Shown here: piece by piece, positions 1-64,000 of the stretch | How the letters are laid out: each line of letters starts with the position of its first letter | How positions within the stretch are numbered: the first letter of the stretch is position 1 | DNA from: a virus | Length of the DNA: 64,000 nucleotides | Strand: one strand, 5' to 3' | Virus record (IMG/VR): IMGVR_UViG_3300011390_000002 | Coordinates: 3,719 to 67,718 of that record | Notes under the pieces: generated by a model | Database searches by the model: none | What the model was told of the DNA's origin: nothing | Seen by the model: only the letters and a program-made list of their open reading frames with translations | Translations under genes and position numbers: made by a program

Positions 1-200
1 CGCAAGACGGTGCGCCTCGAAGTCGGCTTTGACTGCGGCGCACTTGCCTATCACAGCGTCACCACCGTCACCACGCCGCAAGATCCTGCCGAAATGAAGC
101 ACTACGACAGCGCGGTATATGGCCCGTCCACGAACGGTTACGGCAACGCGCACGAGGAATTCAAGCGCCGCGTCCTTGCCTTGATCTGAGGAGAGATTCG

Positions 201-647
201 ATGAAACAGTTTTACGCACCCAATGGCTTAAAGATCATCGGCACGGCCGATACCGTGAAGGCGGTCGCCAACATTTCGGGCTGGGAAGAAAACGGCGAGC
301 CGATCTACGCAGGTGGAAGCGACGTGGATTGGGACAGTCAGACCAACCGCACCACGTTCGTCAACGGCGAGGAGACGGCCATTGTCGTCGATGAGGATGG
401 CGAGGAGTGGCCGAAAGCCGAGTGCGTGCTGCGCGAGGACGACACCCCGGAATGGGACGAGGACGAGAACCTCACCGCCGACGCCCTCCAAGCCAAGCAC
501 AGCCCCAACGGCGATGGCGAACACCCCGTCTACACCCGGTCCACCTGGCGTGAGGCGGTCGCGCTGGAACACACGGCGCTTGGTTACTGGGTCTGGATCG
601 AACAGCAGTTCGAGGACGCGGCCGCACATTCGGGCGAAGAGGGCTGA
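201..647 (+). CDS. hypothetical phage/plasmid protein
   Basis: GAGGAG RBS upstream, acidic 148-aa ORF with GC3-biased codons; no recognised family. Confidence 0.7.
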   Translation: MKQFYAPNGLKIIGTADTVKAVANISGWEENGEPIYAGGSDVDWDSQTNRTTFVNGEETAIVVDEDGEEWPKAECVLREDDTPEWDEDENLTADALQAKHSPNGDGEHPVYTRSTWREAVALEHTALGYWVWIEQQFEDAAAHSGEEG

Positions 648-648
648 C

Positions 649-990
649 ATGCACCTGACCAAACGCGAACGCCTGAATCTGCAGTTCACCGCCACGCAGC
701 GCGTGACCCGCAACAATTTGCGCCTGGCACCGCGCCGGCCACCGACCTACGCCCCGGAGCAATCTGAAGCGATCAAGGGCCACTTTGGCGGCAAGTGCAA
801 CCGAACGGCCTGCACGGAGACTGGCGAGGACGTGAAGTGGTGGAACCGCTACACCTATGCCTACTACTGCTCGGACTGCCATCGCCTGATCGGCCGCGCG
901 AACCCAGAAATCACTCTGTTCGATCCAGTCGCGCACGTCGCGCACGGTCAACCGGGAACATCGTCGGGCACCGCAGCACCCAGCAACTAA
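649..990 (+). CDS. hypothetical protein with possible Zn-binding Cys motifs
   Basis: ATG at 649 directly after the upstream stop; CNRTAC...YYCSDCH. Confidence 0.55.
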   Translation: MHLTKRERLNLQFTATQRVTRNNLRLAPRRPPTYAPEQSEAIKGHFGGKCNRTACTETGEDVKWWNRYTYAYYCSDCHRLIGRANPEITLFDPVAHVAHGQPGTSSGTAAPSN

Positions 991-1063
991 CCCCTCGATT
1001 CAGTCGAGACAATACACATATCGAAACCGCGCGACAAAGCGCACAACAAGAGGAGCTTCACAC

Positions 1064-1633
1064 ATGAAAACCGAAAACATTCTCGCCGCTCTGATGGCAA
1101 CCGCAGCCGAAACCGCACGCTGGGAGTCGCGTGTCCAGTTGATGCAGCGGATCGGCGCCCCGAGCGAAGCGATTCGCGCGATCCAGTCGCAAGCCGCCAA
1201 CAACGAAAAGATCGCCTGTCTGATTGCCGAGTCGCTCACGACCGACGCATCCGACGCGATCGAGCAGGGAATGGAAACGCTGCTGGAAGGCGTGGCTATC
1301 TTCGCAGCATTGGGCAGGGACGTTCGGCCGGCCATCCTCGAATCGTTCAACCGGGTCGCGGCGGTGAAATACCCGCCCCACACGGATGAACAGCCCAGCA
1401 AGACTCGCGAGGAATTCATGGCGTCGTGGAAGGAGGGCCGCGACGAGCAGGGTTTCCAGGAACTCAAGGAAATGGCAGCGCAGCCCGACGCCAGCTTCGT
1501 TCCGCAGGGCGTGTTTGTGGTTCGCGGTAGCAGCGAGGCTGAACTGGCTGAGGGTGTGAAAAACCTGCTGGCCGCCATCTTCGCAACGGCGTCAGCAAGA
1601 ACCCGCCGGCAGCACCGGCCCACTGACCTGTAG
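1064..1633 (+). CDS. hypothetical protein
   Basis: AGGAG RBS, 189-aa ORF. Confidence 0.7.
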   Translation: MKTENILAALMATAAETARWESRVQLMQRIGAPSEAIRAIQSQAANNEKIACLIAESLTTDASDAIEQGMETLLEGVAIFAALGRDVRPAILESFNRVAAVKYPPHTDEQPSKTREEFMASWKEGRDEQGFQELKEMAAQPDASFVPQGVFVVRGSSEAELAEGVKNLLAAIFATASARTRRQHRPTDL

Positions 1634-1644
1634 GTAGACAAACG

Positions 1645-1679
1645 TGCAAGAAGTTGCACATTTCCAGCAACTTCTTGCA
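1645..1679. promoter_or_regulatory. inverted repeat upstream of TA operon (probable operator)
   Basis: TGCAAGAAGTTGC (1645-1657) / GCAACTTCTTGCA (1667-1679) perfect 13-bp arms. Confidence 0.55.
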
Positions 1680-1709
1680 TCCACCCATTTGATCTACTAG
1701 GAGATAGAG

Positions 1710-2480
1710 ATGATCCCCCGTGACCAAGTGATTGCGGCGCTTAGCGCGCCCACCGGCTACGCGAGCCAGAAGAAGCGTTTGCAGATCGTTCAGAGCACGC
1801 CCGGTTCGGCGAGCGCATCGTGGCGGACTTCGATTACTCTCGGTTCAGAAAAGCCGCGTAGTATCATGGTGATACAGGGGGCAGATATGGCGATTTCGTT
1901 TATAGGTAAAGTTCAGATGCTGATCGGCGACGAGCCCTTTGACGTCATCGAACAGGAGGACGGACGCCGCTTCGTCATGGTTCCACTCGAGGATTACGAA
2001 AGCGTGAGCGAAACCGCGTATCTGCTGAAGAGCGACGAAAATGCCGAGGACCTTGCGGAGAGTATCGGCTGGCTAAATCACAGTGCCGGCGGGGCACCGT
2101 TCGACGCCCCGGACGAAGTTCAACCGGACGAAGCTGAAATTGTCAAGGTTACGGTCGAGGACGAGACACCGCGTGGGGTGATACCGAAGGACGCTCGAAT
2201 CTATTCTAAGCTACTCGCATGGGCGGAAAAAACCGTCGATTCGCCTCAAGGGCTCACTTCCGATGACCTTGATCACTTCCGCTATCTGGTCGTCGGTCAA
2301 GTCTTGCCGTCACTACTTGAGCCCGTCCCAGAAACATCTGATAGCCGGCAAGATCGGCGAGCAGCGATAGTGAATACTCTGGTTTATGAGCCTGACATCC
2401 TGCTCTCAAAGTTGACTTCCGGACTCGTGCCGGCAGAGCCGACAACTCGCATCAACAAAGAAAAGGCGACGTCAAAATAA
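1710..2480 (+). CDS. extended Phd/YefM-like antitoxin
   Basis: internal VMVPLEDYESVSETAYLLKSDENAEDLAESI matches the YefM C-terminal motif; stop overlaps yoeB start; start could be 1888. Confidence 0.7.
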   Translation: MIPRDQVIAALSAPTGYASQKKRLQIVQSTPGSASASWRTSITLGSEKPRSIMVIQGADMAISFIGKVQMLIGDEPFDVIEQEDGRRFVMVPLEDYESVSETAYLLKSDENAEDLAESIGWLNHSAGGAPFDAPDEVQPDEAEIVKVTVEDETPRGVIPKDARIYSKLLAWAEKTVDSPQGLTSDDLDHFRYLVVGQVLPSLLEPVPETSDSRQDRRAAIVNTLVYEPDILLSKLTSGLVPAEPTTRINKEKATSK

Positions 2481-2746
2481 TGGCGCGAGGAATCCTGTTT
2501 TCCCCAAAGGCCTGGGATGATTTTCTTTATTGGCTTGAGCAAGATCCCTCGATTACGAAACGGCTGACTGAGCTCCTCAAAGAATGCCAGCGCGATCCCT
2601 TCAAAGGCTTGGGCAAGCCCGAGGGCTTACGAGGCAACTTTAAGGGTTGGTGGTCACGACGGATCAATGATGAACACCGACTCGTCTATGCCGCGCGCGG
2701 CGATTTTATCGAAGTGGCCCAATGCCGCTACCACTACGCCAAATAA
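2480..2746 (+). CDS. yoeB: Txe/YoeB family mRNase toxin
   Basis: WDDFLYW...DPFKGLGKPEGLRG...WWSRRINDEHRLVY...CRYHY. Confidence 0.92.
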   Translation: MARGILFSPKAWDDFLYWLEQDPSITKRLTELLKECQRDPFKGLGKPEGLRGNFKGWWSRRINDEHRLVYAARGDFIEVAQCRYHYAK

Positions 2747-2777
2747 TCAAGGCCGTTGGTCAGTGATCAGTAACGAG

Positions 2778-2801
2778 CGCCCGGCAACCCCGGGCGTTTT
2801 T
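2778..2801 (+). terminator. intrinsic terminator after yoeB
   Basis: CGCCCGG-caacc-CCGGGCG followed by TTTTT. Confidence 0.65.
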
Positions 2802-2844
2802 CTTGCGCCTAAGATTGAGTCTTCAATCGAAATCGGGGTGTTTT

Positions 2845-3513
2845 ATGTGTGGTCGCGTCTCCCGCGCACGGCCGGGTCTTGAATACGTGGTCCCGCTCAT
2901 GCCCGACGCCGTGTATCCGGACGATCTCTTCCGCCCAAGCTGGAACGTGGCGCCCGGCACCAAACAACCCGTGATCTTCCCTGACGGGCCGAGGCTGGAG
3001 CATTGGGGCTATCGGCCGGCGTGGGCTGTCGCGCGAAAAGTGCCCATGATGATCAACGCCCGGCTGGACAAGGCGGGCACCTCAACCTGGAAGCGCATGT
3101 GGAAGAGCGGCCGCTTAATCGTGCCGGCAGACGGCTGGTATGAATGGGTGCTCGAGGAGGGCGCCAAGCAACCGTATTTCATCCAGCCGATAGATGGCAA
3201 GCCGCTGTTCTTCGCTGGTCTCTCGACTATTCCGCCCGGCGGCGAACATCACGATGGCGACGGCTTCGTGATCGTGACGGATGCCTCGGACGCCGGCATG
3301 CTCGACATCCACGACCGGCGTCCGCTTGTGCTGAATGCCGAGGAAGCGAAGCAGTGGCTGGACCCTGAGACTACATTCGAGGAGGCAAACCACCTGGCGA
3401 ACACCGTCTCCACGCCGATCGAGGCGTTTCACTGGTTTCGTGTGAGTAAAGGCGTGAACAAGGTAGGTAACGATGAGCCGGCGTTCAACGAGCCAATAGC
3501 CGGGAAACAATGA
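2845..3513 (+). CDS. SOS response-associated peptidase (SRAP/YedK/HMCES)
   Basis: N-terminal MCGR, WNVAP, INAR, GWYEW, IHDRRP motifs. Confidence 0.93.
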   Translation: MCGRVSRARPGLEYVVPLMPDAVYPDDLFRPSWNVAPGTKQPVIFPDGPRLEHWGYRPAWAVARKVPMMINARLDKAGTSTWKRMWKSGRLIVPADGWYEWVLEEGAKQPYFIQPIDGKPLFFAGLSTIPPGGEHHDGDGFVIVTDASDAGMLDIHDRRPLVLNAEEAKQWLDPETTFEEANHLANTVSTPIEAFHWFRVSKGVNKVGNDEPAFNEPIAGKQ

Positions 3514-3520
3514 CCTGTCG

Positions 3521-3913
3521 CTAGCGCTTTAGCCAGTAGCCCACCAATGAGCCGAGCGCACCGTAGGCCCAATCTTTTTGGCCTTGGTCAGAGTCTGCTT
3601 TGACCACAACCACGTAAAGCGCGGCGATCAGGATCACCACCGTGAGTAAGCCTTGCATCATCGGTCTCAGATCAATGCCGGGCTTCCTACTCAGGGTGTT
3701 CAACCGGACGTATTGGTCGATCCGGTCCTCCTCTTCAAGCTCATTAAATATGAATGTCTCAGCCTCAGGATCATCAGGCTTGACATCTTCCAACGCTTTA
3801 CCCTTTTCTTGGAACCTCCTGTCCTTTTCTTGGATCGAGAAATACCAGCCAGAGAGAAATAAAACCGCCACTCCGACAATCGACACCACGAGACTAACCG
3901 CTGTCCAGTCCAT
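3521..3913 (-). CDS. membrane protein (N- and C-terminal TM segments)
   Basis: hydrophobic ends; C-terminus similar to 7276-7533. Confidence 0.65.
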   Translation of the reverse strand: MDWTAVSLVVSIVGVAVLFLSGWYFSIQEKDRRFQEKGKALEDVKPDDPEAETFIFNELEEEDRIDQYVRLNTLSRKPGIDLRPMMQGLLTVVILIAALYVVVVKADSDQGQKDWAYGALGSLVGYWLKR

Positions 3914-4038
3914 AACCGCCTCCCGTTAAGCGATTGTTCCGAGTGTGGTTGCTGAGTCAAGCCTACAGGTGAAGATGAAACTGCGAAAGCCTGATCGTGG
4001 CAAACTGCCGTTCCATACCAATTGGAAAAGCGTGATTA

Positions 4039-4788
4039 ATGGCAGCGTCTCAGATTAAACCGCTTGCACGCGCACGGGCGCTCATATGGGCGGGGCGCGC
4101 TTATTTGTTCGCCTGCGCGGGTCTGCTCGTGTTCGCGATTGTCACACCGTGGTGCTGGCAATGGTCGGAACGCTCTATCCGCAGCAGCAGCTTTGCACTG
4201 CAATTCTGCGGGCTTTGGATCGTCGTGCAGGGTGTGGCGGACACCCGTAAGCAGTTCGGGCAACGGTCATTGCTTAGCCGTTCCGTTCTTTGGGCTAAAA
4301 CGGATCTATATGCAGCCATCAAGCAATTGCTCCGTTTCTTACGGATCATAAAGAAGGCTCCCGGAGTCACCATCGAATTGCATGGAGTTCAGGCGCGAGC
4401 TACGGCTTCGGGCGTCGGCTACGTCGGCATAGCGCCGGCACCCACCATCGAAGGGCGGGTGGCGGAGCTAGAAAAGCTCGTAACTCGGTTGCAAGCGACT
4501 GTTGTGGAAAACCACGTCGATATAACGGAAAGGATCCAGCAGATTAATATCACGGTCGAAAAAGAGCGATCTGATCGACATACCGCCTATGAAGCAATGG
4601 GCAAAAAGCTAGAGGCAACCGCTACTGGTGGGCTAGATTTGTCAATGTTCGGCGTTGTCTTGCTCGCCGCGGGTGCCCTTTACGGCGCGTTTCCTCAAGA
4701 GATTTCGGATTTCATGATCGGTAGCATCACGCCGCATTGCTGGGGTCCGCTCGCGTCTTTAGCCGAGGGCTTACGCGGCACGCTATAG
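4039..4788 (+). CDS. multi-TM membrane protein with coiled coil
   Basis: 249-aa ORF with hydrophobic N- and C-terminal segments. Confidence 0.6.
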   Translation: MAASQIKPLARARALIWAGRAYLFACAGLLVFAIVTPWCWQWSERSIRSSSFALQFCGLWIVVQGVADTRKQFGQRSLLSRSVLWAKTDLYAAIKQLLRFLRIIKKAPGVTIELHGVQARATASGVGYVGIAPAPTIEGRVAELEKLVTRLQATVVENHVDITERIQQINITVEKERSDRHTAYEAMGKKLEATATGGLDLSMFGVVLLAAGALYGAFPQEISDFMIGSITPHCWGPLASLAEGLRGTL

Positions 4789-4935
4789 AAAGCCTGATAG
4801 ATAAATGTCGGCTCGTAGGATCAGCACTCGGCAGCCCAGATGGCCGGGACGTATTGTCTGGACAATATCGTGCGCTACTCACATGAGTGCGCGGCTGACA
4901 GGACGTCAGATCAGAACTCGGTGCCCCTTGACAGG

Positions 4936-5196
4936 GTTTTGCCCGCCAAAGCGGGCGGTGCAGATGCCGAGCGGGACACGGGCAAGCGAGCCCGACAGCG
5001 GCGATCAGGCCGAATTCGGTATCGGAGAGACCTAGCTGAGTCTTCAGCGGAATACCGAGAATCGCGACATCAGCTAGATCGCAAAGCAGATGGTGAAAGC
5101 GAAGGTGCTCGACCACAGCACGCGCCAGGCGTGCGGGTCGGCGGTCGAGGTGTCGTGGACGCCTTGGGTGGCTTGAGATTTGCGTGCGGCAGTCAT
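4936..5196 (-). pseudogene. 5' fragment of NarK/NasA-type MFS nitrate/nitrite transporter, frameshifted
   Basis: AWRVLWSSTFAFTICFAI / AILGIPLKTQLGLSDTEFGLIAA / LGICTARFGGQ in three different frames. Confidence 0.75.
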
Positions 5197-5879
5197 GGAG
5201 CTTGCCTGTCGATTGAGTTTGCGTTTGGTGGGGGGAATCGACTGCAAGATTAGGGAATGGGCGTCGTGCCGCCCATTTGCCCGATGGAAGGGCGCGACTC
5301 CATGTCGCTCCTCCGGCGGGACTACTCCGAAAGGTGTAAAACTTTGAACTATCGAATGAATGGGCTTAGTGCGGAGACCGACATACCGCATGTGCATCGA
5401 AAGAGCGGGTGATACCAGAGGATCACCGAATTATCGGTGTCGTGTCTGCGGAAGCCTTACCCAGCAAGGAAAGGATTTCCCCAAGCCCGGAATACTTCGA
5501 AGCAAATCAACAACGCATTTGCATGAAAAAAGATTCGAATAGGTTTAGGATAGTTTTTGGCAATGAAGCGTTGCCAAAAAACAAAAGCCACCCCGAAACG
5601 AGGTGGCCTTTGGCCAAACTAGGAATGTCGACTGATCAATCTTGGCGGAAAGTAAGTCGACCTTCCTTCCTTCACACTTTTGTCTGAGGACAAAAATGCA
5701 AAACCATCTGTTCTGGGCGAACGTTCTGTTCGCCGCGCACTTTCTGTGTTTAGGCGGTGCGCACCTGATCTTGGCTTTCGTTTCTAAAGGCTAAGATCCG
5801 AGCTGGTCGAACGTGCTCAGTGTTCTCATGTTCTGAGTTCACATTAGCACATATAGCGCATTTTGCGCGATTGTCAAAT

Positions 5880-5904
5880 AAAGGCCCGGCTCGTCCGGGC
5901 CTTT
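5880..5904. terminator. bidirectional intrinsic terminator
   Basis: AAAGGCCCGG-ctcgt-CCGGGCCTTT. Confidence 0.75.
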
Positions 5905-5952
5905 CTTATAGCTAGAACGCGTGGAGCGCGCCGTCGATAGTGGGTCGGTCGA

Positions 5953-6270
5953 TCAATCAACGAGCGCCGGTTCTTGATCGTCGTCCCGCTTGTTAGTCGG
6001 GACCGCGAGCCCTTGCAGTGCCCCGAAACGCGAATGCTGCTCAATCAGGAGCACCCGCGTTTTCTCAATCGCGACCAGGTTGCCGAGGTTCTCTTCCTTC
6101 CATGCCTTGAGGATGGAGGTGAAATACACCTCGATTTCGTGAATCACGTTGCGGTTGTATTGGATCTCGAGGAGAAGGCGTTCGACGTCCGGGTTGCCGC
6201 GGTATTGCTTCCAGAACCGGCGCATCTCTTTGACATCAACCGGGCTGAATTGGGGTAGCTGTTTGGGCAT
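5953..6270 (-). CDS. small SOS-regulated hypothetical protein
   Basis: ATG 6270 (MPKQL) with GGGG RBS and LexA box immediately upstream. Confidence 0.75.
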   Translation of the reverse strand: MPKQLPQFSPVDVKEMRRFWKQYRGNPDVERLLLEIQYNRNVIHEIEVYFTSILKAWKEENLGNLVAIEKTRVLLIEQHSRFGALQGLAVPTNKRDDDQEPALVD

Positions 6271-6285
6271 GGCGCACCCCTGAAA

Positions 6286-6305
6286 TACTGTATGGATGAA
6301 CAGTA
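6286..6305. promoter_or_regulatory. LexA (SOS) box
   Basis: TACTGTATGGATGAACAGTA = CTGT-N8-ACAG with TA flanks. Confidence 0.85.
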
Positions 6306-6589
6306 TATAGCCTCCCAAACGCGTCTAGTTAGGCGGTAAAAGCAGCCATTCGAAAAGCGTGATGTAAATGTTTGATTTAAAAGGCGTAAATGCCTCTTAT
6401 AGGGCGAGGCCGTGGGCGACAGAACTATAAGTCAACTATCAGGCCCGTCGAGTTAGCAAACCGCATCAGAACCGAACTAGACGAAGTGCGTCAGGGGCGC
6501 ATCAAAACGCTCTGCAAACCGCCCTCCAATGATCAGATGAACTCGCAGACGTCTAAACCGGCCGACCGCTCAAAACGTCTCTAAACGCG

Positions 6590-7330
6590 TCAGTTCTTCC
6601 GTTGTTTCAGACGTTCCGTTATGACGGCAATCATCAACGCCAAAATCAAGTAACCAGAAAGTGCTTGGACCGCCGCGACAGGCCGCGCGAGCGGGGTAGG
6701 GGTGAAATCGCCATAGCCGACCGTGGTCAAGGTCATGATGCTGAAGTAGAGGGACGTCGGAAGATCATGGCAGACTGGACTGCATTCATTCGCAGGACCG
6801 TTTATGCCGAGGAAAGAATAGATACAAGCAAACATGAAAGTGAGGCAAAGAACCTGAAACAGCACTGCTGGGATCGGGACGGGCTCCACTTCCGGCTTTG
6901 CGGGACTTAGACCGGCAACGATAGTTCGGGCGGCCCAAAAAACGCTCATACCTGACGAGAAGATGAGCACACACAGCATGCGCACGCTGGGGCTACTACT
7001 CCAACTGTCAAATGTCAGTATCTGTCCGTGCTGGAGCGGGCTATGGAACAGTCCTAGGCCAAAAGCCGCCCCCCACAAGACGGTCGTGTCGGCCACCCAA
7101 GCGGGGGTCTTCAATATTCTCGTGAGAATCCAATGGGTGATGAAGAAAATGCCCAATGAGAAGATGGACGACGCATCCCTGACTAACTGCACATGGGAAG
7201 ACGCAAGTCCGGCAAGGAAAAGGTGGAGCGATGAAAAGTAACTGTCGTTCATGTCGGTGAGCAAGCTGTTAGCAGCTAGGAGCGTTTCAGCCAGAAGCCG
7301 AGCAGAGTCCCGACCGCGCCGATAGCCCAC
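6590..7330 (-). CDS. potassium channel family protein (Ion_trans_2)
   Basis: SLYFSIMTLTTVGYGDFTP selectivity filter between TM helices; start uncertain. Confidence 0.85.
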   Translation of the reverse strand: MGYRRGRDSARLLAETLLAANSLLTDMNDSYFSSLHLFLAGLASSHVQLVRDASSIFSLGIFFITHWILTRILKTPAWVADTTVLWGAAFGLGLFHSPLQHGQILTFDSWSSSPSVRMLCVLIFSSGMSVFWAARTIVAGLSPAKPEVEPVPIPAVLFQVLCLTFMFACIYSFLGINGPANECSPVCHDLPTSLYFSIMTLTTVGYGDFTPTPLARPVAAVQALSGYLILALMIAVITERLKQRKN

Positions 7331-7533
7331 TTCTGGGTAGCGTCACTGGCATCCGCCTTAAACACGATGATGTAGAGGGCTGCCGCCAACACGACTAGCG
7401 AGATCACGATCTGGGGATGCACGGAGGGCCGAGCCGGCCTATCGCCAAAAGTCCACCCGGTGGAAAAGGTGATCCACTGACTTGCGACCAGAACGAATAG
7501 ACCGCAGGTAACAAGTAGCAGAGCGACGTTCAT
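7276..7533 (-). CDS. small membrane protein
   Basis: three hydrophobic segments; paralogous C-terminus to 3521-3913. Confidence 0.6.
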   Translation of the reverse strand: MNVALLLVTCGLFVLVASQWITFSTGWTFGDRPARPSVHPQIVISLVVLAAALYIIVFKADASDATQKWAIGAVGTLLGFWLKRS

Positions 7534-8012
7534 GACATCCTCGAGCAGAGATCGTGAATGGAGAATACCCGGTAGCGCAGTTCCCGGGTGGGGGACAGCT
7601 ATGGAGCGACGAAAAATGTCCCGCGCCGCTCAACTCTTACATTTGCCTCCCAAACAGTCTTGACGCCACCAGTCATTACTGACTATTATTCTTCCCGTTG
7701 CACGGGCACTCCCCGCCCCAAGACTATGAGACCCCTGCCTGGGTTGTCGGGAAGCAAACAGGCTCGAAGTGATCCCGGCATTGAAGGGGGCCGGTTGTCC
7801 AATGAACAGATCGTTGGGCATGAACGTAGCGAGATAGGGGTGACGGTCGAAAGACTGGAGACGGTTTGGGGCTTCCGGGGTTAATAGTCCAGCTACTGAT
7901 GATCGATTGCTTCCATACATCTGCGCTGAGCTTCACCCCAACCCCTTCATTAGTCGAATTGTAGCTGTAGTAGGTATAAGGCGCGTGTGCGCGAGACCCA
8001 AGATCCAAACGC

Positions 8013-8191
8013 CCTAGGCGTAGCCCCAAACGGGAGCCGCGGCCGACACACCCACGGGATTTTCCCACGGGCCTGGCCTGTATATAGGGTTTTGTCCTTG
8101 GTGTAAGAGCCGTGGCCAGTGCCCTATAAGGTTGGCCGTCACCCGAGGGAAAACCCATCTTATAGGGCGGTGCCGAGGGGTTCGGCCTAGG
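8013..8191. repeat. non-coding element A: CCWWGG cluster plus AACGGGAG..GCCGACAC repeat
   Basis: CCWWGG at 8013, 8096, 8186; repeat unit at 8028-8060. Confidence 0.6.
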
Positions 8192-8292
8192 CCGGTGGAG
8201 AGGAGAAAGCCCGAGCCGATGCCCACCACAACGCCTTAGTCAAAACTGAATAATGTAATTGCTGCGACGTGCAGCGCTACCGGAACAGCATC

Positions 8293-8622
8293 ATGAAAAA
8301 GCTCACCACCCTCATCACGAAGGCCATTGAAATGACCAAGCCCTACGACGTTCCCGCTGACCACGCCTGGAGCCGCCAGTCGGTGTATAGCCGCCAGGAC
8401 ATGCAGCACCTGACAACGGTTCCCAACGCTCAGGCCGTGATGGCCTGGCACACCGGCCTCGACATCCAGGCCGTGCGAAAGGCCGACGGCGTGGAGGCGC
8501 TCTTTCTGGCCGGCAAGGAGATCCCGAGCCGCGCACCGGAGCAGGTCGTGTTCTCACTCGCAAGCCAGGATGAGCAGAGCTGCCGCAACCAGGTGAGCTA
8601 CCTCTTCGGAGTGAAGCTGTGA
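8293..8622 (+). CDS. hypothetical protein
   Basis: GC3-biased ORF downstream of an AGTCA-type palindrome (8238); start could be 8269. Confidence 0.65.
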   Translation: MKKLTTLITKAIEMTKPYDVPADHAWSRQSVYSRQDMQHLTTVPNAQAVMAWHTGLDIQAVRKADGVEALFLAGKEIPSRAPEQVVFSLASQDEQSCRNQVSYLFGVKL

Positions 8623-8783
8623 ACCAAGAACACCTCGAATGGGCAGCCGCCCTCGTCATCGTCCTGATCGCAGCGTTTGCCGTCACCTACGGGTGGCTCA
8701 AGGTGATCGACGTCACCCTGTGGCTCACGCGGAGCGCGAAGCCCAAGCGTCTACCCACCACGCCGCCTGAGCTCAAGCTGTAA
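8619..8783 (+). CDS. small single-TM peptide (54 aa)
   Basis: GTG overlapping upstream TGA; MNQEHLEWAAALVIVLIAAFAVTYGW. Confidence 0.5.
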   Translation: MNQEHLEWAAALVIVLIAAFAVTYGWLKVIDVTLWLTRSAKPKRLPTTPPELKL

Positions 8784-8837
8784 GCTGATAAACAGTCAAA
8801 ACTGACGCACACATAACCACCACTGAAGAGAACGACC

Positions 8838-9026
8838 ATGAAGACCATTCACCGCGCCTTTGAACCGTCCACCCAAGCTGCTGCACCGGAGAAGGAGCAG
8901 TTCAAGGCGATGCGCCCGTATCAGTTGATCGAGTGGCTCGAGGAAGAGCAGGAAGAGGCCGAGATCCGTCACCTGCGCCGTCAGATCCGCTCCAACGGGC
9001 GCGTGGGCATGATGGAGATGTATTGA
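8838..9026 (+). CDS. hypothetical protein
   Basis: GAAGAG RBS; follows palindrome at 8794. Confidence 0.6.
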   Translation: MKTIHRAFEPSTQAAAPEKEQFKAMRPYQLIEWLEEEQEEAEIRHLRRQIRSNGRVGMMEMY

Positions 9027-9044
9027 GGGTTGCGGGTGGGACCA

Positions 9045-9319
9045 GGGTGTCGGAGAACGGGAGAGCCCGCCGACACCCCAGTGGGATTGACGCACGCAGC
9101 CTTGGCCAGAAGCCTAGGGCATTGCCCTCGGCAGAGCACCACGGAGGGCAGGGCAGTGGCCAAGGGGCTCGCCTAGGCGTCACCCAAGGACGACGGCTAC
9201 GGGCGAGCGCCTTGGGGTCCAAAACGGGAGCTGCCGCCGACACACTTAGGGAGTTTTGAGCACCACCCTCGGGAATCGACCTAGGCCGATCGCCTACTGA
9301 TCCGCTCGCCGCCCTAGGG
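9045..9319. repeat. non-coding element B: 8x CCWWGG, 2x AACGGGAG..GCCGACAC, hairpin
   Basis: CCWWGG at 9100, 9113, 9160, 9172, 9184, 9210, 9280, 9313; stem GGGTGTCGG/CCGACACCC at 9045-9078. Confidence 0.65.
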
Positions 9320-9435
9320 TGCTCGGAGATGAGGATCATCCTCAGCCTGCCTCGCGTCTAACGCTCCCCGTCGCGCCCGTCAAGCGGACCCGCGCCGATA
9401 CAACAAAAACACATGCAAAAAAAGAAAACGAAAAA

Positions 9436-9479
9436 ACGTGCAAAACGCGCTTGCACGTCTGAAAAAGACTCTTCATAAT
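9436..9479 (+). promoter_or_regulatory. sigma70 promoter with A-tract UP element and overlapping ACGTGCAA-N7-TTGCACGT operator
   Basis: TTGCAC 9451-9456, 17 bp, CATAAT 9474-9479; A-tracts upstream. Confidence 0.75.
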
Positions 9480-9555
9480 TCGTCTTACTCGCTGCAACGT
9501 TGCAACGAGACATACAGTCAAAACTGACTAACACACACTTAAAGAGAAAACGAAA

Positions 9556-10314
9556 ATGAACGCACAAGCTAACGCAACGAACGCAGTTAAGGCAACGAAG
9601 CGCGCAGCACGTAACAAGAAAGCAAGCGCGCCGGTTGACGGTCTGTCGCAAGTCGAAACGCAAGTCGTTGAAACGCTCGCAGTAGAGTCCACCGTCGAAG
9701 CTGCGACGGTCGCAAACGTCACGAGCGCAGAGAAAGCAGAAGCAGCGCAAAGCATGCTGCTTGCTGCGATTCAAACGCGCATCGATAACGCACCGTCTGA
9801 CAACTTCAAAAAGAACATGCTTGCCGAGAAAAACGCGCTCTCCGGTCGTAACGCGCTGATCGCACTTGAAAAGTGCATCGAGTTAGAAGTGGACTTTGTT
9901 GCGCTCGCCAAGAGCTTCGCAGTGGTCGACAACAAAGCGCACGACTATGTGGCAATCTACGCGGCACAGAAAGTCCGTAAAGCTGTGTTTGCTCTCGCGT
10001 GCGGTATGTCGTCCGTGTTTGACGGTTACACGCAAGCGATTCTCAAGAATCTCATTAAGCTTGAATCGCTCTCGAATCGCGGTTCGCAAATGTCGCTCTC
10101 TAACAAAGTCGTCTTTAGCGAAGATATGCAAACGCAAGCGGTGCGCAGCTTCAAAATGTGCGAGCCGTCTACCGCCAGCACGCAAGCGTCAAGCACGCGT
10201 CAAATGTTGCGTTTCTTGAATGTGTGCAATGTCGTGAAGTCGCGCAAAGATGACTCAATTACGCTCACCGACTCGAACGCAGCGAAAAAAGTCGTTTCGA
10301 TGTTTACTGCGTAA
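9556..10314 (+). CDS. putative early protein encoded by CC/GG-depleted DNA
   Basis: 252-aa ORF, AAAGAG RBS, strong promoter; Ala/Lys-rich N-terminus. Confidence 0.8.
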   Translation: MNAQANATNAVKATKRAARNKKASAPVDGLSQVETQVVETLAVESTVEAATVANVTSAEKAEAAQSMLLAAIQTRIDNAPSDNFKKNMLAEKNALSGRNALIALEKCIELEVDFVALAKSFAVVDNKAHDYVAIYAAQKVRKAVFALACGMSSVFDGYTQAILKNLIKLESLSNRGSQMSLSNKVVFSEDMQTQAVRSFKMCEPSTASTQASSTRQMLRFLNVCNVVKSRKDDSITLTDSNAAKKVVSMFTA

Positions 10315-10491
10315 CAGTCAGAATTGACGGTTAGAACGTTCTCTAACCGTCTCGCAGAGCTCAGACACACATTGCACGTCTGACGCTCACAAACCGCTCA
10401 CACACTCTCTAAACGGTTCTCAACATGTTCATTCTCGTTACGCGCACGTTTCACGGTCAGGGCTTCACGTTTCAGCGCACGGTTTATGCAT

Positions 10492-10536
10492 ACGTGCAAA
10501 AAGACATTGCACGTATTTTGTAAGGCGTGCTAGAGT
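10492..10536 (+). promoter_or_regulatory. sigma70 promoter with ACGTGCAA-N7-TTGCACGT operator
   Basis: TTGCAC 10507-10512, 18 bp, TGc-TAGAGT 10531-10536. Confidence 0.6.
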
Positions 10537-10577
10537 CTTAATAACAGTCACAATTGACTATCTCAGGAGGGTGCGCA

Positions 10578-10751
10578 ATGTCTTTCGGTCTGTTCTGTCT
10601 TCTCGCGATCCTCTCTACTGCGTTGGGTGTTGCTGTCGTCGCGTGCATTGTGGAGCGTAACAGCGCGCAGCAGCAGCGCAGGGATCGAGCACGACGCGCT
10701 GCACTCGGACGCGCGCAACGTCGGGCGATTTTCAGCGCATACGGTCGCTAG
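10578..10751 (+). CDS. membrane-anchored peptide with Arg-rich tail
   Basis: AGGAGG RBS; hydrophobic N-terminus. Confidence 0.65.
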   Translation: MSFGLFCLLAILSTALGVAVVACIVERNSAQQQRRDRARRAALGRAQRRAIFSAYGR

Positions 10752-10859
10752 GGGCGGGATCGCGAAAGTCGAAGTCCTAGACTTTTTGCGGTTCTCGATG
10801 GCCCTCCCTTCCTCGTCTTCCACCCCCAAACACCGTCCCTTATAGAGCCAGGCCGCCAG

Positions 10860-11234
10860 GTCCGCGCTTCCTTATACAGCCGCAGCCCCGCAGCACATTC
10901 ACGAAATGTCCCCGTCAGGTCGCCATGTTAAATTTGGGGTCTTACCCACGAGGCATATATGCTGGCTCGTCTGAACGCTTATTCCAAAGGCACCTCACGC
11001 GATGGGATGCAGACATGGCACTTCGATATCGACGTTCGCGATTCGGGCACGCCTCTGTTTGTTGAGACGATCTCGCTCGAGGCAGTCACCCTGATTGCCG
11101 ACGCAAACAAGCAGGGTCCGCTCTACCAACTCTGTCGAGCAATCCGCGACGCGGAAGAAGGGCGCTATGAGGCGCTTGTGGGGACCGAGTTCGGCGTCGA
11201 GTAGCGTCGAGTCCGCGCTTCCTTATACAGCCGC
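10860..11234 (+). repeat. 24-bp direct repeats flanking a single small ORF
   Basis: GTCCGCGCTTCCTTATACAGCCGC at 10860-10883 and 11211-11234. Confidence 0.8.
10959..11204 (+). CDS. hypothetical protein
   Basis: GAGG RBS, 81 aa. Confidence 0.65.
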   Translation: MLARLNAYSKGTSRDGMQTWHFDIDVRDSGTPLFVETISLEAVTLIADANKQGPLYQLCRAIRDAEEGRYEALVGTEFGVE

Positions 11235-11274
11235 GCTTCCTATACTTGGTTGTGATCCGACCTGGAGCGCTGAC

Positions 11275-12024
11275 ATGGCTGAGCCGCAAAACGACGAACG
11301 CAAGGCTGTAGAACCGACGTCGGCAGTTCCAAAGACACGCCGCTTCGCTTGGCTCACTTTTCATTTCTTCGTGGACGTCACGACGCTGCTCGCGTCGATC
11401 GCCACCGTGATCGCACTCATTTTCCTTATTCACGATCGCCGCGATCAAGCCAATATTGCCGCGTGGACCCTGTTGCAGACCTATCTGCAACAGGAGCATC
11501 GAGCGCAATTTAATCAAGGGCAGAGCTTCGCCCTCGAGACATTAGCGAGTCATGGAATAGATCTCCACGATATTGATGCGCATGGCATTGTGCTTGCTGA
11601 CACCAATTTGCGCGCAGTAGACGCTGAGGAAGCATCGTTCGAGCATGCGCAATTGGTGGGGGTCGACTTGTGGAGCGCAGCGCTAAATGGTTCCAATTTT
11701 AAAAAAAGCGATATGTATTCCTGTAATTGCCGTTACGCCTCATTTTCGAATGCAAATTTGACGGGCGCTTCATTCAGAGGAGGCGATTATCGGGATGCCG
11801 ATTTTGGATTTGCCGATGTATCAGATATGACATTGGCGGCAAACCAGGTGGACCAAGACGCATTCAGAAACTCATGCAACCGACCGGGACATCCGCCTCA
11901 CGCCTTTTCGAGCGTTCCTATTGACTCTCCAAAGCATCCTCAAAGCGACGCGTGTCTCAAGGTTTGGAGTAAATCGTGGGACGCATTGGCGAAGGCGCCG
12001 GACGCAAATGCGGGTGGGGAGTAA
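11275..12024 (+). CDS. membrane-anchored pentapeptide-repeat protein
   Basis: TM helix followed by A(D/N)L/ASF-type pentapeptide repeats. Confidence 0.75.
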   Translation: MAEPQNDERKAVEPTSAVPKTRRFAWLTFHFFVDVTTLLASIATVIALIFLIHDRRDQANIAAWTLLQTYLQQEHRAQFNQGQSFALETLASHGIDLHDIDAHGIVLADTNLRAVDAEEASFEHAQLVGVDLWSAALNGSNFKKSDMYSCNCRYASFSNANLTGASFRGGDYRDADFGFADVSDMTLAANQVDQDAFRNSCNRPGHPPHAFSSVPIDSPKHPQSDACLKVWSKSWDALAKAPDANAGGE

Positions 12025-12105
12025 CGGGGCAACCTTACGCAAGCCAACACTCAATGCTTACATTTGTCTATAATCTCGTCGAAATTTTTCGAGGGAGACC
12101 AGACA

Positions 12106-12558
12106 ATGATCAAGACAACTATCGCCGTCGCGCTCGCGGCGCTCGCACTGACAGGCTGCATGACCGCTCAGCAGGAAGCTGAGAACCGCGCGTCGTATGA
12201 GAGGCTCGAGAGCGTGCTCATGAAGGCCCAGGAGAACTCAACGGTCGATTGCACGGGTGCCGACGTGTGCGAAAAGATGTGGACGCTCACCAAGAACTAC
12301 GTGCAGCAGAATAGCGGCATGGCCGTGCGGATCTCCGACGACTCCCTCATCGACACCTTCGCCCCGGTGCAATATGGGATGGCGACCTTTCGCGCGACCC
12401 GGGAGCCGGCCGGCGAGAAGATGATCGTTCGCCTAGAGGGGAGGTGTCGAGGCATGTATAACCGCGACGGCACCGAGGGGCCGAATTACGCGGACTGCGC
12501 CCGCGCGATTGGGGTGCCGCAGAACAAATTCCTGCGATATCTTCACGATCACATGTAA
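12106..12558 (+). CDS. lipoprotein
   Basis: MIKTTIAVALAALALTGC lipobox; GGGAG RBS. Confidence 0.8.
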   Translation: MIKTTIAVALAALALTGCMTAQQEAENRASYERLESVLMKAQENSTVDCTGADVCEKMWTLTKNYVQQNSGMAVRISDDSLIDTFAPVQYGMATFRATREPAGEKMIVRLEGRCRGMYNRDGTEGPNYADCARAIGVPQNKFLRYLHDHM

Positions 12559-12559
12559 T

Positions 12560-12583
12560 AAAAAAGGCACCCGAGGGTGCCTT
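12560..12583. terminator. bidirectional intrinsic terminator
   Basis: AAGGCACC-cgag-GGTGCCTT between convergent genes. Confidence 0.75.
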
Positions 12584-12605
12584 AGTTGTTTCTGGTGGCT
12601 GTAGA

Positions 12606-12902
12606 TCACTTGAGGCTTTCGAGATACGCCTTCTGCTCAGGCGTGAGTGTGGCGAGCTTTTCAATGAGCGCGCTCTTGGTGGTGCGGGTGCTGGTCTTGG
12701 CCTCCCGGCGTGCGTTCAGGTCCGGCGTAAGCGCCTTCAGGTCGGCCTTGTCGATCAGCACTTCAAGCACCTGGCCCTGGCTGATTTTGAACTGCTTGGC
12801 GATCGTGCTCAGACGTGCTTGGGCAGCCTTGTCGAGAATCACGGTGTAGCGTTTGGTGGTCTCTGAACCTGTATGGGGTTGTGCTTGTGTCATGTCTCTC
12901 AT
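12606..12902 (-). CDS. ribbon-helix-helix (CopG/Arc-like) regulator
   Basis: RYTVILDKAAQARLSTIAKQFKISQGQVLEVLI beta-alpha-alpha pattern; palindrome at 12914-12936 upstream. Confidence 0.65.
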   Translation of the reverse strand: MRDMTQAQPHTGSETTKRYTVILDKAAQARLSTIAKQFKISQGQVLEVLIDKADLKALTPDLNARREAKTSTRTTKSALIEKLATLTPEQKAYLESLK

Positions 12903-13190
12903 GGAATCGGTTAACGTGTAAAAGTGTTTTGCACGTAAATTATAGTTAGGTGCTTGCTTATTACACGAAGAAAATGCCCGCGGTGCGCATTCTAAGAGGT
13001 CTGTTCAAACGCCGCTTCGACGCCATCCCGGGCAAACCGAAAAGGCAAGCGTTAGGCAATGGCGCTGTCGTCTGCACGACGTTGCAGCCATCGGCTTGCA
13101 ATGATATACAGTCGGGCGGAATACGCCGAATTTCGAGGTTGTCGGCGTGATTTCGAGGGTCAAAAAATCTACTAAAACGGGAAAAGCAGT

Positions 13191-15287
13191 ATGGCGAGCG
13201 CGACTGTCGAACAATTTGCTAGCGAACTAAAAATGACGCCGCAAGGCCTTTTGGATCGTCTGCATTTGGCAGGTGTGGTTAAAACATCCGCGAAAGAGCC
13301 CATTTTGGACGCCGACAAGCAGAAGTTGCTCGAATATTTCAGAAAAGAGCACATACCGGACGATCGCGAAAAAATTATACTCACAAGGCAGACACCGAAC
13401 GGCCGCGCTAGATCAACGAAAGTTGAAATACGCAAGAAAAGAGTTTTTGTGAGGACTGCCGAACTGATTGGGTCGATAGAGCAAAGAACGAAAGGTATCG
13501 ATGTAGCGGTAACGGACGTGGCGATAGCGAGTCTTAGTCCCGACGCCGGATTGACTTCAGGAAAAAAGATACGCTGGAGTAAGCTTGATTCAGTCGAAAT
13601 TTCGAACTTTAAGGCAATCGACCGACTGACTGTGCCTCTCGCTGAGGTTACCATTCTAGTAGGGCCAAATGGCTCAGGCAAATCGTCCGTCCTGCAAGCA
13701 ATCCACTGGGCTGCGCGGGCAGCTAGCTATATCCCCCCTGGAGTCCAAACTGAAGTCGTATCCTTCGAGCGACTGGACTACTCGCCGTCGAGTGAACCAC
13801 TGAAAACAGCGCACAAGAAGGAGCTTTCATCGGATCGAAATTCTGATCCGACAACTGTGATTTTTAATCATTTTTTTACAAGCGACGGATCTCCGTCCGT
13901 TGCAACCATAAAGATCTGGGCGGCACGAGTCTCCGCAGGCATATCGGTAAACATCGAAGGCGGTGCTGCTGTCACCCCCTTCAAACAACGAGAAGAACTA
14001 ATTACCGCCTACATACCAGGGCTGGCAGGACTGTCGGAGCAGGAGACACTTCTTGTCCAACCGTTGCTTCGTCGACAAGCGGCTGGTGGCAACGCGGGTG
14101 GAGTTCTGCGAAACATCTTGTTTAATATCGCTAGTCGCCAACCAGGCGAAGCAAATAATGACCCAGCGATCCAGCGGGTCAGGCGCTTGAACGAACTCGT
14201 TCAGATTATTCATCCCGGGGTATCGCTCGAGGTTAGCTTCAACGATCGAGAAGACATCAATATCCAGGCAGCGTTCGACGACAATTTGCTCTCCGGTGTC
14301 AAGCGGCCTTTGGAGACAGCAGCGACCGGCGTTCTGCAGGTTGTGCAAATATTTGCTTATTTGATTTTGTTTCGGCCCAAGTTGCTACTTGTTGACGAGC
14401 CTGACGCACACTTGCATCCCGACAAACAGGAACGTTTGATAGAAGCACTTGAAAAAGCCGCTAACGAGTTTGAAGTCCAGGTAATACTGACGACTCACAG
14501 CCCACACATAGTTAGGGCCGCCTCGCCTACTGCTAACCTCTTATGGGTCAAGCAAGGTCAGGTGTTTCAGCAACAGGACGACAATATTCGCGCGCTCTTA
14601 GGGTGGGGCGGTCTCGACAAGAAAATTCTCTTTTTTGTTGAAGATGAAAATGATCACGCGATCAGAGCAATATTGCGCCAGTGGCCCCATTTACACCGAC
14701 AGTTGGGGATTTCCCGATGCTTTGGCGTAGACAATCTTCCCGGAAATGCCTTTCTAAAAGGTCTTTTGTCCGGCGATTCGTTTGACGTGAAGGTCGTCAT
14801 TCACCGCGACCGGGATTTTATGACGTCGAAAGAGTGCAAAATGTGGGCTCAGCGCTATACCGAAGACGGTGTTGCTGTATGGATCACTGAACGTTCGGAT
14901 GCTGAAGCCTATTTTTGCGAGTCGGAATACTTGAGCTGCTTATACAACGTATCTACTGATATTGCTGGTGAATGGATACGCGAAGCCGCGCTCAAATGCA
15001 GGGAGGCAAAAAAAGTTTTTTTCGACAAACGTAAAGTGTTTATTCGCTTGCTCTACGAACACGGCGGCTCACCCGCGTCGAATGAACTTTGGACGGAAAG
15101 CCTTGAAAATCCCGCCGAAATTGTCCTCGGGAAAACGCTTCACAAAGCGCTAAAATGTGAGGTTAAGGCCGCTGGCCATGACGATAAGCTTCTGGACCGA
15201 TTTGCGATTCCGAAAGGGTATGAAGTTGCATCCGATCTCCGGAAGATTCTCGAAGGCCTCCTCGCTGACGGAAATGACACAAAGTAA
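13191..15287 (+). CDS. IF2 N-terminal domain fused to ABC/AAA_21 ATPase and TOPRIM nuclease (OLD/PARIS-like)
   Basis: residues 1-90 IF2-N-like; GPNGSGKS, LLLVDEPDAHLHP, TTHSP; C-terminal FVED..IHRDRD..DAEAYF; AT-richer DNA. Confidence 0.85.
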   Translation: MASATVEQFASELKMTPQGLLDRLHLAGVVKTSAKEPILDADKQKLLEYFRKEHIPDDREKIILTRQTPNGRARSTKVEIRKKRVFVRTAELIGSIEQRTKGIDVAVTDVAIASLSPDAGLTSGKKIRWSKLDSVEISNFKAIDRLTVPLAEVTILVGPNGSGKSSVLQAIHWAARAASYIPPGVQTEVVSFERLDYSPSSEPLKTAHKKELSSDRNSDPTTVIFNHFFTSDGSPSVATIKIWAARVSAGISVNIEGGAAVTPFKQREELITAYIPGLAGLSEQETLLVQPLLRRQAAGGNAGGVLRNILFNIASRQPGEANNDPAIQRVRRLNELVQIIHPGVSLEVSFNDREDINIQAAFDDNLLSGVKRPLETAATGVLQVVQIFAYLILFRPKLLLVDEPDAHLHPDKQERLIEALEKAANEFEVQVILTTHSPHIVRAASPTANLLWVKQGQVFQQQDDNIRALLGWGGLDKKILFFVEDENDHAIRAILRQWPHLHRQLGISRCFGVDNLPGNAFLKGLLSGDSFDVKVVIHRDRDFMTSKECKMWAQRYTEDGVAVWITERSDAEAYFCESEYLSCLYNVSTDIAGEWIREAALKCREAKKVFFDKRKVFIRLLYEHGGSPASNELWTESLENPAEIVLGKTLHKALKCEVKAAGHDDKLLDRFAIPKGYEVASDLRKILEGLLADGNDTK

Positions 15288-15351
15288 GCACGGCGTCACC
15301 ACAGCCAGTCACCACAGCCAGTGCTATAAGCAGTGGTTAAAAAAATGGCTT

Positions 15352-16908
15352 TCACGCCACCTTGCGCGTCGCCAACCCCAGGCCCACGAAGTCGAAGTCT
15401 TTGCCCGCGGCCAGGATGTTTTCGGCGAACCCGGGCGTGCCCTCAATGATGGACCGGCGCGCCTGAGCATGCTCTTTCGTGTGCGAATTCCACGGATCAT
15501 CGAAGTCCACGACGAGCGCGCAGTTCGGACCTTTCTTTTTCGCCCGCAGACCACGCCCCACACGCTGGCGAAGCGCAACTTCCGCTTTCCCGCCACCGGC
15601 AAGCACCACCACACCGACGGCCGGCACATCCACACCGACGTCCAGAATCGTGGTGCCGATCAACACCTGCGTCTCTCCACTTCCCAGCCGCTTGAGCGCG
15701 GCTTTTCGCTCCTTCGGCTTGTTCTCGCCCTGCAGGAACTCGACCGTGACGCCGCGTTCAGCGAGTTGCTCCCGTAAAAGCTCACCGTGCCGCGTCTGCT
15801 GCACGAGAATCATGACGGGGAGCCCCAGCGCCACCCCGCGGCGCGTCTCGAACACAATTTTCGCGTTGCGCTCAACGTTGTCGACGATGCCGATGCGGTA
15901 GGCAGCCTGCCAGGTCGTGCCCCGGAACAGTTTGGCCGGCTTGTGCTCGAGCGCCACGTATTTGAAGTGGGGTTTCGCGAGGATGCCGCGGTCGATCAGC
16001 ATCTTCTCGCTGATCTTGATCCCGATCGGGCCGAACGCCGCCATGAGACGCATGTTCGACTCTTCATCGTCCTTCATGAAGGGCGTGGCAGTCAGTGCCA
16101 GGCGGTAATGCGCGTTCTTGCAGTGCTTGAGGATGTCGTAGTAGCTGTTGCCCGATGCCTCATGCGCTTCCTCGCCGATCACGAGCTCGAATTTCTCCAA
16201 GAGCGCGATCGTTTTGTTGCGAATGCGCGTTTGCTCGTTTTGCTTCTCAACGTCATCGTCTGGACACGGTTCTTGCAAGCGCGCAACGAGCGTCTGAACC
16301 ATGCCAACGCTCATCATCTTCACCGAGTGACGTTCTTGACCGTCGGCACCGACTGTGACCGTCCCAAACTGCCCGTCGCCAAGCACCGAGCACTGCACGC
16401 CCATCTCTTCGAACGCATCCTTCATCTGATACATGAGGATCGAGCGGGTTGTGAGAAACAGGGTGGGGCGCCGGATACGGGCGAAGGCCATGCGAGCGAT
16501 GCGTGACTTGCCGCCACCGGTTGCGACCTGGGCAATGATCTGGCGATGCTTGACCAGCCGACTGACCACCTCCGGCTGATAGTCGTAGCGCGGATCGTCT
16601 GGGAAGCTGTCGATTTTCGGGTTCTCCGGACCCAGCGGCAGCGGGGCGGCCTTGGCCGCATAGCGCACGTTGTGCCCGGCGCGCCGCAGGTGGCCAGCCA
16701 CGTATTGCACGAAGCCGGCGGGGAAGGTGCCTTTCCTGAAGTCGAAGAAGGAGCTGCGCCCGTCCCAGCCTCCGGTCTTGAACGCCATCACGTTCTCGGC
16801 GCCCGACACCTTGTAGGACACGATGCGCTGAATATCCAATTTCAACGCGCGGTCTGTTTCAACGAGCTTCGCAACGGTCGCGTTATAAGCAATGGTGACG
16901 TTAGACAT
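15352..16908 (-). CDS. superfamily 2 (DEAD/DEAH) helicase
   Basis: ATGGGKS, EEAH, LTATP, QRVGRGLR; start MSNV at 16908. Confidence 0.9.
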   Translation of the reverse strand: MSNVTIAYNATVAKLVETDRALKLDIQRIVSYKVSGAENVMAFKTGGWDGRSSFFDFRKGTFPAGFVQYVAGHLRRAGHNVRYAAKAAPLPLGPENPKIDSFPDDPRYDYQPEVVSRLVKHRQIIAQVATGGGKSRIARMAFARIRRPTLFLTTRSILMYQMKDAFEEMGVQCSVLGDGQFGTVTVGADGQERHSVKMMSVGMVQTLVARLQEPCPDDDVEKQNEQTRIRNKTIALLEKFELVIGEEAHEASGNSYYDILKHCKNAHYRLALTATPFMKDDEESNMRLMAAFGPIGIKISEKMLIDRGILAKPHFKYVALEHKPAKLFRGTTWQAAYRIGIVDNVERNAKIVFETRRGVALGLPVMILVQQTRHGELLREQLAERGVTVEFLQGENKPKERKAALKRLGSGETQVLIGTTILDVGVDVPAVGVVVLAGGGKAEVALRQRVGRGLRAKKKGPNCALVVDFDDPWNSHTKEHAQARRSIIEGTPGFAENILAAGKDFDFVGLGLATRKVA

Positions 16909-17548
16909 TGCCGATCTCCTCGAAGTGTTGTTGAAGTCGTTTGCGAAGCGCGCTCTCGTTCCAGCCAAACTCTTTCGCGATCACCCTCAAGCCAGCGAGC
17001 CGCTTGGGGTTCGCGAAGCGCTTGGCAATCTCTGCGACCCCCTCCCTTGTCATGCGCGGCGCAGCAACCTCGAAGAGCTTTTCGACCGGGTATCCCTTCG
17101 CGAACCGCCCGTAGACGGTCGGGAAAGGCAGATTGAATTCTTGAGCCCACGCGGAAAGAGTTTGGCTGCGTCCTTCGAGTTCAATGACGATATTGTTCCG
17201 GCGATTGTTCGCTTGCTGCTTTGCCGTCGCCCAGCGGCAGTTGTCAGGTTTATAGCCTTCATTGACGCGCTCCCGGTCGAGCGTCATGCCTTCCGGCGCC
17301 TCGCCCATGTCGGCGAGGAAGTTCTCGAAACTCATCCATCGCTCACAAATCCCGATGCCGCGGCCGCCGTAGTCGGCGAAGCCGGCATGCTTACTGTTTA
17401 AGCACCGGCCCTTCATGTTCACCCACGCCCGATAAGTCTTATTGTCGCCCGCCATCCCATGCACAAACTTGTGGTGCCGAGAGCTTTCTTCCGTAGTCGC
17501 CATTTCTGATTTGCCATCCAGGTTTAGTTGGCGTAAAGTATAAGTCAA
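16901..17548 (-). CDS. HNH-type homing endonuclease-like protein
   Basis: YRAWVNMKGRC..YGGRGI..W..FENFLADMG..TLDRE..N..Y..DNCRWAT..QANNRR. Confidence 0.85.
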   Translation of the reverse strand: MTYTLRQLNLDGKSEMATTEESSRHHKFVHGMAGDNKTYRAWVNMKGRCLNSKHAGFADYGGRGIGICERWMSFENFLADMGEAPEGMTLDRERVNEGYKPDNCRWATAKQQANNRRNNIVIELEGRSQTLSAWAQEFNLPFPTVYGRFAKGYPVEKLFEVAAPRMTREGVAEIAKRFANPKRLAGLRVIAKEFGWNESALRKRLQQHFEEIGNV

Positions 17549-17581
17549 TACTGACTGTTACTCCTACGCCAAAGAACACAT

Positions 17582-18235
17582 ATGGGTAAGCCCCAAATCA
17601 AGTCGATCGAAGTAGACCCCCGGTCGCTCAAGCCCAACGTTTGGAATACCAACGTGGTCGCGCCTGACGACGAGGCCAAGATCGATGCGAGCCTCGCGCG
17701 GCTGGGCATGTTCAAGCCCATCATCGTGCGTGAGCTTGCCGACGGCACTCTCGAGATCCTCGGTGGCGCACACCGCCGTGATTCAGCGATCCGACTTGGT
17801 CACGACACCGTGCCGGTCATGAACCTCGGGCGCATTGACGATCAGCGCGCCAAAGAGATCGGTCTTGTCGACAACGCTCGCTACGGCAACGACGACACGA
17901 TTCGCCTCGCAGAGCTGCTCGACGGCATGGGCAGCCCCGATGACCTCGCAGCCTTCCTGCCCTATACCGACGCTGACTTCGCTTCAATCTTCTCTTCAGT
18001 GAATATAGCGTTGGATGATTTAGATATACCGGACGATGACGCGGCCCCAAGCCCGTTACCCAAGGAAGCCGCGGTTCAAACCCATCAGATCATGCGGTTC
18101 AAGGTGCCTGTCGAAGACGTCGGCGCCGTCACGGACCTCATCGAAGCCACCATGAAGGCCCAGCGGTTCACCGAGGATGACTCGTTGAGCAACGCCGGCG
18201 CCGCTCTCGTTCACCTGCTCACATCCGGCAAATGA
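17582..18235 (+). CDS. ParB/Srx N-terminal domain protein
   Basis: LKPNVWNTN..KPIIVR..ILGGAHR. Confidence 0.85.
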   Translation: MGKPQIKSIEVDPRSLKPNVWNTNVVAPDDEAKIDASLARLGMFKPIIVRELADGTLEILGGAHRRDSAIRLGHDTVPVMNLGRIDDQRAKEIGLVDNARYGNDDTIRLAELLDGMGSPDDLAAFLPYTDADFASIFSSVNIALDDLDIPDDDAAPSPLPKEAAVQTHQIMRFKVPVEDVGAVTDLIEATMKAQRFTEDDSLSNAGAALVHLLTSGK

Positions 18236-18429
18236 AATTTTCCTTCTGTCGCACCTGCGTGAATCTCGAATACGACCCGCTCCAGTGCCGGACCTGTGAC
18301 GAGGGTTCCAACTATGAAAACAACGGCGAGGAAGACGAATACGACGCGGACCTGCAAAAGCTGCAGGCGCTCGATAAGTCCGACGAAGAAGACCAACCCA
18401 CGATCTGGCTGGAGCTCGAAGCCGCATGA
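18232..18429 (+). CDS. small Zn-finger acidic protein
   Basis: CRTC..CRTC; overlaps both neighbours by 4 nt. Confidence 0.6.
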   Translation: MKFSFCRTCVNLEYDPLQCRTCDEGSNYENNGEEDEYDADLQKLQALDKSDEEDQPTIWLELEAA

Positions 18430-19070
18430 ACGAATTCAAACCCACCCTCAAGCCAGTTGACTGGCTCAAGCCTTACGAGCTGAACGCCAAGACTCATGAC
18501 GACGCGCAAGTGAAGAAGATTGCCGCGTCCATCGAGCAGTTCGGCTGGAACACCGCCATCGTCGTGGAAGCCGATGGCACGATCATCGCGGGTCACGGCC
18601 GGCGGCTGGCGGCCATTTCCCTGGGTCAGACCCACGTTCCGGTCGTGGTTCGCGATGACCTGTCGAAAGAAGAGGCGCGGGCGCTGCGCCTGGCGGATAA
18701 CCGGGTTGCGCTCTCCGAGATCGACGCACGCGTTCTGCAGGAAGAACTCGCCTCGCTCGACTTTGACCTCGCAGGCATTTTCGATGCCAAAGAACTCGAC
18801 TTCATGACGGCGGACCTGAGCGATGTGAACGAGACACCGTTCGTCGAAGACTTGGACGCTGAGGTGCGCGAACAGGCGGCAGAGACGACCAAGAAGCTCG
18901 AGGCGACCGATGCGCGCGATGTGAAGCTCGATAAGGCGCTGGGCTTCAAGGCAATCACCGGCCGCGACGAAAAGCACGTGGCGCGCTTCATGGCGCTGAT
19001 CGAAGAACAGACTGGGTTGACGGGTGCCGACGCCTTTGTCGCGCATGCGAAAGCCGTGGTTTCCGCTTAA
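18426..19070 (+). CDS. ParB/Srx N-terminal domain protein
   Basis: LKPYELNAKTH..SIEQFGW..IIAGHGRRLAA..LRLADNR. Confidence 0.88.
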   Translation: MNEFKPTLKPVDWLKPYELNAKTHDDAQVKKIAASIEQFGWNTAIVVEADGTIIAGHGRRLAAISLGQTHVPVVVRDDLSKEEARALRLADNRVALSEIDARVLQEELASLDFDLAGIFDAKELDFMTADLSDVNETPFVEDLDAEVREQAAETTKKLEATDARDVKLDKALGFKAITGRDEKHVARFMALIEEQTGLTGADAFVAHAKAVVSA

Positions 19071-19088
19071 CCCTCGCATTAGTCAATA

Positions 19089-19598
19089 TTGAATATGCAA
19101 AATGATAACGATCCTGTGCGTGATGGCACTGCTGTCATTGGTAGCGATTGGGTGCTGGCTTCTGAGCCGGGACAAGCTTCAGCTCGAGCCGGCAGAGGTG
19201 CTGGCCGTGCTGATGCTGCTGGCGCTCCTCGACGAGTCCGAACGGTCGTGAAGCAGTTCGACCCGTATGTGGGCATGCCCCGCGCGATTCGGATCGGCAA
19301 CTTCAACTTCCTGGTGAAGCTTGTGAGCGTGGGCGAGTCCCAGGCGACAAACCGGCACGGCCTCATGTGCCCGGTGCAGCAGATCATCGCGATTTCGCCT
19401 GGCCAAAACGCGCAGAACCTCGCCGACACGTTCATTCACGAAGTAATCCACGCCATTCATTACCACTTCGACCTTCTGGACGACAACAACCAGGAGGAGC
19501 AGATCACCACGATGACCGCGCACGGGCTCTGCCAGGTGTGGCAGGACAACCCCAAGGCAATGGCGTGGTGGGCCGCTATCAACGCGCACGGCATCTGA
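19089..19598 (+). CDS. zincin-like metallopeptidase
   Basis: FIHEVIHAIH (HExxH). Confidence 0.65.
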   Translation: MNMQNDNDPVRDGTAVIGSDWVLASEPGQASARAGRGAGRADAAGAPRRVRTVVKQFDPYVGMPRAIRIGNFNFLVKLVSVGESQATNRHGLMCPVQQIIAISPGQNAQNLADTFIHEVIHAIHYHFDLLDDNNQEEQITTMTAHGLCQVWQDNPKAMAWWAAINAHGI

Positions 19599-19599
19599 C

Positions 19600-20262
19600 A
19601 TGACCACTTACACCATCAACCAACGCTTCACCGCCTCGGTTGAACGCACTGACCGGGTGCTGGAGGTCGCGGAAGCCTTCGGCCTGGGTCTGGACGACAA
19701 GGAATTCGTCGTTTTCGACAACCAGCCAATCGACATTCACCCGGGCGACGTCTGCTACGTGACGGGCCAGTCCGGCTCGGGCAAATCGACGGTCCTGCGC
19801 GAGCTCAAAAAGCTCATGGTCGAGGAGGGGCTCTCGGTCTGCGACATCGACGCGATCGAGTTCCAGGACAAGCCGCTCATCAACCAGATCGGCACCGATA
19901 CGAACGACGCGCTGCGCCTGCTCGCGATTGCGGGCATCTCGGACGCCTACCTGTATATCCGCAAGCCCACGGAGCTCTCGGACGGCCAGCGCTACCGGTT
20001 TCGGCTTGCCAAGCTCATCGAGTCCCGCGCCCAAGTCTGGGTAGCGGACGAATTCATGGCTGTCGTCGATCGCGACACCGCCAAGAACATCGCTTTCAAC
20101 ATGCAGAAGGTCGCTCGCACCGCCGGCGCCACGCTGCTCGTTGCCACCACCCATACGGATTTGCGTCAGGACTTAGCCCCAACTCTCTATATTGAAAAAC
20201 GGTATAGGGAAAAAATCGAAATCTGTTATTCGCCCGAGGGCTACCGGGATTCGGGGTGCTAA
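19600..20262 (+). CDS. stand-alone ABC-family ATPase
   Basis: GQSGSGKST, LSDGQRYR, WVADEF, TTH. Confidence 0.9.
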   Translation: MTTYTINQRFTASVERTDRVLEVAEAFGLGLDDKEFVVFDNQPIDIHPGDVCYVTGQSGSGKSTVLRELKKLMVEEGLSVCDIDAIEFQDKPLINQIGTDTNDALRLLAIAGISDAYLYIRKPTELSDGQRYRFRLAKLIESRAQVWVADEFMAVVDRDTAKNIAFNMQKVARTAGATLLVATTHTDLRQDLAPTLYIEKRYREKIEICYSPEGYRDSGC

Positions 20263-20264
20263 GC

Positions 20265-20876
20265 ATGAGTAAGAAGATTGGAATCTATCGCATCACCAAC
20301 ACGGTTGACGGCAAGTTCTACGTCGGCAGTTCGGTGGACATGGACAAGCGGTTTTATCTGCACAAGAACCAGCTTGGGCACGGCAAGCATCGCAACAGCC
20401 GACTGCAACGAGCCTGGTTGAAGCATGGCGCCGACGCATTCCAATTCGAAATAGTGGAGCTGGTCTCGAGCCGTGACGAATTGCTCGCGACTGAGCAACG
20501 CTGGCTCGACGAAACGAGGGCGGTAGAGCTTGGATACAACATCTGCTCGACAGCCCATCACCGGCTCGGCGTGAAAGCAACAGCGGAAACATTGGCTCGA
20601 ATGGCCGCCGCTCAACTGGGTAAGCGACACACCGAGGAGACGCGTGCGCGCATGTCGGCGGCAAAGACCGGGCAACCGAAGCCGCCTCGCACAGCAGAAC
20701 ATCGCGCAAAGATCGGCCTATCCCGGAAGGGCAAGGCCGCTTCGGAAGAAACGCGAGCGAAGTTGAGGGCTGCCCGTGCAAGACGCGCCCCCATGAGCCA
20801 AGAAACCCGAGAAAAGATGTCCGCCTCCATTCGAGCAGCACTGGCGGCAAAGAAAGCCCTATCACTGAATACCTGA
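20265..20876 (+). mobile_element. GIY-YIG homing endonuclease with NUMOD3-like repeats
   Basis: GIYRITN..KFYVGSS; repeated H/EETRARMS motifs. Confidence 0.9.
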
Positions 20877-20887
20877 AGGATACAAAG

Positions 20888-21238
20888 ATGCCGGTCATTA
20901 ACCCCACGAAACACACGTTCGACTTCGCCGTGCGGGAGAAGTCGAAGGAAGAAGCGGTCGTTGTCGCATTCACGGCGCCCTGGTGCGGTCCCTGCCGCGC
21001 ACTCAAGCCCAAGCTTGCGGCGCTTGCGGACGAGTGGGGTTTCACGCTCGCCGTGGTCGATGCGTCGGTTGAGCCGGAGCTGGCCGCGCTCTTTGGTGTG
21101 CGCGCTGTGCCGACAGTCCTCACGATCGAAAACGAGCTGGTGCGCGGGCGTTTCACGGGCGGGCGCACGGATGAAGCGATGCGCGAGTATTTCGCCTCGT
21201 TTGGCCTGAACGAAACCCAGATCAAGCTGGAGTTCTGA
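20888..21238 (+). CDS. thioredoxin
   Basis: FTAPWCGPC..FGVRAVPT. Confidence 0.9.
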   Translation: MPVINPTKHTFDFAVREKSKEEAVVVAFTAPWCGPCRALKPKLAALADEWGFTLAVVDASVEPELAALFGVRAVPTVLTIENELVRGRFTGGRTDEAMREYFASFGLNETQIKLEF

Positions 21239-21378
21239 CATGGAGCTGAGCTTCGCCGTGAGCTGCCCGCTGATGCTGATCATCGTGTTTGGATCCGTTG
21301 CCGTCGCCGTGCAGCGAAAGAAAAAGCGCGATGACGACGATCTCCCGCCCACAGGTGGGGTGCCGGCATGACCTCCGC

Positions 21379-21645
21379 ATGAGCGCGCTCTCCCTCCTGA
21401 TCCTGTTTGCGACCAGCTTCGGGTCAGTCTTTCTGCTCGGGATTCAGTCGAAGAACGTCAATCAGGGACGCTATATCGCGGCCATGGTGACGTCCTTTGG
21501 CATCAGCGTGGGTCAGTTCACCTTTGCGCACGCGGCAGCGTCTGGGACGCTCTCAGCGTTCGCGGCGAGCGCTGCCGGCGGCATGCTGGGAATCGCCGCC
21601 TCGATCGCGTTCTACAAACGATTCATGAAAAAGAAGCGGGCATGA
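21379..21645 (+). CDS. small membrane protein
   Basis: three hydrophobic segments, KKKR tail. Confidence 0.6.
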   Translation: MSALSLLILFATSFGSVFLLGIQSKNVNQGRYIAAMVTSFGISVGQFTFAHAAASGTLSAFAASAAGGMLGIAASIAFYKRFMKKKRA

Positions 21646-22568
21646 CCATCATCACCGACAACGCCGATCTGCTGATCGAGCGGCACCCGACCCCCAAGCG
21701 CCACATGCTGAGCCTGCTGCCCGAGATTTTCGTCGAGCGCGGCAACAAGGCGGACTGGGATCTGCTGCACGAGCTCCACTACAAGGCGGAGAACCTGCCG
21801 TTCGGGCCGAAGTTCTACCGGTGCGTGCTGCGCGACCAGACGATCGGCGTGGGCGTAATGACGGTCTCGAGCGCCATCTCGTCGGGCCGCAACGAGGTTT
21901 TCACGCACCTGCGACCCAACCGCGGCGGCACCGACACGAAGCTCATCAACAAGTATCGGCTGAACTGGATCAACGACAACGCCTGCACGAACTCGCGCCT
22001 GGTGCTCGACACCATGTATCGGGGCGCCGGGATCGCCTACCGCATGCAGAACATCATGATGCGCATGGCGGGCACCCGCATCGTCGAGTTCCAGTCCTCG
22101 ATGTCCAAGTTCAACCCGTTCGCAGCCAAAGCGGGCGTGCAGTTCGTCAAGCCGCGGCCGAGCCAGAAATACGAAGCGGGTCTCGCGTTCTTTAGGCGCT
22201 GGTTCGACTCGATCCCATCCGACTACGTGGGCGTGATGGAAGAGCTCGAGGCGATGCCTGCTGCCGTGCGGGAGAAGTGCATGACGGAGATGCGGGCGTT
22301 CTACTACCGCAATTCGAGCCGCGAAAAGTCGGGCAACAAGCGCTTTGACGCGAAGGAACGCATCGAGGCCATGTCGCCGAGCTGGTTGCTCAAGCAAATC
22401 CAGCAACTGGTGTTCGCAAGCCCCCTTTATGGCGTCTACCTGAATCCGGACTACGACACCGACCTGGGCGCGCCGCGGGAGCTCCCCGCACGTGTGCCGC
22501 TCCTCGCGTTCGACAACCAGCCATTGGACGCGCCCCTTGACCTCTCCAAGCTCCAGGGAGCCGTCTGA
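21642..22568 (+). CDS. GNAT-fold acetyltransferase (ABC-ATPase-associated phage type)
   Basis: LHELHY; SRLVLDTMYRGAGIA (motif A); SSMSKFNPFAAKAG. Confidence 0.75.
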   Translation: MTIITDNADLLIERHPTPKRHMLSLLPEIFVERGNKADWDLLHELHYKAENLPFGPKFYRCVLRDQTIGVGVMTVSSAISSGRNEVFTHLRPNRGGTDTKLINKYRLNWINDNACTNSRLVLDTMYRGAGIAYRMQNIMMRMAGTRIVEFQSSMSKFNPFAAKAGVQFVKPRPSQKYEAGLAFFRRWFDSIPSDYVGVMEELEAMPAAVREKCMTEMRAFYYRNSSREKSGNKRFDAKERIEAMSPSWLLKQIQQLVFASPLYGVYLNPDYDTDLGAPRELPARVPLLAFDNQPLDAPLDLSKLQGAV

Positions 22569-22879
22569 TGCACCTGACCGTCAAGCAAATCGAACTGCTC
22601 TCCGTGATCAACGCCGGCAACCCGGATGGGAGCGTGTGCGACCTGGATCAAGTCATCGAGCGGATCAACTACGAAACCACCAAGGCGTCGATCCAGTTCT
22701 CGATCCGCGCGCTGGTGAAGCACGGGCTGATTGAGAAGAAGGGCAAGGAGAAGCGAAGGGGCCGCCTGCGGGTGCTCATCTCCATTACCGCGACGGGTGC
22801 GCCCTATGTGGCAGTGAGAAAGGTCGCGGGGCCGGCGTATGTCGTCTCTGAAGCTGAAGAAATCTACGAGCCGGACTGA
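22568..22879 (+). CDS. winged-helix (MarR-like) DNA-binding protein
   Basis: LTVKQIELL..SIQFSIRALVKHGLIEK..ISITATG. Confidence 0.7.
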   Translation: MHLTVKQIELLSVINAGNPDGSVCDLDQVIERINYETTKASIQFSIRALVKHGLIEKKGKEKRRGRLRVLISITATGAPYVAVRKVAGPAYVVSEAEEIYEPD

Positions 22880-22953
22880 CTTGGGTCCGCTCCCAGTGAC
22901 TTGGGCTCCCACACCGCTCCCCTTATCTAATACATATCTCTAACAACTATGTA

Positions 22954-23346
22954 ATGAATAAAGAAGAAGAACACATTGATCAATGCTCGGCGGCACGGGT
23001 GATCGGCACGGGCACGGTGAGCCCCGCCCAGATCAACGCATCGATCGCGGCTGCTCTCGGCTTCATCGTCGAGATCCAGGACGGCATCGTGAAGTGCTGG
23101 GACCGGGAAAAGGGCATGCCGGACGAAACCAACTGGGTGCCGGGGCTCGACTTCGCGGGACGGGAAGTGCTCACGCTTGTCGCGCTCGCAAAACGCGAAA
23201 TCCCGGTCTCTACGCTGCCCAGCGATACGGGCGGGTGGGTTTGCTCGTTCGAGCTGAATGGCGAGCGTCTGAGCACGTTCCCGCAGCCCGAAGAAGCATG
23301 CGCGCTCGCACTCGCTCTCTACCACATTATTTGTCATGACTATTAG
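22954..23346 (+). CDS. hypothetical phage protein
   Basis: 130-aa ORF; INASIAAALG..ACALALALY pattern. Confidence 0.6.
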   Translation: MNKEEEHIDQCSAARVIGTGTVSPAQINASIAAALGFIVEIQDGIVKCWDREKGMPDETNWVPGLDFAGREVLTLVALAKREIPVSTLPSDTGGWVCSFELNGERLSTFPQPEEACALALALYHIICHDY

Positions 23347-23359
23347 TCAGAACTGACTG

Positions 23360-23388
23360 TTGACAAACGCCAAGGCGGCGGATACAGT
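23360..23388 (+). promoter_or_regulatory. sigma70 promoter for packaging/head operon
   Basis: TTGACA-17-TACAGT, abutting the palindrome at 23345-23358. Confidence 0.7.
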
Positions 23389-23420
23389 GGAGCCCTGTTT
23401 TCGTTTTCTCTCTCCGAAAT

Positions 23421-23448
23421 GGGCGCTCACCTCTGCGCCCTTTTTTTT
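23421..23448 (+). terminator. terminator-like hairpin in terS leader
   Basis: GGGCGC-8nt-GCGCCC-T8. Confidence 0.6.
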
Positions 23449-23476
23449 GAAGATTTGAAACGAGAAGGACTAGGTA

Positions 23477-24118
23477 GTGACGAAGGCACCTGTAGCAGCA
23501 GCACCGAAGACCAAGCACGCGCGCCTCACGCCCAAGCAATGGGCCGAGGCTGAAGCGCTTTGGGAGTCGGGCGAAGTCACACTCGCTGACCTGGCAGCAC
23601 GCTTTGGCAAGCACCGCTCGGCGTTCTCCGCTCACTTTGACAAGAAGGGCATCAAGCGCGGCGCGAAGAAGGCTGAACACGCGGCCGCCGTCAAAGAAGC
23701 CGTCACCACCGCCGCAATCGACGACGCCACCATCCTGGCCGCCCGGATCAAGGAGACCAAGGAAGAGCACTACAAGATGGCCTCGGGCTTGGCCAAGCTC
23801 TCCTGGAACGAGATCCTGCTCGCCAAACAGGATGGGCGGCCCGTTGCCACCGCACTGAACAACCTGAAGGCGCTCGACGCCGCGATGACTGTGCTCAAGA
23901 AGGCGCGTGAAGAGCGCTGGGCGGTGCTGGGTCTGGATCGCGAAGACGCGATGGATGAAGACGGTCTGCCGGAACTGATCATTAGCGAGCTGACGGCCGA
24001 ACAGATCGAGGCGCTGCGCTCGCGCGAGGAAGACGACGACCTGAAGCTGCCCGATGACCAGGCGGAGCTCGAGGCAGAGCTCGCCGATCTCGACGACGAC
24101 ATTATCGAGACCGAGTAA
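23477..24118 (+). CDS. terS: terminase small subunit
   Basis: N-terminal HTH, acidic tail, coupled to terL. Confidence 0.7.
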   Translation: MTKAPVAAAPKTKHARLTPKQWAEAEALWESGEVTLADLAARFGKHRSAFSAHFDKKGIKRGAKKAEHAAAVKEAVTTAAIDDATILAARIKETKEEHYKMASGLAKLSWNEILLAKQDGRPVATALNNLKALDAAMTVLKKAREERWAVLGLDREDAMDEDGLPELIISELTAEQIEALRSREEDDDLKLPDDQAELEAELADLDDDIIETE

Positions 24119-25386
24119 TGGCGGCCAAAGCAAGCAATCTGAGCCTGCACCCGAAACAGATGATGGTGTTTCAGGACAAGCGCCGCTTTCGCGTGGTCGT
24201 GGCCGGGCGCCGTTGGGGCAAAACCCAGCTCTCGAAAGTGCTGCTCATCAAATTCGCCCAGATCAAGCGGCGAAAGATTTGGTATGTGGCGCCCACCTAC
24301 AAGATGGCTAAGCAGATCATGTGGACCGATCTGCTCGAGGCGATCCCGAAGAAGTGGATCAAGAAGGTCAATGAGACCTCGCTCACCATCTACCTGCGTA
24401 ACGGCACCCGCATCGAACTGAAGGGTGCCGACAAGGCTGACTCGCTGCGCGGTGTGGGTATTCACTTCCTGGTGCTCGACGAGTTCCAGGACATGAGCGA
24501 GGAGACCTGGACGAAGGTGCTGCGCCCGACGCTTGCCGACACGGGCGGGCACGCCATGTTCATCGGCACGCCCAAAGCCTACAACTACCTGCACACCGTC
24601 TACATGATGGGCCAGCGCGGCGAGCAGTATGTGGACGCGAACGGGAAGCTACGCAACAACGAGTGGGCCTCCTGGCAGTTCCCGACGTTCACCTCGCCCT
24701 TCATCCCGGCGGGGGAGCTCGAGGCCGCCAAGCGCGACATGGACGACAAGTCCTACAAGCAGGAGTTCGAGGCGTCGTTCGAAACCATGAGCGGGCGCGT
24801 CTACTACCCGTTCGACCGGGCGATCCACGTCGGCAAGTATGCGTTCAACCCGCGCCTGCCGATCTGGGTTGGCATGGACTTCAACATCGACCCAATGTCC
24901 ACGGTCATTTTCCAGCTCCAGGAGAACGGCGAGCTGTGGGCGGTGGACGAGATCGTGCAGTTTGGATCCAACACCGAAGAGACGGCCGACGCGCTGGAGA
25001 AGAAATACTGGCGCCACCAGAAGCAGATGGTGATCTACCCCGACCCGGCGGGCGGCCAGCGTCAGCACGCGCGCGGTGAGACCGACCTCGACATCCTGCG
25101 CGAGAAGGGATTCAAGCGCATCAAGTTCCGCCGCAAGGCGCCGCTTGTCGCTGACCGGGTGAATGCGGTGAACCGGATGCTGCGCTCAGCCGACGGCGCG
25201 GTTCGCATGCGCATTGACGAGTCCTGCAAGCACTTCATCAAGTCGCTTGAGCAAACCATCTACAAGCCGGGCAGCCGGGATGTGGATAAAGCCGCCGGCA
25301 CCGAGCACAGCGCGGACGCCGCGGGCTACTGCATCGACCTCGAATTCCCGGTTCGCCGTCTCGCGACAGGTGGGCTTTCCATTTAA
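24118..25386 (+). CDS. terL: terminase large subunit
   Basis: AGRRWGKT, LRG..FLVLDEFQD, GMDFNIDP, HSADA. Confidence 0.95.
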   Translation: MAAKASNLSLHPKQMMVFQDKRRFRVVVAGRRWGKTQLSKVLLIKFAQIKRRKIWYVAPTYKMAKQIMWTDLLEAIPKKWIKKVNETSLTIYLRNGTRIELKGADKADSLRGVGIHFLVLDEFQDMSEETWTKVLRPTLADTGGHAMFIGTPKAYNYLHTVYMMGQRGEQYVDANGKLRNNEWASWQFPTFTSPFIPAGELEAAKRDMDDKSYKQEFEASFETMSGRVYYPFDRAIHVGKYAFNPRLPIWVGMDFNIDPMSTVIFQLQENGELWAVDEIVQFGSNTEETADALEKKYWRHQKQMVIYPDPAGGQRQHARGETDLDILREKGFKRIKFRRKAPLVADRVNAVNRMLRSADGAVRMRIDESCKHFIKSLEQTIYKPGSRDVDKAAGTEHSADAAGYCIDLEFPVRRLATGGLSI

Positions 25387-25423
25387 CTTGCATAACAGTC
25401 AATATTGACTAATAATCCAAGCC

Positions 25424-27055
25424 ATGCCAACGACGCTCAACACCAAGCATTTCACCACCGGCGAATCCGGCGTTCTCGATCCGAAAGAGGTCGATAGCGC
25501 GAGCGCCATGGGACTCACGCCGCCAGACGACGAGCAGAAGAAGCTGCGCGCGTTGATCAGCCGTCGGCATCCGGAATACGAAGAGAACATCAACCACTGG
25601 CAATTCCTCGAGTCGACCTACGAGGGCGGGCGCGAGTGGTTTGCGACCAACATCTTTCGCTACATCAAGGAAGGCGACAAGGAATTCAACGACCGCCAGG
25701 CGCGCGCCTACCGCTTTAACCACACGAAGGAAGTCGTCGATCTGTTGAACAAGTATCTGTTCAAGCAGGCGATCACCCGCAACGTGGACGACGCGCCGGA
25801 CTGCGTGAAGCAGTTCTGGCAGAAGGCCACGCGCAACGGTCTGGGCATTCAAGACCTGGCGCGTCAGATCGCCTCGCGCACCTCCCGCAGCGGTCGTATC
25901 GCCATCGTGATCGACAACCCGGCGGGCGCCACACCTCAGACGAAAGCCGATGAAAAGAAGCTGGGCGTGCAGACCTACGCCTACATCGTCGGCCCCGACC
26001 AGTTGCTCGACTACAGCTATGACGACGCGGGCGCCTTGAATTGGGCACTGCTGCAGGAAGCGGCGCGCGATGACGCGAACCCGCTCGACTCCAGTGGCCA
26101 GATCACGCAGCGCTTTCGGCTCTGGACCAAGACCGAGTGGCGTCTGTTCGAGCTGCAGGGCAAGGGCAAGAAGCAAAAGGTCGTGCAGATCGGGCAGGGT
26201 GCGCACAACCTCGGTGAAGTGCCGGTGATTCTCGCTGACCACGTGATTACCGACGAGCTTTACGTGGCGCCGTCGATGATTGACGACATCGCGTATCTGG
26301 ACCGGGCGGTGGCCAACTACCTCTCGAACCTCGACGCGATCATCCAGGACCAGACATTCAGCCAGCTCGCCATGCCAGCGCAGAACATGCTGCCAGGCGA
26401 GGACAGCTACACGAAGATGACCGAGATGGGCACCAAGCGTGTCTTCCTCTATGACGGGGAGGGCGGCGCCGCCCCGCAATACATCTCACCGGACCCCAAG
26501 CAGGCCCAAATGATTCTCGCGGCGATCCACAAGATCATCAACGAGATTTATCACACGTGCGGACTCGCGGGCGAGCGGACCAAACAGGACAACTCGCTCG
26601 GGATCGACAACAGCAGCGGTGTCGCCAAGGCATATGACTTCGAGCGAGTGAACGCTCTGTTGGCTGCCAAGGCGGACTCGCTGGAGGTGATCGAGAACAA
26701 GATCGCTCGGCTTGTCGCGCTCTGGAACGGCGCAGAAGACGAAGTGAAAGGACTGCTCGTCACCTACCCCGATGACTTTGACACGCGTGGCCTCTACGAC
26801 GAGTTCGACATTGCCGCCCGACTGATGCTCATCGACGCGCCGGTTGCACTGCGTCAGGAGCAAATGAAGGCGCTGATCGAAAAGCTCTTCCCGCAGATGG
26901 CTAAGGCGACCAAGGAACAGATCATCAAGGATCTGAAGGACTGGCCGCCGGTGGACCCGTTGCTCGACCCGAGCAACACCGCCGCGCAGCAAACCCAGAA
27001 GCTCTCCGACCGGGCCGTGGCTCAGGAATCACTCGCGACCAAATCGGAAGGCTGA
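25424..27055 (+). CDS. portal protein
   Basis: 543 aa directly after terL; YEGG..RY..E and SGVAKAYDF motifs. Confidence 0.85.
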   Translation: MPTTLNTKHFTTGESGVLDPKEVDSASAMGLTPPDDEQKKLRALISRRHPEYEENINHWQFLESTYEGGREWFATNIFRYIKEGDKEFNDRQARAYRFNHTKEVVDLLNKYLFKQAITRNVDDAPDCVKQFWQKATRNGLGIQDLARQIASRTSRSGRIAIVIDNPAGATPQTKADEKKLGVQTYAYIVGPDQLLDYSYDDAGALNWALLQEAARDDANPLDSSGQITQRFRLWTKTEWRLFELQGKGKKQKVVQIGQGAHNLGEVPVILADHVITDELYVAPSMIDDIAYLDRAVANYLSNLDAIIQDQTFSQLAMPAQNMLPGEDSYTKMTEMGTKRVFLYDGEGGAAPQYISPDPKQAQMILAAIHKIINEIYHTCGLAGERTKQDNSLGIDNSSGVAKAYDFERVNALLAAKADSLEVIENKIARLVALWNGAEDEVKGLLVTYPDDFDTRGLYDEFDIAARLMLIDAPVALRQEQMKALIEKLFPQMAKATKEQIIKDLKDWPPVDPLLDPSNTAAQQTQKLSDRAVAQESLATKSEG

Positions 27056-27132
27056 TCAACCCCGCCGGCCAAGTGATGCGCCGGCTTTTCTTTACCCACA
27101 CGACCTAGAGACTGGTCAAGGAACGAAACGAC

Positions 27133-28062
27133 ATGAATTACCTCTTGCGCAGTTTGATGCACCGCGTCTATCAAGCACCCGCCGGCGATGACGGTGGCGA
27201 GGGCGGTGGTGGAGCAGGTGGCGCCGACAAGATCGCCGCAGCCCTGGCAGCCGAAAAGGAAGCCGCAGCCGCTGCCGCCGCAACCAAGGAAGCTGAAGAT
27301 GCTGCCGCCGCGGCCGCTGAAAAGCTCAAGAAGGAAGGCGGAGGTGACGGTGGCCGCAAGCCCACCGACGAAGAAGCCAAGCTGCTCAAGGAAGTGATGC
27401 AGAAAAAGGGCGCGCTCAACGATGCGAATGCCGCATTGGCCGCAGCCCAGGAGCAACTGAAGAAATTCGAAGGCATCGATCCGGAAGCGGTGCGCGCGCT
27501 GCTCAAGGAAAAGACCGACGCCGAAACCGCGGCGCTCGAAGCGAAGGGCGAGTGGACGCGCCTGAAAGAGCGCATGGCAACCGAGCACGCCGCCGGCACG
27601 GCCGCGCTGCAGGCACAGATTGACGCACTGAAAGCGGACCTCGGCAAGCGTGACGGTCTGATCAACGACCTGACGATCGGCACGCAGTTCACGTCCTCGC
27701 AATTCATCACCAATGAGCTGGCGCTGACACCGGCCAAGGCACGCGTGATCTACGGCGAGCACTTCGAGCTGGTGGACGGCAAGGTAGTGGGCTACGACAA
27801 GCCGCGCAGCGCATCCGACCGGACCCCGATCGTGGACGCATCGGGCAACACGCTCTCGTTTGACGAGGCGTTCAAGAAGATCGTGGACGCGGACCCGGAA
27901 AAGGACTTCCTGCTCAAGAGCAAGGTGAAGTCGGGCGCGGGCTCCGCGTCGTCGGTGGCTGCTGCAAAAGCCGCCGGCACGGTCACGAAGGTGGACCCGG
28001 AAGTGACAGGCGTGTCGCGCATCGCCTCGGGTCTGAAGGGCTTGAATATCAAGCTTAACTGA
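27133..28062 (+). CDS. capsid scaffolding protein
   Basis: Ala/Glu/Lys coiled coil preceding the capsid gene. Confidence 0.75.
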   Translation: MNYLLRSLMHRVYQAPAGDDGGEGGGGAGGADKIAAALAAEKEAAAAAAATKEAEDAAAAAAEKLKKEGGGDGGRKPTDEEAKLLKEVMQKKGALNDANAALAAAQEQLKKFEGIDPEAVRALLKEKTDAETAALEAKGEWTRLKERMATEHAAGTAALQAQIDALKADLGKRDGLINDLTIGTQFTSSQFITNELALTPAKARVIYGEHFELVDGKVVGYDKPRSASDRTPIVDASGNTLSFDEAFKKIVDADPEKDFLLKSKVKSGAGSASSVAAAKAAGTVTKVDPEVTGVSRIASGLKGLNIKLN

Positions 28063-28202
28063 GCCTCTTTTTTGGGTCTGGATAACAGTCAGAACTGACT
28101 ATGCAAAGAAGCCGATTTATGCTATTGTGGCGTCCTATCGGTGACTAAAGCGACCTAGGCCCGAAACGAAACTGTTTCTTATCTTTTTTAAAAGGAAAAG
28201 CA

Positions 28203-29114
28203 ATGCCTCTTTTGAAAACGGTGGCCGACTCGCTGAGCAACAACCAGCTCGTCGCCGGTGTCATCGACGAAATCATCGATCGGGACGACCTGTTCTCGAT
28301 CCTGCCGTTTGTGGGTGTGAACGGCAAAGCGTATGTGTATAACCGCGAAGACACGCTGGCTGGCGCTGACTTCCTCGACCCGAACGACACGGTGAACGAA
28401 AGTGCATCGACCGTTCAGGAAGTCGTGACGAAGCTGCGCATCCTGGCGGGTGACGTGGACGTCGACAAGTTCCTGCAATCGACCGAAAGCGACACCAACG
28501 ACCAGATGGCGATCCAGATCGCGAAGAAGGCCAAGGGTGTTGCACGCGTGTTCCACCAAACGCTCGCGACCGGCGACGCTGCTGCGAACCCGAAGGCATT
28601 TGACGGCCTGGTGAACCTGTCGGTGCAAGCCGGCGGCACGCAGACCATCAAGGCGGGTGCAAACGGCGGCGCGCTGACGCTGACCATGCTGGACGAGTTG
28701 CTGGACACGGTGCCGAACGGCGCTGACGTGCTGGTGATGCGCCGGGGCACGATCCGCGCATTCCGTGGTCTGTTGCGCGCGACCTACGGCACGGACGCTG
28801 TGATGCAACAGCTCCACAACTTCGGCCGCCCGATGCTCACGCACAACGGCATTCCGATCATCATGAACGAGTTTCTGGGCGCCAACGAAACGGTCGGCAC
28901 GGGTGAGAACCTGTGCTCGGTCTACGCGCTGCGCCTGAACGAGTTGGATGGCCTGCACGGCATCTACGGTGGTGGCGACGCCGGTATCGTGGTCGAGAAC
29001 ATCGGCACGGTGCAGAACAAGGACGCGACCCGCATTCGCTTGAAGTGGTATACGGGTCTGGCGCTGAAGTCCACGCGCTCGATCGGCCGCCTCCAAGGCG
29101 TTTCGAACGTCTAA
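28203..29114 (+). CDS. major capsid protein (HK97 fold)
   Basis: LPF..V.G.AY.YNRE; LRILAGDVDVDKF; FDGL; R.RLKWY. Confidence 0.9.
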   Translation: MPLLKTVADSLSNNQLVAGVIDEIIDRDDLFSILPFVGVNGKAYVYNREDTLAGADFLDPNDTVNESASTVQEVVTKLRILAGDVDVDKFLQSTESDTNDQMAIQIAKKAKGVARVFHQTLATGDAAANPKAFDGLVNLSVQAGGTQTIKAGANGGALTLTMLDELLDTVPNGADVLVMRRGTIRAFRGLLRATYGTDAVMQQLHNFGRPMLTHNGIPIIMNEFLGANETVGTGENLCSVYALRLNELDGLHGIYGGGDAGIVVENIGTVQNKDATRIRLKWYTGLALKSTRSIGRLQGVSNV

Positions 29115-29163
29115 AGCAACAGTCAAAATTGACTGGCGAAAGCCGGTCAGCCATGACAAGATG

Positions 29164-29191
29164 AAGGGCGGGCCATGTGCCCGCCCTTTTT
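29164..29191 (+). terminator. intrinsic terminator after capsid gene
   Basis: AAGGGCGGGC-catgt-GCCCGCCCTT-TTT. Confidence 0.8.
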
Positions 29192-29207
29192 CACATCAAG
29201 GAACCCT

Positions 29208-29645
29208 ATGAAACTCCGATTGCTTGACCCCGGCATGCAGAACTACACGGCGCAAATGGGCGCGGTGTTCTTCGTTGATGGCCTCTCGACCACCGACGTC
29301 TCCCACAAGGACGCAACGCGCCTTGCCGCGATTTACCGCTGCGAATACGAGGACGGCACCAACCCGAGCGTGAGCCAGTTCCTGCTCGACCAGATGAACG
29401 TCGAGGCGGTCTCGACTTCGGCCACCACCGTAGTTGTGCCCGGCACCGATACGCCGGCATCCACGCCCGAGGCGCCCAAGGTCGTCTACAACGAGGCCGA
29501 TCTGGCCAAGATTGCGGACGAGAGGGGCATTCAGGGTCTGCGCGACCTGGGCTTGCCGCTTGGCATCAAGGGCAACTCGATTCGTGGCCTGATCGACGCA
29601 CTCGTGAAGGCGACGGGCGGCCGCAAAGACGACGCGAGCGAGTAA
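29208..29645 (+). CDS. virion-associated protein with C-terminal HeH/Rho-N-like motif
   Basis: position in head operon; LRDLGLPLGIKGNSIRGLIDAL. Confidence 0.55.
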   Translation: MKLRLLDPGMQNYTAQMGAVFFVDGLSTTDVSHKDATRLAAIYRCEYEDGTNPSVSQFLLDQMNVEAVSTSATTVVVPGTDTPASTPEAPKVVYNEADLAKIADERGIQGLRDLGLPLGIKGNSIRGLIDALVKATGGRKDDASE

Positions 29646-29649
29646 GCCC

Positions 29650-30510
29650 ATGGACTTCTTTCTCGCAGGAACCGATGTTGAGTGCGTGATTCCGCTGACG
29701 GTTCGCGGCGCGCCGCTTGACGTGACGGCAATCGACTACCGGGTGCTGGATCAGACCGACAAGGAGCTCTCAGAGCGCGCAGCCCTTACAGACTTTGCCC
29801 CGCATGCGTCCTCGGCGATGGTGGTCGTTCCTGCGAGTCTGAATGTCCTGGGTGCGCCCTCGACCGAGCACACTATCCCCACACGCGGCGCGCGCATTGT
29901 CGAGTTGTTCCTCACGCTTGCGAACGGCAACCAGATCGCGATCACCTTTACCTACGGGATTGAGCCGGTCGCGATCCTGGTGCCGGGGGTCAATAGCTTC
30001 CAGACCTACGCAGAGGCGCTGCTGCAGGCCGCTGAGATCCCGGGCACACCTGGATGGGACGAGGCAGACGACGAGGACCGCTACGCGGCCATGATCGAGG
30101 CGCGCTGGCACCTGTGCAAGCTCTCCTACTACCTACTCAATTCGAACATCAATTTTGGCCAGGACAGTCTGAACTTCGTGCCCGAAGGCATTTACAAGAG
30201 CAAATACATTGCAACTAACGGTCTGTTTATGTTCGATGGCAATCTCGAGCTCTTGAACGCCACGCAATTCGCCGCACTCCCGGAACGCTTCAAAGGCGCG
30301 CTACGCAAGGCACAGGTGGCCGAAGCCGATTTCATCCTGACCTCCGACCCGCTGAGCGCCAAGCGTGCGGCTGGCATCACGATGGATGAAGTGGGGCACA
30401 CCCGCCAGGCGTTTCGCTCGACCAAGCCGCTGGAGCTGCCGTGCTGCAAACGCGCGCTCTCCTACGTGAGCTACTTCGTCTCGATGACCAAGAAAATCGC
30501 CCGCACATGA
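29650..30510 (+). CDS. head-tail adaptor
   Basis: NSFQTYAEA..LRKAQVAEA typical of adaptor proteins; position. Confidence 0.65.
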   Translation: MDFFLAGTDVECVIPLTVRGAPLDVTAIDYRVLDQTDKELSERAALTDFAPHASSAMVVVPASLNVLGAPSTEHTIPTRGARIVELFLTLANGNQIAITFTYGIEPVAILVPGVNSFQTYAEALLQAAEIPGTPGWDEADDEDRYAAMIEARWHLCKLSYYLLNSNINFGQDSLNFVPEGIYKSKYIATNGLFMFDGNLELLNATQFAALPERFKGALRKAQVAEADFILTSDPLSAKRAAGITMDEVGHTRQAFRSTKPLELPCCKRALSYVSYFVSMTKKIART

Positions 30511-31142
30511 TCTACGACGACCTCACGAATCGGGTGACGGCAGACTATGAGGCGCTGCTGTTCGCGCTGCGTGGGCTCTACCTGGCGCAAGTCGCGCCCG
30601 GTGCCGCCGTCACACCGGCCAGTATAAGCAACCTCCAACGAGAAGCGCACCGACTCGCAAACGCGCTCGCGCTGCGTGCCGAGCACGAGATGCTCAGCTA
30701 CGCGAGCGAAGTCGGTTCGGACGCGTCTCGTGTCGGTTTCGCGCTCGACGCGCTCAAAGTCACGCTTGCGCAAAACATCAAGACCGTCACGCAGCAGATC
30801 GCAGCGGGACAGGGCGGGATCGCGTCGATCCTGAAGAACGAGTCGGGCGGCATGGGGCTGCTCGTCCAGCAGAAGGTCGGGGGCATCGATTTTCGCAGCA
30901 CCGATTCGCTGGGCCGGCGCTTCAACTCGCAAGTGATCGTGAAAACCCTTGTGCGTCAGTTCGCCGTGCAGACGGCGGTCGATGCGGTGGTGTTGGAGGC
31001 AGATCGCCGCGGCCAGGATCACCTCTGGGTCAAAACGCCTGACGGTTACGCCCAGCGCATGACGCGTGCCGAGTTCGAGCAGGCACGCCAGCGCCTCTTT
31101 CATCCCAACACCCGCGCGGAGGCGTTTGTCACCGATGTTTAA
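30507..31142 (+). CDS. putative minor head/morphogenesis protein
   Basis: F.DSLGRR..S..FHPN motif. Confidence 0.55.
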   Translation: MIYDDLTNRVTADYEALLFALRGLYLAQVAPGAAVTPASISNLQREAHRLANALALRAEHEMLSYASEVGSDASRVGFALDALKVTLAQNIKTVTQQIAAGQGGIASILKNESGGMGLLVQQKVGGIDFRSTDSLGRRFNSQVIVKTLVRQFAVQTAVDAVVLEADRRGQDHLWVKTPDGYAQRMTRAEFEQARQRLFHPNTRAEAFVTDV

Positions 31143-31485
31143 TCCCACCGTGAAGATCCAGATTGAGGTGGCCTCGAGCGAGTCGGACGTCTACGGGATG
31201 CCAGCCGCGGCGCGCATCGTGAACGAGCGATGCAGCGTGGTCTCGCTCACGCAGCGTTCGATGAAGACCTCGGTGCGAGCGGACTCGTCGGCCACGCGCG
31301 GCAACGCCCTCGAGCTCGAGGCGGACGGTGTGCTGCTGCTCTCGCCGAAGACGGCCGCCGGCGTCGATGACGTCGCAACGGTGGCTGGCCAGCGCGTGCG
31401 CATCGTCGCGATCACCCAGCAATTTGACATCAACGGGCGCCTGGATCACCACGAGGTGAGCGTCGTCCACTGGAGTGCGCAATGA
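31135..31485 (+). CDS. head closure/stopper-like protein
   Basis: SDVYG..LDHHEV; position. Confidence 0.6.
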   Translation: MFNPTVKIQIEVASSESDVYGMPAAARIVNERCSVVSLTQRSMKTSVRADSSATRGNALELEADGVLLLSPKTAAGVDDVATVAGQRVRIVAITQQFDINGRLDHHEVSVVHWSAQ

Positions 31486-31871
31486 ACGTTCTTCCACTCG
31501 CGCAGCGCCTGGAGGATAAGAGCGTAGGCAAGCAGGGCAAATCGATTTTCGTCTACATGATGCCGTCCGAGGCGGTGTCGGCCGTGATGGTGCGCAACGA
31601 GCTTGCCGGCACCCGCATTAACCACGAGCTGCCGGGCTACTACAAGACGCGCCTGCAGGTGATCGCACGCGGCGCTAACTACAAGGCGGCCGAGACGCTC
31701 ATGAATAGCGCGGTCGCAGCCCTCACGCTCGAGCCTGGCGCGGTGCTTGGAGACATGACCTTCAATTACTGCCGCCCGCAGACGCTGCCCGTGCCGTTTC
31801 CGCTCTCGGCAGGCAACTTGATCGAGTTTTCCGTCTATTTCGAAGTGTGCTTTGTGCAGGAGCCGGCATGA
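31482..31871 (+). CDS. tail terminator/minor capsid-type protein
   Basis: LQVIARG..Y..AE..M; position. Confidence 0.65.
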   Translation: MNVLPLAQRLEDKSVGKQGKSIFVYMMPSEAVSAVMVRNELAGTRINHELPGYYKTRLQVIARGANYKAAETLMNSAVAALTLEPGAVLGDMTFNYCRPQTLPVPFPLSAGNLIEFSVYFEVCFVQEPA

Positions 31872-32350
31872 GCGTAAGCATCGAGGGGATCAACTTGGGC
31901 CTGCTGATCGAGCAGGTGGGCGACAAGGTGGTGCGCCGCGCGATCGACAGGATGCGCGTGGAAGGCCAGAAGGTCGCGCAGAAGGCGCGCGATTACGCAC
32001 CGGTGGATGAGGGCAACCTCGAAAAAGCGATCAAGGTGTCTGACACCGGGGGTGGTCGCAACGACCTGGGCCAGTTCACCCGCAAGAGCGTGGTAATTTA
32101 CGTCGATGGCGACATGCCCGTGCCTGAGCGGCCCGGCAAGACGGTGGGTGACTACGCCTATGACATTCACGAGCACCTGGAGCCAGTCGGCCCCAAGAAA
32201 CGCGGCGAGCGATCCGAGCAAAAGGATGCTGGCCGCAACGTTGTCGGCGGGGCATTTCTCACCCGCGCGATGAACGACTCGGAAAAGGCCGTCCTCAATG
32301 GAGTAGCCGCTGAAATCAAGGATGTGCTTGACGCTGGTGGTGACTTCTAG
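31868..32350 (+). CDS. HK97 gp10-like neck protein
   Basis: ARDYAPVDEGNLEKAI..FLTRA. Confidence 0.75.
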   Translation: MSVSIEGINLGLLIEQVGDKVVRRAIDRMRVEGQKVAQKARDYAPVDEGNLEKAIKVSDTGGGRNDLGQFTRKSVVIYVDGDMPVPERPGKTVGDYAYDIHEHLEPVGPKKRGERSEQKDAGRNVVGGAFLTRAMNDSEKAVLNGVAAEIKDVLDAGGDF

Positions 32351-32417
32351 TGCCTTTTCTGCTATATTCGGCAACAGTCACAACTGACTGTTAAAACCTC
32401 TTTGCAAAGGAGTTTGA

Positions 32418-32942
32418 ATGGCAAGCGATACAAAGAACGTGAAGCTGGGCGTCTGCACCGTGTTTCTGGACGGTAAAGACCTCGGCTACACGCAGGGTGG
32501 TGTGCAGGTGTCGGTGAAAACCGATACCCACAAGGTGAACATCGACCAGTTCGGTAAGACCACGGTCAACGAACTTATCATGTCGCGCGACGTGTCGGCC
32601 AAGGTGCCCCTGGCTGAAACCACGATCGAGAACATGGTCGCGATTATGCCGGGCGCAACGCTGGTCAACGACGGCGAAGGCGGCAAGCACGTCGAGGTGG
32701 ACTCGGGGATCGGCATCGACTTGCTGTCGATCGCCAAGGAACTGCGCCTGCATCCGATCAACAAGGCCGTGGATGATTACTCGGAAGACTTCGTGATCCC
32801 GCTGGCGGCAACGGCTGGCGGCCTCGATTTCGCCTACGAGGTCGAGAAGGAACGCATCTTCAACGTCGAGTTCACGGGCTACCCCGATCCGGTGACGAAG
32901 AAGCTGTTCAAGGTGGGCTCGGCTCCGGCTGTCGCTCCGTAA
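32418..32942 (+). CDS. major tail tube protein
   Basis: LGYTQGGV..DQFG..VPLAE; position. Confidence 0.8.
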   Translation: MASDTKNVKLGVCTVFLDGKDLGYTQGGVQVSVKTDTHKVNIDQFGKTTVNELIMSRDVSAKVPLAETTIENMVAIMPGATLVNDGEGGKHVEVDSGIGIDLLSIAKELRLHPINKAVDDYSEDFVIPLAATAGGLDFAYEVEKERIFNVEFTGYPDPVTKKLFKVGSAPAVAP

Positions 32943-33028
32943 TCTCTGTAACAGTCATAATTGACTGTTATCTCAACGAACCCAAGCCCCGCTGCCGCAA
33001 GCGGGGCTGCCCACATCTGGAGTAGCAC

Positions 33029-33376
33029 ATGGCAAAGATTCTGAACCTCGACGCATTGAGCGCAGAGGAAGCACGCGAACTCGTTCTCGGCGGCGTGACC
33101 TACAAGGTGCCCGCGATGAGCGTTGAAAACTTCATCGAAACCACCCGGCTCGCGCAAAAGCTCGCAGCGAACCCCGACGCAACCGTCGCTGACCAGGTGG
33201 AAGCGGCCGTCGAAATGATCGTGCGCAGCATCGAAGACGCGCCCAAGAGCCTGCTCATGAAGTGCTCGCTCGCGGTCCTGAACCGGATCACGTCCTTTAT
33301 CCAGGGCGAAGACGAAGAAAAGGTTGAGCAAGTCGCGCAAGCGCAAGCCGCCCAGGAAGCCGCCTCGGGAAACTGA
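33029..33376 (+). CDS. tail assembly chaperone G
   Basis: between tube and TMP; ends in GGGAAAC slippery site. Confidence 0.8.
   Translation: MAKILNLDALSAEEARELVLGGVTYKVPAMSVENFIETTRLAQKLAANPDATVADQVEAAVEMIVRSIEDAPKSLLMKCSLAVLNRITSFIQGEDEEKVEQVAQAQAAQEAASGN
33367..33373 (+). other. -1 programmed ribosomal frameshift site (G/GT)
   Basis: G GGA AAC; the -1 frame is open from 33373 to 33726. Confidence 0.85.
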
Positions 33377-33726
33377 CACGGCCGGCATTAGAGGAAATCG
33401 ACTTCGGTTTCTTCTTTTGCCGGGTTGCCCACTTCTACGGCTACACCGACCAACACCTTCGCAGCATGACGATGAAGCGCTTCTGGCTCGCCCACGAGTG
33501 CATTGATCGGATCTCCGCGCAAAAGGACATGCGAGCCCTCACGGTTGCAGCGGTCTCCCAGAGCGGGGAAGCGGCCAGCGACTACCGGCGCAAGCTGATT
33601 GTCGAGATCGGGACGCTGGCGAAGGTAAGTGAAGCGGCGGTGATCCAGGAGGGTGCGCAGCGAGACGAGGAGGGCTTTGCAGCGCTGAAGTTGATGGAAG
33701 GTCAAACGATAGGGTCGAGGGTTTAA
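33373..33726 (+). CDS. tail assembly chaperone T portion (GT fusion)
   Basis: LTRPALEEIDFGFFFCRVAHFYGY.. in the -1 frame. Confidence 0.8.
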   Translation: MTRPALEEIDFGFFFCRVAHFYGYTDQHLRSMTMKRFWLAHECIDRISAQKDMRALTVAAVSQSGEAASDYRRKLIVEIGTLAKVSEAAVIQEGAQRDEEGFAALKLMEGQTIGSRV

Positions 33727-36700
33727 ATGAGTATTGGCGGCGAGATCAAGGTTGTCCTGACACTGGATGACAATGGCTTCACTCTGAAGACCAAGCGTGC
33801 GAAGGAGACATCCGACGCGCTCGACGCGGGTCTGCAGAAGCTCTCGAAGACGGCATCGGGCGTTGAGGCGCCCCTTGCCAGCGCCGCCAAGACGATGCAG
33901 GACATCGCCGGCAAGCTCGGGCAATTCGCCTCGGGCATGAAGCAGGTTGATTCTGCCAGCACCCCGACCAGCAAGTCTGTGGGTGCGGTGGCCGATTCGG
34001 TCTCCGCACTTGCCTCCGCACTTGCCAAGGCGGCTGAGACCGCCTCGGGCGCAACCAAGGGCATCGCCGGTGTCGGCGAAGCCGCAGCGCCCACCACCAA
34101 GAGCGTCGAATCGACGGCAGCCGCCGCCAACACGCTCGCCCAGAATTTCGACAAGTCGGTTCCGGCGCTGCTTCGCGCACGCACGGGCCTGACTGAAGCG
34201 GGTGCGGCCGCCAATACCGCAGCAAGCCAGATGAACGCGGCGAACAACTCGGTGGCGTCCAGCACCGGGCGCGCGACCGCGGCACTACTTTCCGCACCGA
34301 GCGCAGCGCTTCGGGCGGCGATGGCCAACAACCAGCTTGCAACCTCGACGAACAACGTCGCCAAGGGCAAGACCGCATCGGCTACCGCGGGCACGAAGGC
34401 CACGCAGTCGAACGCCGCGCTCACGAAGGCCATCACGACGCTCGAAACGACGATGGCGAAGCTCTCGGGCACCGTCGTCCAGCTCATTCGCTCGAACAAC
34501 AGCCTGGCGAGCTCGACCAACGCGAACACGAGCGCCACCAACTCGCTCACGCAAGCGGCGCAAGCCAACACGGCTGCGACGATCCAGAACGGCAACGCAC
34601 TGCGTGCGGCCGGCACCAACATGAACACGATGCGTGGGCAGGCTGATGCGCTCGCGGGTTCGCTGCGTGGTGTCGCCGCTGTCTGGGCCGGGATGAAGAT
34701 CGAGCAGGGTCTGAAGGCAAGCGTAGGTGACGCTGACGAGATGCAGCGTGCGAAGATCGCTCAGGGCACCTTCAACCTGGGCGCCGGCCAGAACCAGGAG
34801 TTCTTCGACAAGGCGTTCGATCTCTCCAAGACCACCAAATTCCTGTCGCAGCTTGACGCCGTGAAAGCGCGTATGGCCGCGATCGGTTCGATTGGTTCGA
34901 ACAACGTCAGCATCATCGATCAGACCCTCGAGACGGCGGTGAAAGCTGCCAACAATCTCGAGACGCTCGGCATGACCCACGGCGGCATGCAGAACACGAT
35001 CCGCAACTTGTATGGCGTCGTTGAAACCCGTCAGCAGGTGTATGACCCGGAAGGCGCACGCCGCACGATGGAGCTCATGCAGAAGATCACGACCGCGACC
35101 AACGGCAAAGTCCAGATGCAGGACGCGGAAAACGTGCTGCGCATGATGGGCTCGGGTGCGGCTCGCTTGTCCGATGACGGCATCATCAACCTCATGTCGA
35201 TCGTCGACCAATCGAAGACGATGGGCGGCGGCATGGGTGGCGGTGCAGGTGTCTCGCGCGTGGGAACATCGTTCAAGATGTTCCAGCAATACGCACAGGG
35301 CAAGCAGATGACCGACCAGGCCGTGCAGATCATGGCCGGCGCGGGCCTGCTCGACACCTCCAGCGTCAACTTCGCTAACCCGGATCGGCGCGCAGTGCGT
35401 CGGGATGTGAAGCACGCGGGCTTTAAAGACTCAGCACTTGCCATGCAAGACCCGGTGCAGTGGCTGCAGAACAACTACGACAAGCTCCTCTCGTTCACGC
35501 AGAAAGAGGGCGCAAATCGTAGTAAGTTTTACCAGGGCGCCGACATAAACGACGCGCAGGCGCAGTCGATGGCGTTTGCCAAGCTCTTGACGGGCCTGGG
35601 GATCCAAACGACTGCCGCCTCTGCTATGGCTCAGGCAGCGGACCCGCATTCGGCTCAGCGGATCAACGAACAGCGCGAGACGGTCAACAAGTCCAAGGGC
35701 GTCAACGAGGTCAATGACGAACTGCGCAACAGCTACGCCGGTGCCGCACAGGATGCGAAGGCGGCGCTTAACGACATTGGCGTGATCATCGGCGCCTCGG
35801 TGCTGCCGCAGATTACGAAGCTCCTCGAGATGACCCGCTCGTTCCTGCTCGACGTGAAGCAGTTCGGGCAGGACAACCCGATGACGGTGCAGTTGACCAC
35901 GATCGCCGCGGCCGCAAGCGGCGTGGTGATGGCGTTCACCGGCATTGGCAAGATCTCTGGCATCGTCGGCTCTGCAACCGGCGCACTCGGCGCACTGACA
36001 GGCGCCACAGGGGGCGCCAATACAGCCGCGCAAGCGGGCGCCGGTATCTGGGGCACGTTCCGTCAGAGCATCACCAACGCTGGCGCCGCCTTCAACTCGA
36101 CGCAAAGCTACGGCGCGGCCGCGGCCAACACAGCCACCGCAATCGGCAGCTCGTTTGGTGCGGCGGGCACGGCAGTCGGTGGCTTTTCGGGCTTTCTGAT
36201 CAAGACTGGCACGACCATCGCCGGGAGCCTGGGGCTGCTTGGACGCGTCGTGACGGCGACCGCGAGCCTCATCGGACGCGCCTTTCTGCGCATGATTCCG
36301 CTCGTCGGCACGCTGTTGCTCGCGTGGGACCTGGGCAAACTCGTGCTCGGGCTGGAAGTGGGTGGCCACAAGGTGAGCGAGTGGTTCGGCCACTGGTTTG
36401 ACGGGCTGCTTGCCAAGGCAAACACCTTCTGGAACAAGCTCAAGTCCGGTTTCCGCGAAATGGCTGAAGTTAACGCCATGTCGGAGAACGGCGAGTCGAT
36501 GGACAAGATCCAAGCCCGGATGAAGGCGGGTAAGGATGAGCGCGCGAAGATCGACTCGGATGCAGACGCTGAAGCCGCCAAGCGCCAGCGCAAGTGGAAC
36601 TTCATGTCCACCGAGACGAAGGGCACGGGTGCCCCGATGGGTTTCGGCGGCACGGAAAAGAAGGAATCGCACGCACGCGGTGACGTGGAGCTCGATGACG

Positions 36701-38616
36701 ACGATGCGAGCAAGGTCAACTCTGCGATGGCGGGGCGTGGCCAGCGCGAGTTCGAAGACCCGTTCATCAAGTTCCGCGAACAGATCGCCTCCAAGCTCAA
36801 GGTTGACCAGGGCGACCTGGCAGCACTGCTTGCGCGTCAACCCAAGGGTGCCGATGCGCTGCGTGCTGACGCGCTCACGGAATTCACCGCTAAGTGGCAA
36901 GGCGGTGACTTTGATAAGGCGCACGACCCGCGCAACCGCAAGTGGAAGAACGCTGACGGGTCGCTCAACGCGAACAACGCGGAAGTGAAGGCAGTCGTCG
37001 ACCAGATGGCTCAAACGAAGGAGCTCGCCGAACAGAAGAAGGCGCTGACCTTCGCCAACGAGCGTCTCGCGTCCACTGAAAACGACGTGCACGAGGCGAT
37101 GAGCAATGCCGCTGAGAACGGCATGGCCAAGCAGACGCGCGAAATGACGGCGCTCCAGCGCGAACTCGCACGCGCGGAAGAACGCCTGAAGGTTGGCACA
37201 GCCGGTTGGGAAGCGTGGAGCCGCAAGAAGAACGAGGCGCTCGCAAACCGCGCCGGCGCCGATCTCGTGAACTTCTCCTCGGGCTTTAGGCAAGCCGACG
37301 ACAAGACGGCGATGAGCCTCTTGCCGTTCGCTGGTCAACGCCGGGTGGCTGAGTTCGACGCATCCAATTCCAAGGATCTCGACCAATACAACAAGAATCG
37401 CCAGGCAAGCGTCGATGCGATGACTGCGGCGATGGCCGCGGCTCGCAATGACCCGACGCTCGGTGGCCCCGCGCAGCGCGAAGCCGAAGCGCAGCGGATC
37501 CAACGGGAGTCGCTCGCCGCTCAGCTTCAGGCGGAAGAAGACTTCAACCGGCACCTGAGCGTGGTGGCCGCCGAGCGTCAGCGTATCCAGGAAACGCCGA
37601 TGGATGCGCTCGTGCGTAACTGGCAGGACACGCTCGACCAGATGCAGCAGGCGGAAGCTGCCTGGGCCAACAACGCGATCAATGCGCTCGTGCAGTTCGC
37701 TGAGACCGGCAAGTTCAGCCTCTCCAAGCTCGCTGAGAGCATGGCGCTGGACGTGCTCAAGATCAAGCTGCAGGAGACCTTCTCGGCGCCGCTGAAGATG
37801 GGCCTGGACGCGCTGAGCGGTCAAATCAACAAGTTCGTGTTCCCGAACGCCTCGACCGCGGCCGGCGCTGCTGCAAACAACACCGCAGCCGGCGCACTGG
37901 GTGACGCTGGCGGCGCAGCGGTCACGCAAGGAGCCGACGCACTCACCAAGAGCTTTTCGACGCTCGCGACCCAGGGCGTGCAGACGACGACCAATGCGCT
38001 CGGTCAGCAAGTCACGCAGATGATCACGGCAGGCAACGTTCAGGGCGCGGCGACGAGCTCGATGGGCGCACTTGCGAACGCAGCAATGATCGCAGCGCAA
38101 GCACTCGCCCGTGTGAGCGGCTCCAGCGCGGGTGGAAGCCTCGGCGGACTCTTCGGCTCGCTGGGCTCCGCCTTCGGCATGGGTGGTGCAGGTGCGAGCG
38201 CAGGCAGCTACGGCGTGGGCGCGAACACCTATGGCTTCACCATGCCGGCGTTCGCCAACGGCGGAATCATGACAAGCAAGGGCGTCGCCACGCTGCGCAA
38301 GTATGCAACGGGTGGCGTGGCCAACTCGCCGCAACTCGCGCTCTACGGCGAGGGCTCCGTGCCTGAAGCATACGTGCCGCTGCCCGATGGTAAGACCATT
38401 CCCGTGACGTTGAACGGCGGCGCTAATGCAGGTGGTGCTGGCTCGGCTGTGCCACCGGCAGTCACCGTCAACGTCATCAACCAGACCGGCCAGCAGGTGG
38501 GCGCTCAGCAAGCCTCGCCTCGCTTTGACGGCAAACAACTGATCCTCGATGTGGTTCTGACCGCGGCGCAGTCTCCCGGCCAGTTCCGCGATGGGATGAA
38601 ACAGGCTATCCGATGA
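33727..38616 (+). CDS. tape measure protein
   Basis: 1629 aa, Ala-rich helical, mid-region TM segments, C-terminal FANGG/YATGG..GEGS.PEA. Confidence 0.92.
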   Translation: MSIGGEIKVVLTLDDNGFTLKTKRAKETSDALDAGLQKLSKTASGVEAPLASAAKTMQDIAGKLGQFASGMKQVDSASTPTSKSVGAVADSVSALASALAKAAETASGATKGIAGVGEAAAPTTKSVESTAAAANTLAQNFDKSVPALLRARTGLTEAGAAANTAASQMNAANNSVASSTGRATAALLSAPSAALRAAMANNQLATSTNNVAKGKTASATAGTKATQSNAALTKAITTLETTMAKLSGTVVQLIRSNNSLASSTNANTSATNSLTQAAQANTAATIQNGNALRAAGTNMNTMRGQADALAGSLRGVAAVWAGMKIEQGLKASVGDADEMQRAKIAQGTFNLGAGQNQEFFDKAFDLSKTTKFLSQLDAVKARMAAIGSIGSNNVSIIDQTLETAVKAANNLETLGMTHGGMQNTIRNLYGVVETRQQVYDPEGARRTMELMQKITTATNGKVQMQDAENVLRMMGSGAARLSDDGIINLMSIVDQSKTMGGGMGGGAGVSRVGTSFKMFQQYAQGKQMTDQAVQIMAGAGLLDTSSVNFANPDRRAVRRDVKHAGFKDSALAMQDPVQWLQNNYDKLLSFTQKEGANRSKFYQGADINDAQAQSMAFAKLLTGLGIQTTAASAMAQAADPHSAQRINEQRETVNKSKGVNEVNDELRNSYAGAAQDAKAALNDIGVIIGASVLPQITKLLEMTRSFLLDVKQFGQDNPMTVQLTTIAAAASGVVMAFTGIGKISGIVGSATGALGALTGATGGANTAAQAGAGIWGTFRQSITNAGAAFNSTQSYGAAAANTATAIGSSFGAAGTAVGGFSGFLIKTGTTIAGSLGLLGRVVTATASLIGRAFLRMIPLVGTLLLAWDLGKLVLGLEVGGHKVSEWFGHWFDGLLAKANTFWNKLKSGFREMAEVNAMSENGESMDKIQARMKAGKDERAKIDSDADAEAAKRQRKWNFMSTETKGTGAPMGFGGTEKKESHARGDVELDDDDASKVNSAMAGRGQREFEDPFIKFREQIASKLKVDQGDLAALLARQPKGADALRADALTEFTAKWQGGDFDKAHDPRNRKWKNADGSLNANNAEVKAVVDQMAQTKELAEQKKALTFANERLASTENDVHEAMSNAAENGMAKQTREMTALQRELARAEERLKVGTAGWEAWSRKKNEALANRAGADLVNFSSGFRQADDKTAMSLLPFAGQRRVAEFDASNSKDLDQYNKNRQASVDAMTAAMAAARNDPTLGGPAQREAEAQRIQRESLAAQLQAEEDFNRHLSVVAAERQRIQETPMDALVRNWQDTLDQMQQAEAAWANNAINALVQFAETGKFSLSKLAESMALDVLKIKLQETFSAPLKMGLDALSGQINKFVFPNASTAAGAAANNTAAGALGDAGGAAVTQGADALTKSFSTLATQGVQTTTNALGQQVTQMITAGNVQGAATSSMGALANAAMIAAQALARVSGSSAGGSLGGLFGSLGSAFGMGGAGASAGSYGVGANTYGFTMPAFANGGIMTSKGVATLRKYATGGVANSPQLALYGEGSVPEAYVPLPDGKTIPVTLNGGANAGGAGSAVPPAVTVNVINQTGQQVGAQQASPRFDGKQLILDVVLTAAQSPGQFRDGMKQAIR

Positions 38617-38978
38617 GCAATCCAGTCATGCCCCTCGCTGATCTCCAGGACTCGGCGAAATACAACGTGCAGCAAGAGAACACCGCCCTGGCTCCGAAGA
38701 TGGAAGGCGGTTATGTCGCAACCCGCCCGCGCCACACCCGGCGCCCACGCAAGACATGGAGTTCGGGCTTCACCTCGCTCACCGAAGCGCAAAAGACGCT
38801 GATGCAGGCGTTTTTCGACTCGGTGTATGGCGGCTCGGTGATTTTCGACTGGACCGACCCTGCAACCGGGGCGGTGGTCGCGGTGCGTTTCACGACCGAC
38901 ACGGTGCTGCAATTCACCTACACGGGGGCGGGCGCCATGCGTCGCTACGACACCTCGTTCAAGCTCCAGGAGGCGTAA
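38613..38978 (+). CDS. distal tail protein (lambda gpM-like)
   Basis: MEGGY..RPR..F.W.DP motif after TMP. Confidence 0.7.
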   Translation: MSNPVMPLADLQDSAKYNVQQENTALAPKMEGGYVATRPRHTRRPRKTWSSGFTSLTEAQKTLMQAFFDSVYGGSVIFDWTDPATGAVVAVRFTTDTVLQFTYTGAGAMRRYDTSFKLQEA

Positions 38979-39614
38979 ATGGCCAACAAGCTCTCAGTGG
39001 CGAGCATCATCGAGAAGAACAAGATTTCGAGTGACGTCGCCTACTTGGCGCTGCTCGAAATCGAAGTGCCCGATCCAGCCACGGGCGATGTCCTCGAGAC
39101 GCTGCGCTACGTGAACAACACCGAAGACGTGGTGCGCAAAGGCATCACCTACACGAAGGTGCAGTTTTCCCTCGAACTCAGTTCGGCCTCGGGCGAGACG
39201 CCGCAGATCAACTTGAGCTTTTTCGACTACTCGCAAGAGGTGCTCTCCCGTATGCAGAACTACGGGGGTGGGGTGGGGTTTAACGCGAACATCACCGTGC
39301 TCGCGTCGAACAACCTCGACGGCGACCCGGAAGTGGCCGAATTCTTCGAGGTGATCGCCGCCTCCGCGACCAACTATCAGGTCTCATTCACGCTTGGCGC
39401 GGAGAACGCGCTCACCAAGCAATTCCCGAAGGGCGTGCAGCGGCGCGACTTCTGCCGCTGGAAATACAAGGACGCGCGAACCTGCCGCTATGCGGGCTCG
39501 ATGACGGTCTGCGACCACACGCTCGAGGGGCAACTCGGGTGCCGCGCGCACCAGAACGTCGTCAACTTTGGTGGCCAGCCGAATCTGGTTCCTGGCGGCA
39601 ATCTCTTCAGGTAA
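38979..39614 (+). CDS. minor tail protein (gpL-like)
   Basis: C-terminal CRWKYK..C.Y..CDHT..C..NFGG Fe-S cysteines. Confidence 0.8.
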   Translation: MANKLSVASIIEKNKISSDVAYLALLEIEVPDPATGDVLETLRYVNNTEDVVRKGITYTKVQFSLELSSASGETPQINLSFFDYSQEVLSRMQNYGGGVGFNANITVLASNNLDGDPEVAEFFEVIAASATNYQVSFTLGAENALTKQFPKGVQRRDFCRWKYKDARTCRYAGSMTVCDHTLEGQLGCRAHQNVVNFGGQPNLVPGGNLFR

Positions 39615-39641
39615 AATAACAGTCAATAGTGACTATACGAC

Positions 39642-40043
39642 ATGACCAACGCAGAATTGATCGGCATCCCCTTCGAACGGGGTGGGCGCGGCCCGGACAG
39701 TTTCGATTGTTACGGGCTGTGCATGCACATCATCGAGCGCGACACCGGCATCAAAGTGCCGGACTACGGCGCGCCGGAAGACCAAGGCCGCATCCAGGCG
39801 GTGATGGTCAGCTCCGCGATGTTTTGGAAGCCGATCGACTACCCGAAACCGGGTGCGCTGGTCATGTTCCGAACGGGGCGCTTTATCGCGCACGTTGGAA
39901 TAGTCATTACTGACTGTCGCTTCATCCATACCTGGGAAGACTCTGGTGGGGTGGTGATCGAGCGGCTCGACCAATGGAAGAATCGAATCGTCGGATTTTA
40001 TGAATACTGCGACAACGGCAAAACCCAAGCAGCGCAAAGCTAA
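39642..40043 (+). CDS. NlpC/P60 tail-tip peptidase
   Basis: GIPF..GGR..FDCYGL..HVGI..FIH. Confidence 0.9.
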   Translation: MTNAELIGIPFERGGRGPDSFDCYGLCMHIIERDTGIKVPDYGAPEDQGRIQAVMVSSAMFWKPIDYPKPGALVMFRTGRFIAHVGIVITDCRFIHTWEDSGGVVIERLDQWKNRIVGFYEYCDNGKTQAAQS

Positions 40044-43000
40044 AGCTCCGCAATTCGTATCGGTTCGCCGGATCACCAATCCGTTTGAACCCTTGCGTGC
40101 GGTCGAAACGGAGCAATGGGCGTGGAAAAAGCGCAAGACCCTGGCGACTTACCTGCCTGCAGGGCTTGCGGACGACCACGTGGTGTCGATCAACGGCGCC
40201 GTCGTCGAGCAGGACCAACTGAAAAAGACGTTCCTCGAGCCGAACGACTACGTGGTGCTCTGTCCGATCCCGCGGGGCGGCGGGGGCGGTGGAAAGGGCA
40301 TCTTCCGCATCGTCGCCATGATCGCGGTCGCGGTCGCTGCCGCCTATACGGGTGGCGCAGCAGCAGCGGCCTACGGCTCGGCATTCAACGTCGCAGCGGG
40401 CTCTGGAGCCGCGCTCGCCGCGGGTGCGGTCGCCGCCACCGCCGTCACGGTCGCAGGCTCCCTGCTCGTGAACGCGATCTTGCCGCCCGTCACCGCAACC
40501 AATCAGGGAAATAGCCTCTCGAACAGCCCCTCCTACGGAGCGGACGGCGCGAAGAACACCAGCACCGAAGGCATCGCGATTCCTGTGATCTACGGCGAGT
40601 ATCGCTACGCCGGCAACATCATCGGTCTCTACACCGAGCAAAACGTCAGCGGCTCGGACGCCTCGAACAACGGCAACAACCAGATCCTCTACATGTTGAT
40701 CAGTGCCGGGGAGGGACCGATCGCGTCCATCACCGACATAGAGATCAACGACCGCCCGGTGAGCGAGTTCCTCGACGTCACGACACAGGTGCGCCTGGGC
40801 TACGGGGTGCAGTCGCCCATCGACTGGTTCTCGAAGGTCATCACGCCGGTCAACAAAAACGTCCTGATCCCGTCGGCCGGCACCTATGTCACGGTCTCGA
40901 CCGCCGAGGAGTGCGAGCAGTTCCGCCTGGACTTCGCGTGTCCGTCTGGCCTCTACTCGCTGAACTCGAAGGATGGCTCCTTCAACCCCAATACGGTCGC
41001 GCTCGACGTCGATTACCGCGTGTTCGGCTCCAATGGAGCCTGGACGTCGATGGGCACGACCAAGACGGTCTACTCGACCATCATCATCACGCCGACGCTC
41101 TCAGCGGGCCTGCCGCCCTCTGGCGGCGATCACGGTAGTGGCATCGGTCAGCCGGGCGTCGTGACGGCTCTCACGGTCAGGAACCAGGACGGCAGCCTCG
41201 CATCGGACGCCGATCGCGCGACCGCAATGGCTCAATACGGCAGCTACATCGGAAAGCCCTGGCCGTTCGATACGAACAATGAATGGGGCAGCAACACGAC
41301 GGCCACGCCCGTCACGATGACGGTCTCGCATGAGGCAGCCTCCGGCGACCTGGTGATCACCGACAACCTGCGCGCCACTGTGCGCCGCAGCTTTACTTCG
41401 CCTCAGTTGCCAATGGCGAAGTATGAGATTCGGGTCAAGCGCAATCCGAACTATTCAATCCAGACGGTCAACAACGCCAACAATCAGATCAAGACGGTGT
41501 TTCCGACCGACTCCTCGGAAAACGCGCAAAGCGACACCTACCTCACCGACCTGAACGAGATCACGCTCGACGGCGTGGCCTATAACCATCAGGCACTGCT
41601 TGCGCTGCGCATCCAGATGGATAACCAGCTCTCGGGCGTGCCAACGGTCACGTTCAAGCACGGCGGCAAGCTGATCGAGGTCATGACCCGCACCAACGGC
41701 ACGGTCATGTCGTCCTCGGTGCCGGGCAAGAACCCGGCGTGGATCTGGTATGACATGGCCACGAACCCGATCTATGGCGCCGAGATTGACCCGGCGCGCA
41801 TCGATATGGATTCGATCTTTACCTGGGCGGCTTACTGCGACGCGCAAGGTCTCACGTGGAACGGGCCGCTCGATCAGGTCCAGAACTTCTGGGATGCGTC
41901 CGCGCTCGTGCTGCGCGTGGGTCACGCTCAGGTGATCCGCGTGGGCACGCGCTACTACGTGGCCACCGAAGCGCCGGCCGATCCTGTGATGATGTTCGGC
42001 ATGGGCAACATCGTCCAGGACACGTTCAAGATGACGTGGCTCGCGCTGCAGGACCGTGCCACTGAAATCGACATTACCTACTTCGACAAGACGGACAAGA
42101 ACAAGTCCAAAACCGTTAAAGTCACCAACTCGCAAGCTGCGCTCGCGGGGCAGGTCCAGAACGTCTCGGCGATCACGCTTTTCGGCATCGACGACATCAC
42201 GCAAGCCTACAAGGAAGGCGCGTTCCAGCTCAACCTGAACAAGCTCCTCACCCAGTCGGTGGAGTTCGAAGCGCCGCTCGAGGCAATTGCCTGCACGCCG
42301 GGCGACGTGGTGCTGGTCCAGCACAACATGCCGAACTGGGCCTATTCGGGACGACTTGACCGCGGCTCGGCAAACGACACGTTGGTGCTCGACCAGCCGG
42401 TCACGATGGAAGCCGGCAAGCAATACAAGGCGCTGCTGCTGACCAACTTCGTGGTGCGCTCGAACGCGATCGTGCAGGCGGTGACGGGCAATTTCGTCCA
42501 GCTCGTGGGCGGGGTGAACGTCAACAATCGCATCATGCGCATTCGCAATTCCAACGGCGTCGAAACGGCGATCAACACGATCGTGCCCGATGGCATCTAC
42601 GTGGACGACACAAGCGGCTTTGCGACGGGCCAGTCGGTGCAGCTTTTCGACACGGACGTGGTGACGGACGTGGACGTAGTGACGCAGCCGGGAACGACCG
42701 AGACGCTCGCGCTCAAGAGCGGCCTGGGCTTTGTGCCGGACCAGTTCACGAACTTCATGTTCGGTGAGTCCAACAAGGTCCGCAAGCCCTTCCGCGTGAA
42801 GGCCATCACGCTCGCCACCGATACGAACAATCGACACATCCAGGCGCTGGAATACAACCTGGCCGTCTACGATTTGTCAGCCTATAACGACGTCATCGGC
42901 ACGCTCACGCCTCCGCTGCTGCCACCCGAACAAGCTGTGATCGGGCAGGTGCAGGCGCTGAGCGTCTACGAGGAAACCTACGTCAACGGCACGCAGATCC

Positions 43001-45192
43001 TCTCGAACGTGCGCGCGGCCTGGACGGGTCCGCAAGTGGGCTCGTATGCCGGCGCCGACGTGTATGTGTCGGTCAATGGCGGCCCGCTCAACCTTTACGA
43101 CACCGTGCGCGCGGCAACCAGCTATGTGGTGCCCGGGCTCGTTGCGAAAGATCAGGTGCTCGTGAAGGTCGTGGCTTATGACCTGTGGGGCAAACGAGCA
43201 AGTGTCGATAAGGCGCCGACCGCGAGCTACACGGTCGTGGCTCAGGTGGGCAACATCGATGTGGCGGACGTATCGGGTGCGAACTTCATCTGGGCCGGCC
43301 GCGACTGCAAGATTTTCTGGAACTACAACGCCGTCACGAGCTCCTTTGAGTTCGGCAGCGAGCCCAATGGGGCCGATGGTGGCGCGCGTGATCCGCACTT
43401 CATGGACTACGAGGTCCGTGTCTACGATCACAGCCACAACCTGCTGCGCACCGAGCACACGACCGACAACTCGTTCATCTACACCTACGAGAAGAACGTG
43501 GCCGACGGCACGCATCGCCGCCTGACGTTCGAAATCGCCGTGCGCGACGTGTTTAACAACATCGGCAAGCCAGCGGTGCTCGACGCTTACAATCCGCCGC
43601 CGCAAATCACGAGCGTGGTCAATAACCCGGCGTTCGACCGGGTGCAGATCAACTTCCAGCACACCGACGACGCGGACTATGCCGGCGCTCAGGTCTATCT
43701 GCGCTGGAACGGCGACGTGGATCTGGGCACGGACACGCCCGCCTACGATGGTCCGGACGTTCAGGTGCTCCTCACCAACCTGATGTTCAACGCCGATTAC
43801 AACTTCGTGATCGTGCCATATGACGCATTCGGGCTGGACGAGACGATCCCGTCGCCGCAGTTTCACTTTCGCACCCCGTTCATGGATGTGGAGGCAATTG
43901 CCGACGGCGTGCTGAAGGATTCGAAGCTGACGCCGTTGCTCCAGTCGCGCATCGACCTGATCGACGCTCCGCCGAGCATCCTTGGAAGCGTGAATGAACG
44001 GCTCTCGACGGCTAAGACCGAGATCACCTCGGTCCAGTCGAGCCAGGCTGACGCAATCAGCGCGCTTTCGACCAAAGTGGATACGGTGAGCGCGAAGACC
44101 GACGCCAACGTCGCGCTGATCGTTAGCGAGCAGACCGCGCGCACCGATGCCGATTCCGCCCTCAGCACCCGAATCGACGTCGTGGCGGCAAGCGTCGGGC
44201 CGGGCGTCATTGCCGCGATCCAGACTGAGCAGATCGCACGCGCGACCGCCGACTCTGCGCTGGGTAGTCGCATCGACACGGTGGAAGTGGGTGTCGCCGA
44301 CGCGGGCGCACAGGTGCGAGGTGAAGCGACGGCGCGCGCTACGGCCGACACGGCGCTTGGGACGCGAATCGACACGGTGGTTGCGTCGGTGGGGCAGACC
44401 AACGCCCTGATCCAGCAAGAGACGCTCGCGCGCATCGACGCCGATGGTGCCTCGGCAAGTCAAATCGGCTCGCTGCAAACGCAGGTCGGCAGTAACTACG
44501 CGCTGATCCAGGGCGCCTACTCGTCGATCAACGGTCTGAGCGCGCAATACACGGTCAAGATCGACAACAACGGCTACGTCTCGGGCTTTGGCCTGGCCTC
44601 GTATCCGGTGAACGGTGGCATCGTCAGCGAATTCGCAGTGCGCGCCGACACCTTCTCGGTCCAGCTTCCGGGATACAACGGTGTGCATCCGTTCACGATT
44701 GGCGCGGTCTACGGTGTGCCCCGCGTGATTATCAGCAGTGCGCTGATCGGTGATGCGTCGATTGACAACGCGAAGATTGGCGATCTGCAGGTCAACACGT
44801 TCAAGCTCGCCGGCAACTCGGTGACGGTGCCAAGCTTCATGAGCGGTAGCGGCGGGGCGGACAACCTTGGTCCGGGCAGCATGACGGGGCCGCTTGGCAC
44901 AATAACCCTGAACTTTCAAGATGCGGCGAGCGTGATTGCAATCGTCTCGTGGCAGGCCAGCAACGGCGGTGGTTCAACCAACTCCGTGGCCCAGGTTCGC
45001 GTGGATGGCAACCCCTTCATCAACCAATCTAACTCGGCGCAGCAGGGCTTCACGAGCGCTTTTACGGGGTCGGGTCGCGCAAACGTGGGCGCTGGCACCC
45101 ACACCTTTACCGTCCACTTTGGCAACGACTGGAACAGCGGTTCGTGGTCGGTGAGGGCCTGGTCAGTTACGATTATTGGAGTTATGCGATGA
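40000..45192 (+). CDS. central tail-tip/host-specificity protein (gpI-gpJ fusion)
   Basis: N-terminal Ub-like ..PRGG plus TM; IPVIYGE; FN3-like and coiled-coil regions; YTVKIDNNGYVSGFGL. Confidence 0.9.
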   Translation: MNTATTAKPKQRKAKAPQFVSVRRITNPFEPLRAVETEQWAWKKRKTLATYLPAGLADDHVVSINGAVVEQDQLKKTFLEPNDYVVLCPIPRGGGGGGKGIFRIVAMIAVAVAAAYTGGAAAAAYGSAFNVAAGSGAALAAGAVAATAVTVAGSLLVNAILPPVTATNQGNSLSNSPSYGADGAKNTSTEGIAIPVIYGEYRYAGNIIGLYTEQNVSGSDASNNGNNQILYMLISAGEGPIASITDIEINDRPVSEFLDVTTQVRLGYGVQSPIDWFSKVITPVNKNVLIPSAGTYVTVSTAEECEQFRLDFACPSGLYSLNSKDGSFNPNTVALDVDYRVFGSNGAWTSMGTTKTVYSTIIITPTLSAGLPPSGGDHGSGIGQPGVVTALTVRNQDGSLASDADRATAMAQYGSYIGKPWPFDTNNEWGSNTTATPVTMTVSHEAASGDLVITDNLRATVRRSFTSPQLPMAKYEIRVKRNPNYSIQTVNNANNQIKTVFPTDSSENAQSDTYLTDLNEITLDGVAYNHQALLALRIQMDNQLSGVPTVTFKHGGKLIEVMTRTNGTVMSSSVPGKNPAWIWYDMATNPIYGAEIDPARIDMDSIFTWAAYCDAQGLTWNGPLDQVQNFWDASALVLRVGHAQVIRVGTRYYVATEAPADPVMMFGMGNIVQDTFKMTWLALQDRATEIDITYFDKTDKNKSKTVKVTNSQAALAGQVQNVSAITLFGIDDITQAYKEGAFQLNLNKLLTQSVEFEAPLEAIACTPGDVVLVQHNMPNWAYSGRLDRGSANDTLVLDQPVTMEAGKQYKALLLTNFVVRSNAIVQAVTGNFVQLVGGVNVNNRIMRIRNSNGVETAINTIVPDGIYVDDTSGFATGQSVQLFDTDVVTDVDVVTQPGTTETLALKSGLGFVPDQFTNFMFGESNKVRKPFRVKAITLATDTNNRHIQALEYNLAVYDLSAYNDVIGTLTPPLLPPEQAVIGQVQALSVYEETYVNGTQILSNVRAAWTGPQVGSYAGADVYVSVNGGPLNLYDTVRAATSYVVPGLVAKDQVLVKVVAYDLWGKRASVDKAPTASYTVVAQVGNIDVADVSGANFIWAGRDCKIFWNYNAVTSSFEFGSEPNGADGGARDPHFMDYEVRVYDHSHNLLRTEHTTDNSFIYTYEKNVADGTHRRLTFEIAVRDVFNNIGKPAVLDAYNPPPQITSVVNNPAFDRVQINFQHTDDADYAGAQVYLRWNGDVDLGTDTPAYDGPDVQVLLTNLMFNADYNFVIVPYDAFGLDETIPSPQFHFRTPFMDVEAIADGVLKDSKLTPLLQSRIDLIDAPPSILGSVNERLSTAKTEITSVQSSQADAISALSTKVDTVSAKTDANVALIVSEQTARTDADSALSTRIDVVAASVGPGVIAAIQTEQIARATADSALGSRIDTVEVGVADAGAQVRGEATARATADTALGTRIDTVVASVGQTNALIQQETLARIDADGASASQIGSLQTQVGSNYALIQGAYSSINGLSAQYTVKIDNNGYVSGFGLASYPVNGGIVSEFAVRADTFSVQLPGYNGVHPFTIGAVYGVPRVIISSALIGDASIDNAKIGDLQVNTFKLAGNSVTVPSFMSGSGGADNLGPGSMTGPLGTITLNFQDAASVIAIVSWQASNGGGSTNSVAQVRVDGNPFINQSNSAQQGFTSAFTGSGRANVGAGTHTFTVHFGNDWNSGSWSVRAWSVTIIGVMR

Positions 45193-45560
45193 CAGATATT
45201 GAAACCGGCATCACTCACTTTGCCAAATATGACTCGGCGACGGGTCGAATCACCTTCACAGGCTCCGTTCCGTCCTCGATGCTGTCGCTTCAGGGCGAAA
45301 ATGTGGTGGCAGGCGAGGCCGACCCCCTGCTTGATTACGTGAGCGCTGGGGTAATTTCGCCGCGCCCCGCCAACACAGCGACACTTAAAGGCATGAAGTT
45401 GCGCTCGCTTCCGAAGCCCTGCGTCATTACGGTGGAGGGCGTGGCGCACGAGTGCACCGACGCAACGGCGGACCTGTCCTTTAGCCACCCGGGCACTTAC
45501 ACGGTGACGGTTTCGGCCTGGCCGATGCTCGACGCCACTTTTGAGGTCACGCAAGCATGA
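45189..45560 (+). CDS. tail-associated protein
   Basis: coupled to J. Confidence 0.6.
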   Translation: MTDIETGITHFAKYDSATGRITFTGSVPSSMLSLQGENVVAGEADPLLDYVSAGVISPRPANTATLKGMKLRSLPKPCVITVEGVAHECTDATADLSFSHPGTYTVTVSAWPMLDATFEVTQA

Positions 45561-45748
45561 AGATCCACCACAAAATCGACGTCACGCCGCACCGCGCGGG
45601 CGCCTACATGAAGCTGGGCGACCAGCTTGACGCCATCATGAAGGGGTTCGTCGCCATGCAGGAGCTCGGCATCGAGCTGCCACCGGAAACGCTTGCCTGG
45701 ATTGAGCACTGCAAGACCGTGAAGGAGTCATTTCCGAAGGTTGAATAA
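45557..45748 (+). CDS. small tail-associated protein
   Basis: Y..LGDQLDAI..W...C..VK..FPK motif. Confidence 0.65.
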   Translation: MKIHHKIDVTPHRAGAYMKLGDQLDAIMKGFVAMQELGIELPPETLAWIEHCKTVKESFPKVE

Positions 45749-45804
45749 CAGTCAATATTGACTGTATAATCGGCCATCGACTTACCCCTTGGAAGAACGA
45801 GCGC

Positions 45805-48800
45805 ATGGCACAACTCAAACAGGTCTGCACCGTCACGAATGGATCGCAGACGATCACTGTGATTGGCGTGAATGTGGCGTATCGCATTCGTGCGAACAAC
45901 ATGTTCATGGTGGTCAACGAGTTGGTGCCATACACGGTCGCGACCGACGCGGTGTTCGATGGCGTGAATACGGTGGTCCAGCTCACGGGCGCCTATCAGG
46001 GCGCCTCGAACGCGATGGCGCCGAGCTCGTTTGTGACCGACTTCACCGCGCCTGACAACCTGCCGCTGATCTCTCAGGGGGACGTCGGCACGGCCGCAGT
46101 CTGGACGGCTGCCATGTATCGGCTCCAAGAGATGATCGGCTCCGTCACTCCAGCGGGTTTGACAGCCTTCATCGCCGAGATCAACGCCACCCAAGCGGCC
46201 GCAGCAGCCTCCCAGTTGGCTGCGAAGACCAGTGAAACCAACTCGAAGGCGAGCGAAACGAAGTCAGCAGCCAGTCAATCGGCGGCCTCCAACAGTGCTG
46301 CGGCAGCGCTTGCGTCACAGAATGCGGCCAAGACCAGCGAAACCAACTCGAAGACCAGCGAGACCAACGCATCGAATTCGGCGGGCCAGGCACGCACCTC
46401 GGCTACGCAAAGCGGAAGCTCGGCTGATGCGGCCGCCGCATCGGCATCGGCCGCGTTTGCCAGTCAACTAGACGCCAGCGGATCGGCGGCAAGCGCTCTC
46501 ACGTCCAAGAATGCTGCGAAGACGAGCGAGACCAACAGTGCCGTCTCGGCTGCTGCGGCCAAAACGAGCGAAACGAATGCCGGCGCTTCCGAAACGAATG
46601 CCGGCGCGAGCAAGACAGCGGCAGCCGGCTCTGCTGCGGCAGCGCTTGCGTCGCAAAATGCCGCCAAGTCCAGCGAAACGAATTCCAAGACCTCTGAGAC
46701 CAATGCCGCTGCTTCAGCATCGAGCGCTGCGGCTGATCGCGCGACCGTGCAGGGTATCGTCAAGTCGATGAACGAGCTGTATCTCGGCGAGCAAGCGGCT
46801 GACCCGACGAAAGACAACAACGGCGGTGCGCTCAAGGTCGGGGCGGAATACTTCAACAACGTGCGCAATATCATGCGCGTCTACACCAGCAAGGGCTGGC
46901 AAGACGTAGATATCGATGCACAAACCCAGGCCGCGAACGCCACCGCCAGCGCCTCCGCGGCAGCAGGGTCAGCCGCAGGCGCGCTGTCTTCGGCCGGCGC
47001 CGCTGCAGCGTCACAGGCAGCCGCGCTCGCTTCGCAGAATGCCGCCAAGACCAGCGAAACGAACTCAAAAACCAGCGAGACTAATTCCGCTGCAACTGCC
47101 GCAGCGTCGCTTGCCTCGCAGAAAGCTGCTGCCGCGAGCGAAACGAACAGCAAGACCAGCGAAACAAATGCCGCCGCCAGCGCTGCGCACGCTGACGACG
47201 TAGCTGCCAGGATCGGCAACCCGGTCGCCAAGGGCGGCGACACGATGACGGGCGACCTGTATATGGACGGCGCCAAGGTGGTCTCGACTCGCTACGGAAC
47301 AGGGGGTGCTCTCGTTTTGCGCGCAGCGTCCGGGACGCAAGCGGCTCAGACCGCCCTCACTACAGGGTCGCAGGCTGGCACGCTGACGTATCGTGGCTAC
47401 GACGGCGCGAACTTCCAGGACATGGCTTCTATCGACGCCTGGGCGGATGGCGCCGTATCGAGCACAAGCTCTGCGGCCTACCTGAGCTTTGCCACCACGC
47501 AAAGCGGCGCAACTGGCAAAGCGGAACGGATGCGCCTGACAAGCGCCGGCCGTTTGCTGCTCGGCTCTGTGAGCGACGATGGCACGAGCTTGTTGCAGGT
47601 GAATGGAAACGCACGCTTCAAGGGTGGCGTGCAAAGCTCGGGGTTGGATGCGGCGGGCCAGTTCCGCGCTGTCGCTGGTAGCTATGGGGTATTGCTTCGC
47701 AACGACGGCAGCAATGTCTACCTGATGCAAACCGCCAGCGGCGATCAGTATGGGACGTTCAACAGCTTCCGACCGTTCCAATGGAGCCTGACGACGGGTG
47801 CAGTAACCATTGACGCACCCGGCGCGAGCACGACCTTTGGCGGGGCGGTCATCGTTAATAACGCCTCAAGCTTGGCACTGCGTGGTAACGCGGGTCTCCA
47901 GCGTCAAATCAGTTTCCAGTCGGGGGCTGTTGACCGGTGGAGAGTGATTACTGATTCGTCTGCTGAGGGCGGCGCAAACGTCGGCTCGGACTTTTACATT
48001 CAAGCGATGAGCGACGCGGGCGCCTATCTCTCGAATGCTCTCAAGATCACGCGCAGCACCGGTCGTGTATGGCTTGGAAGCGGGCTGGACGTGCAAGGCA
48101 CGCTTACCACTAGCGGCACTGCGACCATCACCGGCGCGCTAACTGCACAGGCAGGGTTCAATAACACCAACGGCACCATCTACAACTACGGCTGGGGCGG
48201 CTCGACGGGCAAGGCCGTCTACACCTTCTCGGCAGACGGTTCGAAATACCTGCTCTATGACGGTTCCTCCTACACGCTTGCTGGCGGCGGACTATCCGTG
48301 GCCGGGCCACTCAATGCGACAGGCGCTGTCACAAGCACGAGCGGCCAGATGGTTATCAGCGGCTGGTCTAACAATCCCGCGAGCGGCGTCCTCTATTTCG
48401 GGGCCGCAGCCAACAACAAATACCTGTATTACGACGGCACTAACTTCCAGTTTTCTGGTGGGGATTTAAACGCCAACGGGAACAGGGTATGGCACGGTGG
48501 GAATCTGCCAAGCCCGATGCAGACGACTGGCGGCACGTTCTCTGGCCAAGTCGACTACAACACGACCCTCCGAATGTTGAATGCAAACGCGATTCAACTT
48601 TGGGCACCGGGGAATGGCTCCTTTGGCGTGCTGCGCGGCGACGTTGGGTATTGCGGGTTCTTGAATCAAGCCCAAAGCGCGTGGAATTTGACGATCAGTG
48701 ACGGTGGAGCGGTGAATTTTCCGCGTGCTCGACCGACATGGGCGGGACTGGTCCCGTGGGATAACGGCAACTTCAACCCTGGCTCCTATCAGCCTGCTGG

Positions 48801-49266
48801 CAGCTATATCCGCCAGTATGTCTACAACGACGGCAGTGGCTTTGGCCTCACGTCCGGTGCGGCCCCAAGCATTGCCTATATCACGTCGCAATCCGCCTGC
48901 TTGACGTTGCAGAACCAGGGCAACAACTCAGCCTCGTGCGTGATCAACTTCCGCCGTGAAGGGTCGTTCGCCGCTTACTTCGGGCTCGACACCGACAACC
49001 AATGGGCTGTGGGCGGCGGATCGCATGGAACGATCCGTTACCGCCTTTGGCACGAGGGCAACTTGAGTCCAGCAACTGCCGGCGCTACGGTGCGCCGCAC
49101 TGGCACATTCGAGTTGGCGGACATCGACGGTCACGGCAGTCGCGGGTTTCAAGATGCCCCGGACAACGCAGTGGTTATCGGCATGGCTGTAGTCGGGTGG
49201 TATGGACCCAACGGTGACTGCGTTGGAGCCGTCCGCCTGCGCGTATCCCGTCTCGTCAACCAATAA
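45805..49266 (+). CDS. side tail fibre protein
   Basis: Stf-like AASQNAAKTSETN repeats; GDTMTG; C-terminal WHxGN fibre modules. Confidence 0.9.
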   Translation: MAQLKQVCTVTNGSQTITVIGVNVAYRIRANNMFMVVNELVPYTVATDAVFDGVNTVVQLTGAYQGASNAMAPSSFVTDFTAPDNLPLISQGDVGTAAVWTAAMYRLQEMIGSVTPAGLTAFIAEINATQAAAAASQLAAKTSETNSKASETKSAASQSAASNSAAAALASQNAAKTSETNSKTSETNASNSAGQARTSATQSGSSADAAAASASAAFASQLDASGSAASALTSKNAAKTSETNSAVSAAAAKTSETNAGASETNAGASKTAAAGSAAAALASQNAAKSSETNSKTSETNAAASASSAAADRATVQGIVKSMNELYLGEQAADPTKDNNGGALKVGAEYFNNVRNIMRVYTSKGWQDVDIDAQTQAANATASASAAAGSAAGALSSAGAAAASQAAALASQNAAKTSETNSKTSETNSAATAAASLASQKAAAASETNSKTSETNAAASAAHADDVAARIGNPVAKGGDTMTGDLYMDGAKVVSTRYGTGGALVLRAASGTQAAQTALTTGSQAGTLTYRGYDGANFQDMASIDAWADGAVSSTSSAAYLSFATTQSGATGKAERMRLTSAGRLLLGSVSDDGTSLLQVNGNARFKGGVQSSGLDAAGQFRAVAGSYGVLLRNDGSNVYLMQTASGDQYGTFNSFRPFQWSLTTGAVTIDAPGASTTFGGAVIVNNASSLALRGNAGLQRQISFQSGAVDRWRVITDSSAEGGANVGSDFYIQAMSDAGAYLSNALKITRSTGRVWLGSGLDVQGTLTTSGTATITGALTAQAGFNNTNGTIYNYGWGGSTGKAVYTFSADGSKYLLYDGSSYTLAGGGLSVAGPLNATGAVTSTSGQMVISGWSNNPASGVLYFGAAANNKYLYYDGTNFQFSGGDLNANGNRVWHGGNLPSPMQTTGGTFSGQVDYNTTLRMLNANAIQLWAPGNGSFGVLRGDVGYCGFLNQAQSAWNLTISDGGAVNFPRARPTWAGLVPWDNGNFNPGSYQPAGSYIRQYVYNDGSGFGLTSGAAPSIAYITSQSACLTLQNQGNNSASCVINFRREGSFAAYFGLDTDNQWAVGGGSHGTIRYRLWHEGNLSPATAGATVRRTGTFELADIDGHGSRGFQDAPDNAVVIGMAVVGWYGPNGDCVGAVRLRVSRLVNQ

Positions 49267-49275
49267 GGAGCAAGT

Positions 49276-49662
49276 GTGATTACAGCCAATGAGCTTCGGT
49301 TCGCCATGCAAGACCTCTGCCCAAATCTGACCTACGGCAAGGACTATGTTGTGTGGCATGAGATCGATGCGGAAACCGGTGTCCAACTGGTAGACGCGGA
49401 GATCGCAGAGTGGCGCAACCTCACACCGCAGCCGCTCATTGACGTGGTTCGGCAGCGCGCCATTACGTTGCGCCCGGCCCTCGCGGAGATCGGGCTTCGC
49501 AAAAAGCGGAACCAACTTCTGTCGGAAACGGACTGGACACAACAACCCGACGTGCCGAACGCAACACGCGCCAGCTACGCGAGCTATCGCCAGGCGCTGC
49601 GCGACTTGCCTCAACAGCCCGGTTTTCCGAGTGAGGTTGATTGGCCGATCGCACCGCAATAA
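49276..49662 (+). CDS. tail fibre assembly chaperone
   Basis: RKKRNQLLSETDWTQ.PD..YRQALRDLP.QPGFP..V.WP. Confidence 0.9.
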   Translation: MITANELRFAMQDLCPNLTYGKDYVVWHEIDAETGVQLVDAEIAEWRNLTPQPLIDVVRQRAITLRPALAEIGLRKKRNQLLSETDWTQQPDVPNATRASYASYRQALRDLPQQPGFPSEVDWPIAPQ

Positions 49663-49688
49663 CTTTTACCCACCCGAAGGAGTATCGA

Positions 49689-50021
49689 ATGTCTTTGCTT
49701 AAAAGTGTCCTGATTAAGTCGATTGGTGTTCCGGCTGATTTTCACACTGTGACCAACGTGACGCTGAACAAGAGCTCCGAAAACGCGAGTATCAACATCG
49801 CGAGCTATTACACCCAGGAGGTTTACGCCGCGGGCGCCCAAGCGCTCGCGCAGAGCACGATCCAGGTCAATGGGGCACCGGAAGCGAATCAAGATGTCTG
49901 GGCATTCGCCGACGCCGCACTGGCAAAAGCCGCCCCGGCCGGCACTGATCCGGCCGCGATCCTTGAGCAGTTTGCCGCGATCAATCCCTATGTGTTCGCC
50001 GGCGCGACTATCGTTAAATAA
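49689..50021 (+). CDS. tail-region protein, paralogue of 50605-50886
   Basis: AAGGAG RBS; shared motif pattern. Confidence 0.65.
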   Translation: MSLLKSVLIKSIGVPADFHTVTNVTLNKSSENASINIASYYTQEVYAAGAQALAQSTIQVNGAPEANQDVWAFADAALAKAAPAGTDPAAILEQFAAINPYVFAGATIVK

Positions 50022-50035
50022 CCGCAGAGGGTGCC

Positions 50036-50602
50036 GTGGTTTACGCGATCTACACCGTTTTGAACTTGCTTTTCACCGGGCTCGCCTACGTGCTGGCACC
50101 TTTTGTTGCGCTCTTCTGCAAGGACAACGGCTATCTACCACGCTGGCTGTCGTGGTTCCAGACCTTCGATGCGCCGCTCGATGTCGGTTGGCGAGACGGC
50201 TACTTCACGCCCAACGGTGTGCCGACCGAACGATCCTCGCTCTGGCTGTGGTGGATGCGAACTCGATGGCTATGGCGTAACCCCGCCTATGGGTTCGCCT
50301 ACTGGCCGCTGGGCGAGACATTTAACCCTGCGGAGTGGGTCGTCACGACGTTCGTCTCAGGCAAAGACTACACGCGCTTCCACGCGCGCACGGTAGACGG
50401 GCGGCTCTGGTGCGTCAGCTACGACGGCGCGTGGGGCTCGTGGAAGCTCGGGTGGAAGGCATGGAACTACTTCGAAGGCATGGACGAGCAGGGCGCACCG
50501 AAGTGGTCGAGCAAACCGTGGGGTCCGGAATGGCGCATTCCGCACAGCTTCACCCCGAACATTTTCAAGGGCATCGCGCGGCTCTTCTCGCATAAGGAAT
50601 AG
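50036..50602 (+). CDS. Trp-rich membrane-anchored phage protein
   Basis: LPRWLSWFQT.D..LD..WLWRNPAYGF..LGWK. Confidence 0.7.
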   Translation: MVYAIYTVLNLLFTGLAYVLAPFVALFCKDNGYLPRWLSWFQTFDAPLDVGWRDGYFTPNGVPTERSSLWLWWMRTRWLWRNPAYGFAYWPLGETFNPAEWVVTTFVSGKDYTRFHARTVDGRLWCVSYDGAWGSWKLGWKAWNYFEGMDEQGAPKWSSKPWGPEWRIPHSFTPNIFKGIARLFSHKE

Positions 50603-50604
50603 AC

Positions 50605-50886
50605 ATGCCAATCATTAAAGACCTGACGCTCGAGGCGACCGGTGGCAACGCAAGCTGTCACGTGGTTGGGTCCATCTCTCTCGATCTGTTGGCCAAGACC
50701 ACGATGGCGACGCTCATCAGCTTCGTGTCGGAAGACACCTATAAGGCAGGCAAGAACCCGGCAAGCTTCCAGCGAATCATCGCATCGGTCGAGGGATTGC
50801 CAGTAGACAACGAAGCGCCGCTTGCGTTCATCGAGGCGGAGCTTGTCAAGGCGGGAACATTTGCCGGCGGAAGCGTAGTAGCATAG
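50605..50886 (+). CDS. tail-region protein, paralogue of 49689-50021
   Basis: AAGGA RBS; shared motif pattern. Confidence 0.65.
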   Translation: MPIIKDLTLEATGGNASCHVVGSISLDLLAKTTMATLISFVSEDTYKAGKNPASFQRIIASVEGLPVDNEAPLAFIEAELVKAGTFAGGSVVA

Positions 50887-50982
50887 GCCGGGGTGCATGA
50901 ACAGTCAAAACTGACTTGCCATAAAGATCAGTTTTGGCCTATCATCTGGGCTACCCCTTTGCAAGCGATCGACAAAGGAATC

Positions 50983-51342
50983 ATGCAAATGAATACGGGA
51001 ACTGACGAAATGCCGGTCGATCTTGGAGTGCTCGAGGAGCAGGTAAACAACGTCCAAAAAGACGTTGGCGAAATCAAAGGGGCGCTCTCCCAGATCGCGA
51101 GCGCGATCACGAAACTTGCGGTGCTTGAGGACCGCCATCAGAACACGCTCGCGCGCGTCGATAAGCTCGAAACGCGTCTGCAGGCGAACGTCGACAAAAC
51201 CTCAGAACTCGAAAAAGCCCAGATCAAGGCGTTCGCAATGGCTGAAGGCGCAAGTCGCGCCATCAAGATCGTCTGGATGGTGATCGGCGCTGCCGTGGTG
51301 GCTGCTATCGGCAAATACGCGGTCGTCTCTTTCGTCCACTAA
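50983..51342 (+). CDS. coiled-coil plus C-terminal TM protein (lysis-region, XhlA-like)
   Basis: heptads then hydrophobic tail; start uncertain. Confidence 0.6.
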   Translation: MQMNTGTDEMPVDLGVLEEQVNNVQKDVGEIKGALSQIASAITKLAVLEDRHQNTLARVDKLETRLQANVDKTSELEKAQIKAFAMAEGASRAIKIVWMVIGAAVVAAIGKYAVVSFVH

Positions 51343-51365
51343 AACAGTCAATACTGATTATTATC

Positions 51366-51665
51366 ATGAAACACTGGTTTAAATCCTTCTTCGACCATCG
51401 CCTGTTCCTGCTGCTGCTGCCGGCCGCGGCCGTTCTCATGAGCGACCGTCCGGTGTTCTACAGCTTGCTGTTCTCGATCTCGGCGATCCTCTTCATCGTA
51501 GGCGTCGGTCACTGGCTGCGCCAAATGCAGATGCACTACATCTCGATGGGCGAGCTCGCCGGCAAGGCCAAAGAAACCTCGATCGGCGCGGCCACCGTGT
51601 TTTTTGCGACCGCTGCCTATAGCGCCGTGCTGGTGATATGCACGGTGTGGTGGGTGCGCGGCTGA
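51366..51665 (+). CDS. putative holin
   Basis: 99 aa, 3 TM segments, directly before the endolysin. Confidence 0.7.
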   Translation: MKHWFKSFFDHRLFLLLLPAAAVLMSDRPVFYSLLFSISAILFIVGVGHWLRQMQMHYISMGELAGKAKETSIGAATVFFATAAYSAVLVICTVWWVRG

Positions 51666-52279
51666 TGCTGCCCGCACTCGCGGCAGTTTATCTGCCCATC
51701 CTGGTCGCGCAAACGGCGGCGCTCTGGCCCACGATGCCAGCGCCGTCGATGCTTGCCGCTCAGGTCGAGCAGGAAACCTGCGTCTCGCTCAAGAGCAAGG
51801 GCTGCTGGAACCCCAAGACCGAACTCAAGACGGATCGGGAATACGGGTTTGGCCTCGGGCAGCTCACGATCACGCCAAAGTTCAACAACTTCGAGGCTGC
51901 GAAGACGTGGGACAAGTCGCTCGCAAGCTGGAAGTGGGAAGAGCGCTTCGACCCGAAGATGCAGCTCGGCGCGCTCGTCGCCTACGACCGCAACCTCTAT
52001 CGCCAGATCAACTACGGCAAGACCGATACCGACCGGCTCGCCTTCATGTTTTCAGCCTACAACGGCGGTCTCGGCGGGCTCGTCAAGGACCGGCAGGTCT
52101 GCCGTGCCACCGCCGGGTGCAATCCCGATGTGTGGTTCGGGCACGTGGAGAACACGAGCTTTCGCGCACGCACCGCCGTCAAGGGCTACGGGCAGTCCTT
52201 CTTCGATATCAACCGCGGCTACGTGAAGAACATCCTCATCGTGCGCCGGCCGCGCTATGAATTCCTGGACAAGAAATGA
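51665..52279 (+). CDS. endolysin, lytic transglycosylase (SLT)
   Basis: QVEQET..GLGQ..AYNGG; hydrophobic SAR-like N-terminus. Confidence 0.88.
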   Translation: MLPALAAVYLPILVAQTAALWPTMPAPSMLAAQVEQETCVSLKSKGCWNPKTELKTDREYGFGLGQLTITPKFNNFEAAKTWDKSLASWKWEERFDPKMQLGALVAYDRNLYRQINYGKTDTDRLAFMFSAYNGGLGGLVKDRQVCRATAGCNPDVWFGHVENTSFRARTAVKGYGQSFFDINRGYVKNILIVRRPRYEFLDKK

Positions 52280-52902
52280 AAACCCTTTTCAAGCAGATCG
52301 CATTCGCCGCTGTCGTCTTCGCTGCGGGCTTCGCCGCCGGCTTCTTCGCGCATGGCTCGAGCGCACTGAAGCAAGAGATCAAGGAAGTCCAGGCGGTTCG
52401 CCAGACCGACGCGGCCAGCGTGCAGAAGGCGCAGCAAACGAGCATCAAGGTCGAGGGGAAGGTGGCGCAAATCGCCTCGAACATCGACGCGAACAAGAGC
52501 CAGATCCACGACCGTGTATCGGCACAGATCAAACACCACGCCGCGGCAACGGCGCCTCACTCAACCTTTGACCCTACGGAGTATCACGATGAAACGACTT
52601 CCTCTGGCGCTTCGCGCTGCGGCGGCTTCGCTCTTGATGTTGGCACTGTGCGCATGCTCAACGCCAGTCGTCAAGGAGCCGCTTTTGATCGTGCCGGCGG
52701 CCTCGATGAAGCGGGCGACGCCGCTCCAGCCCTTTGCTTTACCGACTTCATCGACGCAGACCAAGACCTGACCAAGCTGTATCTGGACCTGTCCGAGCGT
52801 CACAACTCGCTCGTGCAGTCGGTCGAGGATTACCAGGCCGACCAGCGTAAGCGTCTCGGCATCAAAGACGATCCCGAAGCCACCGAAACACCCGCTCAGT
52901 AA
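52276..52902 (+). CDS. i-spanin (Rz-like)
   Basis: N-terminal TM and periplasmic coiled coil after endolysin. Confidence 0.8.
   Translation: MKTLFKQIAFAAVVFAAGFAAGFFAHGSSALKQEIKEVQAVRQTDAASVQKAQQTSIKVEGKVAQIASNIDANKSQIHDRVSAQIKHHAAATAPHSTFDPTEYHDETTSSGASRCGGFALDVGTVRMLNASRQGAAFDRAGGLDEAGDAAPALCFTDFIDADQDLTKLYLDLSERHNSLVQSVEDYQADQRKRLGIKDDPEATETPAQ
52589..52771 (+). CDS. o-spanin (Rz1-like lipoprotein) embedded in i-spanin
   Basis: GGAG RBS, MKRL..LLMLALCAC lipobox, Pro-rich, +1 frame. Confidence 0.8.
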   Translation: MKRLPLALRAAAASLLMLALCACSTPVVKEPLLIVPAASMKRATPLQPFALPTSSTQTKT

Positions 52903-52957
52903 TCCCGCCAACGGCCTGTCCCAACAGGCCGATTCCATATCCGCCAGGAAGACTCGA

Positions 52958-54259
52958 ATGCTGCAAGACCAATTCGTCATCACCTTCAACAACACGAAGC
53001 AGTTCCCGACCATTCAAGACGTTGCGCAGGAGCTCGGTCTGTCAGTCCAGACGGTCAAGAACAAAGCGGTCGCGCTGCGACGCACGAAGGAATACGCGGG
53101 CAAGATCATCAACCGCAACGGCGTCGAGCTGCCGATGTCGGAGAATGTGAACCGGATTACCGAAGCGACGCCTGAAGCGTGTATCGAGGCTTTGCGCACG
53201 TTCGCGCTGCTGAACCCGGAAAAGCCGGTCACGCGCAATTCGTTCCGCCTCTACGGGCCGCTTGCGGAGTCGGCCTGGAACTGCCACTTTGGATCCTTCC
53301 TCGAGTTCAAGCGCCAGGCGCAGCTTGAGCTCAACCGCCAGCAGCACACGCTTGAGCGTCAGATCGCCAAGCACGTGTCGGTCGATCACTACCGGCGCGC
53401 CAACGAAGACCGCCGCGATTGGGCCGATCGCTACACGCGCACGAACGCACGGCGCTTCAAGACGCTGCTGGTGTGCTCGGACCTCCACGACAAGGAGATT
53501 GACCTCTTCTACCTGCGCGTGCTGATCGACACAGCCAAGCGCGTGCAGCCGGACGTGATCGTGCTCAATGGCGACATTTTCGACCTGCCCGAGTTCGGCA
53601 AATACGGCGTGGACCCGCGCGAGTGGGACGTGACCGGCCGGATTCGCTTCACGCACGAGAACATCCTCGGCCCGCTGCGCCGCGCATGCCCGGGTTCGCA
53701 GATCGACTTCATTGAGGGCAATCACGAAGCGCGTCTGCTACGCCATATGAGCGACGCAACCCCAGCGCTTCGCTCGGTGCTCTCGGACCTGCACGGCATG
53801 ACTGTGAGCAAGCTCCTGGGCCTGGATCAGTTCCAGATCAACTACATCGCCAAAGCCGACCTGGCCGCTTTCACGAAGCGCGACTTCGAAAAGGAGCTAG
53901 CGAACAACTACAAAGTCTATTTCGAGACTGTCCTGTGCCACCACTTCCCGCACGCGCGAAACATGGGCCTGCCGGGTGTCAATGGCCACCATCACCGCCA
54001 TCAGGTCTGGTCGCACTTCAGCCCGATCTACGGCGCCTATGAGTGGCACCAGCTTGGCTCCGGCCACAAGCGCAGCGCCTCCTATTGCGAAGGCGAGCGC
54101 TGGCACAACGGCTTTGCACTGGTGAACGTGGACACAGCCACGCGGGCGAGCAACTTCGACTACATCGCCGTGACCGACTTCGCTGTATCGGGCGGCAAGT
54201 GGTATCACCGCGACGCTTCCGAAATGGACCACTCGATCATCAAATCCCTCATCCACTAA
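52958..54259 (+). CDS. calcineurin-like metallophosphoesterase with N-terminal HTH
   Basis: CSDLH, NGDIFD, EGNHE, GHHHRH. Confidence 0.85.
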   Translation: MLQDQFVITFNNTKQFPTIQDVAQELGLSVQTVKNKAVALRRTKEYAGKIINRNGVELPMSENVNRITEATPEACIEALRTFALLNPEKPVTRNSFRLYGPLAESAWNCHFGSFLEFKRQAQLELNRQQHTLERQIAKHVSVDHYRRANEDRRDWADRYTRTNARRFKTLLVCSDLHDKEIDLFYLRVLIDTAKRVQPDVIVLNGDIFDLPEFGKYGVDPREWDVTGRIRFTHENILGPLRRACPGSQIDFIEGNHEARLLRHMSDATPALRSVLSDLHGMTVSKLLGLDQFQINYIAKADLAAFTKRDFEKELANNYKVYFETVLCHHFPHARNMGLPGVNGHHHRHQVWSHFSPIYGAYEWHQLGSGHKRSASYCEGERWHNGFALVNVDTATRASNFDYIAVTDFAVSGGKWYHRDASEMDHSIIKSLIH

Positions 54260-54268
54260 GGAGCAGAC

Positions 54269-54535
54269 GTGAGCTGGCTTACAGACATCATCAGGGGCAC
54301 CTCGGTGCCTCAGATCGGGCGCGGAGGCGGCGCCTACACCATCGGCACGGTGGTGGACGCCAATGGCGAGCTTTTCAGCCTGGAGTCGTGCAAGAAGGAA
54401 TACGCCTATGACGGCGGAGACAACCTGACGAGCATCAAGGCGACCGAACCCGGCACGAACAAGGTCCGGGTGAAGACCTACACGCTCAGCGCCACGAACA
54501 AGCCTGCAACCGAAAGTGGGTGGGTGCCGCAATGA
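54269..54535 (+). CDS. small beta-rich protein coupled to SGNH gene
   Basis: AAGGAG RBS, GTG start; EYAYDG..LTSI..TYT..SGWV.Q. Confidence 0.6.
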   Translation: MSWLTDIIRGTSVPQIGRGGGAYTIGTVVDANGELFSLESCKKEYAYDGGDNLTSIKATEPGTNKVRVKTYTLSATNKPATESGWVPQ

Positions 54536-55848
54536 GCCTTGACTACGGTGATCTTCAGGTAGGGCTGGCGCTCGCAGGGATCAGCAAAGTCAAGGCGAGC
54601 GCGGCTCCGCGAGCGCTGGGCTTTTCCGCCTGGAACGCGAACGGCTTGCGTAGTGAGCCCGAGTTCAATGTGCGCATCCCGGTCTACTTCCCGTTTGGCG
54701 CCAAGTCGGTCGCCGCAGCGTTCGACGGCAACTATAACGGCGCGCCAAACGAGCCGCTGCTGCCGAACCCGGTGACGATCTCGGGCAAGCTCGAATACCC
54801 GGAGCGGGAGATTTACTCTTCGTTCACCTTCGGGCAGTCGCAGTCCGGCACGCTCATTCCGGGCGGCCAGTTGAAAACGGATGACGTGTTTATCGACATC
54901 CCGCCTGGCGCGACAGCCTGGTTTCAATACTATGGCAAGGTGCCGGCGGGCGGCAAATATCCGACGAACATCCTCGCCGGCGGCCAGTTCCCGGGACTCT
55001 ACGTGGACCACACCGCGGGCGTGGGCAACATCACGGGAGACCCGGACCACCAGTGGCCGTTCGTCTACGAGTTCGTGTTCTCCCACAGCGCGGTGGTGGG
55101 CGAGACGGCGACGGGCTCGAACCTGGCCATCGCGGGCTATGGCGACTCGATCATGGCGGGCACTGGTAGCAATCACCTGTCGCAAGGCTGGCTGGGCGTG
55201 ATTGTGGATGGCAAGTTCCCGCTGATGAACTTCGGATCTCCATCGGACGTGGGTCAGTATTTCCACGCGCGCGATGCACGGGCACGCCTCACCTTTTCGC
55301 GTCACGCTGATGTGGCGGTCTACGCGTATGGGATGAACGACTTTTTGCGCCAGTTGCCCGAGCAGAACCTCTACAACTCGGCGATGGAAGTGTCGGCAGC
55401 GCTCAAGCGGCGTGGGCTGCAGGTGTTCGCCGCGACGACACCACCCTCGACCACCTCGAGCGACGGCATGCTTACCGTGCAGGGCCAGGCGCCTGCGAAC
55501 CCGGCGTTTGCCATCGGCGGGGCGCATGCGCATTGGAATGCCTGGCTGCGAGACGGCGCGCCGATGAGCGGCTCGCTTGCGAAGGGGTTCGTCAACCAGC
55601 CCAGGGGCGTCTCGAGCATGGATGCGTTCCGGATTGGCGACCCGCGGCACCCGATTGCTTACCTGATCGACGTCGCTGCGTCGCTCGAAAGCTCGCCCGG
55701 CAGTGGTCTCTGGCGCGCGGCCGTTGGCGGCGATCCGGACAAGGTGTTTTCGTATGACGGCATCCATCCGGCGGACGCTGGCGTCGAGAGCATCCGGGTA
55801 GAGCAGGGTCCGGCACTGCTGGCCAAACTTGCGAGCCTCGCCCACTAG
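54532..55848 (+). CDS. SGNH/GDSL hydrolase (possible tailspike esterase)
   Basis: GDSI (block I), YGMND (block III), DGIHP (block V). Confidence 0.85.
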   Translation: MSLDYGDLQVGLALAGISKVKASAAPRALGFSAWNANGLRSEPEFNVRIPVYFPFGAKSVAAAFDGNYNGAPNEPLLPNPVTISGKLEYPEREIYSSFTFGQSQSGTLIPGGQLKTDDVFIDIPPGATAWFQYYGKVPAGGKYPTNILAGGQFPGLYVDHTAGVGNITGDPDHQWPFVYEFVFSHSAVVGETATGSNLAIAGYGDSIMAGTGSNHLSQGWLGVIVDGKFPLMNFGSPSDVGQYFHARDARARLTFSRHADVAVYAYGMNDFLRQLPEQNLYNSAMEVSAALKRRGLQVFAATTPPSTTSSDGMLTVQGQAPANPAFAIGGAHAHWNAWLRDGAPMSGSLAKGFVNQPRGVSSMDAFRIGDPRHPIAYLIDVAASLESSPGSGLWRAAVGGDPDKVFSYDGIHPADAGVESIRVEQGPALLAKLASLAH

Positions 55849-55923
55849 TCGGTCTTTCGTCTTTCGTAACAGTCATTATTGACTATATAATGAGGGCTCT
55901 TAGAACCGACCTAGGACGCCCTC

Positions 55924-56682
55924 ATGCCCCGCCAGAAGCAACCGCAGCAACGCCGTCAGAAGACCCGCACCGACCGTCGGCGCAATGAGGATCACAACGC
56001 ACATTACGACCCCGCCCCTGAGCTTGAGCAGCGCAAGGTGGTCAAACCCAGCTTTGACCCGATCCGCGCTCGCACAGATGCCCAGGAGCGCTACATCGCA
56101 TCCATCAAGGGTAAGACGATCACATTCGCGACTGGACCCGCTGGAACCGGCAAAACGTGGGTCTGCGCGTCCCTTGCCGCTGATGCTCTGCGCGAGAAGC
56201 GCATCGAGAAGATCATCGTGACGCGCCCGGCGGTCGAGGCCGGCGAGAGCTTGGGCTTTCTGCCTGGCGAAATGGAAGAAAAGTTCAGCCACTACCTCGT
56301 GCCGTTCGAAGAGGTGATGGTCGAGCGGCTTGGCACCGGCGCTTACGAGTATCACAAGCGCGTGGGCAACATCGAAGGCGCACCGCTTGCCTACATGCGC
56401 GGGCGCACGTTCCGCAACTCGATCGTCATACTCGATGAAGCTCAAAACACGACGCCCGAGCAGATGAAAATGTTCCTGACCCGGATCGGGGAGGGCTCAC
56501 GTCTGATCATAAACGGCGACACGGGGCAGGTCGATATCCGCGGCAAGTCCGGTCTCGCCGACGCAATCGACCGGGTGAGGTGGATTCCGACTGTCGGCCA
56601 CGTGCGCTTCGAAAAGAAGGATGTGGTGCGGCACGGGGTCATTCAGGAGATCCTCGAGAGCTACGAGCAGGCGGCCGCATGA
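55924..56682 (+). CDS. phoH: PhoH family ATPase
   Basis: GPAGTGKT, RPAVEAGE.LGFLPG, YMRGRTF, LDEAQN, GD..Q.D. Confidence 0.95.
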   Translation: MPRQKQPQQRRQKTRTDRRRNEDHNAHYDPAPELEQRKVVKPSFDPIRARTDAQERYIASIKGKTITFATGPAGTGKTWVCASLAADALREKRIEKIIVTRPAVEAGESLGFLPGEMEEKFSHYLVPFEEVMVERLGTGAYEYHKRVGNIEGAPLAYMRGRTFRNSIVILDEAQNTTPEQMKMFLTRIGEGSRLIINGDTGQVDIRGKSGLADAIDRVRWIPTVGHVRFEKKDVVRHGVIQEILESYEQAAA

Positions 56683-56897
56683 GCCACGAGACCGATCTGG
56701 CCAAGAAGATGCACGCGCGGGCTGAGGCTGATGGATTGGCGCCGGATCACGCGCTGCGGCTGCGGGCAGACGAGTTCGACGAAGCCGCGGTGGGCTATTA
56801 CGCGCAGCCGCAAACTTCGAGCGTCAAGCAGTTCATCGGCGCGTGGGCTCGAGCACGATCCGCCTGGTCGAGCTATAGCGGCGAGCCCTTGATTTAA
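56679..56897 (+). CDS. hypothetical protein
   Basis: overlaps the phoH stop; 72 aa. Confidence 0.65.
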   Translation: MSHETDLAKKMHARAEADGLAPDHALRLRADEFDEAAVGYYAQPQTSSVKQFIGAWARARSAWSSYSGEPLI

Positions 56898-57052
56898 GGC
56901 GCCGCGGTTGGAAACGGAGCGGTCTCGGTTGGGGCCGCTCCCTAGACCTGGGTTCCCGGGTCCGTGACTTGGGCTCCCAATGCGTTCCCGTTAGTTTTAA
57001 AGAATCTTAAGACTTAAATATAAATATTGTTGTTTTTAACGAGGCGGAGAGG

Positions 57053-57778
57053 ATGACCCAAACGATCATCGCGGAACCCAAGCTCAAGGAATGGTTTGGG
57101 GATTTTTACGGGCACGACCTGTCGTTCCTGCGCTGCGAAGTGGCGGCGATTGCGAACATTGACGGCAAGCTCCTGAAGCGCGAACCCGAGTTGCTCACGA
57201 CCAAGTGGTTCGACTATCGGCGCATGCACCCGACAAAGGCGACGTATCTCTTCGCGCAGTGCTACCTGAAGGCATATCAGGACTTCATGGTGACGACGCT
57301 CGACTACCAGCGCGGCAAATTCATGCGCCCATTCAAAGGGAGCGAAGACTTCATGCAAGCGAAGGAAAAGAAGGCGCTCTGGATGCTGCGGCAAACGGGA
57401 GATCAGCTCGGCATTCGATACAATTTTTTCCTGCGTTTCGCGATGAACTGGATGATGGCCCGGAACTGGCACCATGCGCCGCGCCCCTCGCACATCAACG
57501 CCAACGAAGAGATGTTGGCCGAGATGGTGATCGCGTGGGAGGAGGAGTGCCGCAACAGCCTGCAAATCTGTCAGGACGAGCGCTACTTGGCCGCCAACTG
57601 GTTTGGTCACGCCGACCAGATTGCCTACGAGCGGTTCCTCATCACCCAGATCAAGCAGCGGCGCCACGCACACTATTCGCTCGCCGCAGCCCTCTATACG
57701 CACGGCGTGCTGCGCATTGAGGCCGCGATCCAGAACTTCCCACCGGGGACACTCGATCAAGCGCTCAAATTAGCCTGA
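57053..57778 (+). CDS. conserved hypothetical protein heading the replication module
   Basis: GAGAGG RBS, 241 aa, after an AT-rich tract. Confidence 0.7.
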   Translation: MTQTIIAEPKLKEWFGDFYGHDLSFLRCEVAAIANIDGKLLKREPELLTTKWFDYRRMHPTKATYLFAQCYLKAYQDFMVTTLDYQRGKFMRPFKGSEDFMQAKEKKALWMLRQTGDQLGIRYNFFLRFAMNWMMARNWHHAPRPSHINANEEMLAEMVIAWEEECRNSLQICQDERYLAANWFGHADQIAYERFLITQIKQRRHAHYSLAAALYTHGVLRIEAAIQNFPPGTLDQALKLA

Positions 57779-57858
57779 GTATATCAGTCAATACTGACTA
57801 TAATGTGCATGTCAGTGTGACGTTTGATCTACCCATTTTCCCCGTGTTGGAGAGTTTC

Positions 57859-58278
57859 ATGACCCCCGAACAACTGCGCATCGAACAACAACGTGAAGGG
57901 CAGCGCCTGGCCCGCTGTGACGATGACGCGATTCCTAGCAGTCGCCCCCGTCTGACCACTCGGCCAGGCTATGAAAGCCCGAGCCGCGCGTCAGCGCCCC
58001 GCATGAGCCGTCCGAAACCCAAAGCGGCCCCGTCTGGCCACCAGGCTTTTCTGAAGGCGCTGCAGGACTCTGGCGCTGAGATTGTGGTGCACCTGCTGGA
58101 TGATGACGATGTGCTCACCGGCAAGATTCGCGCGGCCGACGCGTTCACGATCTCCCTGGAAGTGAAGGGCGACACCCACGTCATTTTCAAGCACGCGATC
58201 CAGCGCTTCAAGCCGCTCCCGCGTCCGCGAGTTCAGGCACAGACCCCGGTCGTTGATGAAATGGGTCTTGCAGCATGA
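57859..58278 (+). CDS. Hfq/LSm-fold protein with disordered N-terminal extension
   Basis: QAFLKAL..IVVHLL..LTGKIRAAD.FTI.L..HVIFKHAI matches the Hfq Sm1/Sm2 pattern. Confidence 0.75.
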   Translation: MTPEQLRIEQQREGQRLARCDDDAIPSSRPRLTTRPGYESPSRASAPRMSRPKPKAAPSGHQAFLKALQDSGAEIVVHLLDDDDVLTGKIRAADAFTISLEVKGDTHVIFKHAIQRFKPLPRPRVQAQTPVVDEMGLAA

Positions 58279-59696
58279 GCGAAGCCACCATCGATCGCGT
58301 CGAGGAATCGGTTGCTGCGATGGTGGGCGCTGCATATAGCGGCGCTGCCGCCGCAACTGCTGCGGGCGAGGAGCCGGATGACTTCATCGCCAACAAGTTC
58401 GAGTTCGACGACGAGTTCCAGAGCACCATCGCGACGCTCGCGCTGCGTGACTCGGAATTCATGCGCCGCGCCGCGCACCTGCTTAAGCCCGAGTATTTCG
58501 AGCAGACCGGTGAAGCGGGTGTGGTGGAGCTCTCGCTGCGCTATTACGAGCGATTTAAACGCGTTCCTGACCCGGCCGTTTTCCCGACCGTCATTCGCGA
58601 CGCCATTGCAAACGCTCGTCTGAGGAAAGACGCCGCCGGCGAAGTCGTCGCGGCATTCAAGAAGCTCAAGGACCGCACGATCGCCGATCGCGATTATGTG
58701 GAAGAGAAGGTTGCGGAGTTCGCCCGGCACCAAGCGGTGAGCCAGGCCATCCTCGAGTCTGTGAGCCTGCTGGAAAAAAAGAAGCTGCCGCAGATCGAAA
58801 AGGCCATCAAGGCGGCAATCGAGATCGGGCTGAATGAGGCCGACGAGGGCTACGACTACTTCAAGGAGATCGAGTCCCGAACCGAGGAGCGGCTCGACAT
58901 TGCGAGCGGCAAGGTGCCACCGCGCGGCATCAGCACCGGCATGCTCAAGATCGACGAGATCCTCTATCACAAAGGGTGGGGCCGCAAGGAGCTCTCGCTG
59001 CTGATGGGCGGGGCGAAGTCCGGTAAGACGACCGCCATGATCACGTTCGCCAAGTTCGCGTCACTCGCGGGCAAGAACGTGCTCTATATCACCCTCGAAG
59101 TGGCCTCACGCATTATCGCGGAGCGTCTGGATGCGACGATTTCCCAAAATCTCGTCAAGGAGCTCGGCAAGAACATCCATGACATTCGCCTGAAGGTTGA
59201 GGCGTTAGAGAAGCGCGCGGGTCTGTTGAAGATCCACGAATATGCGGCGGGCACCTGCACGCCCAACATGATTCGTTCGCTGATCGACCGCTACAAGGCG
59301 AAAGGCATCAAGTTTGACCTAGTGGTGGTCGACTACCTGGACATTATGGCGCCCAACCATCGCTATAACGACCCGATCGAGAACAGCAAGTCCGTGTTTG
59401 TGGACATGCGCGGGCTCGCCTTCGAGGAAGACGTGGCGCTCCTGTCCGCAACGCAGACCAACCGGGACGGGTCCAAGTCTACGGTGGCTAAAGCCGAGCA
59501 CGTGGCAGAAGACTTCAACAAGATTCGGATCGCGGACGTGGTGATTTCCATTAACGCGACGGAAGAGGAGCGGGCGAAGGGCGAAGCACGGCTTTACTTC
59601 GCAGCGTCTCGAAATCAGGAGTCGGGGATCACGGTGTTCATTCGCCAGAACCTTTCGACTATGACTTTCATCGAGAGCATAGTCAGAATTGAATAA
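58275..59696 (+). CDS. replicative DnaB-like helicase
   Basis: GGAKSGKT, YITLE, VVVDYLD, ATQTNR. Confidence 0.92.
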   Translation: MSEATIDRVEESVAAMVGAAYSGAAAATAAGEEPDDFIANKFEFDDEFQSTIATLALRDSEFMRRAAHLLKPEYFEQTGEAGVVELSLRYYERFKRVPDPAVFPTVIRDAIANARLRKDAAGEVVAAFKKLKDRTIADRDYVEEKVAEFARHQAVSQAILESVSLLEKKKLPQIEKAIKAAIEIGLNEADEGYDYFKEIESRTEERLDIASGKVPPRGISTGMLKIDEILYHKGWGRKELSLLMGGAKSGKTTAMITFAKFASLAGKNVLYITLEVASRIIAERLDATISQNLVKELGKNIHDIRLKVEALEKRAGLLKIHEYAAGTCTPNMIRSLIDRYKAKGIKFDLVVVDYLDIMAPNHRYNDPIENSKSVFVDMRGLAFEEDVALLSATQTNRDGSKSTVAKAEHVAEDFNKIRIADVVISINATEEERAKGEARLYFAASRNQESGITVFIRQNLSTMTFIESIVRIE

Positions 59697-59797
59697 TGGC
59701 ACATCCCTGGGTGTTTTTCCTTCTGATGATCATTTTCACAGGTGGCCGGCTGACGGTGCCGGCCCTTGTCACTCTGCTCGCGATGGCGTGCAGCTAA
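59696..59797 (+). CDS. 33-aa hydrophobic peptide
   Basis: TAATG overlap with helicase stop; MAHPWVFFLLMIIF. Confidence 0.35.
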   Translation: MAHPWVFFLLMIIFTGGRLTVPALVTLLAMACS

Positions 59798-59810
59798 TTG
59801 GAGCTATCGC

Positions 59811-60014
59811 ATGACCAAAGAATATCTGCCGCACCAGCAGCGCGTAGTGACGGAGAAGGCGGAGAACGACGAGCGCTTGGAGAAGCTCATCAAATTCTTC
59901 GACACGCCTATCTTCGCGGGCCTGGACAACCTGGAGAAGTTCGACCTGCGTTACCAACACGCGCTGATGCGCGAGCTTTCCGGCGTGCTGGCAAGCAGAA
60001 TCTCCCGCTTCTAA
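59811..60014 (+). CDS. small conserved phage protein
   Basis: GGAG RBS; PHQQRVV.EK.E..E.L.KL..F..RI..F motif. Confidence 0.75.
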   Translation: MTKEYLPHQQRVVTEKAENDERLEKLIKFFDTPIFAGLDNLEKFDLRYQHALMRELSGVLASRISRF

Positions 60015-60092
60015 GGCAATTTCACAGGGGTCTCACAAACCCCTGTTTTCAGCGCGTATCGTGCGCGCATCTGACTAAGAAAGTGTGACGTA

Positions 60093-61175
60093 ATGAGCGA
60101 TAACGCGGAGCTTCAGGAAGCAATCGAGACGCTGGACATCGAGTCGTGGCTCGACGATCAGGGCATCGCGTATAAGCAAGCGCGTGGGGCTCGCGGCCGG
60201 CAAGCAAACGTCAAGGAATGCCCGTGCTGTGGCAACTCGAACTGGAAGGTCTACATCGGCCTGGAGACGGGTCTTGGCAACTGCTTCGCAGGTGACTGCG
60301 AAACGAAGTTCAACAAATGGAGCTTCATCAAGGCGTCGCTCGGCTCGGACAACAACCGCGACGTGGTGGAGCACATCCAGAACTTCGCGAAGAGCCAGGG
60401 CTGGCGCCCCAAGCGCAAAGCGTCGATGGCCGTCAACCTGAATACGGACCTGAAGCTGCCAAAGTCGATCGCGCTGCCGCACAACCGGCGCAACCTGAAG
60501 TATCTGGACAACCGCAATATCACCGGCACGACCTCAAGCTATTTCAGCCTGCGCTACTCGCACGATGGCAAGTTCTTCTACAAGGACGATGACGGCAAGA
60601 CGCGCGCCCAGGATTACAGCCAGCGCGTGATCATCCCCGTGTTCGACCTCGAGGGCGACCTCGTGACGTTCCAGGGCCGCGACATTACCGGCGCGGCGGA
60701 GAAGAAGTATCTGTTCCCGCCGGGATTTGCCTCGACGGGCTCCGTGCTCTACAACGGCCACAACGCGCTTGCGGCCAAGCACGTGGTGATCGGGGAGGGC
60801 GTGTTCGATGTGGCAGCCATGAAGATCGCGCTCGACGAGCAACTGGAGCTGCGCGACGTGGTGCCAATCGGCAGCTTCGGCAAGCACCTGTCGCACGGCG
60901 ATGAACAGTCGCAGATGGCCAAGCTCACCAAGCTGCGCGACGGTGGCCTGCAGGTGGTGACGTTCATGTGGGACGGCGAAGCGAAGGCAATCGATGCGGC
61001 GATTGAAGCGGCCCTGATGGTCAAGAAAATCGGGCTCACATCGCGTGTGGCGGTGCTCCCCGAGAACCGTGATCCCAACGAAGTGCCGCCGGCGGTCGTG
61101 CGTGATGCCTTCTGGAAAGCGACGACCATTAACCCGATGACGGCAACGCGCATGAGGCTCACCAAAGGTCGTTAA
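60093..61175 (+). CDS. DNA primase (Zn finger plus TOPRIM)
   Basis: CPCC..CF, IGEGVFD, WDGE, DPNE. Confidence 0.88.
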   Translation: MSDNAELQEAIETLDIESWLDDQGIAYKQARGARGRQANVKECPCCGNSNWKVYIGLETGLGNCFAGDCETKFNKWSFIKASLGSDNNRDVVEHIQNFAKSQGWRPKRKASMAVNLNTDLKLPKSIALPHNRRNLKYLDNRNITGTTSSYFSLRYSHDGKFFYKDDDGKTRAQDYSQRVIIPVFDLEGDLVTFQGRDITGAAEKKYLFPPGFASTGSVLYNGHNALAAKHVVIGEGVFDVAAMKIALDEQLELRDVVPIGSFGKHLSHGDEQSQMAKLTKLRDGGLQVVTFMWDGEAKAIDAAIEAALMVKKIGLTSRVAVLPENRDPNEVPPAVVRDAFWKATTINPMTATRMRLTKGR

Positions 61176-61278
61176 ATTTCGCCGTTTGCAATAGTCAAAA
61201 CTGACTACAATTCCCGCACATTGATGCGTAGAATGATTTTCATTGAGAGCGCGACAGTAGCGCGCGAGAGAGGAGCGC

Positions 61279-61734
61279 ATGAGCACAGCGATCACTGTTA
61301 GTTCGACCGCAATGATGCACGAGGGTGGCACCAAGTTTTACGAGATTGTGACGTTTGACAACCTCACGAACGGGAACTCTGTCGAGGTCCGTCGCTGGGG
61401 TAAGGCCGATCAGTTGACCAGAGGTGGGGGTCAAGCGAGCGTCGATAGTCACCCGAATCTGAAGGCTATGTCGGCATCGAGCGCCAGACAGGTCAAGGCA
61501 AAGGAGAAGGGCGGCTATCGGTCGATTGCCTCCAAGCACGTCTTCCACTCCAACAACGGCACGCATGGCGAGGCGCAAATCGGCAGCGGCATTGCGGCGC
61601 ACTACAGCGATTCGAAGACGAGGGATTCGATTCTCGAAAAGCTCGGCATCGATCCGACGGCGCCAGCGAGCCCCGAACCCCTCAAGCGCGAAGAGACGCC
61701 GGTCGATCGCGGCGAACAGTGGGGGTCGTGGTGA
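61279..61734 (+). CDS. WGR-domain protein
   Basis: TKFYEI..VRRWGK..GQ..KEKGGY. Confidence 0.6.
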   Translation: MSTAITVSSTAMMHEGGTKFYEIVTFDNLTNGNSVEVRRWGKADQLTRGGGQASVDSHPNLKAMSASSARQVKAKEKGGYRSIASKHVFHSNNGTHGEAQIGSGIAAHYSDSKTRDSILEKLGIDPTAPASPEPLKREETPVDRGEQWGSW

Positions 61735-62006
61735 TGGATGACCACGACGCCGAGAACGCCGCTTATTTCGAAGGTCGCGACGACGGCCGCGCAGAGGCTG
61801 CTGAAGAGCTACTCGCGGCCATGTCACCCGACGTTCGCCGACTCGTCGAATACGACGCCCGATTTCGCCTCACGAGCGTGCTGCGTCAAGCGGCTGCGCA
61901 AGAGAGCAACAAGCGCTACGTCCAGTCGATCTTCGCCCTTCAGGTGCAAGCGCTGGCTACGCTGAAAACAGTAGACGCAACTCGCCCCGAGTGGGGCTCC
62001 TGGTAA
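61734..62006 (+). CDS. hypothetical protein
   Basis: coupled ORF ending in the same PEWGSW-like tail as the preceding gene. Confidence 0.55.
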   Translation: MDDHDAENAAYFEGRDDGRAEAAEELLAAMSPDVRRLVEYDARFRLTSVLRQAAAQESNKRYVQSIFALQVQALATLKTVDATRPEWGSW

Positions 62007-62016
62007 GGAGAGAGCA

Positions 62017-62655
62017 ATGGCTGAAGCCAAGACGCAGTTTGTCGATGACACCAACTACCCGCCGTCCGCATCGTTGGGCGGCAATAACGCCTACTACCTC
62101 GACTACTGCGAGTCGGGTGGCTGCAAACCTGGCTACGCGGTTTGTTTGCACAAGGTGAAGGCAGTCCAGGAGGGGAGGCTGCACGCCGAGCTCGGAAGCT
62201 GCACGACCCGCATCCAGAGTCGCACCTGTCCGGCAATGGGCTTGCGCGATAAGGAGCTGCTCGAGGGCCGTGCGCTCTACTTCATCGACCGCCAGAAGCA
62301 ACTCGCCTGGTGGAACGAGCAGATCAAGCTGCCGATCACGTCGCCGTTCCTTGACGAGCTCAAGGAGGCGAGCAAGGCGACTCGCAAAGCGGCCGCTACG
62401 AAGAAAGCGGGACCGGCGCCGGCCGCCCCAACTTATGCGCCCGTTGTCGATGCCAGTGGCGGTTATGCGGCCGCAATCAACGCAGCGATGCAACAGACAC
62501 AACCGGCTCCGGTCGCCGCTAAACCCACCGAGCCGCCCAAGCCGGTCGAACCGCCCAAAGCCCAACCCATCGCGACGCCCAGCCTGAAACCGGCACCGGG
62601 CGAGTCGATGCTCGAATTCGCCAAGCGCATGCGTGAAGCACGCGCAGCGGCATAA
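62017..62655 (+). CDS. hypothetical protein (Cys-rich N-terminus, Pro-rich C-terminus)
   Basis: AAGGAG RBS, 212 aa. Confidence 0.7.
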   Translation: MAEAKTQFVDDTNYPPSASLGGNNAYYLDYCESGGCKPGYAVCLHKVKAVQEGRLHAELGSCTTRIQSRTCPAMGLRDKELLEGRALYFIDRQKQLAWWNEQIKLPITSPFLDELKEASKATRKAAATKKAGPAPAAPTYAPVVDASGGYAAAINAAMQQTQPAPVAAKPTEPPKPVEPPKAQPIATPSLKPAPGESMLEFAKRMREARAAA

Positions 62656-62681
62656 CCCAGACCACACGCACAAGGAGAACC

Positions 62682-64000
62682 ATGAATTCCAATGACATCT
62701 ACCGCGCGATCGAGGAGATCGCGGCGACTTCCAGCAAGAACGAAAAGCAGGCGCTGGTGAAAAAGCACATCGGCGACGACAAGTTTTCGATGACCCTGAC
62801 CGCGGCGCTCAACCCGCTGATCAGCTATGGCATCTCCAAGCGCCCGATCGTGAGCCCGGATACGGTCGGCACGGGCTTGTTCGAGGACTCGACGTGGGAC
62901 TTGCTGGGTCTACTGATCAACCGCGCGACGACCGGCATGTCGGGTAACGCAGCCATCGATGCGGTGCGGGCTGAGATGGAGCGCCTCGAGCCTGCGTCGA
63001 GCGAACTCTTCTGGCGAATCATCAAGAAAGACCTGCGCGCGGGGTTCTCGGCTGAAACCGTCAACAAGGCGGTGAAGGGTCTGATTCAGACGTTCCCTTA
63101 CATGCGCTGCGTGCTGCCGAGTAAAGCCAAGTTCGACAAGTGGGATTGGGTGGCGGGTGCGTTCAGCCAGCACAAAGCAGACGGCGCATTTACGAACGTC
63201 GATCACGATACGCGCGGCGTGGTGCGGCTGACTACGCGTCAGGGCAGCGAACTGCCGATCGAAAAGTTTGAAAAGATGGTGCCGGAGATCCAGCGCGCGT
63301 TACAGCGCGGCACGCAGACGCACGGCGAAATTGTCGTGAAGGTCGATGGGGTCATCGCAAACCGCGAGATCGGCAACGGCATCCTGAACAGCGTGCTCTC
63401 GGGTGGCGACTTTGCTGAAAACGAAGTGCCTGTGTTCTACGCCTGGGACCAAATCCCGCTGACTGCGGTTGTGCCGAAGGGCGTGTATGAAGTGCCGTAT
63501 CGCGAGCGCTTCACGGCGCTACTGCGTCAGTTGATCCACGCCGGCACCGAGTCGGTCAAGCTGATCCCGACCAAGATCGTCCACTCGCTCAAGGAAGCCT
63601 ACGAGCATTGCAGCAGCCTGCAGGTCGAGGGCAAAGAGGGCACGGTGCTCAAGAACGGCGCCGGCGTCTGGAAAGACACCAAGAGCGGCAACGAGGATGT
63701 GGTCAAGCTCAAGCTCGAAGTCGATGTGGATCTTATCTCGACAGCCATTCTCGACGGCGAAGACGGCACGAAAAACCAGGGGCGTCCGGGTCGCGTGATG
63801 ATGCAAACGCGCGATGGCTTGCTGCGTGTGAATGTTGCGGTGAAAAACGAGGCGCTGCGCGACGCGATCGAAGCCGATCCGCGGGCGTTCATTGGCTGCA
63901 TCTGGGCGGTGCGGTTCAACCAGATCATGAAGCCTTCAGCCAGCAACGACCTGCACTCGCTGTTCCTGCCGCGCATGGTCGAGGCCGGGTTCCGCACGGA
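62682..64000 (+). CDS. ATP-dependent DNA ligase (T4-like), truncated by window end
   Basis: AAGGAG RBS; IIKKDLRAG, KADG (motif I), HGEI, EGTVLK, VKLK. Confidence 0.9.
   Translation, partial: MNSNDIYRAIEEIAATSSKNEKQALVKKHIGDDKFSMTLTAALNPLISYGISKRPIVSPDTVGTGLFEDSTWDLLGLLINRATTGMSGNAAIDAVRAEMERLEPASSELFWRIIKKDLRAGFSAETVNKAVKGLIQTFPYMRCVLPSKAKFDKWDWVAGAFSQHKADGAFTNVDHDTRGVVRLTTRQGSELPIEKFEKMVPEIQRALQRGTQTHGEIVVKVDGVIANREIGNGILNSVLSGGDFAENEVPVFYAWDQIPLTAVVPKGVYEVPYRERFTALLRQLIHAGTESVKLIPTKIVHSLKEAYEHCSSLQVEGKEGTVLKNGAGVWKDTKSGNEDVVKLKLEVDVDLISTAILDGEDGTKNQGRPGRVMMQTRDGLLRVNVAVKNEALRDAIEADPRAFIGCIWAVRFNQIMKPSASNDLHSLFLPRMVEAGFRT

What the first reader, a model, noticed from the sequence alone, without database searches (positions are those of the whole stretch)
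8238..61206. Genome-wide 22-copy palindrome AGTCA-N4-TGACT: an undescribed master-regulator regulon
Seen: perfect copies start at 9516, 10546, 17543, 23345, 25397, 28087, 29121, 32376, 32953, 39621, 39902, 45750, 50903, 55871, 57786 and 61193. One-mismatch copies start at 8238, 8794, 10316, 19081, 51346 and 59681. Several extend to AACAGTCA-N4-TGACTGTT. Chance expectation is far below one copy. They sit at almost every module junction (early, terminase, portal, capsid, tail tube, chaperone, tip, fibre, lysis, PhoH, replication). They lie downstream of promoters (9516, 10546) or abut -35/-10-like boxes (23345, 45750, 57786), and are absent from the AT-richer morons at 1-8.2 and 10.6-17.5 kb. 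Established: P1 controls lysogeny through many dispersed operators of one repressor. Inference: one dimeric protein locks down the whole lytic programme; alternatives are an activator or a ParB-type loading site. In-window candidates are the wHTH at 22568, the two ParB proteins and the HTH of 52958.
Basis: partly seen in the sequence, partly recalled or inferred. Interest (0 to 1): 0.8.

Follow-up and report, generated by a model that had tools for sequence, protein, structure and literature searches.

The report
Repeated operator palindrome in phage promoters
A 14-base palindrome repeated about 23 times between the genes of this soil phage is most likely the docking site of one phage repressor built into nearly every lytic promoter, and the same design is shared by a wide group of plasmid-like phages.

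Summary
AGTCA-N4-TGACT occurs 17 times perfectly (0.02 expected) and 7 times with one mismatch, almost always between genes.

The motif belongs to the phage, not the host. A Paraburkholderia genome of 8 Mb has 39 copies, 35 of them inside one related prophage. Relatives carry 25-37 copies. An Acinetobacter baumannii phage-plasmid has the same motif, and other SSU5-group phages have variants of it.

The copies overlap predicted sigma-70 promoters in three different registers: over the spacer and -10, over the -35, or over the start site. That fits the operator of a repressor better than an activator site, a ParB site or an RNA hairpin.

The best candidate binder is a 434-Cro-like XRE protein of about 140 aa. 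In relatives it sits beside a cluster of sites, and its recognition helix co-varies with the half-site. Its gene lies beyond the end of this incomplete contig.

The "master regulator" idea is supported in outline, but binding and the sign of regulation are untested.

This scan found the same motif before on other DNA (e1-3543737), with a concordant reading.

The parts
7671..7684 (+).
   Evidence: orthologous promoter plus site in G001, G002 and G004
8238..8251 (+). One-mismatch site (TGAAT arm), 41 nt before ORF 8293-8622.
8794..8807 (+). One-mismatch site between ORFs 8619-8783 and 8838-9026.
9516..9529 (+). Perfect site 26 nt before ORF 9556-10314 (phrog_4202, function unknown).
10316..10329 (+). 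One-mismatch site 1 nt after the stop of ORF 9556-10314.
10546..10559 (+). Perfect site just downstream of a predicted -10 (TAGAGT), so it lies over the start site.
17543..17556 (+). Perfect site over the start-site region of predicted TTGCCA-N17-TAAAGT, 25 nt before the first ParB_N gene.
19081..19094 (+). One-mismatch site after the second ParB_N gene.
23345..23358 (+). Perfect site abutting the -35 of the late (terS) promoter.
23360..23388 (+). Predicted sigma-70 promoter TTGACA-N17-TACAGT of the terminase and structural operon.
   Evidence: conserved in G001-G006
25397..25410 (+). Perfect site between the large terminase and portal genes, in the spacer of TTGCAT-N17-AATAAT.
28087..28100 (+). 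Perfect site between the DUF6651 gene and the major capsid gene. Its right arm CTGACT can serve as a -35 (N17, then TATGCT).
29121..29134 (+). Perfect site 6 nt after the major capsid gene.
32376..32389 (+). Perfect site (AAC...GTT extended) just downstream of predicted GTGACT-N17-TATATT and before ORF 32418-32942, which is the tail tube gene by position.
32953..32966 (+). Perfect site with the longest extension (GTAAC...GTTAT), before the tail chaperone ORFs.
39621..39634 (+). Perfect site 7 nt before the NlpC/P60 gene.
39902..39915 (+). Perfect site inside the NlpC/P60 gene, 84 nt before the gpJ-like gene. The position is conserved in relatives.
45750..45763 (+). Perfect site in the spacer of TTGAAT-N18-TATAAT, before the tail-fibre gene.
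50903..50916 (+). Perfect site overlapping the -35 of predicted TTGCCA-N18-TATCAT.
51346..51359 (+). One-mismatch site 6 nt before ORF 51366-51665.
55871..55884 (+). Perfect site in the spacer of TTCGTA-N17-TATAAT, before phoH.
57786..57799 (+). Perfect site in the spacer of CTGAGT-N18-TATAAT, before the Hfq-like gene and dnaB.
59681..59694 (+). One-mismatch site overlapping the end of the DnaB-like gene.
61193..61206 (+). Perfect site 17 nt after the primase gene.

Best explanation
The palindrome is the operator of one phage-encoded dimeric repressor. The sequence is AGTCA-N4-TGACT, more fully AAY-AGTCA-RWAY-TGACT-RT. The operator is built into the core of ordinary sigma-70-type promoters in front of almost every lytic transcription unit: early genes, the ParB cluster, terminase, head, tail, fibre, lysis, phoH and replication. 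In the prophage or plasmid state the repressor would occupy all 25-35 sites of a complete genome and block RNA polymerase directly at each promoter. Accessory genes and toxin-antitoxin genes lack the site and would stay on. The most likely repressor is a 434-Cro/CI-like XRE (HTH_3) protein of about 140 aa. In relatives it is transcribed divergently from the first lytic operon (small ORF, cobT, cobS, sigma factor). It is surrounded by 2-5 sites, one of which faces its own gene, which suggests autoregulation. In this record the gene lies beyond the contig end. Shown here: the enrichment, the intergenic and co-oriented placement, the restriction to the phage, the conservation across hosts, the overlap with predicted promoters, and the existence, fold and distribution of the XRE protein. 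Inferred: that this protein binds the sites, and that binding represses.
For: Enrichment: 17 perfect copies against 0.02 expected, and 24 at up to 1 mismatch against 1.2 expected.

Phage-specific: 35 of 39 copies in an 8-Mb Paraburkholderia genome lie inside the roughly 100-kb related prophage.

Conserved: 25-37 copies in eight related 107-118-kb genomes or prophages and 9-17 in three more. An A. baumannii phage-plasmid has 23 copies of the same core. Homologous variants occur in RHEph10, V1VFA-S, SSU5, pJN2-26 and G007, and none in nickie.

Promoter overlap: 59% of 180 sites carry a strong forward sigma-70 match, against 24% in reverse orientation and 16% of random intergenic windows. The -10 starts cluster at +13..16, +31..38 and -20..-7 relative to the site, which puts the site over the spacer and -10, over the -35, or over the start site. 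TATAAT-like hexamers at +13 number 32 forward and 3 mirrored.

In V1VFA-S many sites lie directly after GCGCTATAAA, a place where an activator could not work.

The terS site abuts a consensus TTGACA-N17-TACAGT promoter that needs no activator, and this arrangement is conserved in all relatives.

XRE protein: Pfam HTH_3; best PDB profile hit 434 Cro; Foldseek TM 0.81-0.83 and rmsd 1.5 A to 434 Cro. It is present in every genome with an AGTCA-type or TAAGT-type motif except SSU5, and absent from nickie.

Co-variation: the residue before the conserved Pro-Asn of the recognition helix follows the half-site. It is K/R/T with AGTCA and N with TAAGTAA, the latter in both V1VFA-S and pJN2-26, although their proteins are closest overall to RHEph10 and the A. 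baumannii protein respectively.

SSU5, a plaque-forming isolate, keeps 8 sites but has no XRE homologue. The protein is therefore dispensable for lytic growth.
Against: There is no binding, transcript-start or expression data, and no RNA run holds this DNA.

The candidate repressor gene is not in this window or record, so its existence in this particular phage is inferred from relatives.

About a quarter of sites (46 of 180) have the -10 in one fixed register at the right arm, and the -35 is weak in most of them. This also resembles activator-dependent promoters such as the Lpa-dependent late promoters of P1.

The spacer and flanks are asymmetric and co-oriented with transcription, which a simple symmetric dimer does not explain.

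A sigma-70-family gene has nearly the same distribution as the XRE gene among the closer relatives.

The co-variation rests on few independent lineages.

The XRE protein has no S24 peptidase domain, so the route of induction is unknown.
Confidence: 0.6

Rival explanations
1. Positive control. The palindrome is an upstream element, centred near -19, of a phage-specific promoter class. It would be read by a dimeric activator, possibly the small 74-aa protein or the XRE protein acting like lambda CI at PRM, or together with the phage sigma factor. This would resemble the P1 late promoters, which have a 9-bp inverted repeat at -22 and a -10 but no -35.
For: In 46 of 180 sites the -10 begins exactly at the last T of the motif or 1-3 nt after it, and the -35 signal is weak overall. 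Relatives encode a sigma-70-family protein whose distribution among the closer relatives matches that of the motif. P1 uses 11 such promoters with an Lpa-binding inverted repeat (AAGTTACTT read).
Against: The register is not fixed. Other sites lie over the -35 or downstream of the -10. Several sites sit in near-consensus promoters that need no activator. The right arm covers positions -16 to -12, where sigma binds. pJN2-26 and SSU5 have homologous palindromes but no sigma homologue. No similarity to Lpa was found. A site also faces the repressor-like gene itself.
Confidence: 0.2
2. RNA-level element. The transcribed hairpin AGUCA-loop-UGACU in 5' leaders and between cistrons would be bound by an RNA-binding protein, for example the phage Hfq-like protein, or would act as a processing or stability signal.
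For: All copies are on the sense strand with an oriented loop. Some copies have extended stems of varied sequence (11 sites with 4 or more extra pairs against 3.7 in shuffles). A compensatory change is seen at the cobT-cobS site between G001, G002 and G005. The phage encodes an Hfq-like protein.
Against: The bare hairpin is weak, at -3.2 kcal/mol, and 10 of 17 window sites have no extension. 102 of 180 sites have no extra pair, and covariation at the first flanking pair is marginal. The arms are invariant in sequence rather than covarying. In many sites the predicted start lies downstream of the motif. There is no Rfam match and no U-tract.
Confidence: 0.07
3. ParB-type loading or partition sites, or some other DNA-transaction site such as T5-like nick sites, packaging signals or replication signals.
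For: Two ParB_N proteins are encoded. Palindromes of about 14-16 bp are typical of parS (own knowledge).
Against: Both ParB_N proteins have homologues in nickie, which has no such palindrome. The sites are spread one per transcription unit rather than clustered. They are oriented with transcription and joined to promoter hexamers. Nicks cannot be tested with these tools.
Confidence: 0.05

Closest known systems
Phage 434 / lambda / P22 operators bound by XRE-family (Cro/CI) HTH dimers
   Same: The site is a 14-bp two-fold symmetric operator with 4-5-bp contacted arms and a central spacer that is A/T-rich in this window and most relatives. The candidate binder has a 434-Cro-like HTH domain. Its gene is divergent from the lytic operon, with several sites between them.
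   Different: Lambdoid phages have six operators in two clusters. Here there are 25-35 operators, one at nearly every promoter of a roughly 110-kb genome. The C-terminal half of the protein is an unrelated helical domain without an S24 peptidase. The sites carry an oriented spacer and oriented flanks.
Phage-plasmid P1: C1 repressor with many dispersed operators
   Same: One repressor is used with operators scattered over a roughly 100-kb phage-plasmid, each overlapping a sigma-70 promoter (annotated). The element has a phage-plasmid lifestyle and carries addiction modules.
   Different: C1 operators are asymmetric 17-mers, and C1 shows no similarity to the XRE protein. In P1 the late operons carry Lpa sites rather than C1 operators, whereas here the same site also precedes the structural and lysis genes.
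Mycobacteriophage L5/Bxb1 'stoperators' (own knowledge: Brown et al. 1997, EMBO J)
   Same: There are 20-35 copies of one repressor site in short intergenic gaps, all in one orientation relative to transcription. The whole genome would be silenced in the lysogen.
   Different: Stoperators are asymmetric 13-mers that block elongation and are mostly not part of promoters. Here the core is palindromic and overlaps promoter hexamers. A roadblock role is possible but untested.
P1 Lpa-dependent late promoters
   Same: An inverted repeat lies just upstream of a -10 hexamer in place of a good -35, and is repeated before the late operons.
   Different: The P1 repeat is 9 bp (AAGTTACTT) at a fixed -22, there are 11 copies, and they precede late genes only. 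Here the register varies, the sites also precede early and replication genes, and no Lpa homologue was found.

Membership tests
XRE (HTH_3) Cro/CI-type repressor-operator system | An HTH_3 DNA-binding protein is encoded by the element. | tested here: inconclusive
   It was found in relatives G001-G007, the A. baumannii plasmid, RHEph10, V1VFA-S and pJN2-26. It was not found in this 73.9-kb record, which is 69% complete and ends before the syntenic module.
XRE (HTH_3) Cro/CI-type repressor-operator system | The operator is two-fold symmetric, 14-18 bp, with half-sites about one helical turn apart. | tested here: met
   The motif is AGTCA-N4-TGACT, with arm centres 9 bp apart and 11 bp apart for the 7-bp arms seen in relatives.
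XRE (HTH_3) Cro/CI-type repressor-operator system | The operators overlap promoter core elements. | tested here: met
   This rests on computational promoter matches only. No transcript starts are available.
XRE (HTH_3) Cro/CI-type repressor-operator system | The protein binds the site and represses. | not testable with these tools
   Only indirect support exists: co-variation of the recognition helix with the half-site, and SSU5 being viable without the protein.
P1 C1 dispersed-operator regulon | A C1-family repressor and asymmetric 17-bp operators. | tested here: not met
   There is no similarity between C1 and the XRE protein, and the site is palindromic.
P1 Lpa-type late promoters | An Lpa homologue, with the inverted repeat at a fixed -22 and no -35. 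| tested here: not met
   No similarity to Lpa was found for the two ORFs upstream of terS. The register varies and some promoters have a consensus -35.
ParB-parS partition or loading sites | Sites clustered near par genes and bound by an HTH-bearing ParB whose presence tracks the sites. | tested here: not met
   The sites are dispersed one per operon. The ParB_N proteins have homologues in motif-less nickie.
Structured RNA element or intrinsic terminator | A stable stem with covarying pairs, followed by a U-tract for terminators. | tested here: not met
   The hairpin is worth -3.2 kcal/mol, the arms are invariant, extensions occur in a minority of sites, and there is no U-tract and no Rfam hit.

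The most novel reading that the evidence does not exclude
The palindrome may be more than a passive operator. It could be the defining element of a phage-specific promoter class shared by the whole SSU5 group of phage-plasmids. One protein, either the XRE factor acting in two modes or an unidentified dimer working with the phage sigma factor, would then both silence and fire all 25-35 transcription units. Operator and recognition helix would have co-evolved across alpha-, beta- and gamma-proteobacterial hosts.
Probability: 0.2. Interest if true: 0.7.

Novelty: new variant of a known kind. Interest (0 to 1): 0.55.

Why it matters
SSU5-group phage-plasmids are very common: portal relatives were found in 966 plasmid records, among them Klebsiella, E. 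coli and A. baumannii plasmids that carry resistance genes. How they keep about 100 kb of lytic genes silent is essentially unstudied. A single short operator at almost every promoter, with a candidate repressor, gives a directly testable model of that switch. It would help predict which plasmids are inducible phages. It also provides a set of natural operator and recognition-helix pairs (AGTCA, TCAGTMA, TAAGTAA, ARTCA) for studying how specificity evolves. For this window alone, it supplies a promoter map of an uncultured Paraburkholderia-type phage.

Tried and rejected
Host regulon: rejected, because only 4 of 39 copies lie outside the prophage in an 8-Mb host genome.

Lpa and C1 homology: none.

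Phage sigma factor as the reader of the motif: unlikely. The motif is palindromic, and homologous palindromes exist in pJN2-26 and SSU5, which lack the sigma gene.

RNA hairpin: weak energies and little covariation. Rfam: no hit.

Expression data: no RNA holder listed.

Literature: searching the motif strings gave no relevant paper. The Lobocka 2004 P1 genome paper is not held, so I read the P1 features from the GenBank annotation instead.

Close isolates: a megablast of 20 kb against phage isolates found no close relative.

A second, non-palindromic promoter motif for the sigma factor: a k-mer search of intergenic DNA gave only GGCCTAGGCC and an AACGGGAG...GCCGACAC repeat, with no clear promoter class.

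Restriction or methylation target: considered and set aside. Such sites would not be confined to intergenic DNA, oriented with transcription and joined to -10 boxes.

Full report
**Observation**

The pattern AGTCA-N4-TGACT occurs 17 times perfectly in the window, against 0.02 expected from shuffles. At up to one mismatch it occurs 24 times, against 1.2 expected.

One perfect copy, at 7671, was missed. The one-mismatch hit at 21 lies in a coding frame and is probably chance.

With a simple codon-usage gene call, the copies sit 1-25 nt after the upstream stop codon and 6-118 nt before the next start. The exception is 39902, which lies inside the NlpC/P60 gene 84 nt before the gpJ-like gene. That position is conserved in relatives.

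**Context**

The window is part of a 73.9-kb IMG/VR contig judged 69% complete, and all perfect copies of the record fall inside the window. No close isolate exists in the phage collection.

By portal protein, the nearest named relatives are these:
- SSU5-type phage-plasmids of enterobacteria, at about 52% identity;
- A. baumannii phage-plasmids, at 61%;
- Pseudomonas phage nickie;
- Rhizobium phages RHEph10 and V1VFA-S.

Closer uncultured relatives (portal 65-83% identical) are genomes of 107-113 kb. One is a prophage in a Paraburkholderia metagenome-assembled genome. Gene order matches nickie and the A. baumannii plasmid. It runs: ParB_N genes, ABC ATPase, thioredoxin, small wHTH, terS/terL, portal, capsid, tail, lysis, phoH, Hfq-like, dnaB, primase, ligase, then cobT/cobS and the polymerase genes that are missing here.

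**The motif belongs to the phage lineage**

Eight related genomes or prophages of 107-118 kb carry 25-37 perfect copies, and three more carry 9-17. About 95% of the copies are intergenic and run in the direction of the genes.

In the 8-Mb Paraburkholderia genome, 35 of 39 copies lie within the roughly 100-kb prophage. Of those 35, 29 are the identical 14-mer AGTCAAAACTGACT. A host regulon is therefore excluded.

A de novo scan for gapped palindromes finds the same core in an A. baumannii phage-plasmid: 23 copies, usually aTCAGTCA[G/C]TACTGACT. Clearly related versions occur in other relatives:

| Genome | Motif | Copies |
|---|---|---|
| RHEph10 | TCA[A/G]TCA-N4 | 19 |
| G007 | TCAGT[A/C]A-N4 | 21 |
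| V1VFA-S | TAAGTAA-N4-TTACTTA | 32 |
| SSU5 | TAAGT-N4-ACTTA | 8 |
| pJN2-26 | TAAGT-N4-ACTTA | 7 |
| nickie | none | 0 |

**Anatomy**

A logo of 135 sites shows the arms flanked by A-A-Y on the left and R-T on the right. The spacer is asymmetric (R, W, A, Y; commonest AAAC), and the DNA just to the right is A/T-rich.

Hexamers matching TATAAT in at least 5 of 6 positions start at the last T of the motif in 32 sites. In the mirrored orientation the count is 3.

Scoring full sigma-70 promoters around 180 sites gives a strong forward match in 59%. The figures are 24% for the reverse orientation and 16% for random intergenic windows. The -10 starts fall into three groups:
- +13..16: the motif fills the spacer and touches the -10 (46 sites).
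- +31..38: the motif abuts or supplies the -35 (31 sites).
- -20..-7: the motif lies over the start site (23 sites).

All three classes occur in this window. Spacer-class examples are 7671, 25397, 45750, 55871 and 57786. The -35 class includes 23345, 28087 and 50903. The start-site class includes 10546, 17543 and 32376.

In V1VFA-S many sites lie directly after a conserved GCGCTATAAA.

The terS site precedes a consensus TTGACA-N17-TACAGT promoter. This arrangement is conserved in all close relatives.

**Mechanism**

A site that always overlaps the promoter core, but in different registers, is what repressor operators look like. It is not what activator sites look like. The site is also present in promoters that already match consensus, and sometimes lies downstream of the -10.

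I therefore read the motif as the operator of one phage repressor that gates nearly every lytic transcription unit. Accessory and toxin-antitoxin genes lack the site.

**Candidate binder**

In relatives, a gene of about 140 aa is transcribed divergently from a small ORF followed by cobT and cobS. Two to five sites lie around it, including one oriented toward the gene itself.

The evidence that it is an XRE-type DNA-binding protein is as follows:
- It hits Pfam HTH_3.
- The best PDB match of its profile is 434 Cro.
- Its AlphaFold model has an N-terminal domain that superposes on 434 Cro, 434 repressor and P22 c2, with TM 0.81-0.84 and rmsd 1.5-1.9 A.

An HMM finds it in every motif-bearing genome tested except SSU5, and not in nickie. 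SSU5 forms plaques and keeps its sites. The protein is therefore not needed for lytic growth, which fits a repressor.

The residue preceding the invariant Pro-Asn at the start of the recognition helix tracks the half-site:
- K, R or T with AGTCA;
- N with TAAGTAA, in both V1VFA-S and pJN2-26;
- G in G007;
- Q-S in RHEph10.

The V1VFA-S and pJN2-26 proteins are closest overall to the RHEph10 and A. baumannii proteins respectively, not to each other. This is suggestive, but it rests on few lineages.

The gene is absent from this record because the contig ends before the syntenic region.

- The wHTH (phrog_900) has homologues in nickie and SSU5 and none in RHEph10.
- Both ParB_N proteins have nickie homologues.
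- The 52958 protein is a metallophosphoesterase.

**Rivals**

A positive-control reading remains possible, at about 0.2. A quarter of the sites have one fixed register with a weak -35. Relatives also encode a sigma-70-family protein (Pfam Sigma70_r2; profile hit to SigA at 2e-8). However, pJN2-26 and SSU5 have homologous palindromes without that sigma factor. There is also no similarity to P1 Lpa.

An RNA hairpin is unlikely. The minimal stem is worth only -3.2 kcal/mol, most sites have no extension, and the arms are invariant rather than covarying. A few orthologous sites, such as cobT-cobS, do show compensated longer stems.

ParB loading, nicking and restriction-related explanations fit neither the placement nor the distribution.

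**Novelty**

I found no paper containing these motif strings. An earlier follow-up of this scan reached a concordant conclusion for the same palindrome on another genome (e1-3543737).

Compared with known systems, this is a 434-type HTH repressor-operator pair deployed in the dispersed, genome-wide manner of P1 C1 or the mycobacteriophage stoperators. That makes it a new variant of a known kind. It is of moderate interest because it appears to be the common switch of a very widespread group of phage-plasmids.

Noticed in passing
window 23360-23448: The terS promoter TTGACA-N17-TACAGT is followed by a leader of about 30 nt and then a strong intrinsic terminator (GGGCGC-N8-GCGCCC plus T8) before terS. 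The whole arrangement is conserved in G001-G006. It resembles lambda PR'-tR' and hints that late genes are controlled by antitermination. The wHTH (22568-22879) and ORF 22954-23346 lie just upstream, where Q lies in lambda.
   Followed up: partly
L024:2405-3052 (-), relatives only: A sigma-70-family protein of 215 aa is encoded after cobT/cobS (Pfam Sigma70_r2; PDB profile hits to SigA and RpoD at 2e-8). It is present in G001-G007, the A. baumannii plasmid, RHEph10 and V1VFA-S. It is absent from SSU5, pJN2-26 and nickie. Its promoter class was not identified.
   Followed up: partly
window 8029, 9056, 9223: A repeated unit AACGGGAG-N6-GCCGACAC-N8-10-TTTT occurs 3-6 times per genome in the early regions of relatives as well. 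GGCCTAGGCC is the most enriched intergenic 8-10-mer in the whole clade.
   Followed up: partly
window 57859-58278: An Hfq-like protein (Pfam Hfq, 1.5e-9) is encoded just upstream of the DnaB-like helicase. The same pairing is annotated in the A. baumannii phage-plasmid.
   Followed up: partly
L166:3723-4179 (record 70723-71179, beyond the window): A ParE toxin / PaaA2 antitoxin pair lies on the minus strand near the contig end, consistent with a plasmid-prophage lifestyle.
   Followed up: no
SSU5 (L183-L188) and pJN2-26 (L201-L206): A second dispersed palindrome, AAACAA-N-TTGTTT, has 14 copies. In many of them it lies about 14 nt downstream of a GATAAT box, in one part of the genome. This looks like a separate regulator or a leader RNA element.
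   Followed up: no
G006 C3:309-411 kb (L167-L173): A close relative is integrated in a 450-kb Paraburkholderia contig with the XRE gene at one prophage end, whereas related elements in Acinetobacter and enterobacteria are plasmids. The same phage type may therefore use either lifestyle.
   Followed up: no
window 20265-20876: A GIY-YIG/NUMOD3 homing endonuclease is inserted between the ABC-ATPase and thioredoxin genes.
   Followed up: no

What the first reader, a model, noticed from the sequence alone, without database searches (positions are those of the whole stretch)
9400..10790. Abrupt island of CC/GG-depleted DNA under a strong promoter: possible first-injected, defence-evading segment
Seen: over 9541-10320 I count only about 13 GG and 13 CC (several-fold below expectation for roughly balanced composition), with no CCC/GGG, GGCC or CCWGG. 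Immediately upstream DNA is CC/GG-rich. The island holds an UP-element promoter, a 252-aa gene lacking Trp, and small membrane peptides. Established: first-transferred phage and plasmid regions often avoid restriction sites and carry anti-defence genes, and type I-F CRISPR uses a CC PAM. Inference: sequence-level evasion of restriction or PAM recognition, with the 252-aa protein as a candidate anti-defence or host-takeover factor.
Basis: partly seen in the sequence, partly recalled or inferred. Interest (0 to 1): 0.65.

Follow-up and report, generated by a model that had tools for sequence, protein, structure and literature searches.

The report
Phage gene unit purged of GG/CC
One small gene unit of an SSU5-like phage-plasmid has been rewritten by natural selection, protein included, so that its DNA almost lacks the words GGA, GGC and GGG on either strand; most relatives keep this rule, which points to a still unidentified factor that reads these words on double-stranded DNA.

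Summary
Window 9541-10320 holds exactly 13 GG and 13 CC (odds ratio 0.25 against 0.72-0.81 window-wide), the most extreme stretch in 64 kb.

Amino-acid or codon usage does not explain it. Recodings that keep the protein expect 51-85 CC+GG; 26 are seen, and none of 2000 recodings went as low.

The banned words are GGV/BCC (GG not followed by T). GGT/ACC is used freely. The ban is strand-symmetric and covers the promoter region, the leader, the coding sequence and codon junctions.

Of 27 homologous loci, 21 share it. One has no CC or GG in 825 bp. The trait was lost at least three times, between sister genes that are 74-80% identical in protein.

The window comes from a roughly 119-kb SSU5-like phage, probably a phage-plasmid. 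The 252-aa product is a DNA-binding protein with a winged-helix C-terminal domain, behind a conserved promoter-like site overlapped by a perfect inverted repeat.

General restriction-site avoidance is not supported: GCGC and TGCA are 4-5-fold enriched. The type I-F PAM is NCC, so it does not predict that ACC is spared. Whether the island lies at a genome end could not be tested.

Earlier notes of this scan report CC/GG-free islands in a Rhizobium phage-plasmid, which I re-examined, and in a freshwater-sediment phage.

Best reading: the purge hides this unit from a reader of duplex DNA that remains unidentified.

The parts
9396..10459 (.). Strict GGV/BCC-poor island: 13 banned words and 19 exempt GGT/ACC in 1064 nt
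9395..9435 (+). A-rich tract (27 A of 41) upstream of the -35 hexamer; candidate UP element
   Evidence: sequence
9436..9458 (.). Operator-like perfect dyad ACGTGCAA-N7-TTGCACGT overlapping the -35. On the minus strand it is also a hairpin followed by a T run.
   Evidence: sequence conserved without compensatory changes in L002/L004/L005
9451..9479 (+). Promoter-like site P1: TTGCAC, 17 nt, CATAAT. Invariant in four relatives; 8 of 12 to consensus.
9488..9509 (+). Leader palindrome centred on AACGTT, with a compensatory change in L004
9515..9528 (+). Palindrome CAGTCA-N-TGAC, one of six copies placed ahead of successive genes
9556..10314 (+). 252-aa gene: disordered N-terminal tail, helical domain, C-terminal winged helix with the invariant TASTQASSTR motif; no Trp
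10326..10351 (+). Imperfect hairpin just after the stop codon, with no T run
   Evidence: sequence
10425..10523 (+). 32-aa micro-ORF conserved in L014 (TRTxHGxGFTF...AYV)
10492..10514 (.). Second copy of the dyad ACGTGCAA-N7-TTGCACGT, overlapping the -35 of P3
10507..10536 (+). Promoter-like site P3: TTGCAC, 18 nt, TAGAGT
10578..10751 (+). 57-aa peptide with one hydrophobic helix and a basic tail; 61-aa counterparts end the islands of L013 and L014. In this stretch CC is still nearly absent but GG is not.
10795..10900 (+). C-rich tract (48 C of 106) at the right border. A comparable CC burst follows the island in nearly all relatives.

Best explanation
**What it is.** The island is one self-contained transcription unit of an SSU5-like phage-plasmid. 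Its parts, in order:
- an A-rich tract;
- a sigma-70-like promoter whose -35 lies inside a perfect dyad operator;
- a structured leader;
- the gene for a 252-aa winged-helix DNA-binding protein;
- a micro-ORF;
- a second operator and promoter;
- a small membrane peptide.

**What happened to it.** Natural selection has purged the duplex DNA of this unit of the words GGA/GGC/GGG and their complements TCC/GCC/CCC. GGT/ACC is left untouched. The purge goes as far as removing Gly, Pro and Trp from the proteins and GG from the ribosome-binding site.

**Most likely reason.** The purge makes the unit invisible to a factor that reads these short words on double-stranded DNA: a frequent-cutting or nicking nuclease, a binding silencer, or a DNA-modifying enzyme. 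The unit could then still be transcribed while the rest of the genome, which has normal word frequencies, is bound, nicked or modified.

**Shown.**
- The purge is real and goes beyond coding constraints.
- It is strand-symmetric and includes the DNA upstream of the predicted transcription start.
- It extends to unrelated cargo genes.
- It is conserved, and repeatedly lost.
- The protein has a winged-helix fold.

**Inferred.**
- That a reader exists, and what it is.
- That the unit is expressed early.
- That the protein regulates through the dyads.
For: **Beyond the protein.**: 26 CC+GG observed against 51-85 expected with the protein kept, 0 of 2000 in each control.

**Exact words.**, pooling 18 purged genes against a shuffle of their own synonymous codons:
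- GGV|BCC: 70 observed against 380 expected (z -24).
- GGT|ACC: 257 against 250 (z +1).
- CGGT/ACCG: 1.5x enriched.

**Strand symmetry.**: 175 sense-strand CC and 175 sense-strand GG; ACCG 88 and CGGT 88.

**Upstream of the transcript.**: the 100 nt upstream of the predicted transcription start hold 9 CC/GG against 42.8 expected, over 6 loci.

**Relatives.**
- 21 of 27 homologous loci are purged. Most hold 0-4 banned words where 30-70 are expected.
- L030 has no CC or GG in 825 bp at 52% GC.
- at least 3 changes of state on the tree. Sister genes at 74-80% protein identity have opposite states.

**Cargo.**: in L013 and L014 the purge extends over an extra 130-177-aa acidic orphan gene and the tail peptides (4-5 banned words against 89-95 expected).

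**Not tied to one protein family.**: in Rhizobium phage RHph_N1_10 a 970-bp island with a total ban sits nearby on the other strand, over different genes. Its homologue of the 252-aa gene is not purged.

**The protein and its control region.**
- AF2 model at pLDDT 82. Residues 145-252 align with MarR/ArsR/RosR/TubR-type winged helices (Z 7-8.5).
- the promoter and dyad are conserved.

**Precedents.** Local site avoidance decides infection outcome in T5-like phages and Autographiviridae (PMC10644984, PMC12455610). A natural frequent-cutting nickase, Nt.CviPII, has a 3-nt site, ^CCD (PMC3017599).
Against: - No reader is identified.
- No known defence system, PAM or restriction enzyme has the specificity GGV/BCC with GGT exempt.
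- The rest of the phage genome shows no purge, so the argument needs an extra assumption: that the attack is reversible, or that timing protects the rest.
- The unit is not shown to be early, nor to lie at an injected end.
- The window's own gene is leakier (13 banned words of 48 expected) than its nearest relatives (1-3 of about 50). Its tail has regained GG. The constraint may therefore be relaxing in this very phage.
- Purged genes also have lower GC than their flanks (by 6-25 points in most). A pure word ban does not require that.
Confidence: 0.5

Rival explanations
1. PAM avoidance. The unit has lost CC/GG so that type I-F CRISPR-Cas (PAM CC), or an NGG-type system, can find no protospacer in it.
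For: - CC and GG are depleted equally on both strands, as expected for a PAM that can lie on either strand.
- Purged genes have lower GC. A lower CC frequency and lower GC were reported for P. aeruginosa phages targeted by I-F (PMC12174588).
- Two lineages ban every CC/GG.
Against: - The I-F PAM is NNCC with no -3 preference (PMC12174588, Table 1). In most lineages ACC/GGT is fully tolerated (z +1) and CGGT is enriched.
- The genome-wide effect described for I-F is tiny (8.27% against 8.74%). Here the depletion is 4-fold to total.
- A protospacer anywhere else in the 119-kb genome would still be lethal.
- Other conserved genes of the phage are not depleted.
Confidence: 0.1
2. Classical restriction-site avoidance in a first-injected segment, like the T5 first-step-transfer region, with the 252-aa protein as the anti-restriction product.
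For: - Published precedents: PMC10644984 and PMC12455610.
- GGCC occurs 0 times against 47.5 expected; CCGG has a ratio of 0.30.
- A conserved promoter-like site precedes the gene.
- A repeat-rich non-coding block lies upstream.
- Four contigs of relatives end 1.3-3.9 kb upstream of the gene.
Against: - There is no general palindrome avoidance: GCGC 4.8x, TGCA 4.0x, CGCG 3.0x, TCGA 2.5x.
- The ban acts on 3-nt words at every position, not on sites.
- The island is mid-contig in the 119-kb assembly and at arbitrary positions in full-length records.
- The protein is a basic winged-helix DNA binder (pI 9.2), not a DNA mimic.
- In the Rhizobium phage the island has the opposite orientation.
Confidence: 0.12
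3. A modification-free zone. The phage hypermodifies its own DNA at GGV/BCC words, and this unit lacks the words so that host RNA polymerase and the regulators can use it whether or not the DNA is modified.
For: - The rule is strand-symmetric, as for a duplex mark.
- The rest of the genome keeps the words.
- A conserved cluster with two ParB_N-domain proteins, an ABC-type ATPase and a thioredoxin lies 7-12 kb downstream in all relatives. The first-stage reader of this scan flagged that cluster as a possible modification module.
- Different dialects would correspond to different enzyme specificities.
Against: - No C5 or N4/N6 methyltransferase was found in three complete relatives.
- Pfam finds no transglycosylase or GNAT in the window genes tested.
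- Lineages without the purge (L006, L008) carry the same ParB/ABC/thioredoxin cluster.
- No modification data exist.
Confidence: 0.12
4. A physical cause. GG runs are removed from both strands to suppress RNA:DNA hybrids (R-loops), or pausing, in a heavily and convergently transcribed unit.
For: - Short G clusters in the non-template strand initiate R-loops (PMC6125637, citing Roy and Lieber 2009).
- As I recall the nearest-neighbour tables (not computed here), rGG/dCC is the step that most favours the hybrid, while rCG and rGU disfavour it. That would fit the CGGT exemption and the CG enrichment.
- On the minus strand the P1 dyad reads as a hairpin plus T run. Antisense transcripts may therefore cross the island.
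- A UvsW-like helicase gene is a conserved neighbour.
Against: - Exact strand symmetry would need equal transcription in both directions.
- The DNA upstream of the predicted transcription start is purged too.
- Weak physical selection seems unlikely to remove all Gly, Pro and Trp, or to produce zero occurrences in 825-970 bp.
- Other presumably highly expressed phage genes (capsid, portal) are not purged.
Confidence: 0.08
5. An ordinary compositional cause: codon optimisation for high expression, or a relic of horizontal transfer from a GG/CC-poor donor.
For: - The gene's GC is below that of its flanks (52% against 60%).
- Gly is GGT, Pro is CCG and Arg is CGY, as I recall for highly expressed enterobacterial genes (from memory, not tested).
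Against: - The ban holds at codon junctions and in non-coding DNA.
- It is strand-symmetric.
- Sister genes at 74-80% protein identity, in conserved synteny, have opposite states.
- Unrelated cargo shares the ban.
- Ala is mostly GCA/GCG and Ser mostly TCG/AGC, which I do not recall as an expression-optimal set.
Confidence: 0.03

Closest known systems
First-step-transfer (pre-early) region of T5-like phages, and the leading region of Autographiviridae (PMC10644984, PMC12455610)
   Same: A small part of the genome must be free of the defence system's recognition sites. Sites elsewhere do not matter. Genes in that part are transcribed from host-type promoters.
   Different: In those phages the avoided items are specific 4-8-bp or bipartite sites, and the segment is proven to enter first. 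Here the ban is on 3-nt words, it recodes the proteins, the position relative to the DNA ends is unknown, and the unit is only 1-2 kb.
CRISPR PAM depletion in phage genomes (PMC4246573; PMC12174588: CC depletion in P. aeruginosa phages targeted by type I-F)
   Same: Depletion of the dinucleotide CC/GG on both strands, together with lower GC.
   Different: The published effects are genome-wide and below 10% in size. Here the effect is local and 4-fold to total, and ACC/GGT is exempt, which an NCC PAM does not predict.
Frequent-cutting nicking/modification systems with 2-3-nt sites, such as chlorovirus Nt.CviPII (^CCD) and Nt.CviQII (R^AG) (PMC3017599)
   Same: They show that enzymes reading a CC-containing 3-nt degenerate word on duplex DNA exist. 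Such an enzyme would select for exactly this kind of word ban.
   Different: The word differs: CCD has its degenerate base 3' of CC, whereas here it is BCC/GGV. These enzymes are known from algal viruses, not from Pseudomonadota or their phages. No such gene was found here.
Anti-CRISPR-associated (Aca) autorepressor loci and other autoregulated early operons (from memory: Stanley et al. 2019, Birkholz et al. 2019; not read here)
   Same: A promoter overlapped by inverted repeats, with an HTH-type protein encoded in the same unit and variable small cargo genes beside it.
   Different: The HTH gene comes first and is large (200-250 aa). There is no sequence match to any Aca or Acr family, and binding to the dyad is untested.
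MarR/ArsR/TubR-type winged-helix DNA-binding proteins
   Same: Residues 145-252 of the model superpose on these folds (VIA-align Z 7-8.5, rmsd 1.7-3.0 A over 71-82 residues). The invariant motif starts the recognition helix.
   Different: There is no Pfam or NCBIfam match and no PDB match by sequence. The extra helical N-domain is of unknown kind. Z values in this range are common background.

Membership tests
T5-type first-step-transfer / first-injected leading region | Lies at the physical DNA end that enters the cell first | not testable with these tools
   The island is mid-contig in the 119-kb assembly and at arbitrary positions in full-length relatives. No virion termini are known for this group.
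T5-type first-step-transfer / first-injected leading region | Lacks recognition sites of restriction systems in general | tested here: not met
   Only words containing CC/GG are missing. GCGC is 4.8x, TGCA 4.0x, CGCG 3.0x and TCGA 2.5x over expectation.
T5-type first-step-transfer / first-injected leading region | Host-type promoters drive the genes | tested here: inconclusive
   TTGCAC-17-CATAAT is conserved in four relatives. It scores 8 of 12 and is not called by the consensus scan.
Type I-F CRISPR PAM depletion | CC (any NCC) depleted on both strands | tested here: not met
   BCC/GGV: 70 against 380 expected. ACC/GGT: 257 against 250 expected. The PAM is NNCC (PMC12174588). Only L030 and the Rhizobium phage ban all CC/GG.
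Type I-F CRISPR PAM depletion | Hosts carry a CRISPR system with that PAM | not testable with these tools
   The hosts are unknown, apart from one Paraburkholderia MAG contig.
MarR/ArsR-like winged-helix regulators | Winged helix-turn-helix fold | tested here: met
   AF2 model at pLDDT 82. Z 7-8.5 to RosR, MarR, AntR, HlyU and TubR over residues about 145-252. ESM Atlas rows agree.
MarR/ArsR-like winged-helix regulators | Sequence membership (Pfam MarR, HTH_5 and related) | tested here: not met
   No Pfam, NCBIfam or PDB match by sequence. Only PHROGs of unknown function match.
TubR/ParR-type centromere-binding protein | Encoded next to its partition NTPase (TubZ, ParM or ParA) | tested here: not met
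   No NTPase gene lies in the unit. The following genes are peptides and accessory genes.
Aca-type autorepressor of an anti-defence operon | Inverted repeat over the promoter of its own operon | tested here: met
   The perfect dyad ACGTGCAA-N7-TTGCACGT sits at 9436-9458 and 10492-10514, each over a -35, and is conserved. Which protein binds it is unknown; the same half-site also precedes a candidate ribbon-helix-helix gene (read from the sequence) at 12929.
Aca-type autorepressor of an anti-defence operon | Known anti-defence gene in the same operon | tested here: not met
   The cargo in L013 and L014 is an acidic orphan with no family and no homologues. The window has only a 32-aa and a 57-aa ORF.

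The most novel reading that the evidence does not exclude
Pseudomonadota, or their phage-plasmids, harbour an undescribed factor that reads 2-3-nt words on duplex DNA. It comes in at least two 'dialects': GG not followed by T, and any GG. SSU5-like phages escape it by recoding one regulatory gene unit, proteins included, and they drop the recoding quickly where the factor is absent.
Probability: 0.35. Interest if true: 0.85.

Novelty: new variant of a known kind. Interest (0 to 1): 0.72.

Why it matters
Motif avoidance in phages is known for restriction sites and, weakly, for PAMs. A ban on a 3-nt word strong enough to remove three amino acids from proteins and GG from a ribosome-binding site implies a strong selective agent that has not been described. 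The ban is confined to one transcription unit and is kept across phages from 45 to 62% GC.

The rule is sharp: GGV/BCC is banned and GGT/ACC is free. It has a second dialect and it switches on and off between close relatives. The agent should therefore be findable:
- Restore the words in a culturable relative, such as Rhizobium phage RHph_N1_10.
- Select host mutants that no longer care.

The finding also marks the 252-aa winged-helix protein and its small cargo genes as candidates for a first-acting regulatory or counter-defence module of phage-plasmids.

Tried and rejected
**Searches that found nothing or little.**
- DNA and protein searches of the isolate-phage collection found no relative of the gene.
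- SSU5 itself has no homologue. It shows only a mild CC/GG dip (ratio 0.42) at the matching position, 95.7-96.7 kb.
- Rfam and tRNA scans of the window were empty.
- Foldseek against the PDB gave nothing below E 0.001.
- The viral fold library gave only two uncharacterised proteins.
- An Atlas row resembling the FokI/AlwI-type recognition region (TM 0.43) is too weak to use.
- The acidic cargo protein of L013 has no homologues, so it was not folded.

**Ideas tested and dropped.**
- A single longer motif behind the residual CC/GG: none beyond ACCG/CGGT.
- Inverted repeats flanking the island, as for a mobile or invertible cassette: none.
- A C-rich Rho-loading tail specific to the sense strand: rejected, because in the Rhizobium phage both borders are C-rich on the plus strand although the unit is on the minus strand.
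- Cytosine deamination as a mutational cause: rejected, because Ala is mainly GCA/GCG, not GCT, and the changes between sister genes include many transversions.

Full report
**Context.** The window is bases 3719-67718 of a 73.9-kb IMG/VR viral contig. The same phage is on a 118,945-bp ENA contig, with the gene at about 54.5 kb. Portal, terminase, capsid, helicase and primase genes are present. The portal is 51-54% identical to those of Salmonella phage SSU5, Escherichia phage Cyrano, Klebsiella phage-plasmids and Rhizobium phages of 103-120 kb. The phage therefore belongs to the SSU5-like group of phage-plasmids. Two relatives are whole contigs of about 108-110 kb from what their IMG identifiers suggest are isolate genomes, which would fit a plasmid state.

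- Window 9541-10320 holds exactly 13 GG and 13 CC, with no CCC, GGG, GGCC or CCWGG. The odds ratio is 0.25 each, against 0.81 and 0.72 for the window. CG and GC are raised to about 1.7.
- It is the only stretch of the 64 kb with a symmetrised ratio below 0.45.
- The four longest gaps between banned words in the whole window all lie in the island.
- Upstream DNA is rich in CC/GG and carries eight CCWWGG sites in 220 bp.

**Protein composition does not explain it.**
- The protein family is poor in Pro, Gly and Trp (3% of residues).
- Recodings that keep the protein still expect 62 CC+GG with uniform synonymous codons and 85 with the phage's codon usage.
- Shuffling the gene's own codons among synonymous positions expects 51.
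- The observed count is 26, reached by 0 of 2000 replicates in each test.
- Thirteen other genes of the window have observed/expected ratios of 0.70-1.07.

**The rule is sharper than 'CC/GG'.** I pooled 18 purged homologues and used the shuffle of each gene's own codons as the null.
- GGA/GGC/GGG and TCC/GCC/CCC occur 70 times against 380 expected (z -24).
- GGT/ACC occurs 257 times against 250 expected (z +1).
- CGGT/ACCG is 1.5-fold enriched.
- Gly is GGT in 68 of 74 codons. ACC is used freely for Thr, while GCC and TCC are nearly absent.
- The same rule holds at codon junctions: G|GT accounts for 65 of 90 junction GGs, although Ala, Asp and Glu codons are commoner than Val.
- The rule is strand-symmetric to the digit: 175 sense CC and 175 sense GG; 88 ACCG and 88 CGGT.
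- The 100 nt upstream of the predicted transcription start hold 9 CC/GG where 42.8 are expected, over six loci.
- In the Burkholderia-type relatives even the ribosome-binding site lacks GG; it reads GAGA.

Together these results point to a constraint on duplex DNA rather than on the messenger.

**It is conserved, and labile.**
- The protein has 77 relatives at E below 0.001. All lie in the same synteny: after an array of small rightward genes and a long non-coding gap, and before a leftward UvsW-like helicase operon and two ParB_N genes.
- Of 27 loci, 21 are purged. Most have 0-4 banned words where 30-70 are expected.
- The window's own gene, with 13 of 48, is the leakiest of its clade, and its tail has regained GG.
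- L030 has no CC or GG at all in 825 bp at 52% GC, and its protein has no Gly, Pro or Trp.
- Six loci show no purge.
- On the protein tree the unpurged state needs at least three changes. Two sister pairs at 74-80% protein identity have opposite states, with both transitions and transversions at synonymous sites. The trait is therefore maintained by selection and dropped quickly.
- Purged genes are also lower in GC than their flanks, by 6-25 points in most loci.

**It is a property of a unit, not of one gene.**
- The purge starts about 100 nt upstream of the transcription start and ends near a C-rich tract that follows the island in nearly all relatives.
- In L013 and L014 it runs for 2.1 kb. 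There it covers an additional acidic orphan gene (net charge -19 and -11), a conserved micro-ORF and a 61-aa membrane peptide.
- In Rhizobium phage RHph_N1_10 the homologue of the 252-aa gene (EVB77_010; hhalign probability 84%) is not purged. A 970-bp island with one GG and no CC lies 1.1 kb further on, on the opposite strand, over two other genes.
- SSU5 shows only a mild dip at the matching place.

**What the unit encodes.**
- The AF2 model (pLDDT 82) has a disordered tail (residues 1-50), a helical domain, and a C-terminal winged helix. The invariant TASTQASSTR motif begins the recognition helix.
- Structure searches return MarR/ArsR/RosR/TubR-type regulators at Z 7-8.5, a range that is common background.
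- Sequence libraries return nothing but PHROGs of unknown function.
- A perfect dyad, ACGTGCAA-N7-TTGCACGT, overlaps the -35 of both promoter-like sites. Its half-site recurs at 10372 and, outside the island, ahead of a 98-aa gene that I read as ribbon-helix-helix, at 12929.
- The dyad is conserved in sequence without compensatory changes. That favours a protein site over an RNA hairpin, although on the minus strand it also reads as a terminator.

**Weighing explanations.**
- General restriction avoidance fails, because palindromes without CC/GG are strongly enriched.
- The type I-F PAM is NNCC (PMC12174588). It does not predict the ACC exemption, and the published genome-wide effect is below 10%.
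- Cytosine deamination does not fit the codon choices.
- No conventional DNA methyltransferase is present in three complete relatives. Lineages without the purge carry the same ParB/ABC/thioredoxin cluster. This weakens, but does not exclude, a modification-free-zone model.
- R-loop avoidance fits the role of G clusters (PMC6125637) and, by my recollection of nearest-neighbour energies, the CGGT exemption. It fits poorly with exact strand symmetry, the purged promoter and the total bans.

What remains is an unidentified reader of short words on duplex DNA. Local escape makes sense if the attack is reversible (binding, nicking or marking) and this unit must be transcribed first or regardless. 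Published precedents exist for that logic (PMC10644984, PMC12455610) and for 3-nt nicking enzymes (PMC3017599). I put 0.5 on this general reading and no more than about 0.1 on any named reader.

**Relation to earlier notes of this scan.** Unchecked notes report a CC/GG-free cassette in a Rhizobium phage-plasmid (e1-5352931) and in a freshwater-sediment phage (e1-5693167). I re-examined the Rhizobium case myself. The claim that the cassette is terminal could not be tested here.

Noticed in passing
window 7670-7685, 8237-8252, 8793-8808, 9515-9530, 10315-10328, 10545-10560: Six copies of the small palindrome CAGTCA-N3/4-TGAC(T), each about 30-40 nt ahead of a start codon in the rightward gene array. 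L013 and L014 carry a different palindrome (core CACGTG) at the same places. Possibly RNA-processing or regulator sites between cistrons.
   Followed up: partly
window 8013-8191 and 9100-9318: Seven of the window's nine CCTAGG sites, and eight CCWWGG in 220 bp, cluster in the non-coding block just upstream of the island, together with three copies of a 39-nt unit (8025, 9052, 9219). CCWWGG clusters (CCATGG in L030, CCTAGG in L007 and L008) recur upstream of the gene in distant relatives, including unpurged ones.
   Followed up: partly
window 10860-10883 and 11211-11234: An exact 24-nt direct repeat brackets the 81-aa ORF 10959-11204. It looks like the scar of a gene insertion.
   Followed up: no
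window 10959-15287: Much of this block is absent from relative L004 at this position: the pentapeptide-repeat protein and the 698-aa AAA_15/AAA_21 ATPase have no counterpart there. L004 does keep the 150-aa and 97-aa genes. The site downstream of the island appears to be a cargo hotspot.
   Followed up: partly
window 12929-12936 and 1642-1649: The operator half-site TTGCACGT also occurs 27 nt upstream of the 98-aa candidate ribbon-helix-helix gene (12606-12902, minus strand) and near the start of the antitoxin-like gene at 1710. There are 8 copies in the window against 2.8 expected. This suggests a small regulon.
   Followed up: partly
L032 (Rhizobium phage RHph_N1_10) 9470-10440: A 970-bp stretch with one GG and no CC at 49% GC, on the minus strand. 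It encodes a 190-aa and a 64-aa protein with no Gly, Pro or Trp. Both borders are C-rich on the plus strand.
   Followed up: yes
L013 4692-5225 and L014 4771-5163: Acidic proteins (177 aa, net -19; 130 aa, net -11) are inserted inside the purged unit. The L013 protein has no homologue among 5.8 billion proteins. Candidate DNA mimics, untested.
   Followed up: partly
L009 (Salmonella phage SSU5) 95.7-96.7 kb of the record: The strongest CC/GG-poor stretch in the 43 kb examined (ratio 0.42; a 154-nt gap) lies over SSU5_119/120, at the position matching the islands of its relatives.
   Followed up: partly

What the first reader, a model, noticed from the sequence alone, without database searches (positions are those of the whole stretch)
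13191..15287. Translation initiation factor IF2 N-terminal domain fused to an ABC-ATPase/TOPRIM nuclease: candidate novel decoy- or ribosome-targeted defence system
Seen: residues 1-90 (MASATVEQFASELKMTPQGLLDRLHLAGVVK..DKQKLLEYFRKEH..KIILTR..GRARSTKVEIRKKRVFV) follow the betaproteobacterial IF2 N-terminus (MAS..V.QFA.ELKM..LL..L..AGV.K..DK..LL..RK.H..KI.LTR..VE.RKKR.FV). A short linker leads to an ABC/AAA_21 ATPase (Walker A GPNGSGKS, DEPD, H-loop) and a TOPRIM-like domain (VED, DRD, EAY). The gene is stand-alone, AT-richer and inserted at a variable locus. Established: ATPase+TOPRIM architecture defines OLD, GajA and PARIS (AriA/AriB) anti-phage nucleases, AriB cleaves tRNA, and IF2-N contacts the ribosome. 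Inference: the captured IF2-N either acts as an integrated decoy that senses phage proteins attacking IF2, or tethers the nuclease to ribosomes/initiator tRNA. Either would be an unusual host-factor-mimic immune design carried by a phage against competitors.
Basis: partly seen in the sequence, partly recalled or inferred. Interest (0 to 1): 0.9.

Follow-up and report, generated by a model that had tools for sequence, protein, structure and literature searches.

The report
OLD-type nuclease carrying host IF2 domain
A phage-plasmid carries a stand-alone ATP-driven nuclease of the OLD/PARIS defence type whose front end is a copy of the part of the host's initiation factor IF2 that binds NusA, and related genes have re-copied this piece from their own hosts several times, which points to an untested host-mimic sensor.

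Summary
Window 13191-15287(+) is one 698-aa ORF. Residues 1-90 are homologous to the IF2 N-terminus (IF2_N plus IF2_assoc). Residues 129-445 are an OLD/AriA-type ABC ATPase. Residues 470-693 form a divergent Toprim fold, with AriB and OLD C-terminal regions as best matches and VED / DxD / ExY motifs after the expected strands.

The gene is stand-alone, has 50% GC against about 60% in its flanks, and lies on an SSU5-like phage-plasmid. It belongs to a large family: 77 of the 118 closest relatives analysed carry an IF2-derived module.

The main new result is that the module follows the host lineage. Pseudomonas-type fusions cluster with Pseudomonas IF2. One Ideonella fusion is 89% identical to its own host's IF2 N1 domain. 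A single origin of the fusion modules is rejected (AU p=0.006). Other members carry LigA domain Ia at the same position.

The captured piece matches the IF2 Domain I region shown in 2025 to bind NusA KH2-AR1, and AR1 is also where phage lambda N binds. I therefore favour NusA docking or guarding (about 0.4) over an integrated decoy (about 0.3). A ribosome or tRNA tether is unlikely. No defence phenotype has been tested.

Verdict: new variant of a known kind.

The parts
13191..15287 (+). Whole gene, 698 aa (P0001): IF2 Domain I module, linker, ABC ATPase and Toprim-like nuclease domain
   Evidence: ORF list and translation. More than 1000 homologs. GC about 0.50 against 0.58-0.63 in the flanks. 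A weak GGGAA Shine-Dalgarno-like stretch lies upstream of the ATG.
13191..13352 (+). N1 sub-domain (residues 1-54), homolog of IF2_N, the compact N-terminal domain of IF2
   Evidence: Pfam IF2_N 1-52 at 24.6-25.8 bits. phmmer to IF2 N-termini. PDB hits at E<=0.01 only to IF2. AF2 pLDDT 81-90 with three helices.
13368..13460 (+). IF2_assoc-like strand segment (residues 60-90, ...KIILTR...STKVEIRKKRVFV)
   Evidence: Pfam IF2_assoc 70-88 at 17 bits. Aligns with IF2 residues 60-96. AF2 predicts strands 62-67, 73-81 and 84-88 at low confidence. Corresponds to the two beta-strands 57-90 of E. coli IF2 that contact NusA (PMC12297416).
13461..13574 (+). Low-confidence flexible linker (residues 91-128). 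It ends in the family-conserved VTD..I..LSP...K.IRWSKL lead-in to the ATPase.
   Evidence: pLDDT below 50-60. The lead-in is conserved in members with and without the IF2 module.
13575..14525 (+). ABC-type ATPase of the OLD/AriA/PtuA kind (residues 129-445)
   Evidence: AAA_15 E 8e-30, AAA_21 E 2e-27, SMC_N. PADLOC NsnB, AriA, Old, GajA and PtuA. Foldseek hits to retron Eco8 OLD, PtuA, GajA, TsOLD and SMC/Rad50 heads.
13662..13685 (+). Walker A, GPNGSGKS (residues 158-165)
   Evidence: G158-P159-N160, G163-K164-S165 invariant and G161, S162 in at least 90% of 30 homologs.
14382..14405 (+). Walker B, LLLVDEPD (residues 398-405)
   Evidence: D402, E403, P404 and D405 are invariant.
14490..14504 (+). 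H-loop, TTHSP (residues 434-438)
   Evidence: T435-H436-S437 invariant; T434, P438 in at least 90% of 30 homologs.
14598..15269 (+). Divergent Toprim (AriB/OLD-like) nuclease domain with a helical C-terminal part (residues 470-693)
   Evidence: AF2 of the domain alone gives pLDDT 84. VIA: AriB 8v46_D Z 7.4 over 185 aa, B. pseudomallei OLD 6nk8 Z 6.5, plus Toprim 2i5r, T7 primase and TsOLD. Foldseek: X. campestris OLD C-terminus and AriB, probability 0.8-0.9. AFDB: DUF4435, GajA/Old and 'ATP-dependent endonuclease' entries. No sequence-level hit.
14631..14654 (+). Toprim motif 1, FFVEDEND (E484, D485 and E486 follow strand 479-483)
   Evidence: Invariant E484/D485/E486. The strand is seen in the model. 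This is the only stretch that hhalign aligns with the invariant VED of DUF4435.
14802..14819 (+). Toprim motif 2, HRDRDF (DxD: D540 and D542, after strand 534-539)
   Evidence: H538, R539, D540 and D542 are invariant. Spacing from motif 1 is 56 residues, against 52 in the DUF4435 alignment A3.
14895..14915 (+). Toprim motif 3, SDAEAYF (D570 and E572, after strand 561-565)
   Evidence: D570 and E572 are invariant. It parallels the invariant E110-N-Y of DUF4435 at similar spacing.

Best explanation
The gene encodes a single-protein, OLD-family (class-1-like) ATP-dependent nuclease. It has an ABC ATPase that gates a divergent AriB/OLD-type Toprim domain. It is carried as AT-rich cargo on an SSU5-like phage-plasmid of a betaproteobacterium and most likely serves abortive-infection or exclusion immunity against competing phages.

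Its N-terminal slot is variable across the family. In this protein the slot holds a copy of host IF2 Domain I, that is, the N1 domain plus the two following beta-strands. In E. coli exactly this piece of IF2 binds NusA at KH2-AR1.

I propose that the module works as the targeting and sensing arm on a flexible linker. It docks the nuclease on the host's NusA at transcribing RNA polymerase and so links nuclease activation to events at that site. One candidate event is phage N-type antiterminators, which bind NusA AR1, or other remodelling of NusA, displacing the module. ATP-driven activation of the Toprim nuclease would then cut nucleic acid (tRNA or DNA, as in PARIS and P2 Old) and stop the infection.

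Shown here: the domain identities, homology of the module to IF2, its host-matched and repeated capture, purifying selection on it, and the stand-alone mobile context.
Taken from the literature: the IF2 Domain I-NusA contact and the lambda N-AR1 contact, both in E. coli.
Inferred: binding of this module to NusA, the trigger, the substrate and the defence phenotype.
For: Domains.

Homology of the module to IF2 residues 1-96.

The module boundaries (N1 1-54 plus strands 60-90) coincide with the NusA-contacting part of E. coli IF2, N1 1-50 plus strands 57-90. That contact was shown by pull-down and by in-cell BPA cross-links at positions 13, 50 and 88 (PMC12297416). NusA-AR1 is the lambda N binding site (PMC7171158).

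NusA of a Burkholderia host of the fusion (G002) and of a Pseudomonas (G004, whose family member lacks the module) is the long form with C-terminal HHH_5/AR repeats.

Host matching:
- The Ideonella fusion N1 is 89% identical to its own host's IF2. The DNA is 85% identical, with 17 synonymous against 6 non-synonymous codon differences.
- Beta-type modules resemble beta IF2 and gamma-type modules resemble Pseudomonas IF2, including lineage-specific strand motifs.
- In the module tree the gamma fusions join Pseudomonas IF2 (support 96) and the Ideonella fusion lies inside an IF2 clade (support 99). Monophyly of the fusion modules is rejected (AU p=0.006).

Selection: dN/dS of the module is 0.31 against 0.07 for the core in a close pair.

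The same module is fused to other effector types.

Context: there is no conserved neighbour. Homologs sit beside PARIS plus an integrase, Fic/NERD/PAAR genes, or another AAA_15 gene. The record is viral with a phage-plasmid-type portal and ParB.
Against: - The IF2 Domain I-NusA contact is shown only in E. coli.
- Family members with LigA domain Ia in the same slot have no link to NusA. They fit a general bait model better.
- The window's own module is only 48-56% identical to any sampled IF2, so it is a diverged copy rather than a recent one, and its host is unknown.
- The module evolves 2-4 times faster than the core, which also suits an arms-race bait.
- Strands 60-90 are modelled with low confidence.
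- The Toprim assignment rests on fold and motifs. Z scores are below 8 and no sequence-profile match was found.
- No defence phenotype is known for any member, and one class 1 OLD (YbjD) does not need its Toprim domain (PMC13261556 abstract).
Confidence: 0.4

Rival explanations
1. Integrated decoy. The module is a bait that mimics the host's IF2 Domain I. A phage protein that binds or modifies IF2 Domain I also hits the bait, and this switches on the ATPase-nuclease. NusA plays no part.
For: - Host matching and repeated re-copying from infB, as expected if a bait must keep resembling the real target.
- Faster evolution of the module than of the core.
- A second kind of host-protein N-terminus, LigA domain Ia, occupies the same slot in related nucleases. 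One member carries the whole adenylation domain.
- The same IF2 module is combined with unrelated effector types, the usual pattern for a sensor domain.
- PARIS and P2 Old are triggered by phage proteins that attack host functions (PMC12409363, PMC12445682, listed).
Against: - No phage factor that targets IF2 Domain I or LigA domain Ia turned up in the literature searches.
- Domain I is dispensable for growth in E. coli (PMC12297416), so it is an odd target for a phage.
- A long disordered linker is a poor way to pass a binding signal to the ATPase, although activation by oligomerisation remains possible.
Confidence: 0.3
2. Ribosome or initiator-tRNA tether. The module places the nuclease on 30S/70S initiation complexes or on tRNA so that it can cut tRNA or rRNA.
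For: AriB and P2 Old cut tRNA (PMC12409363 and PMC12445682). From my own memory, unchecked: the IF2 N1 fold was compared with tRNA-synthetase stem-contact domains in the 2003 structure paper.
Against: The natural short IF2 isoform lacks Domain I, and the Domain I partner found in cells is NusA (PMC12297416). Binding to conserved rRNA or tRNA would not require host-matched sequence or repeated re-capture. LigA domain Ia variants do not fit this reading.
Confidence: 0.08
3. Not an anti-phage system. The nuclease serves the element itself (plasmid addiction or maintenance, recombination or repair), or the IF2 piece is a passenger left by recombination with infB and has no role of its own.
For: - No member has a tested phenotype.
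- Class 1 OLD genes often lie outside defence islands (PMC10568477).
- The window gene sits among phage-plasmid replication and partition genes: a UvsW-like helicase, an HNH nuclease and ParB.
- Many members lack the module altogether.
Against: - The module is kept in 77 of 118 relatives. It is under purifying selection (dN/dS 0.31; 17 synonymous against 6 non-synonymous differences from infB) and folds confidently.
- Its ends fall on domain boundaries.
- Homologs lie in variable islands beside PARIS, Fic, NERD and an integrase.
- All close structural and profile relatives of the core are defence nucleases.
Confidence: 0.12

Closest known systems
Class 1 OLD nucleases (P2 Old; Thermus scotoductus OLD, PDB 6p74; V. 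cholerae class 1 OLD; E. coli YbjD)
   Same: [quoted passage not shown] PADLOC Old E 2.5e-25. Foldseek aligns the full length to 6p74.
   Different: It has an extra 125-residue N-terminal arm made of IF2 Domain I plus a linker. The Toprim domain is too divergent for any Toprim, OLD or DUF4435 profile. Substrate and trigger are unknown.
PARIS (AriA ATPase plus AriB DUF4435 Toprim; PDB 8v46 and 8ux9)
   Same: The ATPase scores as AriA (PADLOC E 1.4e-31). The C-terminal domain's best structural match is AriB (Z 7.4 over 185 residues). The VED / DxD / ExY motifs are in the same order and at similar spacing as the invariant residues of DUF4435.
   Different: One polypeptide instead of two genes. 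There is no Pfam DUF4435 hit, and hhalign gives 4% probability with only the VED motif aligned. The PADLOC fused-AriAB model matches only the ATPase part. PARIS has no host-protein module.
[quoted passage not shown]
   Same: ABC ATPase plus Toprim fold (Foldseek 9lpa_B, 8sm3_A, 8u7i_A).
   Different: No helicase partner on the same strand and no retron RT or ncRNA. The neighbouring helicase is convergent, UvsW-like and not conserved at homolog loci.
Bacterial IF2 Domain I (N1 plus following strands; Pfam IF2_N plus IF2_assoc)
   Same: 45-56% identity over about 90 residues, the same order of sub-domains and the same helical N1 fold prediction. Only IF2 matches in the PDB at E<=0.01.
   Different: No IF2 linker, second IF2_N, GTPase or C-terminal domains. 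The label 'translation initiation factor IF-2' on the B. aenigmatica homolog (P0005) is a misannotation.
Integrated decoys of plant NLR immune receptors (resemblance in how it may work, not in family; from general knowledge)
   Same: A copy of a host protein domain is built into an immune protein as its sensing part.
   Different: The protein families and kingdom are unrelated. Here the copy is renewed from the host gene by recombination, and the bait function is unproven.

Membership tests
OLD family nuclease (class 1) | N-terminal ABC-type ATPase with Walker A, Walker B and H-loop | tested here: met
   AAA_15 E 8e-30 and AAA_21 E 2e-27. PADLOC Old E 2.5e-25. The motifs are at 158-165, 398-405 and 434-438 and are invariant or nearly so in homologs. 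Foldseek hits to 6p74, 8sm3 and 9lpa.
OLD family nuclease (class 1) | C-terminal Toprim domain with a catalytic glutamate and DxD | tested here: inconclusive
   The fold matches AriB, OLD C-terminal regions and small Toprim proteins (Z 5.2-7.4; Foldseek probability 0.8-0.9; AFDB DUF4435 and Old entries). Invariant E484 and D540xD542 follow strands 1 and 3. No sequence profile matches.
OLD family nuclease (class 1) | Single gene without a helicase or retron partner | tested here: met
   No shared neighbour among the window, L002, L005 and L012. Homolog contexts are varied.
OLD family nuclease (class 1) | Metal-dependent nuclease activity and ATP hydrolysis | not testable with these tools
   Needs purified protein.
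PARIS (AriA/AriB or fused AriAB) | AriA-type ATPase | tested here: met
   PADLOC AriA models at E 1.4e-31 and 1.9e-27.
PARIS (AriA/AriB or fused AriAB) | AriB effector that belongs to DUF4435 (PF14491) | tested here: not met
   No Pfam or PADLOC hit for residues 445-698 at E up to 10. hhalign of the family's C-domain profile against a 28-sequence DUF4435 profile gives 4% probability with 14 columns aligned. Only the fold and the motif order agree.
Translation initiation factor IF2 | GTPase (GTP_EFTU), EF-G_D2 and IF-2 C-terminal domains | tested here: not met
   None is present. True IF2 hits have them.
Translation initiation factor IF2 | N-terminal IF2_N followed by IF2_assoc (Domain I module) | tested here: met
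   IF2_N at 24.6-25.8 bits around the 25.3 cut-off and IF2_assoc at 17 bits. phmmer E about 1e-12 to IF2 N-termini. Many family members pass both Pfam cut-offs in precomputed hits.
NusA-binding IF2 Domain I (function) | Direct binding to NusA KH2-AR1 | not testable with these tools
   Known for E. coli IF2 only (PMC12297416). No complex prediction or assay was available here.

The most novel reading that the evidence does not exclude
Phage- and plasmid-borne OLD-type nucleases use copies of the N-terminal domains of essential host proteins (IF2 Domain I, LigA domain Ia) as built-in baits or guard arms. They keep these copies current by recombination with the host gene. For the IF2 version, the system would watch the NusA-IF2 transcription-translation coupling site and fire when a phage antiterminator or another takeover factor occupies it. 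This would be a bacterial counterpart of integrated-decoy immunity and the first immune sensor aimed at NusA.
Probability: 0.3. Interest if true: 0.9.

Novelty: new variant of a known kind. Interest (0 to 1): 0.72.

Why it matters
If the module really senses or docks through the host's NusA-IF2 interface, three things follow.
- It would show a new way for bacterial and phage immunity to detect infection: a renewable copy of a host protein domain.
- It would give the recently found IF2-NusA contact a second biological role.
- It would supply a natural reagent for probing that contact, in the form of host-matched Domain I modules on a lethal reporter.

The family is large, has a simple one-gene design and carries clear catalytic motifs. 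The question can therefore be settled with standard phage-challenge and binding experiments. The parallel LigA domain Ia variants suggest the principle may extend beyond IF2.

Tried and rejected
Searches that gave nothing:
- Pfam and PADLOC on the isolated C-terminal domain, and a PDB profile search with alignment A2.
- hhalign of the C-domain profile against one DUF4435 protein and against a 28-member DUF4435 profile. Only the VED motif aligned and the result was not significant.
- Megablast of window 9000-21000 against GenBank phages, and tblastn of the protein against phages.
- Earlier scan notes by sequence.
- Literature searches for IF2_N or IF2 N-terminal domain together with anti-phage, OLD, Toprim or NusA. 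No paper describes this fusion.

Ideas tested and dropped:
- Conserved partner genes: none among four loci. The adjacent helicase is convergent, UvsW-like and belongs to the phage, so a Gabija-like pairing was rejected.
- Mis-called start or chimeric assembly. Rejected because 77 independent relatives, including complete genomes, keep the in-frame module under purifying selection.
- A host paralog for the unrelated N-extension of the Rhodobacteraceae members (L014, L015): none found. Not every N-extension is a copy of a host gene.

Steps that failed for technical reasons:
- Loci from the look-up of encoding contigs could not be tied to held genomes, so fewer fusion/host-IF2 pairs were available than planned. 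P0007 was not on record.
- The host of the window's element could not be identified from the ends of the record.

Caution on rare cases and restricted data:
- The full LigA adenylation fusion (P0094) is a single metagenomic sequence and is treated with caution. The shorter domain Ia versions occur four times.
- The tally includes one unpublished genome (G299, a single match).
Full report
**What is there.**
Window 13191-15287(+) is one 698-aa ORF. A weak GGGAA ribosome-binding stretch lies before the ATG. The gene's GC content is 0.47-0.55, against about 0.56-0.64 on the downstream side and a mixed 0.47-0.62 upstream.

The window lies on an IMG/VR virus record of 73.9 kb, estimated 69% complete. 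Its portal protein is 51-54% identical to those of SSU5-like phage-plasmids. The genes just downstream are a UvsW-like helicase, an HNH nuclease and ParB. The gene therefore looks like foreign cargo on a phage-plasmid.

**Domains.**

*IF2 module.* Residues 1-52 match Pfam IF2_N over the whole profile, at 24.6 bits on the isolated N-terminus and 25.8 bits in the six-frame search (cut-off 25.3). Residues 70-88 match the end of IF2_assoc.

An exhaustive phmmer search with residues 1-125 gave 584 hits. Ten of the top hits were scanned with Pfam. Eight have IF2-type N-termini, with IF2_N and IF2_assoc at positions 1-51 and 60-98; four of these also carry the second IF2_N and/or the GTPase. The other two are different fusions. 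Identity to the query is 45-53%. In the PDB only IF2 of P. aeruginosa and E. coli match at E<=0.01. AlphaFold2 models residues 1-54 as a confident three-helix domain (pLDDT 81-90). Low-confidence strands at 62-88 and a disordered linker to about residue 125 follow.

*ATPase.* Residues 129-445 are an ABC ATPase of the OLD/AriA/PtuA kind with invariant Walker A, Walker B and H-loop.

*C-terminal domain.* Residues 470-693 have no sequence-level match in Pfam, PADLOC or the PDB. Folded alone, the domain gives pLDDT 84. Its best structural matches are:
- AriB (Z 7.4 over 185 residues);
- the B. pseudomallei and X. campestris OLD C-terminal regions;
- small Toprim proteins, T7 primase and TsOLD;
- in AFDB, the C-termini of 'GajA/Old nuclease', 'ATP-dependent endonuclease' and DUF4435 proteins.

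The scores are middling but consistent. The invariant acidic residues E484-D485-E486, D540xD542 and D570xE572 follow strands 1, 3 and 4, as in Toprim. Their order and spacing parallel the invariant VED / DxD / ENY of a DUF4435 alignment. A profile-profile comparison aligns only the VED motif and is not significant. I read this domain as a divergent AriB/OLD-like Toprim.

**A family, not a one-off.**
More than 1000 relatives exist. Among the 118 closest that I could analyse, 77 carry an IF2-derived N-terminal module: 53 resemble betaproteobacterial IF2 and 24 resemble Pseudomonas IF2. The other 41 have none. Some members keep only the strand segment and others only N1.

NCBI names these proteins 'IF-2 N-terminal domain-containing protein'. 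In one case (B. aenigmatica) the name is simply 'translation initiation factor IF-2', which is wrong.

No neighbour is conserved among four loci. Homologs lie in variable regions: beside a PARIS pair and an integrase, downstream of rpoD with Fic, NERD and PAAR genes, or next to another AAA_15 gene. Others are on plasmids and megaplasmids. None was found in 50,697 GenBank phages.

The fusion is rare:
- only three of 401 sampled Burkholderiales genomes gave two matches to residues 1-95, and only G001 among them proved to carry the fusion (G395's second match is a different 277-aa protein; G337's were both in infB);
- six of 151 Pseudomonas genomes had the nuclease family, and one of these carried the IF2 module.

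**The module follows the host.**
In genomes that hold both genes I compared the fusion's module with the host's own IF2.
- In an Ideonella MAG the N1 part is 89% identical in protein and 85% in DNA. There are 17 synonymous against 6 non-synonymous codon differences. The strand segment of that fusion is of a Burkholderia type that the Ideonella IF2 lacks. This is a mosaic that only recombination explains.
- Burkholderia fusions share the lineage-specific RRHTSE..Q....GKARTIQVEVRKKRTFV stretch with Burkholderia IF2.
- Pseudomonas-type fusions share the lineage-specific stretch PRKI.LQRKTTSTLRVAGSK.I.VEV with Pseudomonas IF2.

In a tree of 52 fusion modules and 29 IF2 N-termini:
- the gamma-type fusions group with Pseudomonas IF2 (support 96);
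- the Ideonella fusion sits inside an IF2 clade (support 99);
- well-supported branches force at least three changes between the two labels;
- an AU test rejects a single clade of fusion modules (p=0.006).

On the tree of the nuclease core the gamma-type members form one clade (support 100). One nuclease lineage that entered Pseudomonas therefore carries a Pseudomonas-type module.

The module is under purifying selection (dN/dS 0.31 in a close pair, against 0.07 for the core) but changes 2-4 times faster than the core. The window's own module is a diverged copy, 48-56% identical to the nearest sampled IF2.

**The N-terminal slot is modular.**
- Four relatives (P0272, P0273, P0274, P0288) carry domain Ia of NAD-dependent DNA ligase in the same position. 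All 26 PDB hits are LigA, and Pfam Nlig-Ia scores 27.3 bits in P0288.
- One metagenomic protein (P0094) carries domain Ia plus the whole adenylation domain.
- Other members have short or unknown extensions. One of these has no paralog in its host genome.
- Conversely, the IF2 module occurs on other proteins: a different defence-type ABC ATPase (P0158), a 1217-aa protein with two modules and a TPR-like tail (P0121), a coiled-coil protein with a membrane anchor (P0143), and a 277-aa protein next to an AlpA-like gene.

One sensor-like module combined with several effectors, and one effector combined with several modules, is the usual design of conflict systems.

**How it most likely works.**
A 2025 study showed that E. 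coli IF2 Domain I binds NusA directly at KH2-AR1. The contacting part is N1 (residues 1-50) plus the two following strands (57-90). The study also reported that this contact does not fit the antitermination conformation of NusA, and that the short IF2 isoform lacks the domain (PMC12297416). That is exactly the piece captured here.

NusA-AR1 is also the site bound by lambda N (PMC7171158). NusA of a Burkholderia host of the fusion (G002) and of a Pseudomonas genome (G004) has the C-terminal AR-type repeats.

I therefore favour, at about 0.4, a model in which the module docks the nuclease on NusA and links its activation to phage interference at that site.

The integrated-decoy reading, at about 0.3, explains the host matching equally well. 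It is helped by the LigA domain Ia variants and by the fast evolution of the module, but it lacks any known phage factor aimed at these domains.

A ribosome or tRNA tether is unlikely, because Domain I is not needed for IF2's ribosomal function and host matching would not be required. A role unrelated to defence, or a passenger module, cannot be excluded but fits the selection and context data poorly.

**What is shown and what is inferred.**
- Shown: domain identities, homology to IF2, repeated host-matched capture, purifying selection, and stand-alone mobile context.
- From the literature: the partner of IF2 Domain I, the N-AR1 contact, and tRNA or DNA cleavage by OLD, AriB and P2 Old (PMC10568477, PMC12409363, PMC12445682, PMC12392090).
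- Inferred: NusA binding by this module, the trigger, the substrate, and the defence function itself.

**Comparison and novelty.**
The protein has the class 1 OLD architecture with an AriB-like Toprim domain. It fails the sequence test for DUF4435 and so is not filed as PARIS. It is not an IF2.

I found no paper that describes an IF2 Domain I fusion to a defence nuclease or a defence system aimed at NusA. The library searched is incomplete, so this shows only that none was found.

I rate it a new variant of a known kind, with a sensing principle that would be new if confirmed.

Noticed in passing
P0272, P0273, P0274, P0288, P0094 (relatives of the window protein; no window coordinates): Members of the same nuclease family carry NAD-dependent DNA ligase domain Ia at the N-terminal position where the window protein has IF2 Domain I. 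P0094 also carries the whole adenylation domain.
   Followed up: partly
P0158, P0121, P0143; L111:877-1707(-): The IF2_N (+IF2_assoc) module also occurs on other non-IF2 proteins. These are a different defence-type ABC ATPase, a 1217-aa protein with two modules, a zinc ribbon and a TPR-like tail, a coiled-coil protein with a C-terminal membrane helix, and a 277-aa protein beside an AlpA-like gene.
   Followed up: partly
L089 (G003:C1:1495268..., Ideonella MAG infB): This host's IF2 has the N1 domain but lacks the IF2_assoc strand segment. The fusion protein in the same genome (L084) has both, with N1 of the host type and strands of a Burkholderia type.
   Followed up: partly
window 11095-12024 (+): A 309-aa pentapeptide-repeat protein (Pfam Pentapeptide E 1.6e-19) lies about 1.2 kb upstream on the same strand. 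Proteins of this kind can mimic DNA. Its role here is unknown.
   Followed up: no
window 15352-18235: Convergent with the nuclease gene are a UvsW-like SF2 helicase (15352-16968, -) and an HNH endonuclease (16901-17548, -) that overlaps it. ParB (17582-18235, +) follows. These are probably replication and partition genes of the phage-plasmid and are not conserved beside homologs.
   Followed up: partly
window 25424-27055 (+): The portal protein is 51-54% identical to portals of SSU5-like phage-plasmids of Salmonella, Escherichia and Klebsiella and to Rhizobium phages. No nucleotide-level relative exists among GenBank phages.
   Followed up: partly
L090:1225-4792: In Pseudomonas danubii the homolog lies about 1.2 kb from a phage-type integrase and about 2.4 kb from a canonical PARIS-like pair (AAA_15/AAA_21 ATPase plus a DUF4435 protein).
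   Followed up: no
L002:8001-10097 (Burkholderia aenigmatica; protein P0005): The database protein starts 14 residues too late (MPSETM...). The open frame begins with MASHTVEQFAAELK. The product is mislabelled 'translation initiation factor IF-2'.
   Followed up: yes
L014:7704-8030, L015:7692-8030: Rhodobacteraceae members have a different conserved N-extension of about 110 aa (W.VD...L..W.LE..SGNDGE.YG.LVRF.EG.D). It has no Pfam hit and no second copy in the host genome.
   Followed up: partly
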